From an uncultured bacterium (GTDB lineage Bacteria > Chlamydiota > Chlamydiia > Chlamydiales > SM23-39): a stretch of DNA of 64,000 bases. Both the position numbers and the translations under genes were made by a program. Positions 1 through 64,000 of the stretch are shown here, in pieces. The notes beneath the pieces were generated by a model, which saw only the letters and a list, made by a program, of their open reading frames with translations, was not told where the DNA came from and did no database searches. Position 1 is the first letter of the stretch. Each line of letters begins with the position of its first letter. The stretch is taken from contig CAYXMS010000003.1 in assembly GCA_964466185.1 (NCBI GenBank), positions 2,937 through 66,936 of the forward strand. The letters run 5' to 3'.

Positions 1-63
1 AAAAAAGGCTTCATAAAGAAGCAAGAGTTTTTTCAGCTGGAAGGTGCTTTTTTTTTATATGCT

Positions 64-1251
64 TTGAACTTGTGTATTTTTCTTTCTTTAGTTTTTTCAG
101 TTTTCTCTTTTACCTATTTTCAGCTTTTTATGGCTTTTAATTTTTTAATGACAGCAGCTTATTATTCCTTGCTCGTTAGTTTAAAAGATAAAATTTATCA
201 AGTTATGAGAATTGTTTTTGCCGGAATTTTAATCTTGGCTGTTTTTCAGGCAACAGTTGGTATTTGGCAGTATTTTTCACAGCATTCTCTCGGGTTAAGA
301 TTTTTATACGAACCAAAATTTTCTCCAGAACAGTTTAATGTAGCAACCCTGAGTTCTCAAGGTGGCAGACTTTGGCTTTTCGATGCTCTTTTTAATGCTT
401 CGGAAAAAAACCAGCTGATCGCTCGCGCTGTCGGCACCTTGCCGCATGCCAATAATTTCGGCGCTTTTATGTTTTTTACGATTCTGGCCAGTCTTTATTT
501 TTGGTTTTTTACTCGAAAATCAAACAATCGCAAATTAATTACAGTCTTTTTATTTGTGCAGGTTTTTGCTCTTTTTTTAAGTTTCTCCAGAGCGGCTCTT
601 TTTGCTTTAATTTTAAGTACCGGTTTTTTTGTGTTTTATACTCTGCTAAGAGCTTCTTATGCAGAAAAAAAGAAAGTAGCCCAAATAACTGCTTTATTAT
701 TTTTAGCCGTAAGTTTATCGCTTGGTCTGCTTTTTTTTCAGTACCGGCAACGAGGAGGGGTCATAAGTTATGAAGGCAGCGTTAAAAATTCAGATAATAG
801 ACGAATGTATTATAATGAACTGTCTTGGAATATTTTAAAAAAATATCCTTTCTTGGGCATCGGTTTTTTTGCATTCGAAAAAAAACATCCTAATTTTATT
901 TCTCAGGAAATTAAAGATAAATACATAGATAAAACAGTGGGGGGAGTGGTCCATAATATTTATCTTTTAATTGCAACAGAAGAAGGAATTTTTGCTCTTG
1001 TGTTTTTTTTAGGTTTTATTGGTTTTTTAGGTTACCGGTTTTTTAGGCTTCCTTATCTTTTAGAAAGAACGCTTTTATTTAGTTTTTTTCTAGGTATGCT
1101 CTTTATCGGCCTTTGCGATTTTCCTTATATGTATATGCCTCAAGGAAGATTGTTCTTTTTTTTGGTTCCAGGTCTGCTTTCAGCTGTTAATCACGCAAGC
1201 TGTAACGCTCAAAAAAAAACCTTAAAATTCTATAGCATAGCATCTTATTAA
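64..1251 (+). CDS. O-antigen ligase / Wzy_C-family polytopic membrane protein
   Basis: 395-aa ORF with a TTG start as given; the true start is uncertain. It has many hydrophobic spans and the family-typical motifs LSFSRAALFAL and VVHNIYLLIATEEGIFALVFF. Confidence 0.6.
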   Translation: MNLCIFLSLVFSVFSFTYFQLFMAFNFLMTAAYYSLLVSLKDKIYQVMRIVFAGILILAVFQATVGIWQYFSQHSLGLRFLYEPKFSPEQFNVATLSSQGGRLWLFDALFNASEKNQLIARAVGTLPHANNFGAFMFFTILASLYFWFFTRKSNNRKLITVFLFVQVFALFLSFSRAALFALILSTGFFVFYTLLRASYAEKKKVAQITALLFLAVSLSLGLLFFQYRQRGGVISYEGSVKNSDNRRMYYNELSWNILKKYPFLGIGFFAFEKKHPNFISQEIKDKYIDKTVGGVVHNIYLLIATEEGIFALVFFLGFIGFLGYRFFRLPYLLERTLLFSFFLGMLFIGLCDFPYMYMPQGRLFFFLVPGLLSAVNHASCNAQKKTLKFYSIASY

Positions 1252-1294
1252 CAAGAAAATATTAAAAAGTTAAAACTTGAAAAATACAAAAAAA

Positions 1295-1320
1295 CCCAGT
1301 TTTTTTTACTGGGCTTTTTT
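1295..1320 (+). terminator. Rho-independent terminator candidate after the Wzy_C gene
   Basis: cccagt (1295-1300) pairs with actggg (1308-1313) around a 7-nt T loop, followed by a T-run at 1315-1320. The A-run upstream could make it bidirectional. Confidence 0.55.
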
Positions 1321-1363
1321 GTTGATAAATAAATTATTAATTGATCAACTAATCAAGTTTCTA

Positions 1364-1395
1364 AGTCAGCTATTATTAAAAAATAATAGCTGACT
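1364..1395. terminator. Perfect 14-bp inverted-repeat hairpin between convergent genes
   Basis: agtcagctattatt (1364-1377), aaaa loop, aataatagctgact (1382-1395). It lies 16 nt beyond the hppA stop. A T-run occurs only on the + strand (1403-1408). Confidence 0.4.
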
Positions 1396-1410
1396 AGCTA
1401 AATTTTTTGA

Positions 1411-3498
1411 TTAGAACTTTTTCGATAAAATTGCCAATAAAAGTAAAGCTACAATATTGGTAATTTTAATCATCGGATTAATAGCAGGCCCTGCTGTGTC
1501 TTTGTAAGGATCGCCTACAGTATCGCCAGTTATAGCAGCTTTATGCGCTTCTGATCCTTTGCCGCCGTACATGCCACATTCGATCAGTTTTTTAGCATTG
1601 TCCCAGGCTCCCCCTCCTCCGGTCATGGAAATTGCTTGGAAAAGGCCGGTTACTAAAACCCCCAGAAGAATTGCTCCCAAAGTTAGAAAACCAGCTTGCT
1701 CTCCAGCTAAAAAGAAAATGATAAAATAGGAAATAACCGGAGCTAGAACAGGTAAAAGAGATGGAAGCACCATTTCTTTGATAGCCGCTTTAGTCAGTAT
1801 GTCGACTGCCTTTTCATAATTGGGCTGGTCTGTGCCTTTCATTATGCCGGGTAAAGCTTTAAATTGTCTGCGGACTTCTTCTACAATAGCTCCTGCGGCT
1901 TTTCCTACCGACTGAATGCTCATAGAACTGAATAGATAAGGTAGCAGCCCCCCAATTAATAGCCCTACCAAGACATAAGTATCTTGTAAGAAGAACTTGG
2001 TATGTAAATGAGGGAAATAGTCTTGTAGATCTTCAATAAAAGCTGCAAATAGTACAAGCGCCGCAAAAGCAGCAGAGGCTATGGCATAGCCCTTTGTTAC
2101 CGCTTTAGTAGTATTGCCAACAGAATCTAGTTGGTCGGTAATTTTCCTGACCTCTTCAGGCTGTTTGCTCATTTCTGCAATTCCTCCGGCATTGTCAGTT
2201 ACAGGTCCATAGGCATCTAACGCTATTACCATGCCAGCTAATGCCAGCATCGAAGAGGCGGCTATGGCAACACCATATAGCTCGGCATTCAAATAGGCTG
2301 CTAAAATGCCAATAGCTATTAAAATCACAGGCATGCCTGTGGATTCCAAAGAAATAGCAAGTCCTTGAATAATATTAGTGCCATGCCCTGTGATTGATGC
2401 CTTGGCAATGGATCTGACAGGACGATATTTGGTAGCTGTATAATATTCCGTGATCCACATTAAAAGACCGGTAACAATAATACCGATTAAAGCACAAATA
2501 AACAGGTTATAACCATCAAATGTGCTTTGGTCAATAGTCGCTTTTTCTCCATGGAAACCAATAGTATAATTAATGGCTAGCCCAATAAAAAGAGCCGATA
2601 AAATGCCGCTGGCAATCAACCCTTTGTAAAGAGCTCCTATAATGTTTTTCTTTTTTCCCAGACGTACAAAAAAAGTGCCTAAGATTGAAGCTAGAATACA
2701 AACTGCCCCAATAATTAAAGGCAGCAAAATTAAATTGGTTTGCATAATGCCGGTAAAATAAATAGATCCTAAAAGCATAGTACCGACTAAGGTGACAACA
2801 TAAGTTTCAAAAAGATCAGCGGCCATGCCGGCACAGTCGCCGACATTATCGCCGACGTTGTCAGCTATTACTGCAGGATTGCGGGGATCGTCTTCAGGAA
2901 TTCCCGCTTCGATTTTTCCTACCAGGTCTGCTCCTACATCAGCTCCCTTTGTGAATATGCCGCCGCCAAGTCTGGCAAAAATGGAAATCAGAGAAGCTCC
3001 GAAACTAAGCGCTACTAAAGCTTCTAAAATCTGTTTGGTAGGAACACTGTAATGCTCTAGAATTATATAATAAAGGGTTATTCCTAAAAGAGCGAGTCCC
3101 ACTACTAAAAGACCGGTTATAGCCCCGGAACGGAAAGCCATATTTAAGCCTTTCGCTAAAGAGCTCTTGGCAGCTTCTGCTGTTCTAACATTGCCTCTGA
3201 CAGAAATATTCATGCCGATAAAACCGGCTGCTCCGGAAAGAATGGCTCCAATAGCAAAGCCTCCTCCGACAAAAGGGCCTAAAAGCCAGGTTAAAAGTAC
3301 CAAAATAACCAGGCCTACGAAAAAAATAACTTTGTATTGTCTTTTTAAATAAGCATCAGCTCCTTTTTGGATAGCTTTGGCAATCTTTTGCATTTCTTGA
3401 TTGCCAGCCGGCGCTGAAAGTACTAGGCGGATAGAGATCAGACCATATATAAGGGCCGCAAATCCCGCTAAAATAATAAAACTATACGTGTTTATCAT
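1411..3498 (-). CDS. hppA: Membrane-bound proton-translocating pyrophosphatase, K+-independent type
   Basis: 695 aa and polytopic. Hallmark motifs are [21 protein letters not shown] and [31 protein letters not shown] (Lys/Thr rather than Ala/Gly) is the K+-independent signature. Confidence 0.95.
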
Positions 3499-3674
3499 AC
3501 TCTTCCTTTTAGATTTGATTTAATTTTTTAAGTCTTTAAAAAAGTATAGCGGTCTAAGTTTTTTTCTTCATTTAAATTTTTCTAGATGAATATTTGAATA
3601 TTTTTTTAAAATTTTAAAAGTTATAAAGAAAAAATTATAAAAATCCTTAAATCAAAATTTATCAGCAATAGCGT

Positions 3675-3715
3675 AAAACCTCTGGTTTTAGTTATGGCGA
3701 GTATGTCAATAAACT
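3675..3715 (+). repeat. Dispersed hairpin element copy (provisional family, see findings)
   Basis: aaaacctctggttttagttatggcgagtatgtcaataaact, reading KTSGFSYGEYVN. It shares the aaaacct...tttag head with 37267-37303 and the gtcaat tail with other copies. Confidence 0.45.
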
Positions 3716-3841
3716 AATCATTTTAAACAGAAGACTACAGCTCTTATATGGTTTTTCTAAACCTACTATTAATTTGCATATTGTGAGATCCAGAACTTTC
3801 GTATCTTAGTTCGAGATATTGCTTATGCATAAATCTTTTTT

Positions 3842-4777
3842 TTAAAAATTACAGAAACTGCCTTGATAAGTTTTTCTTTTAGTGAATTCCTGCAGTATAC
3901 ATTGTAAAAATTTTTCTTTATTATCTTTCATCCATAAGGGATGAACAATATCCAGAGGATGGCCATTTCTGGAAGAAACCCTATGTATAATAGTTTTTGG
4001 GGAAAGCCTTTGTACAAAATCGCAAACTAATGTTACTGATTCCGCAAAAGACGGGCTCTTCCACAGACCTTTTAGAAAAATTTTTTCTAGAGCTGTATTT
4101 TTTAAGGCAGCTAAAAGATGTATTTTAACACCTTCTATCTCAAGCTCTGCTAATTTGTCAGCTGTAGCTAACATTTCTTGTTTTGATTCCCCAGGTAAAT
4201 TTAAAATGATATGGGCACAGTGGTGTAAATTATATTTTTTAGTCAGTTCTATAGCTTTTAAAAAATCTGTTAAGCATTCCTGCCGGTTAATGAATTTTAA
4301 AGTTTTATCATGGATAGTCTGCAGACCATATTCAATGCAGACATAATCTACTTTTTGCTTGTAGGAAGCTATGAGTTTTATTTTCTCTTCATCTATACAG
4401 TCAGAGCGGGTAGCAATGGAAATGCCGACAATATCAGGATGAGCTGAAAGAGCTTCGTCATAGCGTTTTTTTAAAGTTTCTAAAGAGGCGTGCGTATTGG
4501 TAAAGGATTGGAAATAGACGATGAATTTTTTAGCTTTATATCTGCTTTTTCTGATTTTGATATTGTTTCTTACCTGTTCTTTGATTGGAGTCAAAAGTTT
4601 GTTGGTACGGGAAGAGGCGCCTTTAGATTCACAAAAAATACAGCCCGCCAAGCTTTTGCTGCCATCTCGATTGGGACAGCTAAAACCACCATCTATAGAA
4701 ACTTTATAGACCTTTGTTTTAAATAGCTTTTGCATATAATCATTATAGCTAAAATAAGGCAGGGATTGCTTTTTCAT
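3842..4777 (-). CDS. Radical SAM protein, TIGR01212 (YhcC-like) family
   Basis: 311 aa. The N-terminal segment VSIDGGFSCPNRDGSKSLAGCIFCES and the overall layout are typical of this family. Confidence 0.85.
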   Translation of the reverse strand: MKKQSLPYFSYNDYMQKLFKTKVYKVSIDGGFSCPNRDGSKSLAGCIFCESKGASSRTNKLLTPIKEQVRNNIKIRKSRYKAKKFIVYFQSFTNTHASLETLKKRYDEALSAHPDIVGISIATRSDCIDEEKIKLIASYKQKVDYVCIEYGLQTIHDKTLKFINRQECLTDFLKAIELTKKYNLHHCAHIILNLPGESKQEMLATADKLAELEIEGVKIHLLAALKNTALEKIFLKGLWKSPSFAESVTLVCDFVQRLSPKTIIHRVSSRNGHPLDIVHPLWMKDNKEKFLQCILQEFTKRKTYQGSFCNF

Positions 4778-4816
4778 TTTGTGTAAGTTATTATTTTATC
4801 AAAAGGTTTTAAATAT

Positions 4817-5755
4817 ATGCCTTCATTTGTCCGCAAACTGTTTTGTCTGCGTTATTTTACTTTAATTGGCTCTGTCGGCTTATTTGTAGCTCTAGTATAC
4901 CTTAAATATCCGCTTTTTCTAGATAAAATTCATGAAGAGTTCGGTTATTTTCATGCCCATGTAAATAAAAAAGAGCTTAATACTGCCAACTATAAATTTT
5001 CTTATGTAGAACGAGGAGACGGACAGGCTATTTTGTTTGTCCATGGTTTTCGCAGCGATAAGAATAATTGGCTTGGATATATACGTAAATTAGGAGGGGG
5101 ATATAAATATGTAGCTCTAGATTTGCCGTACCATGGAAGTACTGTTGTCAAACGAAAGGTCGAGTTTAACATTAAAAATATGACAGCTGCTTTAGATGAA
5201 TTTATAAAGGCTAAAAAATTAAATAACTTTTATATGGTAAGTACTTCTTTGGGAGCAGGCTTTGCTTTAGAATATGCCCGTCATAATCCGGATAAAGTAT
5301 TGAAAATTGTTTTAATCAATCCTTTTGCTTTAAAACCTTCTAGCAAGGAAAAATTGCGCGCTGTGGTAGAAAAAAATAAAAAAGTGTTTTCTCCTGATAC
5401 GTTGGAACAGCTGGATTATTTGTTTGTTTCTATGAAAGGCTTTCCTTTGCAGGTGCCTTCAAATATCAAGAATTATATTTTGGAAAAGATCAGAGCGACT
5501 AATGCACAGGGTAAAAAAATGTTAGAAGAAGTATCTTGCAGCGAAGGACTGGAAAAATATCTTCCCCGAATTAGAATACCAGTTTTAATTTTGCAAGGCA
5601 GTAAAGATCAGGTGATTAATTTCAAAGATAAACACGTTTATAAAAAATTGCTGCCTAATTTAAAATATGTAGAAATCAAAGGCGGCCATCATATTTTTTA
5701 TAAAAAAAGTTTAAGAAAAGCTGTTTTGGAGATTAAAAAGTTTTTAGCAGATTAA
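4817..5755 (+). CDS. Alpha/beta-fold hydrolase with N-terminal membrane anchor
   Basis: 312 aa. It has an HG oxyanion motif (FVHGFRSD), the nucleophile elbow VSTSLGAGFA, a C-terminal GGHH and an N-terminal hydrophobic segment. Confidence 0.8.
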   Translation: MPSFVRKLFCLRYFTLIGSVGLFVALVYLKYPLFLDKIHEEFGYFHAHVNKKELNTANYKFSYVERGDGQAILFVHGFRSDKNNWLGYIRKLGGGYKYVALDLPYHGSTVVKRKVEFNIKNMTAALDEFIKAKKLNNFYMVSTSLGAGFALEYARHNPDKVLKIVLINPFALKPSSKEKLRAVVEKNKKVFSPDTLEQLDYLFVSMKGFPLQVPSNIKNYILEKIRATNAQGKKMLEEVSCSEGLEKYLPRIRIPVLILQGSKDQVINFKDKHVYKKLLPNLKYVEIKGGHHIFYKKSLRKAVLEIKKFLAD

Positions 5756-5764
5756 AGTTTAAAA

Positions 5765-6040
5765 TTAAGGACGCTTTTTGACTTTGGCTTGTTCTTTTTT
5801 AGTGCTGGATATAATTTGCTTGAAAATTGCTTTTAAATAATCAGAAGGAAATTTTTCTAAAATTTCTTTTTCCCTTTTTCTGTCGGTAATGTGTTTTTTA
5901 TAAGCCAAGGCTTGTAAGGCTAAAAATAGCCGTTTGTTTAAAAGAGAAATTAGCTCTTTATTAACGCCATCTATTTTTTGGCGGATTTGATCAAGCTTTT
6001 CAGCCGTATCTTGAGCTTTGTTTTTGCTTTTAGTTTTCAT
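5765..6040 (-). CDS. Small AroQ-type (type II) chorismate mutase-like protein
   Basis: 91 aa. LDQIRQKIDGVNKELISLLNKRLFLALQALAYKK...TDRKREKEILEKF aligns by eye with the E. coli CM domain, including the Arg11, Arg28, Lys39 and Asp48/Glu52 equivalents. Confidence 0.6.
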   Translation of the reverse strand: MKTKSKNKAQDTAEKLDQIRQKIDGVNKELISLLNKRLFLALQALAYKKHITDRKREKEILEKFPSDYLKAIFKQIISSTKKEQAKVKKRP

Positions 6041-6078
6041 GTTGTTTTGTTCCTTTTCGGTTGTTTTTTTTCGACTAA

Positions 6079-7323
6079 TTAAGAGCTTTGAGTAGTTTTT
6101 TCTATTAAATAAAGCTGATCATTGCGGCGTACTTTTTTTCCTACTAATATAGCAGCCTTTTCGCCTTTTTGAGCAGACAGAACCGGTCCGTTAGTATGCA
6201 AAGATAGAACTTTCATTTTGAGTAAGCCTGTAGTCGGTCCTGTAATATAGACTTCCTGGCCGATTTTTAAAGAACCGGCTTCCAATAAAAACTCGGCCAC
6301 TTTTAAATTGGAAAAATATTTAACCGCTTTTCCCAGGTATGTTTTTTTTTGCGAAGCTTTAGAACCTGAAACATTAGACCACTGCTTTGTTTCTTGGCCT
6401 AAATAATAACCGCCTTCCCAAAAACCGCGGTTGTAGACTTTTTCTAAATCGGACTTGAGCTTTTTGATTTTTTCTAGACTATATTTATTTCTCAGCAGGC
6501 AGATTAAAGCTTCTTTATAGGTTTTAGTGACTTGCCAGACATAATCAGCAGAACGGGCCCTGCCTTCAATTTTTAAAATTGAAACTCCGCTTTTCACTAT
6601 TTTGTCCAACAGACCAATCGTGCATAGATCTTTAGGAGACATGACATATTTATTATCTATGACCAGTTCCTTTTGAGTATTTTCATCGATAATTTTATAT
6701 TTTCTGCGGCATGGCTGCAGACATTGGCCCCGATTGGCTGATTTGTTGTAAAGAGCCAAACTCATATAACATCTGCCGGAAATCGCTATGCATAAAGCGC
6801 CATGTATAAAAATTTCTATTTTTACTAAATTGCCGCTGGGTCCTTTGATTTTTTCTTTTTCAATACCCTGGATTATGTCGGTAATTTGCTGCAGGGTCAG
6901 TTCTCTGGCTAAAACAATAGTATCAGCATACCCGGCAAAAAACCTAACCGCTTCTAAATTACCAACATTGGCCTGTGTAGAGACATGGGCGCTGATTTTG
7001 ATTTTTTTTAGATACTCTAAAACTGCCATGTCGCTGGCAATAATAGCATCAACCCCGCAGCTCTTAGCAGCATCAGCTGATTTTTTGAATAAAGCTATAT
7101 CTCGATCATAAATTAAACTGTTTAAAGTCAGATAGCTTTTGATGTTATGCTTTTTGCAAAGCGCTATGCATTTAGGTAGGTTTTCCAGGTTAAAATTATG
7201 ACCTGCCAAAGTACGCATATTTAACTCGTCCAAGCCGAAATAAATGCTGTCTGCTCCGGCATCAATAGCAGCTTTTAAAGCAGCAAAAGATCCAGCCGGA
7301 GAAAGAAGCTCAGGAATTTTCAT
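6079..7323 (-). CDS. Peptidase U32 family protein (YrrO/TrhP-like size class)
   Basis: 414 aa. N-terminal ELLSPAGSFAALKAAIDAGADSIYFG and the Cys motif HGALCIAISGRCYMS...SANRGQCLQPCRRKY are both typical of U32. Confidence 0.9.
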   Translation of the reverse strand: MKIPELLSPAGSFAALKAAIDAGADSIYFGLDELNMRTLAGHNFNLENLPKCIALCKKHNIKSYLTLNSLIYDRDIALFKKSADAAKSCGVDAIIASDMAVLEYLKKIKISAHVSTQANVGNLEAVRFFAGYADTIVLARELTLQQITDIIQGIEKEKIKGPSGNLVKIEIFIHGALCIAISGRCYMSLALYNKSANRGQCLQPCRRKYKIIDENTQKELVIDNKYVMSPKDLCTIGLLDKIVKSGVSILKIEGRARSADYVWQVTKTYKEALICLLRNKYSLEKIKKLKSDLEKVYNRGFWEGGYYLGQETKQWSNVSGSKASQKKTYLGKAVKYFSNLKVAEFLLEAGSLKIGQEVYITGPTTGLLKMKVLSLHTNGPVLSAQKGEKAAILVGKKVRRNDQLYLIEKTTQSS

Positions 7324-7489
7324 AAAAACCTTTTTGGTTTTAGAAATTTTTAAATTAAAAGTAAAAAAATTATACTAAAATCAATGATTTTAACTAAGGT
7401 TTAAAATTAAATTAATAATTTTAATATAGAGAACATAGAAATATATGCTGCCAAATTCTACGTTTGCCAGATAGGATTATTCGAAAAAA

Positions 7490-8179
7490 TTATCTGATTT
7501 GACAGCTTAATATTTTATTTTCCAATTTTTTCTTTAAATCTAAAAATTCATTGTCGGAAAAAGTTTTAAAATCTTTTAACTCCGAGTTTAAAGGATTTTC
7601 ATTTATGTATTTTTGCAGGGAATATAAAGGCGCGTTTGGTATTAAATCCGCCATTTTTTCTACATCTTTTATAGTATGCAGACCTTTGACTAAAGTAGAG
7701 CGGAATTCTTTTTTTATTTTAGAATCTAAAATCAAAAAAATGCTTTTTAGAATTTTTTTAGTATCTACTTTAACTCCAGTTATTTTGGCATAATTTTTTA
7801 AAGGGGATTTTAAATCCATAGCAATATAGTCGATAAGGTTTTGCTGAATTATTTTTTTGAGCATTGCCGGATTAGTGCCGCAAGTGTCCAGTTTGATTAA
7901 AAAATCCAGTTTTCTGATTTTTTCTAAAAACTCAGGCAGGTCTTTTTGCCAAGTCGGCTCTCCTCCGGTTATAACAACTGCATCTAATTTGCCTTGGCGT
8001 TTTTTTAAAAAAGCTAAAATCTTTTCTTCGTCAATTAAAGGTCCGTAAGCCGATGGTATAACCAAGCTTTGATTGTGGCAAAACTGACACCTGAAAGGAC
8101 AGCCGCGAGTAAAAATCACGGCTGCCAATTTATCAGGATAGTCTATTAAGGAAAATTTTTGCCAGCCCCCGATTAGCAT
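7490..8179 (-). CDS. nrdG: Anaerobic ribonucleotide reductase activating protein (radical SAM)
   Basis: 229 aa with the CPFRCQFCHN cluster motif and GGEPT. It overlaps the nrdD stop by 7 nt. Confidence 0.9.
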   Translation of the reverse strand: MLIGGWQKFSLIDYPDKLAAVIFTRGCPFRCQFCHNQSLVIPSAYGPLIDEEKILAFLKKRQGKLDAVVITGGEPTWQKDLPEFLEKIRKLDFLIKLDTCGTNPAMLKKIIQQNLIDYIAMDLKSPLKNYAKITGVKVDTKKILKSIFLILDSKIKKEFRSTLVKGLHTIKDVEKMADLIPNAPLYSLQKYINENPLNSELKDFKTFSDNEFLDLKKKLENKILSCQIR

Positions 8180-10308
8180 ACCGCAGCCTTTTTATTTTCA
8201 AACTCCATTTGATAATTTTTTCTTATATTAAATTCAGCCTGTTTTCCAGCGTTCCATTGTTGTACGGGGCGTAGATAACCAGTGACTCTGGAATAAATCT
8301 CACAGTCTTTGGCACAGGTAGGGCAGATTGGATGCTCTCCTGATATATAACCATGTTCTGGACAAATGCTAAAAGTAGGCGTGATGGAAATATAAGGCAG
8401 GGAATAGCCGCTGAAAACTTTTTTGATTAGGTTTTTTACATTTTGTCCGCTATGGATTTTCTCTCCAATATAACTATGCAGAACAGTGCCGCCTGTATAT
8501 TTGGTTTGTAAAGCATCCTGGTGTTCTAAAGCTTCAAATAGATCATCAGTATAATTAACCGGCAGAAGCGAAGAGTTGGTATAAAAAGGTTGCCCTCCTT
8601 GTGAATAGCTTTCTTCATTTGCCGAAATAATATCCGGATGTTTTTTCTTGTCTAAAAGCGCTAGCCTAAAGGCAGTGCCTTCAGCTGGCGTAGCTTCTAA
8701 ATTGTAATTGTTGCTGGTTTCTTCTTGGAATTTGGTTAGCCTGTCTCGCATAAAGTCTAAAACTTCTAAAGAAAAAGCTTTTCCATTAGATGAAGCTATA
8801 TTTTCTTTTAAAAGATTTAAACAGGCTTCGTTCATGCCTAAGATGCCGATAGTAGAAAAATGGTTTTTCCAATAGCAGTTAAACCGCTGTTTAATATCCC
8901 TTAAATAAAACTTGGAGTAAGGATACAGCCCAGCTTCCGTCAGTCTTTCTATGACTTTTCTTTTAACTTCCAAACTATGTTTGGCCAGATCCATAAGCTC
9001 GGCTAATTGGTCAAAAAACTCTTTTTTGTTTTTGGCTAAATAACCAAGCCTTGGCAAATTAATAGTTACCACGCCAATAGAGCCGGTTAAAGGATTTGCT
9101 CCAAAAAGCCCCCCTCCCTTGTGCGCTAGCGATCGGGTGTCCAACCGCAGCCTGCAGCACATGGATCTGGCATCTTCAGGACTAAGTTCTGAATTAATAA
9201 AATTGGCAAAATAGGGGATCCCGTATTTGCCTGTTACGCCCCAGAGAAGATCGTGTTTAGGATTGTCCCAGTCAAAATCTTTGGTAATATTATAAGTAGG
9301 AATCGGAAAGGTGAAAACGCGGCCTTTGGCATCGCCTTCAATCAGGACCTCTAAAAAGGCGCGATTAAACAAATCTAGTTCTTTTTGAAATTCTTTATAG
9401 GTTTCTTTTTGGTTTTTGCCGCCGATGACTACAGGTACGTCGGCTAAAATAGAAGAAGGCGTTAAATCTAAGGTAATATTGGTAAAAGGAGTTTGAAAGC
9501 CAACCCTGGTCGGTACATTGATATTAAAAATAAATTCTTGCATGGCCTGTTTAATCTGCTGATAATTTAAATTGTCATAACGGATAAAAGGAGCCAAAAG
9601 AGTGTCAAAAGAGGAAAAAGCTTGGGCTCCTGCAGCTTCGCCTTGCAAAGTATAAAAAAAATTAACCGCTTGACCCAGCGCTGTTCTGAAATGTTTGGGA
9701 GGCTTGCTTTGCACTTTTCCAGCGACCCCTGTAAAACCGGAAACTAAAAGATCTTTTAAGTCCCAGCCAACACAATAAGAGGATAAAACTCCCAGATCAT
9801 GCAAATGTATGTCCCCTTCCTGATGAGCTTTTTTGATTTTGGAATTGTAGATCTTATTTAGCCAATAAATTTTATCAGTTTCCGATGAGATATAATTTTG
9901 CAAACCCTGTAAAGAATAGGACATGTTGGAGTTTTCTTTGACTTGCCAATCCAATTTGTCCAAATATTGGTCTATCAAGACTACTCCTGCTTGATTGGCT
10001 ATTTCTCTTAAATGAGCATGATGGTCGCGATATATAATGTAGGCTTTGGCAGTTTTTTTAAATGCAGAAGACAGTAAAACCTCTTCTACAATATTTTGTA
10101 TTTCTTCAACGGTTGGAATTTCTTCTGTTGCCGTTTGTTCCAATAATTGAATCACTTTTAATGTTAAAGTTCTGGCAGCCTTTTCGTTAATCTCTTCAGT
10201 TTCTTTGCCCGCATTGATAAGGGCTTTGGTGATTTTTTGGGGATTAAAAGCCACTGTTTGCCCCGTTCTTTTTTTGATTTTTTCAATTTTACAGTTAGAT
10301 TTTTTCAT
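8173..10308 (-). CDS. nrdD: Anaerobic ribonucleoside-triphosphate reductase (class III)
   Basis: 711 aa. It has an N-terminal ATP-cone (KIKKRTGQTVAFNPQKITKAL). The C-terminal Zn site CPEHG...CPICPTC is followed by the glycyl-radical motif SRVTGYLRPV. Confidence 0.95.
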   Translation of the reverse strand: MKKSNCKIEKIKKRTGQTVAFNPQKITKALINAGKETEEINEKAARTLTLKVIQLLEQTATEEIPTVEEIQNIVEEVLLSSAFKKTAKAYIIYRDHHAHLREIANQAGVVLIDQYLDKLDWQVKENSNMSYSLQGLQNYISSETDKIYWLNKIYNSKIKKAHQEGDIHLHDLGVLSSYCVGWDLKDLLVSGFTGVAGKVQSKPPKHFRTALGQAVNFFYTLQGEAAGAQAFSSFDTLLAPFIRYDNLNYQQIKQAMQEFIFNINVPTRVGFQTPFTNITLDLTPSSILADVPVVIGGKNQKETYKEFQKELDLFNRAFLEVLIEGDAKGRVFTFPIPTYNITKDFDWDNPKHDLLWGVTGKYGIPYFANFINSELSPEDARSMCCRLRLDTRSLAHKGGGLFGANPLTGSIGVVTINLPRLGYLAKNKKEFFDQLAELMDLAKHSLEVKRKVIERLTEAGLYPYSKFYLRDIKQRFNCYWKNHFSTIGILGMNEACLNLLKENIASSNGKAFSLEVLDFMRDRLTKFQEETSNNYNLEATPAEGTAFRLALLDKKKHPDIISANEESYSQGGQPFYTNSSLLPVNYTDDLFEALEHQDALQTKYTGGTVLHSYIGEKIHSGQNVKNLIKKVFSGYSLPYISITPTFSICPEHGYISGEHPICPTCAKDCEIYSRVTGYLRPVQQWNAGKQAEFNIRKNYQMEFENKKAAVC

Positions 10309-10363
10309 GGCTTTTGCTCCTCTTTTTAAAGATACTATTAATAGATTGCTCTAGTAACATTAG

Positions 10364-10379
10364 ATACTATATATGGTAT
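10364..10379. promoter_or_regulatory. NrdR-box-like palindrome, proximal
   Basis: atactatatatggtat compared with the remembered NrdR-box consensus acaCwAtATaTwGtgt. It lies 56 nt upstream of the nrdD start. Confidence 0.6.
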
Positions 10380-10396
10380 CCATGCTACTTTCTTTA

Positions 10397-29019: not shown

Positions 29020-30005
29020 TGCTCTTGATATTTATCTGTTTCCGCTTTTCCAGCTTCTACTTGTTTGTAGGAGCATAAAGGAAAAAGTTCCGGTAAAGAA
29101 TGTGCCTTGGGAGGAGGTGCTGGCCGTTCAAGATGCTGTTTAGGAATAGCAGGCATGGATTTGCTGCCCATTGCGCTGGCAGATATAGGGCCGAATGATA
29201 CAATAGCTGCTCTGCGCCCCTGTCTGGCTTTGGGATGTTTTTTTGTTCTTAAACGCTGCAGTTTTTCGGCAAGCTGTTTTAAAATTTCTTCCTGTTTATT
29301 AATAGAGGCCATTCTAAATATATCACGGCCTTCTTGATCTTTTAGATCTATTGAAGCGCTATTTTCTAAAAGTAAATTTACTATTTGCGTATATCCCAAA
29401 GAAGCTGCCCAGAAAAGCGCACAGCGTCCATCTGCATCTTGGTCATCTATTTTAGCTCCTCTTGCAATTAACATTTTAGCAATCTCAAACTTGTTAGTAA
29501 CGGCTGTAGCATGCAGCGCTGTATAATCGCCGCGGCTTTTGGCATTGACATCTGTCAGGGGGTTTTTTAAAAGACGTTTTACAAGATCTTTTTGCCCTTT
29601 GAACGCTGCTTGGTGAAGAGGGGTAAACTGCTGCTTATCACATACAGAAGGGTCGGCTCCATGATCCAAAAGTAAAATAGCAATCGTGCTTTGGCAATGC
29701 CAAGCTGCATTATGCAAAGGTAAATCTCCGTCTTTATCGCCTATAGTTAAATCTGCATTTTTTTCTAATAAAAATGTAACTATAGCTTGATATCCCTTTT
29801 TAACAGCTCTATTGAGTAAGGTGTCTGCATCAAGATGTTGGGCATTAATATCTCCTCCTTGGTTCAAAAAGTCTTGAAAGATTCTTATATCAGGCTCTTT
29901 TTCTTCCAATTCTGCAAAAAGATCATCCAAGGTAATATCTTGAACTTCAGCTGGCAGGAATAATGATATATTACTAGATGAGCAAGCTTCAATAGATGAA
30001 GACAT
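29004..30005 (-). CDS. Ankyrin-repeat protein (eukaryote-like, candidate effector)
   Basis: 333 aa with 5-6 ANK repeats (TPLHQAAFKGQKDLVKRLL, TALHATAVTNKFEIAKMLIARGAKID etc). It has a basic and Pro-rich C-terminal tail and is visibly GC-richer than its neighbours. Confidence 0.9.
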   Translation of the reverse strand: MSSSIEACSSSNISLFLPAEVQDITLDDLFAELEEKEPDIRIFQDFLNQGGDINAQHLDADTLLNRAVKKGYQAIVTFLLEKNADLTIGDKDGDLPLHNAAWHCQSTIAILLLDHGADPSVCDKQQFTPLHQAAFKGQKDLVKRLLKNPLTDVNAKSRGDYTALHATAVTNKFEIAKMLIARGAKIDDQDADGRCALFWAASLGYTQIVNLLLENSASIDLKDQEGRDIFRMASINKQEEILKQLAEKLQRLRTKKHPKARQGRRAAIVSFGPISASAMGSKSMPAIPKQHLERPAPPPKAHSLPELFPLCSYKQVEAGKAETDKYQEHYIML

Positions 30006-30095
30006 AAAAACCTCCTGTTTAAAGATTGCTTAAAATTTTTAAAGGTTCTCTTTGAATTTGTAAATAAAAATTTTTAATTTAGCAGCTTTTGGCAA

Positions 30096-30126
30096 GAATC
30101 CATCTTTTTTCGGTAGCGGTAATTGG
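30096..30126 (+). repeat. Possible degenerate copy of the dispersed hairpin element
   Basis: gaatccatcttttttcggtagcggtaattgg, reading ESIFFR. The resemblance is weak. Confidence 0.25.
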
Positions 30127-30129
30127 CTT

Positions 30130-31383
30130 TTAATCCAATTCTTGCAAAAACTTGTCTAATTGCTGATTAATTTCCAAATGTTTGATGCTGGCACGGATTT
30201 TTCGTGCAGAAGAAAAGGTTTTTGGATATAAAAAAGCTTCTTTTAAAAGTTGATAAAGCAGCTTTTCATCCATGCGTTTTAAGATTCTGCCGTTTTTTTT
30301 ATTGATGATTTCTTTTCCGCCGTTAAAAGCAGAAGTTATGGTAAATATACCCATAGCTAAGGCTTCTAAAGTAGTATTGGCAAACGGATCATAATAAGAA
30401 GGCAGAACAAAAGTATCAGCTAGAGCATAAAAAATTTTGGTGTTAGTTTGTTTGCCAAAAAAAGAAACATGTTTTTGCAGATGATATTTTTTAGTTAATT
30501 TTAGATAAGATTTTAGTTTTTTGTCTTTTCCTAAAATGGACAGATGCCAATTTTTTGTTTTATTTTTAACTTTTGGGTTTTGGTGATTTTGTTCTTTTTT
30601 TAAAAGATAAAAAGCTTTTAATAAAAGATCCAAGCCCTTGCGTTTAAATCCATGGCCAACAAATAAAAAATGATGGGCATTTGCAGGAAGTTTTAGACTT
30701 TTTAAGAAACAAGCTTTTTGGGAAAAAGAATCTTCGAAAAATTTTTGTAGGCTTTTCCATTCTACGCCGTTATGTATGACTTTTATTTTTTTGAAAAGAG
30801 CAGATTCGGGATATAGTGAACAAATTTGTTTTTTGACCATGTTGGAATTGACGATGATTTTTTTTAAATTGGGATTTAAAAAAGCTTTTTTTTCAAAATG
30901 TAAAATAGTTAAATGGCGGGGATCTAAAAATAAAAGCAGTTTTTTTAAAATGTTTTCATATTCCAACCTTTGCTTTAGAAAAAATCGGTGCACTCCGTTT
31001 CCTAGCCTTAAATGGGTTTGATAGGTGCTTTTGTCCAGTCCCAAAATTAAGTGATGAGGATGTTTTTTTAAATAGCTTTTAACTTGCCGGTTATAATAAA
31101 TAAGTTGTAGAAAATGAGGCGCAAATCTTGGCAGTTTTTTGAGTAGATGGAGATGGATATTTTGATTTTTAAAACTTAGAGAAGAATGGTTTAAGTTTTT
31201 TGGGGATTTGCCAGCTTGGGTAGTTAAAATAGTAATAGCTCTGGATTTATTGTTATATTCAAATTGGTGGTAAGTATCCGAAGATTTTTTAAAGCTTTGT
31301 TTTTTTAAAAAAGCTTCACAGATGGCAAAAGCCTGTTTTTCCAGCCCGCCATCTGTATGGAATTGGTTTTTTAAGATAAGCAT
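30130..31383 (-). CDS. Glycosyltransferase family 4 (GT-B, RfaG-like)
   Basis: 417 aa with an N-terminal DGGLEKQA and a C-terminal LPSYYDPFANTTLEALAMGIFTITSAFNGGKEII (EX7E region). It starts 1 nt after the ybbR stop. Confidence 0.85.
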   Translation of the reverse strand: MLILKNQFHTDGGLEKQAFAICEAFLKKQSFKKSSDTYHQFEYNNKSRAITILTTQAGKSPKNLNHSSLSFKNQNIHLHLLKKLPRFAPHFLQLIYYNRQVKSYLKKHPHHLILGLDKSTYQTHLRLGNGVHRFFLKQRLEYENILKKLLLFLDPRHLTILHFEKKAFLNPNLKKIIVNSNMVKKQICSLYPESALFKKIKVIHNGVEWKSLQKFFEDSFSQKACFLKSLKLPANAHHFLFVGHGFKRKGLDLLLKAFYLLKKEQNHQNPKVKNKTKNWHLSILGKDKKLKSYLKLTKKYHLQKHVSFFGKQTNTKIFYALADTFVLPSYYDPFANTTLEALAMGIFTITSAFNGGKEIINKKNGRILKRMDEKLLYQLLKEAFLYPKTFSSARKIRASIKHLEINQQLDKFLQELD

Positions 31384-31384
31384 T

Positions 31385-32638
31385 TTAGTTTTGCTGAACT
31401 ATGATTTCCTGAGCATCTACTTTTATATTTAAGTCTAGTTTTTGTCCCTGTTCTGTATAAAGAGAAAAGTTATTCATATAATTTTTAAAGCGATTGCGCA
31501 AATATTCTACTTTTTGTTCTGGCTTGATGGTCTCGTTTTTTAAGGTAGTTTCGCTGTTTTCTTTTATAATTTTAGCTACAAAACTGTCTTCCAGTTCTTT
31601 AGGATAAATAAATTGCACTGACCATAGCAGTTTTTCACGCAGGTTTTTGGGAGAGACGATAATCACAATTTCCAGTCTGTCTTTAACTACATCTAAAAAT
31701 TGTTGTGAAGTATTGCGTACAAAAAGTTCGGGACAGGTAACTTTAATACCATTTTTTTCACAGACAAATTCATTAACGGCCAAGGCATAGGTGTCGGGAT
31801 TTAAGGTTTCACTGAAATTAAAAGGAAAATAAAGCGCAATGGGAATAGGTTGTTTCAGAGGAATTAAGTCTTTTTTAGCAAAGTCGATACGCAAAAAATT
31901 AGCTTTGGGATCATCTATGACAAACGGGGTGGAAGAAAGAGAAGACACAATAATTTTTTTCCAGTTGTCTGGAATCATGTATGATACTTCGTCCCTGTCT
32001 TTGGCCTGTTGCTTTAGTGTTTCAATTTCTTTAGAAGAAATTTCATTTAAATTGAAAGTGATTTTAAGGCCTTTAGCCTTTAGATTTTTTAAAACTTCTT
32101 CAGGCCCTGATAAAGTAATGTATAGTTGGTATGGCCAAATATCTAAAAATTGATAGCCTTCAGGCGGCTCCCCAATTGGCCTGGATACAAACAGGGGGAT
32201 TTTTTCAGTAGCCAAATTGGATAATTTAATAATAAATGATGTATGGGTCATTTTGGCAATGGCTTTTTGCAGATCCAAATTGCGGTCGTAAGAGATCAGA
32301 TCCCTGGGACTTAAAGAAGGAACCCATTCATTGCCTTTGCCTTGTGCATCTACTACAGCTTCTACATCAGAAGAAGTTAAGTCTTCCAGAATTTTTTTAT
32401 TGCCTGTTAAAGTCAAAGAAATTTTTTTGGGGAGGAAATTTTTTTCGGTTAGTTTTTCAATTGTTTTACCAGGTGGTATGTTAATAACTTTTACTGGTAC
32501 ATTATGTACAGTCTTAGAGCTTGTCATGGATTGGCTGACCATTAACCAAATAAACAGTGCCAGAATTAAAGAAACCAGTTTGCGCGGCCAGTTTTCTAAA
32601 AAAAATTTGATTAAAAGACTTTTCATTGTTTGATCCAT
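31385..32638 (-). CDS. ybbR: YbbR/CdaR-like regulator of diadenylate cyclase
   Basis: 417 aa with an N-terminal TM then repeated beta-rich modules. It overlaps the dacA stop by 16 nt. The call rests mainly on position and architecture. Confidence 0.7.
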   Translation of the reverse strand: MDQTMKSLLIKFFLENWPRKLVSLILALFIWLMVSQSMTSSKTVHNVPVKVINIPPGKTIEKLTEKNFLPKKISLTLTGNKKILEDLTSSDVEAVVDAQGKGNEWVPSLSPRDLISYDRNLDLQKAIAKMTHTSFIIKLSNLATEKIPLFVSRPIGEPPEGYQFLDIWPYQLYITLSGPEEVLKNLKAKGLKITFNLNEISSKEIETLKQQAKDRDEVSYMIPDNWKKIIVSSLSSTPFVIDDPKANFLRIDFAKKDLIPLKQPIPIALYFPFNFSETLNPDTYALAVNEFVCEKNGIKVTCPELFVRNTSQQFLDVVKDRLEIVIIVSPKNLREKLLWSVQFIYPKELEDSFVAKIIKENSETTLKNETIKPEQKVEYLRNRFKNYMNNFSLYTEQGQKLDLNIKVDAQEIIVQQN

Positions 32639-33408
32639 TCCCGGAAATTAAATTTAGTAAAAGGTATTTTGTTAGGAGGATTGAAAATGCTTCTGATAAT
32701 GCCTTTAAACCGATCTATTTTAATGCCTCTGGTCATAATTCCATCTCTGGCTATGGATACTTTGCCGCTTTCTTCGGATACGACGATGATCAAAGCATCA
32801 GAAGTATGGGAAAGACCAAGAGCCGCCCGGTGTCTGGTTCCCATGGATTTGGTTAGCTGATTAGTATCGTCTACTAAAGGTAAGATGGCAGCTGCTGCTA
32901 AAATAATCTGTTCTCTAATAATAATAGCTCCATCATGTAGGGGAGTTGTGGGGCTAAAAATGGTTTCGACAAGTTCTGATGAAAAATCTGCATTTAAAAG
33001 AATTGCCTTTTGAGCATAGTCTTCCAAAGAATCTTCATTTTCGATGGCAATTAAAGCGCCGATTCTTTTTTCTGCAAGCTTGTAAATGCTGCCGGCCAAA
33101 GGCTCTAAAAATTTATCAAACTCGGAAAGCTTTTTGTGTTTTCTGCTTTTTAAAGACAGTTTTGAAAGAGCGACTCTTAATTCTGGCTGGAAAATAACAA
33201 TAATAGCTATAACAGCAGCATTTCCCAAGATCAGCATTATGGTGCGTAAAACGGGCAGGTCCAATAAAGAGGACAGGGACATTAACAGAAGGAAAGCTAA
33301 AAATCCCCAGACCAGATCAATTGATTTGGTATTCCAAAAAAAAGACAAAAGATAATTTAACAAAACAGCAATGATGACAATTTCAAAAAAAGAAGAGAAC
33401 CAAGTCAT
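32623..33408 (-). CDS. dacA: Diadenylate cyclase (c-di-AMP synthase), membrane-anchored
   Basis: 261 aa with three N-terminal TMs. DAC motifs are LHDGAIIIRE and GTRHRAALGLSHTSDALIIVVSEESGKVSIA. Confidence 0.92.
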   Translation of the reverse strand: MTWFSSFFEIVIIAVLLNYLLSFFWNTKSIDLVWGFLAFLLLMSLSSLLDLPVLRTIMLILGNAAVIAIIVIFQPELRVALSKLSLKSRKHKKLSEFDKFLEPLAGSIYKLAEKRIGALIAIENEDSLEDYAQKAILLNADFSSELVETIFSPTTPLHDGAIIIREQIILAAAAILPLVDDTNQLTKSMGTRHRAALGLSHTSDALIIVVSEESGKVSIARDGIMTRGIKIDRFKGIIRSIFNPPNKIPFTKFNFREWIKQ

Positions 33409-33577
33409 AAAGATACTTTTTTTGTTAAATAATTTTTGTTAAATCAATAGGATTGTTTGACTTTTATAAAAATGTCATAAAATTTTTTTAAAAAAATTTC
33501 TATTTTCAAAATAAAAATATTTATTCTTATATTATTTTATAAAATAATATAGCACAAAAAAGAAAATTAGAAAAAAC

Positions 33578-34159
33578 TTAAATTTTTTTTTCTGGGAAAC
33601 CGATTAATTTTTCATAGCATAAAATCAGATGTTCTGCCCCCCGCATAGCACGGTGGGGTTTTTGTTCGGGGGGGAGTTTTAGCTCTTCTGCAATCATGTC
33701 CTTAGAAAAACTTTTAAAGCTGTTGATAGGTTTTTGCTCTTTTACATAAATGGCCCAGTACATAGAGGCCAGATCCAGCCAGTGATAGGGCCAAAGCAGA
33801 TGGTCTTGCAATTTGTTTTCTATAATTTGAGAAAAGAAAATACGGTCGAAAGACGGATTTTGACAGATAAAAACAGCATTTTTTCTATGAATTTTCAAGT
33901 CTTCAAACTGTTTTAAAATATCTTCTTTAACCTGTTCTTCTTTAACTCCATTTTTAATATTATTGTAGGTAAATCCGTTTACTGCCAGGCTGTCGGGATT
34001 GGAAATTTCCCAGATCTCGTCAGGTTGGAACACTAGTGATTCATAGACGCCGAACTTTTTAGCTGTATTAAGGTCAATAATTTGATAAGCAATATCTAAA
34101 ATCCGGTGGCGGAAAGGATCTAGTCCATTGGTTTCTGTATCTAAAAAAATGCCTAGCAT
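33578..34159 (-). CDS. DEDDh 3'-5' exonuclease (DnaQ/RNase T superfamily)
   Basis: 193 aa with LDTETNGLDP (Exo I), NPSFDRIFF (Exo II) and HRAMRGAEH (Exo III, His type). Confidence 0.8.
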   Translation of the reverse strand: MLGIFLDTETNGLDPFRHRILDIAYQIIDLNTAKKFGVYESLVFQPDEIWEISNPDSLAVNGFTYNNIKNGVKEEQVKEDILKQFEDLKIHRKNAVFICQNPSFDRIFFSQIIENKLQDHLLWPYHWLDLASMYWAIYVKEQKPINSFKSFSKDMIAEELKLPPEQKPHRAMRGAEHLILCYEKLIGFPEKKI

Positions 34160-34461
34160 AAAAAAAAATAAAAAGTTTTTTGTTAAGTGTATGACAATAA
34201 CAAGCTAAAAAAGATTATTCAAGCTATTTATATTTTTTTAAAAAATATTACGAGTTTTGATCGTGGGATTTAAGGAATTAATTTTTAAAACTATAGATAA
34301 CGCTTTTGAAATAGTGTCAAAATCATTTATAATGATATCTTTTGAAAAAAGTTGTAAAAGTCTTTAACTGGTTTTAACTAGTTGAATAGGTTAATTTTTA
34401 TAAAATATTAAAAATATTATTTATTTATTTTAAAACTTTTATTGTTTATTAGTAATAACAT

Positions 34462-34878
34462 ATGCCGCTGCCCCGCCGTAAATTTAGAGAGTTGCTTTTT
34501 CAAATTCTGTTTTCCAAAGAGTTTTATTTGGATTCAGAAAAACAGGCTACTGTTTGTTTGATGGATTTTTTAAAAACTACCCGTAGTCAGGTGAAACAGG
34601 CAGAAAATGAAATTAAAAAACTTTTAGATAGTAAAGACTTTATCGATGAGTTAATCAGAAAATTTTCTACAGAATATCGGATTGAAAGAATTTCTAAAGT
34701 AGAGCTGACTGTTTTACGCTTGGCCTTATTCGAACTTTTTTTCCTGCCAGAGAGTTCTAAAAAAATTACAATTTCAGAAGCTAAACGTCTTTGCCGTAAA
34801 TTCGGTTCTGAGAAAAGTTCCTCTTTTGTTCAGGCGCTTTTAAATCATATATGTCAGGAAAAACAACTAGAAAAATAA
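34462..34878 (+). CDS. nusB: Transcription antitermination factor NusB
   Basis: 138 aa with RELLFQILF, LRLALFEL and an ISEAKRL-type helix pattern. Confidence 0.85.
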   Translation: MPLPRRKFRELLFQILFSKEFYLDSEKQATVCLMDFLKTTRSQVKQAENEIKKLLDSKDFIDELIRKFSTEYRIERISKVELTVLRLALFELFFLPESSKKITISEAKRLCRKFGSEKSSSFVQALLNHICQEKQLEK

Positions 34879-34938
34879 GCCAGTATTTTTAATATGTTGT
34901 GGTTTTGTTTTTTTTAATAAAAAAAAATCTTTTTTAAA

Positions 34939-34985
34939 GTACAATTGTAATTGAATCTTTTTCCTCTAAAGGCGAAGGATTTTTG
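34939..34985 (-). repeat. Dispersed hairpin element copy
   Basis: 34966-34981 (ctaaaggcgaaggatt) is the exact reverse complement of 56040-56055. The minus strand reads ...AKNQKSFAFRGKRFNYN, and that frame stays open ~40 codons upstream. Confidence 0.6.
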
Positions 34986-35317
34986 GTTTTTAGCTCCGAG
35001 CAATTTCGGCAGCGTTCTAGGTTTTAGACCAGTATACCGAAGGCCGGATTTTTTGATTTTTTAAACATACTTGGTTATCGTATGTTATTGAACTTTTACT
35101 ATAGTGTTTTACTTTTGAAAGATTTTTTAAAGAATCCTATACATTTTTCAGAAAACAAAAATGGCTTAAAGCCAATATTCGCAAAAAAGCAAATTTTAAC
35201 TTTAAAATATTTCAACTTTTTAAGAAAAAAACATTTTGCGCTTTATATCCTGTCCCTAAAATAATAGGTTTTATGGAGCATCTGATAAAAAAATAATAAA
35301 TTTTAAGAGCAGACATT

Positions 35318-36217
35318 TTGCAATTACGAATCGAGACAGCAAAAGACTTAAAAAACTTTACTACTTTGGGCATTGGAGGTAAAGCTGCTTTTTTTACTGA
35401 AGTCCAAACTAAAAATGAGCTAAAAGAGGCTTTTTTCTTTGTCCGCAAAAACAAACTGCCTTTTTTTCTTTTAGGCAGAGGGTCCAATGTCTTTTTTGAT
35501 GATGCAGGCTTTTCAGGGCTGGTTATTTTGAATAGGATTGATTTTATTAAGATAATTAATCAGCAGATGGGTAATTCCCTTGCTTTGCAGGCCGGAAGTG
35601 GCTGCAGTCTGTATAAATTAGTGCAGGAAGCCAGAAAATCCAATTTTTCCGATTTGGATTTTACTTTGGGCATACCGGCATCTTTAGGCGGAGCGGTTTA
35701 TATGAATGCAGGGGCTTTTGGTTTTTCTATGGCGGATGTTTTAGAAGAAGTTGAAGTTGTTTTTGCAGATGGCACAGAAAAGGTTTTTAGCAAAAAAGAG
35801 CTGGTATTCGATTATAGATTTAGCTCTTTGCAAAAATTACAAGGTTTTATAGCTTCTGTGAAGCTGCTGTTGAAAAAAGCTCTGTTTCAACCATCTTTAG
35901 CTTTACAGTTTTTAGAAAAACGGCAGAAAACTCAGCCATTAAGTACTAAAAATGCAGGTTCGGTTTTCCGAAACCCTCAGAATTTTGCTGCAGCTTATTT
36001 GATTGAAAAAGCAGGTTTAAAAAAAATTCAGATGGGAGGAGCGAAAATTTCTGATTTGCATGCTAATTTTATTATTAATCAAGATCAAGCCAGTTCACAA
36101 GATATGTTGAATCTGATTGGCCATATTAAAAAGGTAATTTTTCAAAAATATAAAATTCAACTTAAAGAAGAGCTTGTTTACGTACCTAAAGACGGTTTAA
36201 AAAAAAGGAGAAAATAA
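35318..36217 (+). CDS. murB: UDP-N-acetylenolpyruvoylglucosamine reductase
   Basis: 299 aa, TTG start. Motifs are LKNFTTLGIGGKA, LGRGSNVFFDDAGFSG and NAGSVFRNP. Confidence 0.9.
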   Translation: MQLRIETAKDLKNFTTLGIGGKAAFFTEVQTKNELKEAFFFVRKNKLPFFLLGRGSNVFFDDAGFSGLVILNRIDFIKIINQQMGNSLALQAGSGCSLYKLVQEARKSNFSDLDFTLGIPASLGGAVYMNAGAFGFSMADVLEEVEVVFADGTEKVFSKKELVFDYRFSSLQKLQGFIASVKLLLKKALFQPSLALQFLEKRQKTQPLSTKNAGSVFRNPQNFAAAYLIEKAGLKKIQMGGAKISDLHANFIINQDQASSQDMLNLIGHIKKVIFQKYKIQLKEELVYVPKDGLKKRRK

Positions 36218-36219
36218 GT

Positions 36220-37110
36220 TTGATTTCAAGATCAGGTAATGCGTATGAGAATTTGTTAAAATGCTATGATTTGCATATTCATAGCACATGCTCGGATGGT
36301 ATTTTGAGCCCTTCTGAAATTTTATATTCAGCTAAAGAAAAAGGCCTGGCGGGCCTTTCTATTACCGATCATGATATTTTTGCTGCTTATACTGAATGTT
36401 TTTTTGCTTTAGCTAAACAATTGAAGCTGGAAATTATAACGGGTATAGAGATGTCTTCTGAACATGAAGGAAAAAGTATACATGTTTTAGGCTATGATTT
36501 TAAGCTCTCTTCCATTTCTTTTTTAAAGTTTATTCGTAATTTGCAGAAGATTAGATATGAACGTAATTTAAAAATTTTGGAAAAGCTTAAAAAGTATCAG
36601 ATATACATCGAAGAAAAAGAACTTTATGTCGATGGTAAAAAAGTTTGTAAGGGCAGGCCTCAAATTGCCAAGTTAATAGTTGCTAAGAAAAAAGCTAAAA
36701 ATTTTCAGAAAGCTTTTGATCTTTTTTTGAAAGAAGGCGCTAGCTGCTATGTTGCAGCTAATAAATTGAAAACTGAAGCAGTGATTGAACAAATTCATAA
36801 AGCCCAGGGCAAAGCCGTTTTGGCTCATCCCCATCAAATCAAAAATAAAAAACAGGTGCTCAAGCTTTTAGATCTGTCTTTTGATGGAATAGAAGTTTTT
36901 TATGGCAGACTGCCTAGTTTCGAAGAAGAAAAATGGCTGCAAATTGCTAAGAAAAAAAACTTGTTAATTACCGGCGGTTCTGATTTTCATGGCATTGAAA
37001 AAACAGCTGTCGGCATAAATCAGACTGAAAATACTAGTGATAACTATAAGACATTTATAGGCAGCTCGTGGATTGATGATAAAACTTTAAAACAGCTTTT
37101 AAAAAAATAA
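36220..37110 (+). CDS. PHP-domain phosphoesterase (TrpH/YciV-like)
   Basis: 296 aa with YDLHIHSTCSDG, VLAHPH and GGSDFHG. Confidence 0.85.
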   Translation: MISRSGNAYENLLKCYDLHIHSTCSDGILSPSEILYSAKEKGLAGLSITDHDIFAAYTECFFALAKQLKLEIITGIEMSSEHEGKSIHVLGYDFKLSSISFLKFIRNLQKIRYERNLKILEKLKKYQIYIEEKELYVDGKKVCKGRPQIAKLIVAKKKAKNFQKAFDLFLKEGASCYVAANKLKTEAVIEQIHKAQGKAVLAHPHQIKNKKQVLKLLDLSFDGIEVFYGRLPSFEEEKWLQIAKKKNLLITGGSDFHGIEKTAVGINQTENTSDNYKTFIGSSWIDDKTLKQLLKK

Positions 37111-37145
37111 TCTTATAAATTTCCCAAAATTTGATTTAATTTTTT

Positions 37146-37190
37146 GATATGTACGAACTTTTTTGAGTTTAAAGGGGGAAAGGATGTTTT
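37146..37190 (-). repeat. Dispersed hairpin element copy (degenerate)
   Basis: The minus strand reads aaaaacatcctttccccctttaaactcaaaaaagttcgtacatatc. It lies head-to-head with the copy at 37267. Confidence 0.4.
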
Positions 37191-37266
37191 TGTTAAAAAA
37201 TTTAATTTCTGTTTTATATTGTATAACAGAGAGTTATTCTGATACGTCTTTTATCAAACGCGCCAT

Positions 37267-37303
37267 AAAACCTGCCCCCTTTAGGCGGTTCTTTGAACAT
37301 ATC
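37267..37303 (+). repeat. Dispersed hairpin element copy
   Basis: aaaacctgccccctttaggcggttctttgaacatatc, reading KPAPFRRFFEHI. Confidence 0.5.
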
Positions 37304-37529
37304 TATTCTTTTTTTTGTATTTTATTACTATTACTTAATAATTTAAATTAATATTTAAACTGCTAAACACTAGTTGTTTATGTTGTTAAAAATATCCCCC
37401 TGTAAATAAGCTGCTTATAACAAGCAACTTATAAATAACAATTAAGTTTATGTATAAAAATTGATTTGCTGATTTTAATTAAAAAAAATGTTATTATATA
37501 TACTATAATAATTAATGTGACTATTTTTT

Positions 37530-38624
37530 ATGCATAAAAAAGAAGGGTTTTTTATAGAATATTATTTTAAGTTAGCTTCTTTATTACAAGCTTCTCTCAA
37601 AAAAGGGCTTAATATAACTTTAAGGTCTTTGAGGAAATCTTTGGTTGTTAGTAGCTTAGTTTTGGCTTTATTATTTACAAGCGTTTTTCCTAAAAATATA
37701 AGTTCTTTAGAACCAAAAATTTATGCAAAAAAAGAAGTTTCTGTTCAAAATCAGGACATTGATTTATCTCAAAAAATCAAACCGGTGGTTAAAAAGCATC
37801 TGTCCGTACTTTCCTGGAACATTTGTTTTCAACCTTCTTTTGCTAAAGCCTGGCAAGATCAAATAGAGCCTTGGCAAAATCGAGTAAATCAAGTTGCTAA
37901 GACTATTTTAGAGGAAAATGCGGATATCGTCTGTTTGCAGGAAGTCTATGATTATAATTCTGCTGTTGCTTTAACTGATTTTTTAAAAGCGGGGGGGTAT
38001 AAGTATTTTTATTATGATATTGGAAAAAAAAGCTTGAAGGTCAACTCCGGACTTTTTGTCGCTAGTAAATATCCTGTAAAAAACGCTCATTTTACATCTC
38101 ATAAAAATTCTAAAAATGATTTAGAGTCATTTTTTGTAAATAAGGGATTTTTTGATTTTGAAATTTGGACCGGCCGGCAGAAAACTGCTCATATATTTGT
38201 AACTCATCTGCAGCATTCTACAAATGATCTGAATCCTCCAAAAATAGATCAGAAGATTAGAAAAGAGCAGCTTAAAGCTATTTTAACTGAAATAGAAAAA
38301 GATAAAGATACTCCAGTGCTGTTAGTCGGTGATTTTAATATGACCCCTGAAGAATATAAATCTTTAGAAGAGATTTCCCAGTTTCAAAACTTTCTTTTAC
38401 AAAAGAGCAAAAAAGCCAGATCTACTTATAGCGGAGTATTGGACAGTGATTTTGAAGCTAAGAAAAAAATAAATCTTACTCTGGACTATGCTATTTTAAG
38501 CGCTAAGCAAGACTCTGCTTTTTTGTTTACTCAGGTTTTAGATCGCCAAAATAAAAAAAACGGTTGCGATATCCTGTTGCTTTCAGACCATTTTCCCTTG
38601 AAAACGATAGTTAGTTTCCCTTAA
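37530..38624 (+). CDS. Endonuclease/exonuclease/phosphatase (EEP) family protein, neutral-sphingomyelinase-like, with N-terminal hydrophobic segment
   Basis: 364 aa with the catalytic set LSWNI, VCLQEV, VGDFNM and LSDHFPL. A hydrophobic stretch LVVSSLVLALLFTSVF lies near residue 40. Confidence 0.85.
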   Translation: MHKKEGFFIEYYFKLASLLQASLKKGLNITLRSLRKSLVVSSLVLALLFTSVFPKNISSLEPKIYAKKEVSVQNQDIDLSQKIKPVVKKHLSVLSWNICFQPSFAKAWQDQIEPWQNRVNQVAKTILEENADIVCLQEVYDYNSAVALTDFLKAGGYKYFYYDIGKKSLKVNSGLFVASKYPVKNAHFTSHKNSKNDLESFFVNKGFFDFEIWTGRQKTAHIFVTHLQHSTNDLNPPKIDQKIRKEQLKAILTEIEKDKDTPVLLVGDFNMTPEEYKSLEEISQFQNFLLQKSKKARSTYSGVLDSDFEAKKKINLTLDYAILSAKQDSAFLFTQVLDRQNKKNGCDILLLSDHFPLKTIVSFP

Positions 38625-38770
38625 ATTTATCTTAAAATTATTCATTTTAAATTTCTGTTTTGTGTTTTTTTTAACAATCTTTAAAAAATTAGCTAGAGAG
38701 GAATTAGGGTCTTTTGTTATCCTTTTTTCCAGATATAAAAAATAAATTATAGTTATTATTATTAGATTGA

Positions 38771-38843
38771 GGGGGCTTAGCTTAGTTGGTAGAGCGTCTG
38801 ATTTGCATTCAGAAGGTCAAGAGTTCGAATCTCTTAGCCTCCA
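38771..38843 (+). tRNA. tRNA-Ala (anticodon UGC)
   Basis: It folds as a cloverleaf by hand. The acceptor gggggct/agcctcc includes the G3:U70 identity pair. The anticodon loop is tttgcat and the T-arm is gagttcgaatctc. CCA is not encoded. Confidence 0.95.
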
Positions 38844-38860
38844 AAATTAAAATTCTCAAT

Positions 38861-38937
38861 GCGGTTATAGCTCAGTTGGTTAGAGCGCGACACTGATAAT
38901 GTCGAGGTCCCAAGTTCAAGTCTTGGTAACCGCACCA
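38861..38937 (+). tRNA. tRNA-Ile (anticodon GAU)
   Basis: The acceptor is gcggtta/taaccgc, the anticodon stem-loop is cgaca-ctgataa-tgtcg and the T-arm is caagttcaagtcttg. A 3' CCA is encoded at 38935-38937. Confidence 0.95.
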
Positions 38938-39044
38938 TTTGTAAATTCATTTAATTAGAAAAAAGATAACTCTAGGCTGCACAGGAAAAATTGCGAGCTT
39001 TATTACAGCAGCATTCATAATGGCTTAATGAAAATTATTAACAT

Positions 39045-39974
39045 TTAAGCAGCTGCTTTTTCTTTCTTTTTAACAATATATCCTTGTTTGAGTTCTTCTT
39101 GATAATGGATCCAGAGTCCTAGGATTACTATGCATGTTGAACCCAGAATAATTAAAGATGGTTTTTCGCCTAGAATTAGCCAACTGCTTAGGGATGCAAA
39201 AAAAGGGGAAAGCAGTCCCATGAAAGACATAAATGTAGCGGTAAATTTTTTAAGCAGGTAGCCATAAAGGTTGTAACCTAAGATATTGGAGATGCTAATA
39301 ATAACTAAGGTGCCTGCTAGAAAAGGAGCAATATGGCCTGTTGCGACAGGGACGGGTTGCCAAGTGTCTATAAAAAAAGAATGAATTAAAGCCAAAGCCC
39401 CGCCAAAAAGCATGCTTGATCCATTGGCATTAAGCGGTGACAAGTGGTGGTCCTTGACTAGAATACGCAGTAAAATCCAGCTATAAACGGCAAAAAGAGC
39501 GGCTCCTACAACAGATAGTTCTGCTAAAGAAACTGAAAAAAAATTGCCGCTTAAAAATTCGTTTTTCGATTGCATGTATAAAGCAGGTAAAATGCCGCAA
39601 AATCCAACGAACATGCCGAGCCATTTTTTGGGGGTCATTTTTTCTTTAAAGTGTATGTAGGAAAAAAAAGCAGCAAAAAAGGGCGACAAACTATATATAA
39701 AACAAGTTTTGGAGGCGCTTAAATATTTCAGTCCCCAAAATTCTAAAATATTAACTAGATAAATGTTTAAAAAGCCTAAGATTAAAACAGCTGTCAGCTG
39801 TTTTTTATTTAGCTTTAGGGGTTTTTTCTTAAATATGAGATAGCCCAAAATAATAAAAGCTGCAATTAACATACGAACAGCAGTTAAAAAAACAGGAGTC
39901 GAATAAGCCAAAGTCATTTTGCTGATAGCAAAAACAGAAGACCACATAGCAAAAAGAAAAACTACTAAAAACAT
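39045..39974 (-). CDS. EamA/DMT-superfamily transporter
   Basis: 309 aa with 10 TM spans as two EamA-like halves. Confidence 0.85.
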   Translation of the reverse strand: MFLVVFLFAMWSSVFAISKMTLAYSTPVFLTAVRMLIAAFIILGYLIFKKKPLKLNKKQLTAVLILGFLNIYLVNILEFWGLKYLSASKTCFIYSLSPFFAAFFSYIHFKEKMTPKKWLGMFVGFCGILPALYMQSKNEFLSGNFFSVSLAELSVVGAALFAVYSWILLRILVKDHHLSPLNANGSSMLFGGALALIHSFFIDTWQPVPVATGHIAPFLAGTLVIISISNILGYNLYGYLLKKFTATFMSFMGLLSPFFASLSSWLILGEKPSLIILGSTCIVILGLWIHYQEELKQGYIVKKKEKAAA

Positions 39975-40270
39975 AAATTACATCCTTAGTTTTATTTTGG
40001 GTTTTAGGCTTTAAGTTATTGTATCATTCTAAAAATATAAATTTTTTAAAAAATGTATTTTTAGGTTCAAAATTTTCATATATTATACCTTGAAATAATA
40101 AGATTGGCAATCTTTTAAGTTTGTCGATGTATTGGATAAATAGAAAAAGCGGCTGAGTGAATAGAAAATGATTATTAGATTAAAAATAATTTTTTAATAA
40201 AAAAAAAGATAAAAAACTAGTCTTTTTTAGTCTGTTGAAGTAGCCTGTAAAGGTATTTTTTTAAAAAGCA

Positions 40271-40735
40271 GTGAGAAAAATGGTCGGGTTTGTAAATATT
40301 TTTCGTAAAGTAAAAATTTTAAAAAAAAGTTTTTTTTGGTTTTTAGTATTCATATTTATTCCTTATGTTTATTTGGCTGCTGTAGAAGGGGATTTTTATC
40401 ATGTCTGTGTTCAGGACAGTGAAAAATCTTTTGCCATAAATCTAAAAAGTGAAAAAATGTATTCTACGGCTCGTTATTTGCAAGTGGTATATTTGAAATT
40501 AAAATTGCCGATGAATGGTGAAAAAGGGTTGATTTCTGCAAAACTGGAAATAGATTATTCAGCGCCAACGTCTTCAGTAATCGGTTCCTTTCGAGGCGTA
40601 TTGGAATTTTTTAAAGGGGTTTCCCTTCCCAAGCTGGTGCCTGGTAAATATATGCTAGTTTTAGACTCTATGGTTTATGGAATAATAGACATTTCTAAAA
40701 AAGGTGTTTTTTTCCAGTCTTTTATTGAATATTGA
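40271..40735 (+). CDS. Hypothetical exported or membrane-anchored protein
   Basis: 154 aa, GTG start, with one N-terminal hydrophobic span. I recognise no motif. Confidence 0.4.
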   Translation: MRKMVGFVNIFRKVKILKKSFFWFLVFIFIPYVYLAAVEGDFYHVCVQDSEKSFAINLKSEKMYSTARYLQVVYLKLKLPMNGEKGLISAKLEIDYSAPTSSVIGSFRGVLEFFKGVSLPKLVPGKYMLVLDSMVYGIIDISKKGVFFQSFIEY

Positions 40736-40875
40736 AAGTGTAATATTAATAGTGTATTATTAAGTTCTTTATTGTTTGTGATGTCGTATTAGTTTAATTC
40801 CTATGTATTTAATGCATCAGTAATTATTATATAGAATTGTTATTTTTATTTTATTAATTTATTTGAAGCTTTTTT

Positions 40876-41550
40876 ATGAATGAGTTGATTTTTGGCAGTC
40901 ATTTATTGGTAAATCTGGTTTTTTTACTAGGCGCTTTAAGATTTGGTAAAAAAACACTTATGATTTTTTTTGTTTTAGAATCTTTATTAGCGAATATTTT
41001 CGTACTCAAACAAATTTCTTTGTTTGGTCTGAGCTTGACGGCTTCTGATGTTTATGTCGTGGGAGCTATTTTAGCTTTAAACCTGTTGCAAGAATATTTT
41101 GGTAAAAAGGAAGCAAAAAAAGCGGTTTTTTTAGCTTTTTTTGCTATGACTTTATTTACAGTGATGTCGCAGCTGCATTTGTATTATCTGCCAAGTCCGG
41201 CAGATTTTGCAGCTTCAGCTTATAGCACGATTTTAAAACTTATGCCCAGGCTAGCTGTTTTTTCCGTGCTGGTTTTTTTAATAGTTCAGAAAGTAGATCT
41301 GGAAGTTTTTGCTTTTTTGAAAAAAAAATGTGCCAAAAGTTTCTTTTTGCGTTTGGGAGGAGCTAGCATTGTCTCCCAATCTATAGATACTGTTTTGTTT
41401 AGTTTATTGGCTTTATATGGGCAGCTAGAAAAGATTTCTCACGTCATATTATTTGCTCTTGTTATTAAATATTTTTCGATTCTGACCTCGTCTTTAATAA
41501 TTGCGTTTTTAAAACCAATTAAACCTTTGCAAGGTCAGTATGAAATTTGA
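40876..41550 (+). CDS. yhhQ: Queuosine-precursor/queuine transporter, YhhQ (DUF165) family
   Basis: 224 aa, 6 TM. It has YhhQ-like segments (ASDVYVVGAILALNLLQEYFGKKEAKKAV, SQSIDTVLFSLLALYG) and overlaps the tgt start by 11 nt. Confidence 0.7.
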   Translation: MNELIFGSHLLVNLVFLLGALRFGKKTLMIFFVLESLLANIFVLKQISLFGLSLTASDVYVVGAILALNLLQEYFGKKEAKKAVFLAFFAMTLFTVMSQLHLYYLPSPADFAASAYSTILKLMPRLAVFSVLVFLIVQKVDLEVFAFLKKKCAKSFFLRLGGASIVSQSIDTVLFSLLALYGQLEKISHVILFALVIKYFSILTSSLIIAFLKPIKPLQGQYEI

Positions 41551-42661
41551 AATTTTGCACCAGTCTCAAAAATCTAAAGCCCGCATTGGCAGAATCCATA
41601 CTCCTCATGGAATTATTGATACTCCTAATTTTGTAGCTGTTGGAACTAATGGTACAATTAAAGCTTTAGACAGCGAAATGGTGAAAAAGATCGGCCTTCA
41701 GCTGATGTTTTGCAATACCTACCATTTGCTGCTGCAGCCAGGAGCGGAAGTAGTAGCAAGCGCCGGCGGTTTGCATAAGTTTATGCAAAGAAAACAGCCG
41801 ATTATCACCGATTCAGGAGGATTCCAGGTATTTTCCTTGGCCTACGGCTCTGTAGCGGAAGAGCTCAAAAGTAAAGGTCAGAAAAAATTGGATCGCTTAG
41901 TTTTAAAAATATCAGAAGACGGTGTTTTATTTCGCTCTTATCGAGATGGAAGCAAAATTTTACTGTCTCCTGAAAGTTCTATTGCAGCCCAAAAAAAGTT
42001 GGGCGCCGACATTATTATTCCCTTCGATGAATTGCCCCCATATCATTTGGACTATCGGAAATTGGAAGAATCTTTAGAGAGAACCCATCGCTGGGAAAAA
42101 AGATCTTTAGAAGCCCATTTAAAAAATGTTAAAAATCAGGCTATGTATGCTGTAATTCATGGAGGCATTAATAAAGATTTGAGAAAAAAAAGCTGTAATT
42201 ATTTAGAAAAACTGCCTTTTGATGGTTTTGCTATAGGAGGTTCTGTTGGTAAAAATAAAGACGAAATGGTGGAAATGCTTTCTTTTACATTGCCTTTTTT
42301 ACCGAAGAACAAACCTAATCATCTTTTGGGGATTGGAGATTTGGAGTCTTTGACCAGATCAATTCCTTTGGGTATTGATACTTTTGATAGTTCTTACCCG
42401 ACACGCGCAGCGCGACATGGCATGATTTTAACGAAAAGAAAAATATTAAAAATTTCTAGAACGGCATACGCGTTAGATTTCAGACCTTTGGAACAAGACT
42501 GCTCCTGCTATGTCTGTCAAAATTATTCCAGGGCTTATTTGAATCATTTATTTAAGGCCTCTGAACTGACGGCTTATATGCTGGCTACGGTCCATAACCT
42601 GCATTTCATGGTCAGATTAATGGCGGACTTTCGAGAAAAAATTGCCGATGATCTAATCTGA
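41540..42661 (+). CDS. tgt: tRNA-guanine transglycosylase
   Basis: 373 aa with TPNFVAVGT, FCNTYHL, TDSGGFQV, GFAIGG and the Zn site CSCYVCQNYSRAYLNHL. Confidence 0.95.
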   Translation: MKFEILHQSQKSKARIGRIHTPHGIIDTPNFVAVGTNGTIKALDSEMVKKIGLQLMFCNTYHLLLQPGAEVVASAGGLHKFMQRKQPIITDSGGFQVFSLAYGSVAEELKSKGQKKLDRLVLKISEDGVLFRSYRDGSKILLSPESSIAAQKKLGADIIIPFDELPPYHLDYRKLEESLERTHRWEKRSLEAHLKNVKNQAMYAVIHGGINKDLRKKSCNYLEKLPFDGFAIGGSVGKNKDEMVEMLSFTLPFLPKNKPNHLLGIGDLESLTRSIPLGIDTFDSSYPTRAARHGMILTKRKILKISRTAYALDFRPLEQDCSCYVCQNYSRAYLNHLFKASELTAYMLATVHNLHFMVRLMADFREKIADDLI

Positions 42662-42740
42662 TCCGGTTTATTTTTTACTTCAAAAATTTTCTCTTTTAGA
42701 GCATTATTTTATTTTTATTATAAGGTAAGTTAAATTGCTT

Positions 42741-42785
42741 TAGTCAATCACCCCTCCCTAAAGGGAGAGGCTTGAGCCGTGAGGA
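42741..42785 (-). repeat. Dispersed hairpin element copy
   Basis: The minus strand reads caagcctctccctttagggaggggtgattgacta (ASPFREG*), with the hairpin cctccct/aaa/gggagagg. Confidence 0.55.
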
Positions 42786-43098
42786 ACAAGGGAAACTGGT
42801 TGATTAGGGAGCACAAAGGAAACTTTATGCAGCAGTTGGTTAGAAGAGATTACATACACACCTTGGAATGTTTTAGCCGGTGGCTGTTCGCAAGTTCCAA
42901 GCTCTGTGGTTGGCGGTTAAATGTCGTGAGGGGTAAAGGCTGTGCTGCCAGCTTAAAAATGCTTTCCAACAATCTCGATGCGACTTTAACCGCAGAGGGA
43001 GGCGGGACAGAACTTTATGCTTTTGCATATCTTTATTGTTTCTGCCCTAATTTTTTAACAATTAACGGAGGGGCAGCATTTCTTCCAACATTGAAAGA
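42748..43098 (-). pseudogene. GC-rich non-coding relic, very tentatively the decayed 3' end of an IS200/IS605-type tnpB-like gene
   Basis: A single minus frame of 117 codons has 3 internal stops. It reads SFNVGRNAAPPLIVKKLG...FNRQPQSLE...TAQASPFREG* and runs straight into the hairpin element. Line 42901-42960 is 30/60 G+C. Confidence 0.25.
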
Positions 43099-43124
43099 AG
43101 TTGGTTTCCATGCTGTCGGTTTTT

Positions 43125-44117
43125 ATGAAGGAAGTTAAAAGGATTGCAGTAACCGGCGGGGGAGGGCAGATAGGCTATAGCTTGCTTTTTAGAATCGCTG
43201 CAGGAGATCTGCTGGGAAAAGATCAGCCAATCGAACTTTGCATGCATGATATTGAAGAAAATGTCAGCTCGCTTTTAAAGGGAGTTGCCATGGAATTAGA
43301 GGATAGCTGTTATCCGCTTTTGAAAAAGATTGTTATCAGTTCTAATTTAGAAACAGTTTTTGAAGGGGTAGATATTGCTATTTTAGTAGGAGCCAAGCCT
43401 AGGGGTCCTGGAATGCAGAGAAAAGATTTAATTCAGGACAACGCTGCTTTTTTTCGAATGCAGGGACATGCTTTAAATTGTGTTGGCAAACAAAATGCCT
43501 TAGTTTTTGTAGTCGGCAATCCTTGTAATACCAATTGCTTAATAGCTCTTCATCATGCGCCGAATTTGTGTAGGAATAATTTTCATGCTATGACTAGACT
43601 GGATCAAAACAGGGCGGTTTTTCAGCTGTCTGAAAAAGCTCAAGTTGACTTTGAAAAAGTTAAAAAAGTTGCGGTTTGGGGAAATCATTCTAATACTTTG
43701 GTAGTTGATTGTTTTAATGCTGAAATTGATGGAAAGCCTCTTTTACAAAAAATTACAGATACAAAATGGCTGGAAAACGAGTTTTTGCAAATTATTCAGC
43801 AAAGAGGAGCTGAGATTATTAAAATGCGGAAAAAATCGTCGGCAGCTTCTGCAACCCAGGCTATTTTGGATGGGATTAATTCTATTTTAAGTCTTACTGA
43901 AAAAAATAATTTTTATTCTTCCTCTGTTTTATCGGATCATAATCCATATGGCATTGAAGAGGATCTGATTTTTTCTTTTCCCATTAAAACCGACCGCAAT
44001 TTAAGCTGGAAAATTGTGACGAACTTAAAAATTAATAGTTTTTTAGAAGAAAAAATAAAAATTTCGGAAAAAGAACTGATATTAGAAAGGGATGCAGTTG
44101 CACATTTGTTAAAATAA
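43125..44117 (+). CDS. mdh: Malate dehydrogenase (LDH-like type 2, NAD-dependent)
   Basis: The ATG at 43125 gives MKEVKRIAVTGGGGQIGYSLLFRIAAG. Other motifs are VGNPCNTN and WGNHS. Confidence 0.93.
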   Translation: MKEVKRIAVTGGGGQIGYSLLFRIAAGDLLGKDQPIELCMHDIEENVSSLLKGVAMELEDSCYPLLKKIVISSNLETVFEGVDIAILVGAKPRGPGMQRKDLIQDNAAFFRMQGHALNCVGKQNALVFVVGNPCNTNCLIALHHAPNLCRNNFHAMTRLDQNRAVFQLSEKAQVDFEKVKKVAVWGNHSNTLVVDCFNAEIDGKPLLQKITDTKWLENEFLQIIQQRGAEIIKMRKKSSAASATQAILDGINSILSLTEKNNFYSSSVLSDHNPYGIEEDLIFSFPIKTDRNLSWKIVTNLKINSFLEEKIKISEKELILERDAVAHLLK

Positions 44118-44173
44118 CAAACAAAAAACTAGAAAATGCCCGAAAAACAGTAACGGGAGGTATTAAGTTTATC

Positions 44174-44851
44174 ATGTTTATAAATAATTTGAAAATTGAA
44201 TTGAAAAATAGCTGGTTTGGTTTTTGTTTTGTTTTTTTATTTATTTCGGCAATTTCCGCTCAGGCCATGAATACATTTTCTACTAAGACTGTTTTAATCG
44301 GCCAAAATGACAGCCAATTAGAAAAAAGTCTTGGCAAGAAAACAGTTGTCGTTTTGAAAACTACAAAAGGTCGGATTGATATTTTGCTCTGGCCTGATAT
44401 AGCCCCTTTAGCTTGTGAGAACTTTGAAAGATTAGTGGAAAAAGGATATTATGATGGTGTTTTATTTCATCGTGTAGTTAAAGATTTTATGATTCAAACA
44501 GGCGATCCTACAGGTACTGGCAAAGGCGGAAAATCCATTTGGGGAAAACCGTTTAAAAATGAAATTAATTCCCATGTAAAATTTCATAAAGCAGGATTGG
44601 TGGCTATGGCTAACAGCGGGCCTGATACCAATGGTTCGCAGTTTTTTATTACTACCAGGCCCTCTCCTTGGTTAAATGGTAAATATACAATTTTTGGCGT
44701 TGTCTTAAGAGGCATGGGCGCTGTTGAAAAAATAGAAAATGTATCTGTTGATAATAAAGATCGTCCTTTGAAAAAGGAAAAAATTATTAAAGCTTATGTA
44801 ACTAAGCGTTACGCTAGAAACAAAAATTATGCAAAAGATGGTGAATTATGA
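44174..44851 (+). CDS. Cyclophilin-type peptidyl-prolyl isomerase, exported
   Basis: 225 aa with a signal-like N-terminus. Motifs are FHRVVKDFMIQTGDPTGTGKGGKSIWG and NSGPDTNGSQFFIT. Confidence 0.93.
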   Translation: MFINNLKIELKNSWFGFCFVFLFISAISAQAMNTFSTKTVLIGQNDSQLEKSLGKKTVVVLKTTKGRIDILLWPDIAPLACENFERLVEKGYYDGVLFHRVVKDFMIQTGDPTGTGKGGKSIWGKPFKNEINSHVKFHKAGLVAMANSGPDTNGSQFFITTRPSPWLNGKYTIFGVVLRGMGAVEKIENVSVDNKDRPLKKEKIIKAYVTKRYARNKNYAKDGEL

Positions 44852-45657
44852 GTTTAAAAGATTTGGAATTTTGTTTTAACCGGGCTTTGCATTACACTTT
44901 TTCTAAAAAAAAGTTCTGGATGGTTTTTCCAGTTTTGATTCTTTGCGGAATTTTAGTAGTTTTTTGCCGGGCTTTAGCTTTGGGTTCGATTAGTTGGATT
45001 GCTCTTTCCATGATCTTTTTGCCGATTTTTCTCTGCGCCGGGATCTTGCTGGCTTTAGGAACTTTGCTTTGTAGGATTTATTATCATGAGGTGAAAAGTC
45101 TGACTTTTCATGTAAAGGAGATTTTTAGTAAGTCTTTAGATTTGATTATCGGTACTATTTATTTGTCTTTGCCTCCTATCCTGGTCTATCTTTTGCTTTG
45201 GGCTTTTGAAGGTGTGTTTATGCTTTTAAAGGAAATCCCGACAATCGGACAATATATGGGCGTATTTTTATCGATTGCTCCTTTTTTGATTACGTTGGCT
45301 TCCATATTTTTGGTTATTTTTTCTTTTACCCTTTTGTTTTATGCCACACCTGTAATTGCTTTTCAGGAAAAAGAAAAACTGATTGTCTTTAAAAAAATCA
45401 GAGAGGTGACTAAAGAAAATATTTTCCGTTCGGCCATGCTTTTTATCCTTGCCATTTTGCCTTTGTTAGTTATTGTCGCTCTTTTAATCTTGGCAGCTTA
45501 TATTACAAATTTGCATTATTCTCTAAGCCTTGATTTGTTAATGGTTACAATTAAATGGTTTTTTATCATGTTGCCGTTTTGTTTTTTTATCAGTTTTGCC
45601 ATTATTTTCTTTTTTAATTTTGCCTCCGAGAGTTATAACTTGCTTAGAAAGGGATAA
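44848..45657 (+). CDS. Polytopic membrane protein, unknown function
   Basis: 269 aa with about 6 TM spans. Its start overlaps the PPIase stop (ATGA). Confidence 0.5.
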   Translation: MSLKDLEFCFNRALHYTFSKKKFWMVFPVLILCGILVVFCRALALGSISWIALSMIFLPIFLCAGILLALGTLLCRIYYHEVKSLTFHVKEIFSKSLDLIIGTIYLSLPPILVYLLLWAFEGVFMLLKEIPTIGQYMGVFLSIAPFLITLASIFLVIFSFTLLFYATPVIAFQEKEKLIVFKKIREVTKENIFRSAMLFILAILPLLVIVALLILAAYITNLHYSLSLDLLMVTIKWFFIMLPFCFFISFAIIFFFNFASESYNLLRKG

Positions 45658-45709
45658 TTACAAAAAAAGCTTTTTAGCAGTTTGAAAGTTTTATAAGTCA
45701 GGACTTAAA

Positions 45710-46501
45710 ATGAAAGCCCAGTTACTTTTTTTAGGAACAGGAGCATCTACCGGGATTCCTCAAATTGGCTGTAACTGCGCTGTATGTAAATCAAAGTTTA
45801 AGAAAAATAAAAGACTCAGGCCCTCTGCCTTATTAAAAATCTCCGGCAAAAGAATTTTAATTGATGTAGCCCCGGATTTTCGCGGGATGGCTCTGAAACA
45901 TCGGATTAATCATCTGCATGGTCTGATATTAACCCATGTCCATTATGATCATATTGGCGGGCTGGATGATTTAAGAATTTATTATTTAGATGATAGAAAA
46001 CCTATAGACTGTTTGCTTTCTGAAAGTTCTTATCGAGAATTGAAAAAACGCTACGGATATCTGTTTAAGAAAAAAGAGCATAAAACCTCTTTAAGTGTAG
46101 AGTTTGATTTTCAGGTTTTAAAAAAAACTTTTGGTTTTACTTATTTTCAAAACCTGGAAGTTGAATATTTTTCTTATTTTCAAAAGAACATGAAAGTTAC
46201 CGGCTATCGTTTTGGTGATTTGGCCTATATCACAGATATTTCAGAATATAGTCCGAAACTGATTAAAACTTTAAAAGGCGTTAAAACTTTAATTTTAAGT
46301 GCTCTTAGGGAAAATTTTTCTCCTGTGCATTTTAATTTTAAAAAAGCTTTGGCTTTTATTAAAAAAGTGCAGCCTGAGAAAGTCTATTTGACTCATTTGG
46401 CCCATGAAGTAGATCATAAAAAAGTTGAGCAAAAATTACCGCCAAATGTGTTTTTAGCTTTTGACGGACTGCAAATTGAATTTAAATATGATAGAACATA
46501 A
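45710..46501 (+). CDS. MBL-fold metallo-hydrolase (PhnP-like)
   Basis: 263 aa with LGTGASTGIPQIGCNCAVC and THVHYDHIGG. Confidence 0.8.
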   Translation: MKAQLLFLGTGASTGIPQIGCNCAVCKSKFKKNKRLRPSALLKISGKRILIDVAPDFRGMALKHRINHLHGLILTHVHYDHIGGLDDLRIYYLDDRKPIDCLLSESSYRELKKRYGYLFKKKEHKTSLSVEFDFQVLKKTFGFTYFQNLEVEYFSYFQKNMKVTGYRFGDLAYITDISEYSPKLIKTLKGVKTLILSALRENFSPVHFNFKKALAFIKKVQPEKVYLTHLAHEVDHKKVEQKLPPNVFLAFDGLQIEFKYDRT

Positions 46502-47771
46502 AAAAGCAATTTTAATCGGTTCTTTTCTTTTTCCTAAAAAGAAACTCCAATGCTGGGAAAATTTATCAGAATTGAAAAATTTAAGCTTAACAGCAGGTTT
46601 TGAGCCTGTTCATGTTTTGGTCTGTTCTTTAAAAAAAATTGATTCCGCCACCTACATAGGTAAGGGTAAAGTTGCAGAATTAGCGGCTTTAGCTGAAAAA
46701 GAAGATCTGGATATTTTTATTTTTGACGATGAGCTCTCAGCTCATCAGCAGCGTAATTTGGAAAAAAAATTAAAGTTGCCCGTTATTGACCGTACTGAGC
46801 TGATTTTGGATGTTTTTGCTCAAAGAGCTAGGACTAAAGAAGCTAAAATCCAGGTGAAGCTGGCTCAGTATAAATATCAGTTACCTCGTCTTAAAAGAAT
46901 GTGGACGCATCTGTCCCGTCAAAAAATTGGCGGCGGCGGCAGCGGCGGCTATTTAAAAGGAGAAGGGGAAAGACAAATCGAGATTGACAGGCGCATTATT
47001 AAAACTAAAATAGTTGAGCTGCAAAAGAAAATCGATGAAGTAAAAAACCATCGGGAAATTCAAAGAAGACAAAGACAAAAGCAAAATTTGCCGATGTTTG
47101 CTATCGTCGGTTATACAAATGCAGGGAAATCCACTCTTTTAAATGCTTTGACTAATGCCAAAGTTTTAATAGAAGATAAACTGTTTGCTACGCTAGATAC
47201 TACTGTAAGAAAATATAGTATGGCTAGCGGCCAGGAGATACTTTTAGCCGATACCGTTGGTTTCATTCGTAAACTGCCGCATACTTTAGTTGCTTCTTTT
47301 CGCTCTACTTTAGAAGAGTTGTCTTTTGCTGACGTGTTTTTGCATTTGATCGATGTTTCGCATCCGGAAGCTAAGAAGCAGGCCGAAAGTTCTTTAAACG
47401 TGATTAAAGAGCTTAACTTGCAAAATAAACCGATCATTACAGTTTTAAACAAAGTAGATCAGGTCAATGATCATAGAAAGATTTTCAATTTTAAAATTAC
47501 CTATCCTTTGACAGTAGAGCTTTCTGCTTTGCAAAAAACCGGTTTTGAGAGGCTTTTAAAACTTATGACAAAGCAAATTTCAGCTTTAAGAAAAAAAGTC
47601 TGTTTGAAAATTCCTCAAAGTCAATATAAATTAGCATCTCTATTAATGCGTTATGGTAAAATCCTGTCTAAACAATATAAAGGCAATGACATCTTTATAG
47701 AAGCAGATATTCCGTTTTTTTTAGAAAAGCAGCTTTTTTGTTTTAAAACTGTAAAATTTATTAGAAAATAA
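46488..47771 (+). CDS. hflX: GTPase HflX
   Basis: The start is placed at ATG 46488; the ORF track begins at TTG 46461. Motifs are GGGGSGGYLKGEGERQIEIDRR, GYTNAGKSTLLNAL, DTVGF and NKVD. Confidence 0.93.
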   Translation: MIEHKKAILIGSFLFPKKKLQCWENLSELKNLSLTAGFEPVHVLVCSLKKIDSATYIGKGKVAELAALAEKEDLDIFIFDDELSAHQQRNLEKKLKLPVIDRTELILDVFAQRARTKEAKIQVKLAQYKYQLPRLKRMWTHLSRQKIGGGGSGGYLKGEGERQIEIDRRIIKTKIVELQKKIDEVKNHREIQRRQRQKQNLPMFAIVGYTNAGKSTLLNALTNAKVLIEDKLFATLDTTVRKYSMASGQEILLADTVGFIRKLPHTLVASFRSTLEELSFADVFLHLIDVSHPEAKKQAESSLNVIKELNLQNKPIITVLNKVDQVNDHRKIFNFKITYPLTVELSALQKTGFERLLKLMTKQISALRKKVCLKIPQSQYKLASLLMRYGKILSKQYKGNDIFIEADIPFFLEKQLFCFKTVKFIRK

Positions 47772-47823
47772 AGACCAAATATCTCCAATATTTTTGAAAA
47801 ATTTACTTTTTAATAAAAAAAAA

Positions 47824-47844
47824 GCCCGCTTTTAACGGGCTTTT
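47824..47844. terminator. Bidirectional rho-independent terminator between hflX and marC
   Basis: gcccg (47824-47828), 7-nt loop, cgggc (47836-47840), then TTTT. An A9 run lies upstream. Confidence 0.7.
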
Positions 47845-47907
47845 GCTTTAAACACTATTTTTTATTAACAAATTTAAATGCTTTAATTTTTACAATGTTA
47901 AAAAAAA

Positions 47908-48516
47908 TTATCTAAAATTTATTTTAACCAAATCAACGATTCCGCCTGAAATCATTTGGATGCCGATCAAAATAATGATCATACCGCCCAAACGCTCTAA
48001 AGCTTGCAGGCCTCTTTCGCCCATATAGTCTTTGATTTTTTTGGCCATTAGCAAAATAATTACCGAAGGAACCCAGGCAATAAGCAAGGCTAAAGAAGTC
48101 ATCATCAGCCCTTGCAGTTTGGCATATACCATGACTGCGGCAATGCTGCCGGGGCCTGCCATGCCAGGAATTGCTAATGGTACAATAAAAGGCTCGTGTT
48201 TAGGTATTCCGGCTTTGCCGCCACCGCCCATATGAGGGAAAATCATGTTTAAAGAAATAATAATAAGTAAAAAACCGCCGGCAATGCCGATGACGTATTC
48301 TGCAATGCCAATGGCATTGAGTACTTGGCGTCCGAAGAAAATAAAGATAATCAGAATGATTAGGGAAAAAAAGGTTTCTCGCAGAACGATAATTTTTTGT
48401 CTTTTACTATCAAAAGGTGCAATTTGAGACAAATAAAGAGGAATTAAAGCGATGGAGCTCATCAATAAAAATAGTGCTAAAGCTGTAGATCCTAAACTTA
48501 AATCTTTTACTTCCAT
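47908..48516 (-). CDS. marC: MarC-family (UPF0056) membrane protein
   Basis: 202 aa, 6 TM, with PLAIPGMAGPGSIAAVM. Confidence 0.85.
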   Translation of the reverse strand: MEVKDLSLGSTALALFLLMSSIALIPLYLSQIAPFDSKRQKIIVLRETFFSLIILIIFIFFGRQVLNAIGIAEYVIGIAGGFLLIIISLNMIFPHMGGGGKAGIPKHEPFIVPLAIPGMAGPGSIAAVMVYAKLQGLMMTSLALLIAWVPSVIILLMAKKIKDYMGERGLQALERLGGMIIILIGIQMISGGIVDLVKINFR

Positions 48517-48645
48517 AAAAATAACCTTTAATTAAAAATTAAAAAAATCCTTCCTTTTAAAATACCATGAATCTTTTATTTTTTGAAACTTATTTTACTT
48601 TTTTGAATAAATTGGAATATAATTGTTTTTTTTATCTATGGATTT

Positions 48646-49926
48646 ATGAATAAAAAATTTAAAATTGTTACTTTAGGCTGCCGGGTTAATCAATATGAGT
48701 CTGAAAAGATTCAGGCTGGGTTGAAAATGCTGGGCTGGGAAAAAGCCGGTTTTTCTGAAAAGGCTGATCTGATTATTATTAATACTTGCTCTGTAACAAA
48801 AAGCGCCGTTAAAAAATCTGTTTACCAATTAAAGTCTGTTTTAAGAAAAGGTATTTGTGCTGACAGTGGTAAAATAGTAATAACAGGCTGTGCCGCTCAA
48901 AGCGATAAACAGGTATTTGAGAAAATAAGCAGTTTGTTAAATTTAAAAAAATCAAACCAAATCAATCTGCAAATAGTGCCGCAGACAAAAAAAGAGCAGA
49001 TTATAAAAGAAATTTTTCCTCAAAGTCTTCAAAAATCTTTTACTATCTTAAAGCAATTTTCTAATCATACACGGGCTTTTGTTAAAGTGCAGGACGGCTG
49101 CAACCAATTTTGTTCTTATTGCATTATTCCACATATTCGAGGCCGGTCTGTTTCCAGAGATTTTAAGAGGGTGATAGCTGAAATAAGCTCTTTTGTAGAT
49201 CATGGGTTTAAAGAGATTGTCTTAACCGGTATTGACCTGGGAGATTATAAAGATTTAAAAAATAAAAAGGATTTGGCTGATTTGATCAAAGCGGCGGCTT
49301 TGATTCCAAATTTACAAAGACTTAGGCTTTCCTCTATTGGACCGAATGATTTGTCAGAAAAGCTAATCAATGAGCTTTTACACAATTCTAAGTTAATGCC
49401 TTCTTTGCATTTGTCTTTGCAGTCGGGTTCTAATAGAGTTTTAAAAAAAATGAGACGGAACTATACGGCAGAATTTTTCTGGCAAAAAGTGCAAAGCTTA
49501 AAAACATCTTTGAAAAATTTTGCGTTTACAACTGATTTAATAGTAGGCTTTCCTTCAGAGACAGAAGATGATTTTCAAAAAAGTATGCAGATAATAGAAC
49601 AAGTAGGTTTTGTCAAAGTCCATATTTTTCCGTTTAGCGTAAGGCCAAAAACTTTAGCAGCGAAAGCAAAAGATTTTGTTGGAATGCAAGAAATTAAACG
49701 CAGAGTAAAGATTGCTAAACAGATAGCTGAAAAAACAGCTAATCTGCAAAAAACGGCTTTTATTAATAAATGCTGTCAGGTTTTAGTGGAAGAACAAAAA
49801 GACTTTGGCTATAACGAGCATTTTTTAAAAGTAAAACTTTTAGCTAAAGCAGAAAAAAATCAGCTGATTAAAACTAAAATAGTGCAAAATAATGAAAAAT
49901 ATTTGATAGGTAGAAAAATATTTTAA
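48646..49926 (+). CDS. mtaB: tRNA t6A37 methylthiotransferase MtaB (MiaB-like radical SAM)
   Basis: 426 aa with TLGCRVNQYESE, QDGCNQFCSYCIIPHIRGRSVS and a C-terminal TRAM-like region. Confidence 0.88.
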   Translation: MNKKFKIVTLGCRVNQYESEKIQAGLKMLGWEKAGFSEKADLIIINTCSVTKSAVKKSVYQLKSVLRKGICADSGKIVITGCAAQSDKQVFEKISSLLNLKKSNQINLQIVPQTKKEQIIKEIFPQSLQKSFTILKQFSNHTRAFVKVQDGCNQFCSYCIIPHIRGRSVSRDFKRVIAEISSFVDHGFKEIVLTGIDLGDYKDLKNKKDLADLIKAAALIPNLQRLRLSSIGPNDLSEKLINELLHNSKLMPSLHLSLQSGSNRVLKKMRRNYTAEFFWQKVQSLKTSLKNFAFTTDLIVGFPSETEDDFQKSMQIIEQVGFVKVHIFPFSVRPKTLAAKAKDFVGMQEIKRRVKIAKQIAEKTANLQKTAFINKCCQVLVEEQKDFGYNEHFLKVKLLAKAEKNQLIKTKIVQNNEKYLIGRKIF

Positions 49927-49998
49927 TATTTTTTTTAAATTTTTCAAGAAAAGTGTGTGTGTGGCTGTAAGATAAACATAAGTGAAGAAAAATATTTT

Positions 49999-51249
49999 AT
50001 GAAAAAAATAAAAGCTAAGCAAAATTTAACTGTTTTTTCCCATGATTCAGGTTGTGAGCTTTTGATTCCTTTGACTTTGATTAAAGCTAAGATTTTTGCT
50101 ACCCGTTTAGAGTTTTATAATTTTAAAAAGCAAAAACTGCTTTTGTCTATTGATTTAAGGTTAAAGGGTGAAGTCAAAGATTTTACGGTTTTGCAAGATT
50201 TGAAAAAAGGTCTGGTACAAGTTACTGGATTTATTAAAAAAGATTTTTTTAAATATCAGCTATTTTTAGACAATATTAAGAAAAACAAACCTAAAAAAAC
50301 ACAAATCGGACATATTGGCTGGCTTTGGTTAAAAGCTCCGAAAACTGTTTCGGAAGTTGTTTTTGAAAGGGAAAAAGGCAGGAAAGTTGCAGCCTTGCAA
50401 AAACTAGAACTTCCGTTTGCTTTGAAAGAAACAGAGTTTTGTTTGTTACCCAAGGAAAATTTTGAGCTTTTGTCGTTAGGCAGTCATAAGAAACAGCAGA
50501 TGGAGATGTTGCAAAAAAGATCCGATCTTACAGAAATTTTGCCTCTTTGGTTTTGGCTTGGTAAAATGATGCCTGGCAGGAAAAATTTACATAAATTGGA
50601 TTTAAAAAAAATCAAACCTGTAGGAACCTTAAAGCTTTTGCAAGCTATAGAAATTGCCATTTCAAATCAGGATAAACAACAGGCTGAGAAATTTTTGCTT
50701 TGGCTTTTTAAAACCGGCTTTCAGGGGATTTTCATGCCTTGTCTGTTTGATGCTAAGCATCAGGGTATTTTAGAGACCGAAAACAATTTTTTATCCCCAA
50801 ATTGTAATAATATTTCTGATATGCAAATGGCTAACGTGCATACGGACAACATTCAAAAACCAAATAATGCTCATGATAAAAAAATACAAACATCTGCAAT
50901 GGATGTTTCTTGGATTTTAAGTTATGGCGCAATTTTGATTAGGTCTTTGTTTTTTCAGGAAGAGCTTAACCTTTTTAAAATTTTACCAGTTTCTAATTTT
51001 TTTGCTGGCCGGTTTATAAATATTCAAACCCAATTTGGGCTTCTGGATATCGAATGGAGCAAAAAACTTTTGAAAAAAATGGTTTTAAAAGCAGAAAAAT
51101 CGGGAAGACTGCAGCTGAGATTGCAAAAACCCTTAAAATCGTTTCGTTTGCTAAGACAGGGACAGAGAAAAGGTAAAATACTAAATCAAAACAGCTTTAT
51201 TTTTATTGAGAAATCTAAACTTTATTATTTTGACCGGTTTCAAAAATAA
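49999..51249 (+). CDS. Hypothetical protein
   Basis: 416 aa from ATG 49999, or 430 aa from GTG 49957. It is Lys-rich and I recognise no motif. Confidence 0.5.
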   Translation: MKKIKAKQNLTVFSHDSGCELLIPLTLIKAKIFATRLEFYNFKKQKLLLSIDLRLKGEVKDFTVLQDLKKGLVQVTGFIKKDFFKYQLFLDNIKKNKPKKTQIGHIGWLWLKAPKTVSEVVFEREKGRKVAALQKLELPFALKETEFCLLPKENFELLSLGSHKKQQMEMLQKRSDLTEILPLWFWLGKMMPGRKNLHKLDLKKIKPVGTLKLLQAIEIAISNQDKQQAEKFLLWLFKTGFQGIFMPCLFDAKHQGILETENNFLSPNCNNISDMQMANVHTDNIQKPNNAHDKKIQTSAMDVSWILSYGAILIRSLFFQEELNLFKILPVSNFFAGRFINIQTQFGLLDIEWSKKLLKKMVLKAEKSGRLQLRLQKPLKSFRLLRQGQRKGKILNQNSFIFIEKSKLYYFDRFQK

Positions 51250-51335
51250 AACTGTTTTGGAATTTTTTTTGTTTTGTATATATTCACAAGAACAAATATT
51301 TGTAATAGGATTAGCTCTTTAAGGTTGTTCTATAG

Positions 51336-53354
<2,019 letters not shown>

Positions 53355-53474
53355 GGATTTTGAGAAGCGGTGATATAAATGCCTAAAAAAATAAAGTCCG
53401 GTTTTTAAAAAATAGGATAAAAACAATATTAAAAAAAACGAACAAAATCAAAAACTGTTAAAAGAAATATCTAA

Positions 53475-54770
53475 TTAATTAATTAATTTTCCTAGAAAGG
53501 TCTGGTGTTGAAATTTTTCTAATTTTACTTTTTGAAATGAACCGATTAATCTAACCGGGGCTGGGAAAATCACTTTTTTTAGATCTCTGGTTTTACCTTT
53601 TAAAAAACCTTGTTCTTTATTTTGCCGTTCTACGAGGACTTGCACAGTTTTACCTATTTGTTTTTGAGCGTTTGCTTTTTGTATTTGATGAAAAAGAGCA
53701 AATATTTTTTGTAGCCTTTGAGATTTTATGTTTTTAGTTATTTCATCTTTCAGGCGGTAAGCAGGAGTGTTTTTTCTGGGGCTGTAATTGTATAAAAAAG
53801 CATTTATGAAGCCGACTTTTTGAAAAACCTCAAGCGTCTCGGAAAAATCTTCTTCGGTTTCTGTCGGAAAGCCGACAATGATATCTGTTCCTAAAGTAAT
53901 GTCGGGTACTAAAGATTTCAAAGTTTCGACTTTTTCCAGGTAATTTTCTTTTGTATAGCAACGATTCATTTTTTTTAAAATGCAGCTGGAACCTGATTGC
54001 AGAGGCAGATGCAAATGTTCGCAAACGCTTTTTAGATCTTTGATAGCCTGCATCAGATCATAGCTGATATCTTTGGGATGGGAAGTTAAAAAGCGGACTC
54101 TTGGTATGCCTATTTTATCAATCGCATACAGCAGATCGGTAAAATTTTTACCCTGGTTGAAATAGGAATTGACATTTTGGCCCAGCAACACAATTTCTAA
54201 ATAGCCTAGGTTTTTAAGTTTTTTACACTCTTCTACGGTTTTTGTGAAATCACGGGAGATTTCCCTGCCTCTGGTATAAGGCACAACGCAATATGAACAA
54301 AAATTATTGCAGCCGCGGATGATAGAAACATAAGCAGAGATTTTATTAGAGCGTTTTAAGTTTTCGTATTCAAAGAATCCTAGCTTGCGGTCTAATTGTA
54401 AAACTGCTTCTTTTTGAGTTAAAGCTTTGTCAATAACTTGGTTTAGGTTGGATAAATTATCAGTACCGATTAAAAAGCCTATTTGAGGGATTTTTTGGAT
54501 TAATTTTTCTTTTTTTAACATAGGCATACAGCCGGCGATGCCAATCAGCGGTTTTTTTTGTTTTCTGAGCATAATGCCGATTTTGCCAAGTACTTTGCGT
54601 TCTGCCAAATCCCTAACCGAACAGGTATTAAAGATCACCAGATCCGCTTGATCTTCGTGCTTGGCAGGCTCAAGGCCTCTTTGAATGAGCAAGCTGTGTA
54701 TCAGTTCAGAGTCTAGCTCATTCATCTGACAGCCGTAAGTGCGAATGAAAAAAGTTTTTAAAAGCTTCAT
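53475..54770 (-). CDS. miaB: tRNA-i6A37 methylthiotransferase
   Basis: 431 aa with TYGCQMNELDSE, IRGCNNFCSYCVVPYTRGREIS and a TRAM end. Confidence 0.93.
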   Translation of the reverse strand: MKLLKTFFIRTYGCQMNELDSELIHSLLIQRGLEPAKHEDQADLVIFNTCSVRDLAERKVLGKIGIMLRKQKKPLIGIAGCMPMLKKEKLIQKIPQIGFLIGTDNLSNLNQVIDKALTQKEAVLQLDRKLGFFEYENLKRSNKISAYVSIIRGCNNFCSYCVVPYTRGREISRDFTKTVEECKKLKNLGYLEIVLLGQNVNSYFNQGKNFTDLLYAIDKIGIPRVRFLTSHPKDISYDLMQAIKDLKSVCEHLHLPLQSGSSCILKKMNRCYTKENYLEKVETLKSLVPDITLGTDIIVGFPTETEEDFSETLEVFQKVGFINAFLYNYSPRKNTPAYRLKDEITKNIKSQRLQKIFALFHQIQKANAQKQIGKTVQVLVERQNKEQGFLKGKTRDLKKVIFPAPVRLIGSFQKVKLEKFQHQTFLGKLIN

Positions 54771-55102
54771 TTAAAAAAATAATTAATAAAAAAATTATAA
54801 AATCTGTTTGGCAAATTATAAATCTTAGCAGAAAAAATTCTTATTTAAAAATCTAAAATTTGATCTTTAGGGTCAACTGCTGGTAGCTATGGAATTGACA
54901 TTCTTTTTATGGCTAAAGTCAGGGGTATTATGCTGTCGTTGATAATTTTTTAAAAACAAGTAAAAATTTAACAAATAACAATCAAACTTTGAAAAAAATT
55001 AAAAAAATAGGTTTAAAAAGGTTTTTAAACAAGACAAAAAACTTGGCAAAAATCAATGAAAAACTTATTCTTATAGTAGTTTTTAAAATATGGAATGGTG
55101 AA

Positions 55103-55555
55103 ATGAATAAATATAAACCGACTAAAACTTCACTCAAAACCAAAAGCCAGTCTTTTCAGGAAAAGATTTGGTTTCTGTTAGATGCTAGAGGAAAAATTTT
55201 AGGTAGGCTGGCTGCAGAAGTGGCTAAGATTTTAACTGGCAAACATAAGCCTTCTTATACTCCTAATATAGACACTGGCGATGGTGTAATTATCATTAAT
55301 GCTGACAAAATTGAAGTTACAGGAGCAAAGGAAGCGCGTAAGATATACCGTCATTATACTGGTTTTATGAGTGGTTTAAAAGAAGTCCCTTACCGTGAGC
55401 TAAAAGCTAAAAAGCCTGAAGAAATTTTACAAAGGGCTATTTCTGGCATGATGCCTAAAAGCAGGTTAGGGCGCCAGCAACTAAAAAAACTGAAAATTGT
55501 AGTTGGAGAAAAGCATAATATGGAGGCGCAAAAACCTCTTTCTGTAAACATTTAA
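55103..55555 (+). CDS. rplM: Ribosomal protein L13
   Basis: The ATG at 55103 gives a 150-aa protein. Motifs are WFLLDARGKILGRLA and YRHYTGFMSG. The upstream in-frame extension is unlikely to be real. Confidence 0.95.
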   Translation: MNKYKPTKTSLKTKSQSFQEKIWFLLDARGKILGRLAAEVAKILTGKHKPSYTPNIDTGDGVIIINADKIEVTGAKEARKIYRHYTGFMSGLKEVPYRELKAKKPEEILQRAISGMMPKSRLGRQQLKKLKIVVGEKHNMEAQKPLSVNI

Positions 55556-55590
55556 ATTTTAATTTTAATAGGCAAACTTGGATTTAATTC

Positions 55591-55983
55591 ATGAAAAAAA
55601 AAGAATTTATAGGCATTGGTAGAAGAAAAACAGCTGTAGCTTCTGTTAGAATGCGTTTGGGAACAGGGCAGATTAATATAAATGGCAGAAAATTAGACGA
55701 GTATTTTTTACTTGCTTTAGAACGAGATAATATTTTATCCCCCCTCAAGAAATTTGCTTCTTTAGATAAATATGATTTGATTTTGCGGATTAAAGGCGGC
55801 GGCATTGCAGCTCAAGCAGAAGCTGCTAGATTAGGAATTGCCAGAGCTATGGTTAAAGAAAATGATGAGTTAAGATCGGCATTAAAAGATTTGGGTTATT
55901 TAACCAGAGATCCGCGTAAGAAAGAGCGTAAAAAATATGGCCGTAAAAAGGCCCGTAAGAGATTCCAGTTCTCTAAGCGTTAA
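55591..55983 (+). CDS. rpsI: Ribosomal protein S9
   Basis: 130 aa with GRRKTAVA, GGGIAAQAEAARLGIARA and a C-terminal KKARKRFQFSKR. Confidence 0.96.
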   Translation: MKKKEFIGIGRRKTAVASVRMRLGTGQININGRKLDEYFLLALERDNILSPLKKFASLDKYDLILRIKGGGIAAQAEAARLGIARAMVKENDELRSALKDLGYLTRDPRKKERKKYGRKKARKRFQFSKR

Positions 55984-56038
55984 TTTATCAAAAAAAATAC
56001 CAGCAAAATCTGTTTCTTTTCGGAGAGCTGGGAATTAT

Positions 56039-56076
56039 GAATCCTTCGCCTTTAGGCGAGGGAGGTTCAATATAAG
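56039..56076 (+). repeat. Dispersed hairpin element copy
   Basis: gaatccttcgcctttaggcgagggaggttcaatataag, reading ESFAFRRGRFNI. It has a 16-nt exact match to 34966-34981 in reverse complement. Confidence 0.6.
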
Positions 56077-56104
56077 TTATCTTCCTCCTTGTTTATCAAG
56101 AAAG

Positions 56105-56134
56105 ACCCTTGGGATTTTTTCCAGGGGTTTTTTA
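56105..56134 (+). terminator. Rho-independent terminator of the rplM-rpsI operon
   Basis: acccttgg pairs with ccaggggt (8 bp including one G:U), followed by TTTTTT. Confidence 0.65.
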
Positions 56135-56285
56135 TGTTTTAACTACTTTTTAAAGCATGATTTTTTGCTTATTTAAGTAATTAAATATTTAAATAAATAT
56201 TTTTATAAAAAATGATTTAAGTTTTTTTTATTGATAATAAAAAAGAATATTAATATGTATTTAAATATAATCTTCAGAATGAAGG

Positions 56286-56786
56286 ATGCTTAATTATATG
56301 TTTATTGTATCTGACAAAAATTTTAACAAACCAATTTCTGCTTCTGCTTTAGAGGTTTGTAATATTCATTTGTTTGATGAGAATATAAGTCCGCATGAGG
56401 TAATTTTTGGCAACCGCATTTTAGAAATAGTTAGTTGCTATGCAGATAAAGTAGCTTTATCTCATAGCGGTATTCAATGTCATACAGCAGGCATTGATTT
56501 TGTCCGTTTTTTTGCTCAGGCGAAACGGGGGGATGTTTTAATTTGTAAAGCCTCGATTAATAGAAGCTGGCAGAATTCTATGGAAGTAGGAGTTAAAGTT
56601 ATTGCGGAAGATTTTCGTTCTTTAGAACACAAACATATTTTATCTGCTTATTTTACTTATGAAGCTTATGATATTGATAACAAACCTATGCCGGTGCCTT
56701 TTGCTATTTGGGAAACAAAAGACCAAAAACGGCGGTTTGCTGATGCTCAAAAGCGTCGTCATTTACGTTTAAAACGTTCTAGTTAA
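56286..56786 (+). CDS. Acyl-CoA thioesterase (hotdog fold, YciA/BFIT-like)
   Basis: 166 aa with GNRILEIV, HTAGIDFVRFFAQAKRGDVL and NSMEVGVKV. Confidence 0.8.
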   Translation: MLNYMFIVSDKNFNKPISASALEVCNIHLFDENISPHEVIFGNRILEIVSCYADKVALSHSGIQCHTAGIDFVRFFAQAKRGDVLICKASINRSWQNSMEVGVKVIAEDFRSLEHKHILSAYFTYEAYDIDNKPMPVPFAIWETKDQKRRFADAQKRRHLRLKRSS

Positions 56787-57916
56787 GTAGATTTTGTTTT
56801 TTTTAACTGTATTTTATTTAAAATGTGATCTTTGTATTTTTTAATCCATATTTTTAATTTTTCCCAGAAAAATATTAGGATCAAAGGCAGCCATATTAAA
56901 ATGAAAGCGGAGCCGCTGCCATTTTCTGTTAGAATAAAAAAAGCGTCCATTAAAGTATAAAATCCAATAAAACAGAACAAGGCAAAAGCAGTTACTATAA
57001 AAATATAGTTGCTTTGTCTGGAAAAACGAAACAGCCAAGGAGTTATTACAATTGGTATTAAAAGCGGAATTAAAGGCATAGCTAATTTATAGTTGAGATG
57101 GGCGCTTAAGGCTGATTTTTCTTTATAAGAGGAAAAATGCTTTTGTAAAAATTGCCAAATCAAGGTAGTTATGGACCTTTCTTCAAAGGGGACTAGAAAA
57201 GCCGAACTTTTATGATCAAAGTAGATATTTTTAAAAGTAAAGCGAAGATAAGAATCTGTTTTGGTTAAAAAACTTTTGTCATTTTGTATAAAGTGATCGA
57301 CAAAATGCCCAAGGGGGGGAGTTTGGTTTAAGTCTAAATTTTTAATGTGGTAAATTTCATTTTTTAAAAGCCAAAAAACATCGAATAACTGATTGCTGAT
57401 AGCGTCATATCGACTGTAGATTAATTTGCTGCCGTTTTTCAATATGACGGACTGGACATTAATATTTTTTTCTTTTCTTTGGCTATGCAGATGTTGTTTT
57501 TTAAATAAATGGACTGTTCTTAATGCTTTGGGGTATTGAAATTCTGTATTACAATAAGATAGTAAAGATAGAAAAATGCCAATGTAAATTAGAGGCCGAA
57601 TAATTTTTTGTCTGGAAAGGCCTGCCATTTGCAAGGCCAAAATTTCGTTGTTGCGATTCATGGAACCGATAACTTTGATAGTCGCCAAAAGAAAACCTAA
57701 AGAAAGAAAAAGATTTAAATATAGGCTGATTTGGTAATAGTAATAGATGAAAAATTGCCACAGTGAGGCTTTTCCAATAGTGAAAAATCGAGGCCCTCTA
57801 AGGGAAAAATCTAAAATAAAAAAGAAACAATATATGGCCAGAATGAATAGCAGCAGAAATTTAATGGATTCTTGGAAAATAAGTTTTTGATAGATTTTTT
57901 TTATTTTAAGATTCAT
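56783..57916 (-). CDS. lptG: LPS export permease LptG-like (YjgP/YjgQ family)
   Basis: 377 aa with a 3+3 TM layout and a central periplasmic domain. It is the second gene of an overlapping pair. Confidence 0.75.
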   Translation of the reverse strand: MNLKIKKIYQKLIFQESIKFLLLFILAIYCFFFILDFSLRGPRFFTIGKASLWQFFIYYYYQISLYLNLFLSLGFLLATIKVIGSMNRNNEILALQMAGLSRQKIIRPLIYIGIFLSLLSYCNTEFQYPKALRTVHLFKKQHLHSQRKEKNINVQSVILKNGSKLIYSRYDAISNQLFDVFWLLKNEIYHIKNLDLNQTPPLGHFVDHFIQNDKSFLTKTDSYLRFTFKNIYFDHKSSAFLVPFEERSITTLIWQFLQKHFSSYKEKSALSAHLNYKLAMPLIPLLIPIVITPWLFRFSRQSNYIFIVTAFALFCFIGFYTLMDAFFILTENGSGSAFILIWLPLILIFFWEKLKIWIKKYKDHILNKIQLKKTKST

Positions 57917-59001
57917 AGCCGGCCTTTGGATATTCGTCTAATGGAATAAAGAGAAATTAATAAAATTAACGGTTGCACTAGTACATAAATTAAAGCAGCA
58001 GATAAAGGATGTGATTTAAGTGCTTTAGCAGCGATAAAGCTGGCGAGAATAAAAAGTGCTAAAAAAGCGGCTGTCAGCAGTTTTTTTTTGGATTCTATCC
58101 GTCCAATTTCAATGCCATAGGAAATGCCAATCAAGGTAAAAGAAAAGACTGAAATGGAAATAGCCAGTCTTCTGATAATTTCTAGATAAAGCAGTTGTTT
58201 TTTAGTTTTTTCTTGCATTTTAGCACAGGCTAAAAGCATTTTAGTAGGCAAATGTAAAGAGTTGATAGAAAAACTGTCGGATTTCATGAATTTAGTTACT
58301 TTTTTAGCTTCTGTTTTCATTAGATCTTGATTTTCAATAATTAGCGTATCGAATTGGTTGGGATTTTCTAAATGATGTGAAATAATAGAGACTTTAGAGC
58401 CTACGAGCACATCATTATTTTCTAAATATAGATGTTTAGCTCTAATTAAAGAGAGTTTTCCATTATATCGATTAGGAGTGATAAAGATTAAATTTTTGGC
58501 CGAGTTTTTATCAGCTGTTGTTTCCAGGTCTATAAATGCTTTTTTTATTTTTAAAAGTTTTGGTTTTTCTAAAAGAAAAATGGGATTGAAAGAAATTTGG
58601 CTGTGGGCGATTTTTTTAGAAGCATTAATACATCGTGGTGAAACTTCCGAAGCCAGGTAAAAATTAAGTATGCTGATGAGTAAAGCGGTATATAAAATAG
58701 GAGCTGTAATTTTTTTAAAAGAAAAACCGCTGGCGCGTAGTACAGTTAGTTCATGTGTTTTAGAGAATTTGTGAAAAAGCAGCATCGCAGAGATTAGACA
58801 AGATATGGGAATAGCTATCGGCAGGATATGGGGAATTTGATAGAGGGTATAAAAAAAGACTTTGCCAATATCTGTAGTTAGCGCTGCGAATCTGGCTATT
58901 TCTTTTAATCTGGTAATTAAAAGTACGCAAACAAAGCCAAAAGTAGAAAGCAAAAAAACTTTTATATAAATGGCTGTTAAATAGCGCCAGATTAAAGGCA
59001 T
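57913..59001 (-). CDS. lptF: LPS export permease LptF-like (YjgP/YjgQ family)
   Basis: 362 aa with the same architecture. It is the first gene of the pair and overlaps the next gene by 4 nt. Confidence 0.75.
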   Translation of the reverse strand: MPLIWRYLTAIYIKVFLLSTFGFVCVLLITRLKEIARFAALTTDIGKVFFYTLYQIPHILPIAIPISCLISAMLLFHKFSKTHELTVLRASGFSFKKITAPILYTALLISILNFYLASEVSPRCINASKKIAHSQISFNPIFLLEKPKLLKIKKAFIDLETTADKNSAKNLIFITPNRYNGKLSLIRAKHLYLENNDVLVGSKVSIISHHLENPNQFDTLIIENQDLMKTEAKKVTKFMKSDSFSINSLHLPTKMLLACAKMQEKTKKQLLYLEIIRRLAISISVFSFTLIGISYGIEIGRIESKKKLLTAAFLALFILASFIAAKALKSHPLSAALIYVLVQPLILLISLYSIRRISKGRL

Positions 59002-59110
59002 GAAAAACCCACTAATTAAGGTAAAATTAATATTTTACATTACTCTTTTAGAGATTTAGTTTAGATTTTTTGAGATTATTTTTGTAGGCTATTTCGAAGT
59101 TTATGCTAAT

Positions 59111-60640
59111 ATGTTTTGTATTATGTTTGATAAAAAATACAATGAAATAGCTGCTTTTTTGCAAAGCAAACAGCCTTTTCGAGGGCCTTTGATTTTAGCT
59201 TATTCCGGAGGTTTTGATTCGAAGGCTCTTTTATATTTGTTGTTAGAATTAAAAAAACAGCAACAGCTTGATTTTGAGCTGGTTTTAGCCCATGTCGACC
59301 ATGGTTGGAGAGAGGAAAGCTCTCAAGAGGCTGAAATTTTAAAAGAAGAGGCAAAACAACTAAAGCTTAAGTTTTTTCTAAAAAAGCTTTCTAAATATTC
59401 AAAAACAGATTTGTCAAAAGCGGCTATTTTGCCAAAAAATCAGGAAGCTGTCTGCCGCAGGCTAAGATTGGAATTTTTTCAACAACTTTATTTTGAATTA
59501 AAAGCATCTTATCTTCTGTTTGCTCACCAAAAAGATGATTTGCAAGAAACGGTTTTAAAAAGATTTTTAGAAGGTGCGGATTTAACTTTTTTATCGGCTA
59601 TGCAAAAGGAAAGTTTTTTATTGGACATGTATATTTTACGGCCTCTTTTATCTTTTTCTAAAAAAGAGCTTTTAGAATTTTTAAAAGTTCAAAAATTAAG
59701 GGCCATTAATGACAGAACCAATTTTGATTTTAAATATCAACGTTCGCGTCTGCGCCATTTGCTTTTGCCTAAACTAAAAGAAATTGTAGGTAAAAGGGTA
59801 GTTGATAATTTAGTCTATGCTTCCCAGCGCTCTTATGAGCTTAAGGCTTATTTAGATAGAAGGGTGAAAAAAGTATTTAAAACAAGAAAAAAGTCTGTTT
59901 TCGGAGTGTTTTTAGAGTTTGAAACTTCCGGTTTTTGGGATTTGGATTTTTTTGAAAAACAGTATTTGATCAAAAAACTTTTTACGGATGCTGGTTTTAA
60001 TTTAACAAGATCTGTTTTATCTAGAATTTTAGATTTTTTAAATAAAACCAAGCCTTGTCATAGCAGGTTTTTCTTAGCTCTTAAAGACGGAGATTTAATT
60101 ATTGAGCAAAATATGATTTTTCTTTGGAACAGGTTAAATTTAAATTTTGAGCAAAAAATTTTGTTGCAAACGGGTCGCAGGAGAATGGGTTTTTGGGAAT
60201 TAGAAGTATCTGAAATTAAAAAAAATAGAAAGCTTAAACTATCTTCTTGGAAGGAATTTTTATTTTCCGGCTCATGTGAGTTAATTCTACCTAAAGATTT
60301 ATATTATTTGTCTTTCGACTTAAAACCAGATTTAAAAGCAAAAAATAAAAATTTGCTAACTCATAATTTAGATAATCCGGTAACCGGTGTGGATAATTCA
60401 GCTGCCAGTCAAACGGTTGTCTTTGATCCATCAATTAAGCTTTGGGGTAAACGTTTAAATCATCATTTGGCTGAAGAAAAAGTGCCATTTTTTTTACGAA
60501 AGAATTTTCCCCTTATTTTTAGAAAAGGAAAGCTTTTTTGCGATTTGCTGTCTGGAAAAAAGCGCTTTTCTGAAAAACCTTTTAAAAATATTTCTGAATT
60601 TTATCAAATAAAATTAATAATTAATCATAGCAATTTATAA
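59111..60640 (+). CDS. tilS: tRNA(Ile)-lysidine synthetase with long C-terminal region
   Basis: 509 aa with the PP-loop AYSGGFDSKAL, then HVDHGWREES and AHQKDDLQET. Confidence 0.85.
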   Translation: MFCIMFDKKYNEIAAFLQSKQPFRGPLILAYSGGFDSKALLYLLLELKKQQQLDFELVLAHVDHGWREESSQEAEILKEEAKQLKLKFFLKKLSKYSKTDLSKAAILPKNQEAVCRRLRLEFFQQLYFELKASYLLFAHQKDDLQETVLKRFLEGADLTFLSAMQKESFLLDMYILRPLLSFSKKELLEFLKVQKLRAINDRTNFDFKYQRSRLRHLLLPKLKEIVGKRVVDNLVYASQRSYELKAYLDRRVKKVFKTRKKSVFGVFLEFETSGFWDLDFFEKQYLIKKLFTDAGFNLTRSVLSRILDFLNKTKPCHSRFFLALKDGDLIIEQNMIFLWNRLNLNFEQKILLQTGRRRMGFWELEVSEIKKNRKLKLSSWKEFLFSGSCELILPKDLYYLSFDLKPDLKAKNKNLLTHNLDNPVTGVDNSAASQTVVFDPSIKLWGKRLNHHLAEEKVPFFLRKNFPLIFRKGKLFCDLLSGKKRFSEKPFKNISEFYQIKLIINHSNL

Positions 60641-60801
60641 TAATAATTAACTAAACCCTAGTAGTTTATTGTTTAAAACAGAAGTTGTAACAGGTCTGTT
60701 TTTTATATATGCAAAGTTGCTTTCTTAGAAAACAACAGTTTTTTAATTGGTTTTTTGCTATAAATATGATAGGTATGAAGAGAAAGTAAAAGAGGCCTAT
60801 T

Positions 60802-60837
60802 TTCTTTGCCTTTATATTTGAAAGGGCTTATATTAAT
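60802..60837 (+). repeat. Possible degenerate copy of the dispersed hairpin element
   Basis: ttctttgcctttatatttgaaagggcttatattaat contains the hairpin gccttt/aaagggc. The resemblance is weak. Confidence 0.3.
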
Positions 60838-60880
60838 AGGTTTATAAATTATCAATAAACTTTAAAACAAAAATAGTGAT

Positions 60881-63619
60881 ATGGCGGATAAATTTAAAAA
60901 TGATGGTAAAAAAGGTTTTTCAGGAGGCTTTTTTTTCTTTTTAATAACTCTTTTCATTGTCATCTTTACGATGCAGTCTTTGACTTCGGAAAAATTGGCT
61001 AAAGTTTCTTTTGCTCATCAAGTAGAGCATTTAGTTAATTTGGATTTAATAGTTCCTGAAGAGAATAGTAAGATTGCGCAAAATGAGAATTTGGTCACCT
61101 TTACTGGCCGATTTAGGTCCGAAAAGACGGAAGAAGGAAAAGAACGTTTTGATTACTTACAAAAGTTAAACCGTCATTATGAGCTATTAGCTGAAAAAAA
61201 AATATTAGAAACAGAGATTCCAAGGGATCGCAAAAATGTTTTGTCCGCTGCCCTCTTTTTTTTAGAAATTACCGGCTTTTCAATCCCATCTAATGGTTTT
61301 GTTGTTGTTAGCCCGGTCTATGATGCTCTTGATTATAACGCCCAAGTGGTAATTAGGGAAAAACCTAAAAGCGATGTTCTGAATTTAAAACAGTTAAAAG
61401 CCAGACTGACTCAGATGAATGTTACTCAGCAAAATGTAGCTGAGTTTGAAACAGATTTAAAAGTTCTTTTAGATCTTTTTAGTTCAGCTAAATTGGGCTT
61501 AGGCAATGAAAGTCTCAAAAAAGTTTTACAAGAGCAGAAAGAAAAGCTTAAGAACATGTCTACCGAAGATTTGTCTGTCAGGCTTTCTGTTTGTGATTCA
61601 ATTCTGTTAAATCTGGATAGTATAGTTAAAGAGCTGGCAGCCAGAGAATCTAATGTAGCACTTCGGTCTTTACGATCGGTACGTGGTTATGTAGAAGATT
61701 TGAATCGGTATAATGTAATTGCGGAGGCTTTAGAAAATAATGAAGCTCTTCTAAATAAAGTGCGTGCTAAAGTAGCTCATATCAGCTGGTTTTTTAATAA
61801 TAAAGAAATATCTACCAAAGGCTTGGAAAATGTTGACTCTGAAGTTTATCGCCGCTGGTTTGCTGAGACTAAGAAAGAATGGAAAGCATTTAGTGTAAAT
61901 CAGGCTTTAGCTTTTAAAGCTCCTGATCAAGAACGCAACACTGTTTTAGATAAAACCTTTAAAAGTCAAGAGCCAGCCCCTAATTATGCCAGTTACATAG
62001 TAACTTTTCTGCCAGTTCTTTTAATATTAGTTGTTTTATACTTTTTATTTGCCCGTCAAATGAAAGGAGTGGGTTCTTCTGCCATGAATTTTGGTAAGTC
62101 ACCCGCTAAGCTTTTGACGAAAGAAACTACTAAAGTTACTTTTAAAGATGTAGCGGGGGCGGAAGAGTCTAAAGAAGAACTGACGGAAATTGTTGATTTC
62201 TTAAAAGATCCTGGTCGTTTTACTGCACTTGGCGGCCGTATCCCAAAAGGGGTTTTGTTAATTGGTCCTCCGGGAACAGGAAAAACTTTGATCGCCAAAG
62301 CAGTAGCCGGAGAAGCGGACCGTCCTTTTTTCTCAATTTCAGGCTCTGATTTTGTAGAGATGTTTGTTGGTGTTGGAGCCAGCCGGGTAAGAGATCTTTT
62401 CGAACAGGGCAAGAAAAGCGCTCCTTGCATTATTTTTATTGATGAGATAGATGCTGTCGGCAGACAAAGAGGCGCTGGCATTGGAGGCGGACATGATGAA
62501 AGAGAGCAAACCTTGAATCAGCTTTTAGTAGAAATGGATGGTTTTGATACTAAAGAAGGCGTAATTTTAATGGCCGCTACTAACCGCCCTGATATTTTAG
62601 ACAAAGCGCTTTTACGTCCTGGTCGTTTTGACAGAAATGTAGTTTTAGATTTGCCGGATGTTAAAGGGCGTTTTGAAATTTTGAAAGTACATGCTCGTGG
62701 AATTAAAATTGATCCGTCTGTGGATTTAATGGATATAGCTAAGATCACTCCGGGAGCATCCGGCGCTGATTTGGCCAATATTTTAAATGAAGCAGCGCTT
62801 TTAGCTGCTCGAAAAGGCCGCTCTGCGGTAACTACTATGGAAGCCAGAGAGGCTTGTGATAAAGTGCGTTTTGGCAAAGAAAGGCGTTCTTTGGAAATGG
62901 ATGAAAAAGAAAAACGATCTACAGCTTTTCATGAAGCAGGGCATGCTATGGTTGGTTTGCATGTAGAATATGCTGATCCTGTAGATAAAGTAACTATTAT
63001 TCCTCGTGGTTTTTCTTTGGGAGCAACTCATTTTATGCCTAAAAAGAATAGATTGGGCTATTGGAAAAAAGAAGTTTTGGATCAGCTGGCTATATCTTTG
63101 GGAGGGAGGTCTGCTGAAGAGATCTTTTTAGGGGATCTTTCTTCTGGTGCACAGCAAGATATTGTGCAGGCTACTAAACTGGCGCGTGCTATGGTTTGCG
63201 AATGGGGCATGAGTGAAGTTTTGGGTACAATTACTTATGATGAAAGGGAAGAGCACGGTAAATATCTAGGGCTTTCCGGTTTTCATGAAAAAAATTATTC
63301 TGAAGAAACGGCTAAAAAAATAGATAAAGAAGTTTTTGATTTAATTAATGTGGCTCATAAACGGGCTATTCAGATTATTTCCGATCATAAAAAACAGCTT
63401 GAAACAGTTGCTGACATGTTGATTGAATTTGAGACCTTAGAAGGTGAGGACATTAAGCAAATCATAGCTGGGAATTGGAATATTGAAGAAAAAAGGAAAA
63501 AACTCAGGGAGGCCAGTGATTTCCAGATGAAAAATCCTCCGCCACCGCCTAAAGACAATAAACAAAAGAAGGGTATGGGGAATAATTCTAATGATTTGTC
63601 TGATCCTCAGGGCACTTGA
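60881..63619 (+). CDS. ftsH: ATP-dependent zinc metalloprotease FtsH with enlarged periplasmic domain
   Basis: 912 aa with Walker A GPPGTGKT, Walker [12 protein letters not shown] ([18 protein letters not shown]) and HEAGH. About 330 aa separate TM1 and TM2. Confidence 0.97.
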
Positions 63620-64000
63620 ACAAAAAGCTTGCACATTCTTTCTTTTTTAGGATAATTCTTGGGAATTCTTGGTATTTTAATAGTATTTCAATGTTGAGAT
63701 GAAAGAAAATACATTAAAAAAAATAAAAAAAAGCTTCAATTGAAATAGTTTTTTAAAATTACCGTAGGATATACGGAAAGGGTTTAACATTAAAAACCTA
63801 TAGCTTTGGAAACTGATACTGATAGAAAACCAAGAGGTAATCCTGTAAAAAGGTTACGTTCCCATGTCTGAGTGTATTGATTGCGGATAGATTCATATTT
63901 TAACTGGTAATAACATGTATATTTTAGCAATGTTGTTCGATTTTGAGTAAAGGACGTGGAGTTCATAACATTTAACTACCGACTACAGAGCTTGAAACTT

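Follow-up and report, generated by a model that had tools for sequence, protein, structure and literature searches.

The GC-rich hairpins scattered through the window (the whole stretch of 64,000 nucleotides analysed here, from an uncultured chlamydia-like bacterium) are, very probably, mostly relic ends of IS200/IS605 transposons of both the TnpB and the IscB type. Insertion sequences of this group transpose in single-stranded form ('peel and paste') by means of the TnpA transposase, and they encode the RNA-guided nucleases TnpB or IscB together with the matching omega-RNA guides. The hairpin set is a real feature of an ordinary kind: known mobile-DNA debris and no new regulatory element. A first-pass annotation had grouped ten stretches, namely eight copies (c1 to c8) and two weaker candidates (30096-30126 and 60802-60837), into one dispersed family of about 40 nt. 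All ten were found where it had placed them and all copies are intergenic, with 5/8 lying within ~100 nt of a stop codon. The two short identities on which it had relied also hold, as the 16-mer at 56040-56055 is exactly the reverse complement of 34966-34981, and GGTGATTGAC at 18171-18180 is that of 42743-42752. The ten stretches are nevertheless not a single 40-nt family; they are a mixture of element ends (Table 1).

When leave-one-out HMMs of the eight copies were run over the whole window, c2, c4, c7 and c8 ranked first (E = 0.078, 0.12, 0.002 and 0.0002, respectively), c3 ranked fifth (E = 0.86) and c6 seventh (E = 2.6), while c1 and c5 were not retrieved. The copies were sorted with models built solely from sequences outside the window, which gave E-values from 1e-12 to 1e-3 for c8, c4, c6 and c7. 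The window holds only gene-less derivatives: the c4 mini-element, the c8 micro-element, the c1, c2 and c9 ends, the c6/c5 unit and the HEARO unit. Neither tnpA, tnpB or iscB genes nor coding remnants of them were found in the 64 kb (tblastn, Pfam), so activity and source elements are out of sight here. Among the window ORFs examined, none carries a transposase-like domain.

Table 1. Transposon ends and related features in the window (RE, right end; LE, left end)
Feature	Position	Strand	Description
c1	3675..3709	+	solo RE relic, IS608 type, long spacer (..GAGTATG-TCAA)
c2	15194..15226	+	RE relic, hairpin intact
c3	18147..18180	+	possible decayed HEARO/IscB-type RE, ends GGTGATTGAC
c4 element	34951..35284	-	334-nt tnpB-less mini-element, LE + RE (LE borderline)
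c5 + c6	37146..37303	+	158-nt inverted-repeat unit
HEARO unit (c7)	42743..42990	+	complete 248-nt HEARO RNA (IscB omega-RNA), without iscB
c9	54895..54929	-	putative decayed IS608-type RE relic, miaB-like/rplM divergent spacer; AATACCCCTGACTTTAGCCATAAAAAGAATGTCAA
c8	55989..56070	+	82-nt micro-element, rpsI 3' UTR
HEARO-like fragment	63963..64000	-	probable second, diverged fragment, cut by window end

Ends of the element family in public genomes

A search pattern derived from c2 and c8, AATCCNNNNNCTTTAGGCNNGGGN{0,1}AGGNTCA (22 specified bases), yielded 51 matches at 50 loci in 596 Gb of public genomes, where fewer than one is expected by chance. The matches come mostly from Chlamydiota/PVC MAGs and frequently lie at contig ends. 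Where sequence 5' of the match is available, 17 matches follow a long open frame whose end coincides with the motif or lies at most a few tens of nucleotides away, typically a frame of ~380 aa with its stop ~18 nt before the motif; others have short upstream ORFs only. Both upstream ORFs tested against Pfam contain OrfB_IS605, HTH_OrfB_IS605 and Cas12f1-like_TNB domains. In these full-length relatives, the RE lies ~18 nt past the tnpB stop codon or overlaps it. The peptide signature noted by the first-pass annotation proved real as well: at locus L005 the full-length TnpB ORF is translated through the hairpin as ...QESPAFRHGEVQ (..ESPxFRxGE..).

In the RE, a 4-nt DNA guide (GAAT) precedes a subterminal hairpin; after a spacer of 4-6 nt, the element ends exactly with the cleavage tetranucleotide TCAA. 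Similarity among the pattern loci ends directly after TCA(A), and copies within one genome diverge past TCAA. At the positions left free by the pattern, a G precedes AATCC in 15/15 sequence variants and an A follows TCA in 14/15; the family thus reads GAAT...TCAA, matching the guide and cleavage tetranucleotides of IS608 (GR = GAAT, CR = TCAA; PMC5934647). In P. sordellii and F. philomiragia (tnpA is also present in the latter), the same RE lies 3' of genes annotated as TnpB, and in C. difficile 3' of a gene annotated just as 'transposase'. Across 19 external REs, 90% of cells in the hairpin are paired versus 38-61% in slid controls, and three pairs have changed on both sides, i.e., in a compensatory manner. 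In the LE, TTTAT|C is followed by 11-13 nt and then by AAAAC with a hairpin; TTTAT|C..AAAAC-hairpin occurs in 12/12 external LEs.

Transposon ends in the window

By sequence comparison, c8, c4, c2 and c1 are confirmed as REs of IS200/IS605 tnpB elements, decayed or miniaturised, at the omega-RNA scaffold. The idea of tnpB 3' ends, already raised by the first-pass annotation, is thereby essentially right for these four; c6 is instead an LE, c7 is of the IscB type, and c5 and the weaker candidates are no members. At least two TnpB lineages are represented, with a short (AGGT-TCAA, chlamydial type) or a long (AGTATG-TCAA, IS608 type) RE spacer. The short stem ascribed to every copy is present in c8 (-16.5 kcal/mol), c7 (-18.3 kcal/mol) and c2 (-14.0 kcal/mol) and weakly in c6 (-6.9 kcal/mol alone), while c1, c3, c4, c5 and both weaker candidates fold no better than shuffles.

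The RE of c8 is intact: its 55 nt (56016-56070), at the very end of the element, carry GAAT, the hairpin, AGGT and TCAA, identical to the commonest chlamydial variant and matching the external RE profile at E = 9.6e-13 (nhmmer). Its TAM, TTTAT, lies at 55984-55988 directly 3' of the stop codon, and no LE hairpin is recognisable with the LE HMM. Lying within the rpsI 3' UTR and 5' of the actual terminator, c8 must be transcribed. The c4 element, on the minus strand, comprises the TAM TTTAT (35289-35285), an LE (35284-35249) and an RE (35053-34951) that takes in the final ~90 nt of the tnpB/omega-RNA region and ends in TCAA. Its stretch 35053-34966 matches the 330-nt external RE profile (nhmmer, E = 1.4e-3) and locus L033 (blastn, 80% over 65 nt, E = 2e-10), and its guide is mutated to AAAT. 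The LE at 35249-35290(-), overlooked in the first pass, is borderline (p about 0.01): in comparisons with c6 and with an external LE it ranks second in the window. Profile matches span just 55 nt (c8) to ~90 nt (c4), short of a complete TnpB omega-RNA gene, in which a scaffold of roughly 100-250 nt overlaps the tnpB 3' end and the guide lies past the RE.

The solo REs are c2, c1 and c9. The c2 relic, 6 nt past the stop of a kinase gene on the opposite strand, matches REs of Ktedonobacterales TnpB elements (29/31, blastn E = 1.6e-7) and plasmid REs (25-26/35; null maximum 24), and has mutated guide (CAAT) and cleavage (TCAG) tetranucleotides. Its strongest scores, among them E = 1.8e-8 against the external RE HMM, are partly circular, because c2 and c8 themselves supplied the pattern used on the public genomes. 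An ungapped identity of 28/35 links c1 to the IS608-type RE of H. pylori (maximum of 24 in 200 block-shuffles); its hairpin has decayed, chiefly by C>T changes, and its guide now reads AAAA. The first pass had also overlooked c9, a candidate relic with an eroded stem and modest, borderline support (p about 0.01): it matches two plasmid REs at 24/35 and 25/35 (null maximum 24) and the RE HMM at E = 0.24.

The c6 stretch (37250-37290) is an LE stub with the TAM TTTAT at 37250-37254, followed by C, 11 nt, AAAAC and a hairpin. It is the top window hit of an LE HMM of seven external tnpB elements (37249-37285, E = 1.6e-3) and matches the LE of locus L012 at 29/42 and 20/23 positions (null maxima 27 and 18). 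Its degenerate inverted partner c5 (37146-37190) pairs with c6 and not with itself, and was found by no model (leave-one-out, RE or LE); together the two fold at -40.1 kcal/mol (z = -3.0). This inverted pair contrasts with the direct LE...RE arrangement of the IS200/IS605 family, and a search for relatives of the unit elsewhere found none.

Likewise overlooked in the first pass, a complete HEARO RNA begins at c7, which corresponds to its initial ~43 nt in reverse complement. The RNA scores 105 bits against Rfam RF02033 (gathering score 83; E = 1.4e-20) over model positions 1-211/211, and its 5' end abuts its transposon RE. No IscB ORF (HNH + RuvC) lies within ~500 bp downstream, the next gene being a lactate/malate dehydrogenase; the RNA is an orphan omega-RNA copy. 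Two further stretches may be related. The best non-self match to the 24-mer of c7 is c3 (18/24, reached by 2/200 shuffles), which scores just 8.8 bits against Rfam HEARO and has no stable hairpin; its assignment as an HEARO/IscB-type RE is unproven and borderline (p about 0.01). The fragment at the window end is 31/38 identical to HEARO positions 42892-42929, and an Rfam search of 63700-64000 gave no match; a second HEARO-like fragment is probable, with some uncertainty.

Insertion, copy number and alternative explanations

At least three elements are insertions absent from close relatives, in which the flanking proteins are 62-83% identical. The HEARO unit is missing from the tgt-mdh spacer of one relative (L003). 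In a second (L074), the rpsI stop codon is followed by AAATT and then straight by TCTTCCTCCTTG and the terminator; without intervening DNA there, ~97 nt have been inserted at the c8 site. In the third (L080), nusB and murB overlap, which makes the entire 439-nt spacer holding c4 lineage-specific.

Copy number was inferred from the breakpoints of same-strain k=31 contigs (Logan). Contigs break exactly at 42771, 56068 and 15205, each the repeat start + 29. The end at 56068 implies another genomic occurrence of the 31-mer that begins at 56039, and the end at 15205 implies an exact repeat starting near 15176 (c2). At the HEARO locus contigs resume at 43037, from which a repeat unit of ~324 nt (42742-43066) is inferred that appears to extend ~75 nt past the Rfam model, and a contig gap at 35078-35163 makes the interior of the c4 element seem repeated elsewhere. 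These breaks suggest that c2, c8, the HEARO unit and the c4 interior each occur again in the genome, though strain polymorphism or coverage gaps could also yield such breaks. In contrast, the RE and LE hairpins of c4 as well as c1, c9 and c5/c6 are eroded and single-copy; c1, for example, lies inside an unbroken contig.

An alternative to dead relics is a still active miniature, non-autonomous family (PATE/MITE-like), mobilised in trans by TnpA from another part of the genome, with orphan omega-RNAs used in trans by TnpB or IscB. The perfect GAAT-hairpin-TCAA of c8, the correct direct orientation of LE and RE in c4, the HEARO score above gathering and the implied exact copies all fit this possibility, and miniature elements of such kind are known (Meers et al.). 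We hold it to be rather doubtful, given the eroded single-copy hairpins, the mutated guide and cleavage site of c2, the missing LE hairpin of c8 and the absence of a transposase within 64 kb. An RNA module selected by the host (a 3' stabilising hairpin, attenuator or non-canonical terminator) that merely resembles transposon ends is improbable, even though most copies lie shortly 3' of stop codons, c8 must be transcribed and c2, c7 and c8 form stable hairpins. The same sites are empty in the relatives, the copies point either way relative to their neighbouring genes (c2, c4 and c1 antisense, c8 sense), and half of the copies no longer fold; the terminator or stability module considered in the first pass finds no support. 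A U-tract is absent: a scan for intrinsic terminators (GC-rich stem + U-tract) found nothing at the HEARO locus, and near c8 only the conserved rpsI terminator downstream (56100-56133). Identity to tnpB-element ends in unrelated phyla also explains the motif without a host function.

The least probable account of the whole set is coincidence, with GC-rich blips around a TTTA loop having been selected by eye from AT-rich spacers. An RE-like match of comparable strength does occur within the uvrA coding sequence, and the two weaker candidates failed every test; like c5, they match no model and fold no better than shuffles. Yet the external models reach E = 1e-12 to 1e-3 for c8, c4, c6 and c7, no shuffle control attained the score of c1, and the shared pattern recovers TnpB right ends in public genomes. 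Chance is thus rejected for c1, c2, c4, c6, c7 and c8, and remains the reading for both weaker candidates and for c5 taken as a separate copy.

For relic transposon ends, the preferred reading, the following course can be envisaged. The elements would have arrived by TnpA-mediated insertion 3' of TTTAT and would then have lost tnpB or iscB via internal deletion, or have spread as PATE-like miniatures, and the AT bias of the genome would be wearing down the single-copy relics through C>T and G>A changes. The likeness of c7 to TnpB REs may have two sources: an IscB omega-RNA begins at the RE of its transposon but on the other strand, and elements of both types must keep an RE that TnpA recognises. 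Most likely, none of the window copies serves the host. Still, the intact c8 RE and the HEARO unit could be acted upon in trans if TnpA, TnpB or IscB is encoded elsewhere in the genome.

Comparison with known systems

REP/RAYT systems likewise feature short intergenic palindromes related to IS200/IS605 ends; the window copies differ in being few, heterogeneous and directly matched to tnpB-element ends, and no RAYT gene is seen in the window. The HEARO unit resembles RF02033 over the full model and has the same orientation as the upstream tgt, fitting the reported orientation bias of IscB, but malate dehydrogenase takes the place of the IscB/HNH ORF. As in the 3' stem-loop of the TnpB omega-RNA (reRNA), the hairpin coincides with the tnpB 3' end or follows it, with the flanking DNA next to it in the guide position, and in some lineages it is translated (L005). 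The window copies differ in lacking a tnpB gene and in retaining no more than the final 55-100 nt of the scaffold. PATEs (palindrome-associated transposable elements, miniature IS200/IS605 derivatives) are similar to c4, which is gene-less and has an RE and a putative LE in direct orientation, and an LE + RE mini-element on the H. pylori plasmid pUM157 (L055) is an analogue. Unlike PATEs, both c4 hairpins are eroded, c8 lacks an LE hairpin and c5/c6 form an inverted pair.

Compared with IS608/ISHp608 of Helicobacter pylori, the LE target is TTTAT with guide AAAA instead of TTAC with AAAG, the chlamydial RE spacer has 4 nt (AGGT) instead of 6, and the full-length relatives carry only tnpB and no tnpA, the window containing gene-less fragments. 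Both share, however, an LE guide 5' of the hairpin with a flanking target motif and the RE order of guide, subterminal hairpin and cleavage site at the boundary, and the identity of c1 to the H. pylori RE includes GAGTATGTCAA.

Composition of the hairpin set

The present data show sequence identity of the hairpin stretches to IS200/IS605 ends, their boundaries, their status as lineage-specific insertions and the absence of nuclease genes. All ten stretches reported in the first-pass annotation are present in the window, i.e., eight hairpin copies starting at 3675(+), 15194(+), 18147(+), 34939(-), 37146(-), 37267(+), 42741(-) and 56039(+) (c1 to c8 in this order) and two weak candidates at 30096-30126 and 60802-60837. 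The two exact matches it had quoted were confirmed as well. The proposal that eight or more hairpins make up a single homogeneous family, nonetheless, fails leave-one-out HMM and folding tests. With leave-one-out HMMs built from these same copies, c2, c4, c7 and c8 each rank first in the searched 128 kb, with marginal results for c3 and c6 and no retrieval of c1 and c5. In a self-BLAST of the copies, only a 16-mer of c4 and c8 stands out, the rest being AT-rich noise. A local hairpin, described for every copy, is clearly stable for c8, c7 and c2 only, and c5 pairs with c6 across 76 nt to form a 158-nt inverted-repeat structure. The motif recognized by eye merged three things: right ends (REs) of tnpB elements, a left end (LE) and the beginning of an IscB omega-RNA, probably since all of them must keep hairpins that are recognizable by TnpA.

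Ends of tnpB elements in public genomes and in the window

A search pattern with 22 specified bases was drawn from the positions common to c2 and c8, for which less than one match is expected by chance in 596 Gb. A scan of species-representative genomes yielded 51 matches at 50 loci, mostly in Chlamydiota and PVC MAGs, but also in Izimaplasma, cyanobacteria, Ktedonobacterales, Terriglobales and others. For many matches, the distance to a contig end is exactly one k-mer, as is typical of repeats. Among those with upstream sequence, 17 have a long open frame (typically ~380 aa, with the stop ~18 nt 5' of the motif) that ends at the motif or a few tens of nt before it, while the remainder have short upstream ORFs only. 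Both upstream ORFs tested (n = 2) are TnpB, as they carry HTH_OrfB_IS605, OrfB_IS605 and Cas12f1-like_TNB domains. In the Izimaplasma locus L005, the TnpB ORF is translated through the hairpin as ...QESPAFRHGEVQ, which explains the peptide signature noted earlier in the hairpin copies.

Similarity among the loci ends directly after TCA(A). The flanking positions left free in the pattern are G in 15/15 variants and A in 14/15, so the motif reads GAAT-hairpin-spacer-TCAA. The RE of IS608 has the same layout, its subterminal palindrome being preceded by guide GR (GAAT) and followed by cleavage site CR (TCAA) (PMC5934647). The IS608-type RE GAATCCCCTAGCTTTAGCTATGGGGAGTATGTCAA or close variants occur on plasmids of P. 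sordellii and F. philomiragia (the latter with tnpA as well) directly 3' of genes annotated as TnpB, and in C. difficile directly 3' of a gene annotated just as 'transposase'. Across 19 external REs, the stems are kept by compensatory changes (90% of cells paired versus 38-61% in slid controls), with three pairs changed on both sides. The L005 hairpin upstream of tnpB (517-543) is ~81% identical to the RE hairpin (1673-1703), a resemblance between LE and RE hairpins that is seen in IS608 too; the two differ in sequence in the chlamydial elements. The H. pylori plasmid pUM157 (L055 2258-2534) carries an IS608 LE (AAAG + hairpin) and RE (GAAT + hairpin + AGTATGTCAA) ~280 nt apart without a transposase gene between them; this is an IS608 mini-element devoid of genes, and the plasmid is mobilizable.

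The suggested identity with IS200/IS605 ends is borne out for c8 and c4, which match a 330-nt RE profile built from 23 external right ends, and for c1 and c2, which match H. pylori and plasmid REs above the null. The c8 match spans the tnpB stop-codon position to TCAA. The c4 match extends into the tnpB 3' coding end, and blastn of c4 to the external locus L033 gives E = 2e-10. Copy c2 shows 29/31 identity to Ktedonobacterales-type REs and 25-26/35 to plasmid REs (null maximum 24); its HMM score is partly circular, the pattern being derived from c2 and c8. Copy c1 matches the H. pylori RE at 28/35 positions (maximum 24 in 200 block-shuffles) and at 20/22 in its last 22 nt, with stem mismatches that are mostly C>T. 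The best non-self match to c7 is c3 (18/24), a score reached by 2/200 shuffles, and c3 is a putative, unproven decayed end. Neither c5 nor the two weak candidates match any external model. A 19-mer common to c1 and c3 upstream was dismissed as not significant, an equally high score being found in 6/656 real segments of the window. The c2 RE terminus has a TTTAT 79 nt upstream (window 15143-15226), a distance similar to the 82-nt span of c8; this TTTAT is either a possible sign of a second micro-element or a chance occurrence in AT-rich sequence.

Coordinates of scored right-end copies and of the HEARO RNA in the window
Feature	Coordinates	Strand	Score
c8	56016-56070		E = 9.6e-13, 330-nt external RE profile
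c4	35053-34966	-	E = 1.4e-3, 330-nt external RE profile
c9 (new copy)	54895-54929	-	24-25/35 match to REs, borderline
HEARO RNA (RF02033, IscB omega-RNA), complete	42743-42990	+	Rfam 105 bits vs. gathering score 83

Upstream of tnpB genes, the LE layout in 12/12 external elements is TTTAT/C (the slash marks the start of the LE), 11-13 nt, AAAAC, hairpin and ATGAA, and the sequence 5' of TTTAT is variable among them. An LE HMM built from seven of these 12 elements has c6 as its top window match (37249-37285, E = 1.6e-3); c6 is therefore an LE including the target motif and not an RE. The IS608 LE has guide AAAG and target TTAC, whereas the elements here have guide AAAA and a target ending in TTAT. 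The fourth positions of guide and target thus co-vary between the two, which, following the published IS608 rule, would reflect base pairing. A second, borderline LE, TTTTATCAGATGCTCCATAAAACCTATTATTTTAGGGACAGG at 35290-35249, is the second-best window match to both an external LE and c6. It lies inside the nusB-murB spacer, ~300 nt upstream of the c4 RE and in the same orientation, so that TTTAT/LE...RE-TCAA would bound a 334-nt gene-less mini-element of the PATE kind (a miniature IS200/IS605 derivative with LE and RE in direct orientation).

The c5/c6 palindrome was also considered as a MITE with terminal inverted repeats and rejected: a metagenome scan returned 14 chance-like matches, none with a partner arm, and neither a second copy in the window or fetched loci nor a target-site duplication was found. 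In the relative GCA_964618335.1 (L080 6048-6476), a 142-aa minus-strand ORF lies between the PHP and Exo_endo_phos genes; window 37111-37529 is without this ORF and has the c5/c6 inverted-repeat unit instead.

The HEARO unit, copy number and genome setting

Copy c7 is the reverse complement of the first ~43 nt of a complete HEARO RNA. The next gene after it is malate dehydrogenase (start 43125), so no iscB gene is present there. Rfam over the whole window (gathering and E<=10) finds one HEARO and two tRNAs only, the other copies matching no family; a local Rfam search with c3 gives 8.8 bits only, on the unexpected strand. Meers et al. report that the ends of TnpB- and IscB-encoding elements within a genome closely resemble each other and that PATEs, which lack genes, frequently encode omega-RNAs; the start of the IscB omega-RNA, on the opposite strand, is therefore a transposon RE. 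It reads there as a pyrimidine-rich arm, TTTA loop, purine-rich arm, ~4 nt and TGAC. The first-pass annotation had grouped ends that have TnpA-recognition architecture in common.

Downstream of the Rfam match to HEARO, the sequence contains a hairpin with a T-run (~43008-43066) and then another, imperfect palindrome (~43075-43118) that ends at the mdh start codon. These hairpins (42991-43124) could be an omega-RNA 3' extension or terminator, and/or the element LE on the minus strand; as LE candidates, 43008-43058 and 43075-43118 have no significant DNA fold (z = -1.4). No sigma-70-like promoter was found upstream of the unit. A stretch at 63963-64000(-), cut by the window end, agrees at 31/38 positions with the HEARO-internal segment 42892-42929 and may be a second, decayed copy. 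The HEARO fold is not continued in the neighboring sequence, and Rfam gives no match at the window end.

Copy number was read from k = 31 Logan contigs of the same strain (SRR7048224), which end at 15205, 35077, 42771 and 56068 and start at 35164 and 43037. As a unitig ends 29 nt into a repeat, exact repeats would start at 15176 (c2), 42742 (HEARO unit) and 56039 (c8, at the G of GAATCC). The HEARO repeat unit would end near 43066 and thus be ~324 nt long, and within the c4 element, 35048-35193 would be repeated as well. Copies c1, c5/c6 and c9 lie inside contigs as single-copy sequence. Strain polymorphism or coverage gaps could mimic such multi-copy signals, which we infer from contig breaks, but repeats are favored over an artefact because the breaks coincide base-exactly with element boundaries. 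Neither of the two flanking Logan contigs includes the AT-rich 146-nt c4 interior (35048-35193), so this segment either is repeated exactly or lies in a coverage gap; no match to it was found in the window or fetched loci.

The window has a GC content of 34%, and its genes include Pkn-type kinases, LptF/G and a 912-aa FtsH. The closest named homologues of its proteins are from 'Chlamydiia' and 'Parachlamydiales' MAGs, and exact window proteins are present in an NCBI assembly and in the Logan assembly of SRR7048224. No transposase, TnpB or IscB occurs among the window ORFs tested with Pfam or NCBIfam, and tblastn of four TnpB proteins against the window revealed no TnpB pseudogene remnant. The uvrA gene (18820-24645(-)) encodes a duplicated 1941-aa UvrA with two fused units and four ABC ATPase repeats, as in Chlamydia; its score for the chlamydial long-UvrA model stays under the cutoff. 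The external RE HMM matches an RE-like stretch TAGACCGCGGGCTTTAGCTATGGGGAGCTTTGCAA (19477-19511(+), E = 1.8e-3), which is antisense and in frame in an intact part of UvrA and holds a 17-mer identical to an H. pylori IS608-type RE. Though statistically odd, the match probably coincides by chance with a conserved protein motif. At 38771-38937(+), tRNA-Ala(TGC) and tRNA-Ile(GAT) lie in the order Ala-Ile, 18 nt apart and without nearby rRNA genes; a relative's contig ends near this region. An Rfam 'Plastid-ycf2' match was discarded as the antisense strand of tRNA-Ile.

Origin and significance

Relatives lack the insertions at the corresponding sites. In GCA_964618335.1 (Tgt 82% identical), the tgt-mdh spacer is 186 nt without HEARO, and nusB and murB overlap, while the window has a 439-nt spacer with c4. 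In a relative with 79% identical S9, AAATT and then the conserved TCTTCCTCCTTG...terminator come after the rpsI stop codon. Here, ~97 additional nt are present in the window, which start with TTTAT/C directly after the stop codon and end in ...GGTTCAA plus 9 nt; the terminator is kept (56100-56133). A host terminator or stability module is an unlikely explanation, as the copies are not conserved at orthologous sites, are in mixed orientation relative to genes, have no U-tracts and have eroded stems in half of the cases. Their strand relative to replication (five copies on one, four on the other) is uninformative. Chance is excluded for c1, c2, c4, c6, c7 and c8; the two weak candidates are still best explained by it.

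As mobile-element ends, the units would have arrived by TnpA-mediated single-strand insertion 3' of TTTAT, followed by reduction through internal deletion or propagation as miniatures, and older single-copy relics would be decaying through C>T and G>A changes under the AT bias of this genome. The data are compatible with some units still being mobile or active. It is rather improbable, in our estimation, that the gene-less units (~324-nt HEARO and RE micro-elements) form a live multi-copy, guide-RNA-only population served in trans by one or a few TnpA/TnpB/IscB genes, with some exapted. On this same improbable reading, c8, which lies within the rplM-rpsI mRNA, might serve as a trans-acting guide or as a structure of the 3' UTR. 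If orphan guide RNAs were active, and only then, a new biological question would be raised.

The formerly unexplained 'dispersed hairpin' is now annotated as mobile-element ends. The tnpB family is widespread in environmental Chlamydiota, and its ends are defined by TAM TTTAT with left guide AAAA and by right guide GAAT with cleavage site TCAA. Genome annotation should mask such relics, treating them as orphan omega-RNAs or IS200/IS605 ends and not as novel regulatory RNAs, and their presence or absence between close strains is usable as an insertion marker. IS200/IS605 ends, PATEs and orphan HEARO RNAs are already known kinds; what is new is the description of the ends of a chlamydial tnpB-element family and of their relics in this genome.

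Follow-up and report, generated by a model that had tools for sequence, protein, structure and literature searches.

This locus raises the question of whether a small stand-alone chorismate mutase (CM) and the U32 protein encoded next to it form a functional pair, in which the former makes prephenate for the latter, or are merely neighbours. A sequence-only reading of the window (i.e., the whole 64-kb stretch of DNA analysed) had described a 91-aa AroQ-like CM located 38 nt downstream of a 414-aa U32 protein with the Fe-S Cys motif, and both ORFs were found exactly where it had placed them, at 5765–6040 and 6079–7323, respectively, on the minus strand. The 38-nt spacer between them (6041–6078, minus strand) contains an AAAGGA Shine-Dalgarno-like motif on reading of the sequence, and the terminator scan detected no minus-strand terminator-like site within it. 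The minus-strand gene order is nrdD, nrdG, U32, and CM. The gene upstream of U32, nrdG (7490–8179), encodes the radical-SAM activase of anaerobic ribonucleotide reductase (TIGR02495, 215.9 bits versus a cut-off of 131) and is separated from U32 by a 166-nt AT-rich intergenic region (7324–7489, minus strand), while nrdD (8173–10308) encodes a class III (anaerobic) ribonucleoside-triphosphate reductase with an ATP-cone (PF13597 and PF03477; NF006126, 1068 bits versus a cut-off of 548). The two nrd genes, both on the minus strand, overlap by 7 nt and pass both equivalog cut-offs, which identifies them as a class III ribonucleotide reductase operon. An MnmL/YtqA tRNA-modification radical SAM gene (3842–4777, minus strand; TIGR01212, 313.7 bits versus 180) is given for context only. 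Promoter and terminator scans of 5500–10800 did not rise above the shuffled background, the alignment of four chlamydial loci revealed no conserved motif in the nrdG–U32 spacer, and no Rfam match was obtained at the locus. As the sequence-only reading had claimed, the CM gene is not beside pheA or tyrA; neither these nor PDT, PDH, or shikimate (aro) genes were found anywhere in the 64-kb window.

The CM scored 46.1 bits against Pfam PF01817 (CM_2; gathering score 27; E = 5.6e-12), and ten other U32-adjacent ORFs scored 36.6–71.4 bits on the same profile. The active-site set of E. coli CM (EcCM), which we take to be R11′, R28, K39, D48, R51, E52, S84, and Q88, was aligned with the window CM through the CM domains of E. 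coli PheA and TyrA (NC_000913.3), and corresponded to R20, R37, K48, D53, R56, E57, T80, and Q84, respectively. All eight positions (8/8) were thus accounted for, bearing out the earlier statement that the catalytic Arg/Lys/Glu pattern is kept. The NCBIfam CM equivalogs (e.g., TIGR01805, NF004925, and TIGR01791) all stayed below their cut-offs, the best reaching 40.6 bits versus 71.2, and by these scores the window CM is a divergent member outside every curated NCBIfam equivalog. Its best sequence match in the PDB was 1ybz, the CM of P. furiosus (E = 2e-5). An AF2 model, built with database-hit rather than locus-derived sequences, had a pLDDT of 92 and comprised helices H2-45, H54-62, and H67-88 with shortened H1-H2 and H2-H3 loops; its top fold matches (5j6f, 5go2, 1ybz, and 3rmi) were all AroQ CMs. 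Because the full catalytic set, the AroQ fold, and a score above the Pfam cut-off come together in one protein, the window CM is probably active.

The U32 protein matched PF01136 with 224.5 bits (E = 1.4e-66), and the four Cys of its CX6CX15CX3C [4Fe-4S]-binding motif (C178, C185, C201, and C205; codons at 6709–6792, minus strand), as defined previously (PMC11574389), were invariant in a 20-sequence alignment. In the AF2 model (pLDDT 82), a TIM barrel matching 5d88 is followed by a C-terminal beta-barrel (about residues 325–410; 6094–6351, minus strand) similar to the Geobacillus U32 C-terminal domain in 4he5/4he6 (Foldseek, TMt 0.81–0.87, rmsd 1.1–1.2 Å). This domain also matched EF-Tu chains in Foldseek, and residues 342–396 gave a weak Pfam match to GTP_EFTU_D2; a PDB sequence search with the U32 protein returned nothing at E below 1e-3. 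No signal peptide was seen by eye at the N-terminus of U32 or CM. Relatives of the U32 protein are common in Woese-/Nanoarchaeota and Patescibacteria, and widespread in DPANN-labelled MAGs. Their occurrence in organisms of such minimal metabolism is one hint regarding the substrate, and the EF-Tu domain 2-like barrel, common to the Geobacillus U32 protein, is another.

The U32 protein proved not to be one of the characterised members that the sequence-only reading had named (RlhA, TrhP/YrrN-YrrO, and UbiU/UbiV). It scored far below the NCBIfam cut-offs for TrhP (NF011996, 184 bits versus 534, N-terminal half only), UbiU (NF047963, 181 bits versus 440), and UbiV (NF047965, 46.6 bits versus 275), with BLASTP identities of 29% to E. 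coli TrhP and 32% to E. coli UbiU. RlhA was rejected on the lack of DUF3656 and on length (414 versus 653 aa); the identity to E. coli RlhA was 34% over 303 aa (BLASTP, E = 5e-48). No second U32 ORF was present in the window, in its duplicate contig, or in the first 80 related loci. The protein was 50% identical, over the full length, to the one U32 in Akkermansia and Prevotella loci that is single-domain and not RlhA, and these genera are listed with just RlhA and PepU32#4 by Sakai et al. Using the subfamily labels of the Sakai 2019 supplement, and placing the protein via the genus listings rather than by a tree, we infer that it belongs to the uncharacterised PepU32#4 (PrtC "collagenase") subfamily, whose representatives are PrtC, B. 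fragilis Q5L7D5, and A. muciniphila B2URM8 and which is the subfamily of P. gingivalis PrtC according to Kimura et al. Clustering with collagenase-type proteases, raised beforehand as an argument against a hydroxylase, therefore holds formally but is not counted as a refutation, because of the invariant four-Cys motif, the absence of a signal peptide by eye, and the redox neighbours. The conserved neighbours of PepU32#4-type U32 genes are ferredoxin, CM, SufE, a YhbP-like flavoprotein, and nrdDG, which is a redox context rather than a protease context. PrtC has been reported as a collagenase and recent papers keep treating it as one; the catalytic mechanism of the U32 'peptidases' has never been defined.

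A search with the single CM sequence yielded two proteins only, and context-first scans and a profile were used thereafter. The survey covered 161 U32 loci, comprising 2.1 Mb and roughly 2,200 crude genes. All 14 CM_2 ORFs in it were immediate neighbours of U32 and none occurred elsewhere; the CM was present at 9% of the loci (14/161) and absent from the other 147. With a generous chance rate of 0.5% per locus, the probability of at least five events was about 1e-3 and that of at least 14 about 1e-13, which puts the CM-U32 adjacency far outside what chance would produce. Because of their common ancestry, the chlamydial loci represent one or two events rather than seven, and because the tree was a UPGMA on identity distances, the counts of independent events are approximate.

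Conservation of the adjacency in relatives had been set beforehand as a point to be checked, and it was observed in 7 of the 8 assessable chlamydial loci, in archaea (both in U32-CM-ferredoxin operons and inside one aro operon), and among Bacteroidota, with five or more gene arrangements overall. The chlamydial carriers are the window, L002, L003, L026, L085, and L175, together with L177, in which the flanking genes differ; the U32 gene of a Waddliaceae relative (L176) has no CM. Six archaeal loci have the order U32-CM-ferredoxin, and a further one (L040) contains a complete shikimate operon in which U32 sits between the CM and aminotransferase/PDH/PDT genes. Three Bacteroidota loci have the order TDO-CM-U32-ferredoxin, and another (L091) encodes a divergent, fused 269-aa protein with a C-terminal CM domain. 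At several loci the stop and start codons of U32 and CM overlap; over-long U32 ORFs, considered as CM-U32 fusions, resulted from over-extended start codons only. Searching the other 160 loci with the L040 proteins for aro, PDT, and PDH genes returned only an SDH-like ORF (L051) and an aminotransferase (L078). With a profile of U32-linked CMs, every top match with a readable context (E below 1e-17) was U32-linked, and matches at 1e-11 to 1e-9 lay in classical aro operons; by profile similarity, the closest CM relatives are U32-linked and the aro-operon CMs are more distant. We found no description of CM-U32 or ferredoxin-U32 linkage in the literature searched.

Directly downstream of U32 and on the same strand, 57 of the 161 loci encode a 75-aa ferredoxin (Fer4_15/Fer4_13), often with a U32-ferredoxin gap of -4 to +10 nt; the chlamydial loci lack this ferredoxin of other clades. 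The published U32 mechanism requires an 'unknown oxidant' (PMC10990095), a role that the downstream ferredoxin fits, and the missing electron acceptor may be this protein. The nrdDG linkage recurs as well: the nrdD-nrdG-U32-CM synteny is also found in L002, L003, L085, and L175, and the order U32-CM-<abhydrolase-MnmL in L002, L003, L026, and L175. In Prevotellaceae, U32 adjoins nrdD-nrdG too, in an order different from that of the window, so that the nrdDG-U32 linkage exists in two arrangements in two phyla. The earlier suggestion that U32 and CM form a same-strand anaerobic cluster with nrdDG gains support from this second arrangement. No mention of NrdD, shikimate, or U32 was found in the literature on anaerobic chlamydiae.

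The recurrence of the pairing in chlamydiae, archaea, and Bacteroidota suggests that the CM makes prephenate as an oxygen donor, and we consider it reasonably probable that the two proteins constitute a co-substrate supply and enzyme pair, i.e., a CM that supplies prephenate and an Fe-S hydroxylase that works without O2. The 91-aa AroQ protein, which is presumably homodimeric, would convert chorismate to prephenate, and the 414-aa U32, as a cytoplasmic [4Fe-4S] enzyme, would use prephenate as the oxygen-atom donor for O2-independent hydroxylation. After donating its oxygen, prephenate would yield phenylpyruvate and CO2, and two substrate electrons would exit via the Fe-S cluster; these would pass to the dedicated 75-aa single-cluster ferredoxin in most relatives, and to an acceptor not encoded at the locus in the chlamydial lineage. 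A dedicated CM would be sensible in host-dependent organisms that otherwise have no need for Phe/Tyr biosynthesis, and the location behind nrdD-nrdG would fit anoxic expression. Prephenate is required genetically for RlhA, TrhP, and UbiU/V and donates an oxygen atom to ubiquinone (PMC5727448, PMC6599085, PMC10990095). The earlier proposal that the CM supplies prephenate to U32 rather than to amino-acid synthesis is supported by genomic context and by genetic work published on other subfamilies. The shikimate pathway may be missing from the archaeal carriers, in which case their CM would be left without a substrate.

Our preferred guess is that the substrate is a pyrimidine in RNA, with tRNA U34 as the likeliest choice; it would be converted to ho5U34 in place of the O2-dependent TrhO route. 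Bacteroides, Parabacteroides, and P. gingivalis have TrmR and lack TrhO, TrhP, TrhP1, and TrhP2, their sole non-RlhA U32 being PepU32#4, and C. trachomatis has TrhO only, this TrmR-based phyletic argument resting on the homology calls of others. The same coupling from CM through prephenate to U32 could instead serve a small aromatic, such as a quinone or its precursor or a kynurenine-pathway intermediate, since UbiU/V demonstrate that U32 enzymes are able to hydroxylate lipid-soluble aromatics. In the ferredoxin-linked clade of Bacteroidota, 5 loci have U32 next to genes for TDO, a KMO-like FAD monooxygenase, and 3-HAO; in 10 Bacteroidales loci, a gene judged polyprenyl-synthase-like from the look of its sequence lies upstream; and in 9 loci, U32-ferredoxin is followed by a homologue of YhbP, a protein encoded near ubiTUV in E. 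coli. However, TDO and 3-HAO themselves depend on O2, so that bypassing KMO alone under anoxia would be of little use, the U32 neighbours vary between clades, and an unsystematic look beside the U32 genes saw no UbiT-like lipid-carrier gene. Moreover, U32 relatives are common in Woese-/Nanoarchaeota and Patescibacteria, which, to our knowledge, generally have neither quinones nor most biosynthesis. We consider a small-aromatic substrate unlikely.

The remaining alternatives question the coupling itself. It is quite improbable that the AroQ-fold protein acts mainly as a prephenate/chorismate-binding adaptor or regulatory subunit of U32, as the CM-like domains of DAHP synthases do. The best fold matches are indeed regulatory CM domains, those of Geobacillus DAH7PS-CM (5j6f, with prephenate) and B. 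subtilis DAHP synthase (5go2), the U32-linked CMs of Bacteroidota have lost R51 and E52 in the alignment, and the overlapping codons mentioned above suggest matched stoichiometry; nevertheless, the window CM keeps every catalytic position, and the CM beside U32 in L040 is evidently the working CM of its operon. That same operon, whose CM clearly serves aro functions, could be taken to mean that a housekeeping Phe/Tyr CM lies beside an unrelated U32 by coincidence, as could the many U32 loci without a nearby CM and a chlamydial synteny that may reflect descent. This explanation is already disfavoured and has very little chance of being correct: the pairing recurs in two domains of life with differing orders, orientations, and flanks (L177), the other CM-carrying loci are free of aro, PDT, and PDH genes, and every CM match in the 2.1 Mb adjoins U32, the nearest CM relatives being U32-linked as well. 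Finally, U32 could be a real collagenase-type protease acting as a virulence factor, with the CM as a secreted effector perturbing host chorismate metabolism. Collagenolytic activity was reported for PrtC and HP0169, chlamydiae secrete many effectors, and secreted CMs exist in other pathogens. We give this scenario scarcely any credence, as reading of either sequence showed no N-terminal signal peptide, a cytoplasmic redox enzyme is indicated by the invariant Fe-S motif, the ferredoxin operon, and the SufE and nrdDG neighbours, the pair also occurs in archaea and in environmental and gut Bacteroidota, and the 'peptidase' activity is without a defined catalytic mechanism.

Building on the reading of the pair as a prephenate-supplying CM and an O2-independent U32 hydroxylase, we tentatively suggest a broader generalisation, in which CM, PrtC-type U32, and ferredoxin, as generator of the co-substrate, catalyst, and electron acceptor, respectively, would constitute a self-contained, horizontally mobile O2-independent hydroxylase module of archaea and anaerobic Chlamydiota. 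All 'PrtC collagenases' would then be hydroxylases that depend on prephenate, and would probably include the ho5U34 enzyme still missing in Bacteroidales and anoxic chlamydiae, and the CM of genome-reduced symbionts would survive only as an oxygen-donor source. The evidence for prephenate as an organic oxygen donor comes from genetics and isotope labelling in E. coli; in vitro reconstitution of any U32 enzyme is still lacking, as are a known electron acceptor and a function for most of the twelve subfamilies (PMC10990095, PMC11574389). The presence of a dedicated CM, and the placing of U32 within an aro operon at the prephenate node, provide independent cross-domain support for prephenate use by U32. 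The 75-aa ferredoxin, and possibly YhbP, is nominated as a concrete electron partner, and the compact three-gene archaeal operons offer material for the missing in vitro assay. The analysis also calls into question whether the PrtC subfamily should be labelled 'collagenase', a label that still serves as a virulence marker in microbiome studies (PMC12768972), and predicts a new reason for host-dependent anaerobes to keep chorismate metabolism.

Among the known systems, TrhP (E. coli YegQ) and TrhP1/TrhP2 (B. subtilis YrrO/YrrN) perform prephenate-dependent tRNA U34 hydroxylation. The window U32 resembles TrhP in its TIM barrel and four-Cys motif, in the O2-independent, prephenate-requiring chemistry that we propose for it, and in its C-terminal beta-barrel of the Geobacillus 4he5/4he6 type; a characteristic C-terminal motif is common to YrrO and TrhP (Sakai et al.). 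TrhP, unlike the window U32, has some 45 additional residues inserted behind the Cys motif, and the subfamilies differ (PepU32#4 for the window U32 versus the YegQ type for TrhP and #5/#3 for TrhP1/TrhP2). The source of prephenate differs too, as E. coli PheA/TyrA are encoded elsewhere in the genome whereas the window U32 has a CM next door, and TrhP has been reported in bacteria only whereas the family of the window U32 is also archaeal. RlhA (E. coli YdcP), the 23S rRNA ho5C2501 synthase, is likewise prephenate- and Fe-S-dependent and has the highest identity to the window U32 among the E. coli paralogues, but is a 653-aa protein with the subfamily-defining DUF3656, which the window U32 lacks. 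UbiU/V, for which 18O labelling shows prephenate to be the oxygen source (PMC10990095), are also U32 Fe-S proteins, and a YhbP homologue occurs near both systems. They act, however, as a heterodimer of two U32 paralogues with the lipid-binding UbiT, whereas the window encodes a single U32 with a beta-barrel and, unlike UbiU-UbiV(-UbiT), has no quinone context.

PrtC, with which peptidase family U32 was founded, is probably of the same subfamily as the window U32 and similar in length (about 410–420 aa) and Cys motif, the link being drawn via the ~50%-identical U32 proteins of Akkermansia, Prevotella, and Bacteroidales. In annotations and citations it figures as a secreted virulence protease, whereas the CM, ferredoxin, SufE, YhbP-like, nrdDG, and aro operon neighbours point to a cytoplasmic Fe-S oxidase. 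The window CM, in turn, has the same three-helix fold, catalytic residues, and size of about 90 aa as the minimal AroQ CMs (the EcCM domain, P. furiosus 1ybz, and H. pylori 6al9), and its short H2-H3 connection is like that of 1ybz. Mini-CMs known so far are either fused to aromatic amino-acid enzymes or encoded alongside them, whereas the window CM and its nearest relatives are encoded with U32, often together with a ferredoxin.

The window carries nrdD (8173–10308), nrdG (7490–8179), the U32 gene (6079–7323, 414 aa), and the chorismate mutase (CM) ORF (5765–6040, 91 aa) in this order on the minus strand. nrdG overlaps nrdD by 7 nt, an AT-rich spacer of 166 nt separates nrdG from U32, and the gap between U32 and CM is 38 nt. 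ORF calling reproduced the coordinates, strand, and order of the sequence-only reading, and Pfam and NCBIfam supported each of its family calls: Peptidase_U32 scored 224.5 bits and CM_2 46.1 bits (gathering score, 27), while NrdD and NrdG lay far above their equivalog cut-offs. A convergent alpha/beta-hydrolase gene is located 9 nt from the end of the CM ORF, with an MnmL/YtqA gene for a tRNA-modification radical SAM enzyme beyond. No shikimate, pheA, tyrA, prephenate dehydratase (PDT), prephenate dehydrogenase (PDH), trmR, cmoA/B, or trhO genes were found within the 64-kb window. The window is chlamydial, and the nearest relatives of its U32 were in Parachlamydiales and Anoxychlamydiales MAGs.

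Typical chlamydial features of the window include a duplicated UvrA (1,941 aa; 18820–24645, minus strand), a Pkn-type Ser/Thr kinase (960 aa; 15233–18115, minus strand), and a YhhQ-like (Vut_1) transporter adjoining Tgt (40876–42661, plus strand); an ankyrin protein also fits chlamydial gene content. Two MiaB/RimO-type methylthiotransferases and a TilS-like PP-loop protein are encoded as well. A HEARO RNA (Rfam RF02033), the IscB-associated omega RNA, was detected at 42743–42990 on the plus strand (105 bits; gathering score, 83). No IscB-sized ORF follows it: the RNA is overlapped by a 119-aa ORF lacking a Pfam match, behind which comes a malate/lactate dehydrogenase gene. The RNA appears to be a stand-alone copy or a remnant within this chlamydial genome.

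For comparison, the CM was aligned with the corresponding domains of PheA and TyrA from E. coli (NC_000913.3). As the sequence-only reading had proposed, the catalytic pattern is retained: R20, R37, K48, D53, R56, E57, T80, and Q84 keep all eight active-site positions of the E. coli CM domain, R11', R28, K39, D48, R51, E52, S84, and Q88, respectively. Both inter-helix loops of the window CM are shortened, as they are in its best PDB match, the P. furiosus CM 1ybz. The AF2 model (pLDDT 92) consisted of three helices, and its top structural matches were all AroQ chorismate mutases.

The Fe-S motif claimed earlier is intact in the window U32: C178-X6-C185-X15-C201-X3-C205 follows the CX6CX15CX3C pattern reported for U32 oxidases (PMC11574389), and none of the four cysteines varies across an alignment of 20 sequences. 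The AF2 model (pLDDT 82; confidence was low solely near the cluster-binding loops) comprised two domains, namely, a TIM barrel like that of Mk0906 (5d88) and a C-terminal beta-barrel that resembles EF-Tu domain 2 and superposes on the experimentally solved C-terminal domain of a Geobacillus U32 protein (4he5/4he6) with TM scores of 0.81–0.87 and an rmsd of about 1.1 Å. Assignment to TrhP, UbiU, UbiV, or RlhA was excluded by the sub-cut-off NCBIfam scores (184 bits vs. 534 for TrhP, 181 vs. 440 for UbiU, and 47 vs. 275 for UbiV) and by the absence of a Pfam match to DUF3656, the RlhA signature. BLASTP identities to the E. coli paralogues RlhA, UbiU, and TrhP were 34, 32, and 29%, respectively.

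Full-length relatives at about 50% identity were ~415-aa proteins of Prevotella, Bacteroidales, Akkermansia, and others. According to the supplementary table of Sakai et al., Akkermansia muciniphila, Bacteroides spp., and Alloprevotella possess only RlhA-type proteins and one PepU32#4 protein, and Kimura et al. assigned P. gingivalis PrtC, the founding U32 'collagenase', to PepU32#4. Because these close relatives come from genera whose one non-RlhA U32 is PepU32#4, we infer that the window U32 probably belongs to this PrtC-type subfamily, which has no assigned hydroxylase function. The sequence-only reading had regarded clustering with collagenase-type proteases as evidence against its hydroxylase proposal. 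The predicted grouping with PrtC is indeed of this kind, but we contest the protease reading and argue that the criterion was mis-specified, since the subfamily keeps the Fe-S motif, carries no signal peptide discernible by eye, and is encoded in a gene neighbourhood that suits a redox enzyme.

An alignment of the window U32 and 19 relatives was used to collect 80 loci from species-representative genomes and 80 metagenome loci. ORFs were called, and CMs among them were detected with an iterative profile started from the window CM; gene calls were crude (longest ORF, greedy), giving about 2,200 genes in 161 loci (2.1 Mb). Fourteen CM matches were obtained in the 161 U32 loci, all of which (14/14) immediately adjoin U32, and none were found elsewhere in the 2.1 Mb of flanks. 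All 10 CM ORFs submitted to Pfam passed the CM_2 cut-off. At a generous chance rate of 0.5% per locus, the probability is ~1e-13 for 14 loci and still ~1e-3 if these are taken as only five events. The chlamydial loci are related by descent. CM is present in only 9% of the U32 loci, and the CM-linked loci are spread over separate U32 clades (UPGMA on U32 identities): Chlamydiota (5/5 assessable loci; L004 ends at a contig edge), archaeal/Patescibacteria (5/24), ferredoxin-linked Bacteroidota (4/48), and Bacteroidales/Prevotella (0/71).

The adjacency is therefore conserved in relatives, with gene orders that differ among Chlamydiota, archaea, and Bacteroidota. The order nrdD-nrdG-U32-CM, followed by the convergent hydrolase gene and MnmL, is found in the window and in L002, L003, L085, and L175 (Anoxychlamydiales), and L026 shows the same order from U32 onward. 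In another chlamydial locus (L177), the order is thymidine kinase-U32-CM-S26 peptidase, indicating that the pair holds together despite changed surroundings; a Waddliaceae relative (L176) has U32 without CM. Archaeal MAGs encode U32-CM-ferredoxin (L010, L012, L082, and L087, as well as L163 and L170, reached from the CM side), adjoined by PCNA in L082 and L163. One archaeal locus (L040:3442–14061) contains a complete operon of DAHP synthase, DHQ synthase, EPSP synthase, an SK/DHQase/SDH fusion, chorismate synthase, CM, U32, an aminotransferase, PDH, and PDT, where U32 is located exactly at the prephenate node, between CM and the prephenate-consuming enzymes. The Bacteroidota loci L041, L056, and L058 show the order tryptophan 2,3-dioxygenase (TDO)-CM-U32-ferredoxin(-PTPS), and L091 encodes, divergently from U32-ferredoxin, a 269-aa protein (5134–5943, minus strand) whose C-terminal CM_2 domain (59.7 bits) is preceded in the same chain by some 180 unannotated residues. 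R51/E52 are missing from the Bacteroidota U32-linked CMs in the alignment. A 9-residue H2-H3 deletion is common to the Chlamydiota CMs and two archaeal CMs (L012 and L082), which would be compatible with U32 and CM having been transferred together between archaea and chlamydiae.

From the CM side, 39 of 5.8 billion proteins matched a profile built on the U32-linked mini-CMs, and the contexts of eight were examined. The two best-scoring proteins (E 5e-22 and 3e-18, the latter on 24 contigs) were both in U32-CM-ferredoxin operons, two matches at about 1e-13 were stand-alone, and four at 1e-11 to 2e-9 were within ordinary shikimate/PDT operons. These ranked contexts show a discrete U32-associated CM clade, with ordinary aro-operon CMs ranking next. 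The stand-alone mini-CMs (L164:4001–4243, from a Gracilibacteria MAG, and L168:4001–4264) belong to apparently genome-reduced bacteria and have no aro genes or U32 within 4 kb; one adjoins genes for an anti-sigma-factor kinase and a STAS protein, and the other lies between CysRS-like and LOG-like genes.

A single-cluster 4Fe-4S ferredoxin of 73–86 aa (Fer4_15/Fer4_13; CxxCxxC...CP) is encoded directly downstream of U32 on the same strand in 57 of the 161 loci (including L008, L010–L012, L014, L015, L020, L022, and L025; e.g., L012:11443–11664). Most of the intervals fall between −4 and +10 nt, with frequent overlaps of 1–4 nt. The chlamydial loci have no such ferredoxin, and the ferredoxin profile had no match in the window. 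In nine Bacteroidota loci (L025:11448–11897, L021, L029, L032, L060, L072, L081, L132, and L154), the gene after U32-ferredoxin encodes a PNPOx-fold protein related over its full length to YhbP of E. coli (32% identity, E 8e-27). The yhbP gene (NC_000913.3, 3299472–3299915) is three genes away from ubiT-ubiU-ubiV, and proteins of the YhbP family may partner U32 enzymes in general. The proposed nrdDG-U32 anaerobic cluster gained a second, independent, and differently ordered link in Prevotellaceae, where U32 is directly followed by the Fe-S assembly factor SufE and then nrdD-nrdG (L034, L045, L070, L110, L126, and L138).

Other neighbours also recur. The Bacteroidota U32-ferredoxin cluster at L041:5627–12655 (also L054, L056, L058, and L077) encodes 3-hydroxyanthranilate dioxygenase, a KMO-like FAD monooxygenase, TDO, a PTPS/QueD-like protein, and a fatty-acid-desaturase-family protein. 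A 405-aa radical SAM ORF (L087:4752–5969) overlaps U32 by 11 nt from upstream, a related 360-aa radical SAM/BATS (BioB/ThiH-like) ORF (L082:1504–2586) lies three genes upstream, and another radical SAM gene is divergent from U32 in L082 and L163. A separate family of ~352-aa ORFs occurs upstream of U32 in L012 (4-nt overlap; no Pfam hit) and L014 (three genes upstream). tRNA-dihydrouridine synthase (Dus; L014:11739–12680, 244.7 bits) is found within a few genes of U32, often divergent, in eight further loci (L118, L128, L135, L144, L153, and L157–L159), and cysteinyl-tRNA synthetase-like and RibF genes likewise recur; this may be only lineage-specific synteny.

Most likely, CM would convert chorismate to prephenate, and U32 would take prephenate as the oxygen donor for O2-independent hydroxylation, with electrons exiting via its Fe-S cluster; the ferredoxin is an obvious candidate for the electron acceptor of U32 hydroxylases, the oxidant called for by the published mechanism (PMC10990095). 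A dedicated CM would be needed where Phe/Tyr synthesis has been lost, which would explain the concentration of the linkage in host-dependent lineages, and a genome with chorismate synthase and without PDT/PDH would then be expected. The archaeal CM carriers may lack a chorismate source.

Regarding the substrate of U32, a small molecule is a serious alternative to RNA: in Bacteroidota, kynurenine-pathway and polyprenyl-synthase-like genes adjoin U32, and YhbP provides a link to ubiUV. We favour RNA, specifically tRNA U34, because the U32 family is frequent among organisms of very limited metabolism, because it shares the TrhP/YrrO-type C-terminal barrel, and because Bacteroides, Parabacteroides, and P. 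gingivalis have TrmR without TrhO, TrhP, TrhP1, or TrhP2 (homology calls by others). The same TrmR-type argument was used by Sakai et al. for PepU32#1 and #2. C. trachomatis has only the O2-dependent TrhO; thus, an anoxic chlamydia would need a substitute. The conserved MnmL gene 1 kb away is a weak, lineage-bound pointer to a tRNA substrate.

A full-text search on chorismate mutase and U32 returned no passage describing CM-U32 gene linkage, and a full-text search found no literature on U32 and ferredoxin. In the passages returned from PMC5727448, PMC6599085, and PMC10990095, CM figures only as the PheA domain of E. coli genetics. Prephenate-dependent U32 hydroxylases are an established concept; the novelty lies in a dedicated CM, with or without ferredoxin, encoded alongside a U32 of the uncharacterised PrtC-type subfamily, putatively a hydroxylase, across Bacteria and Archaea.
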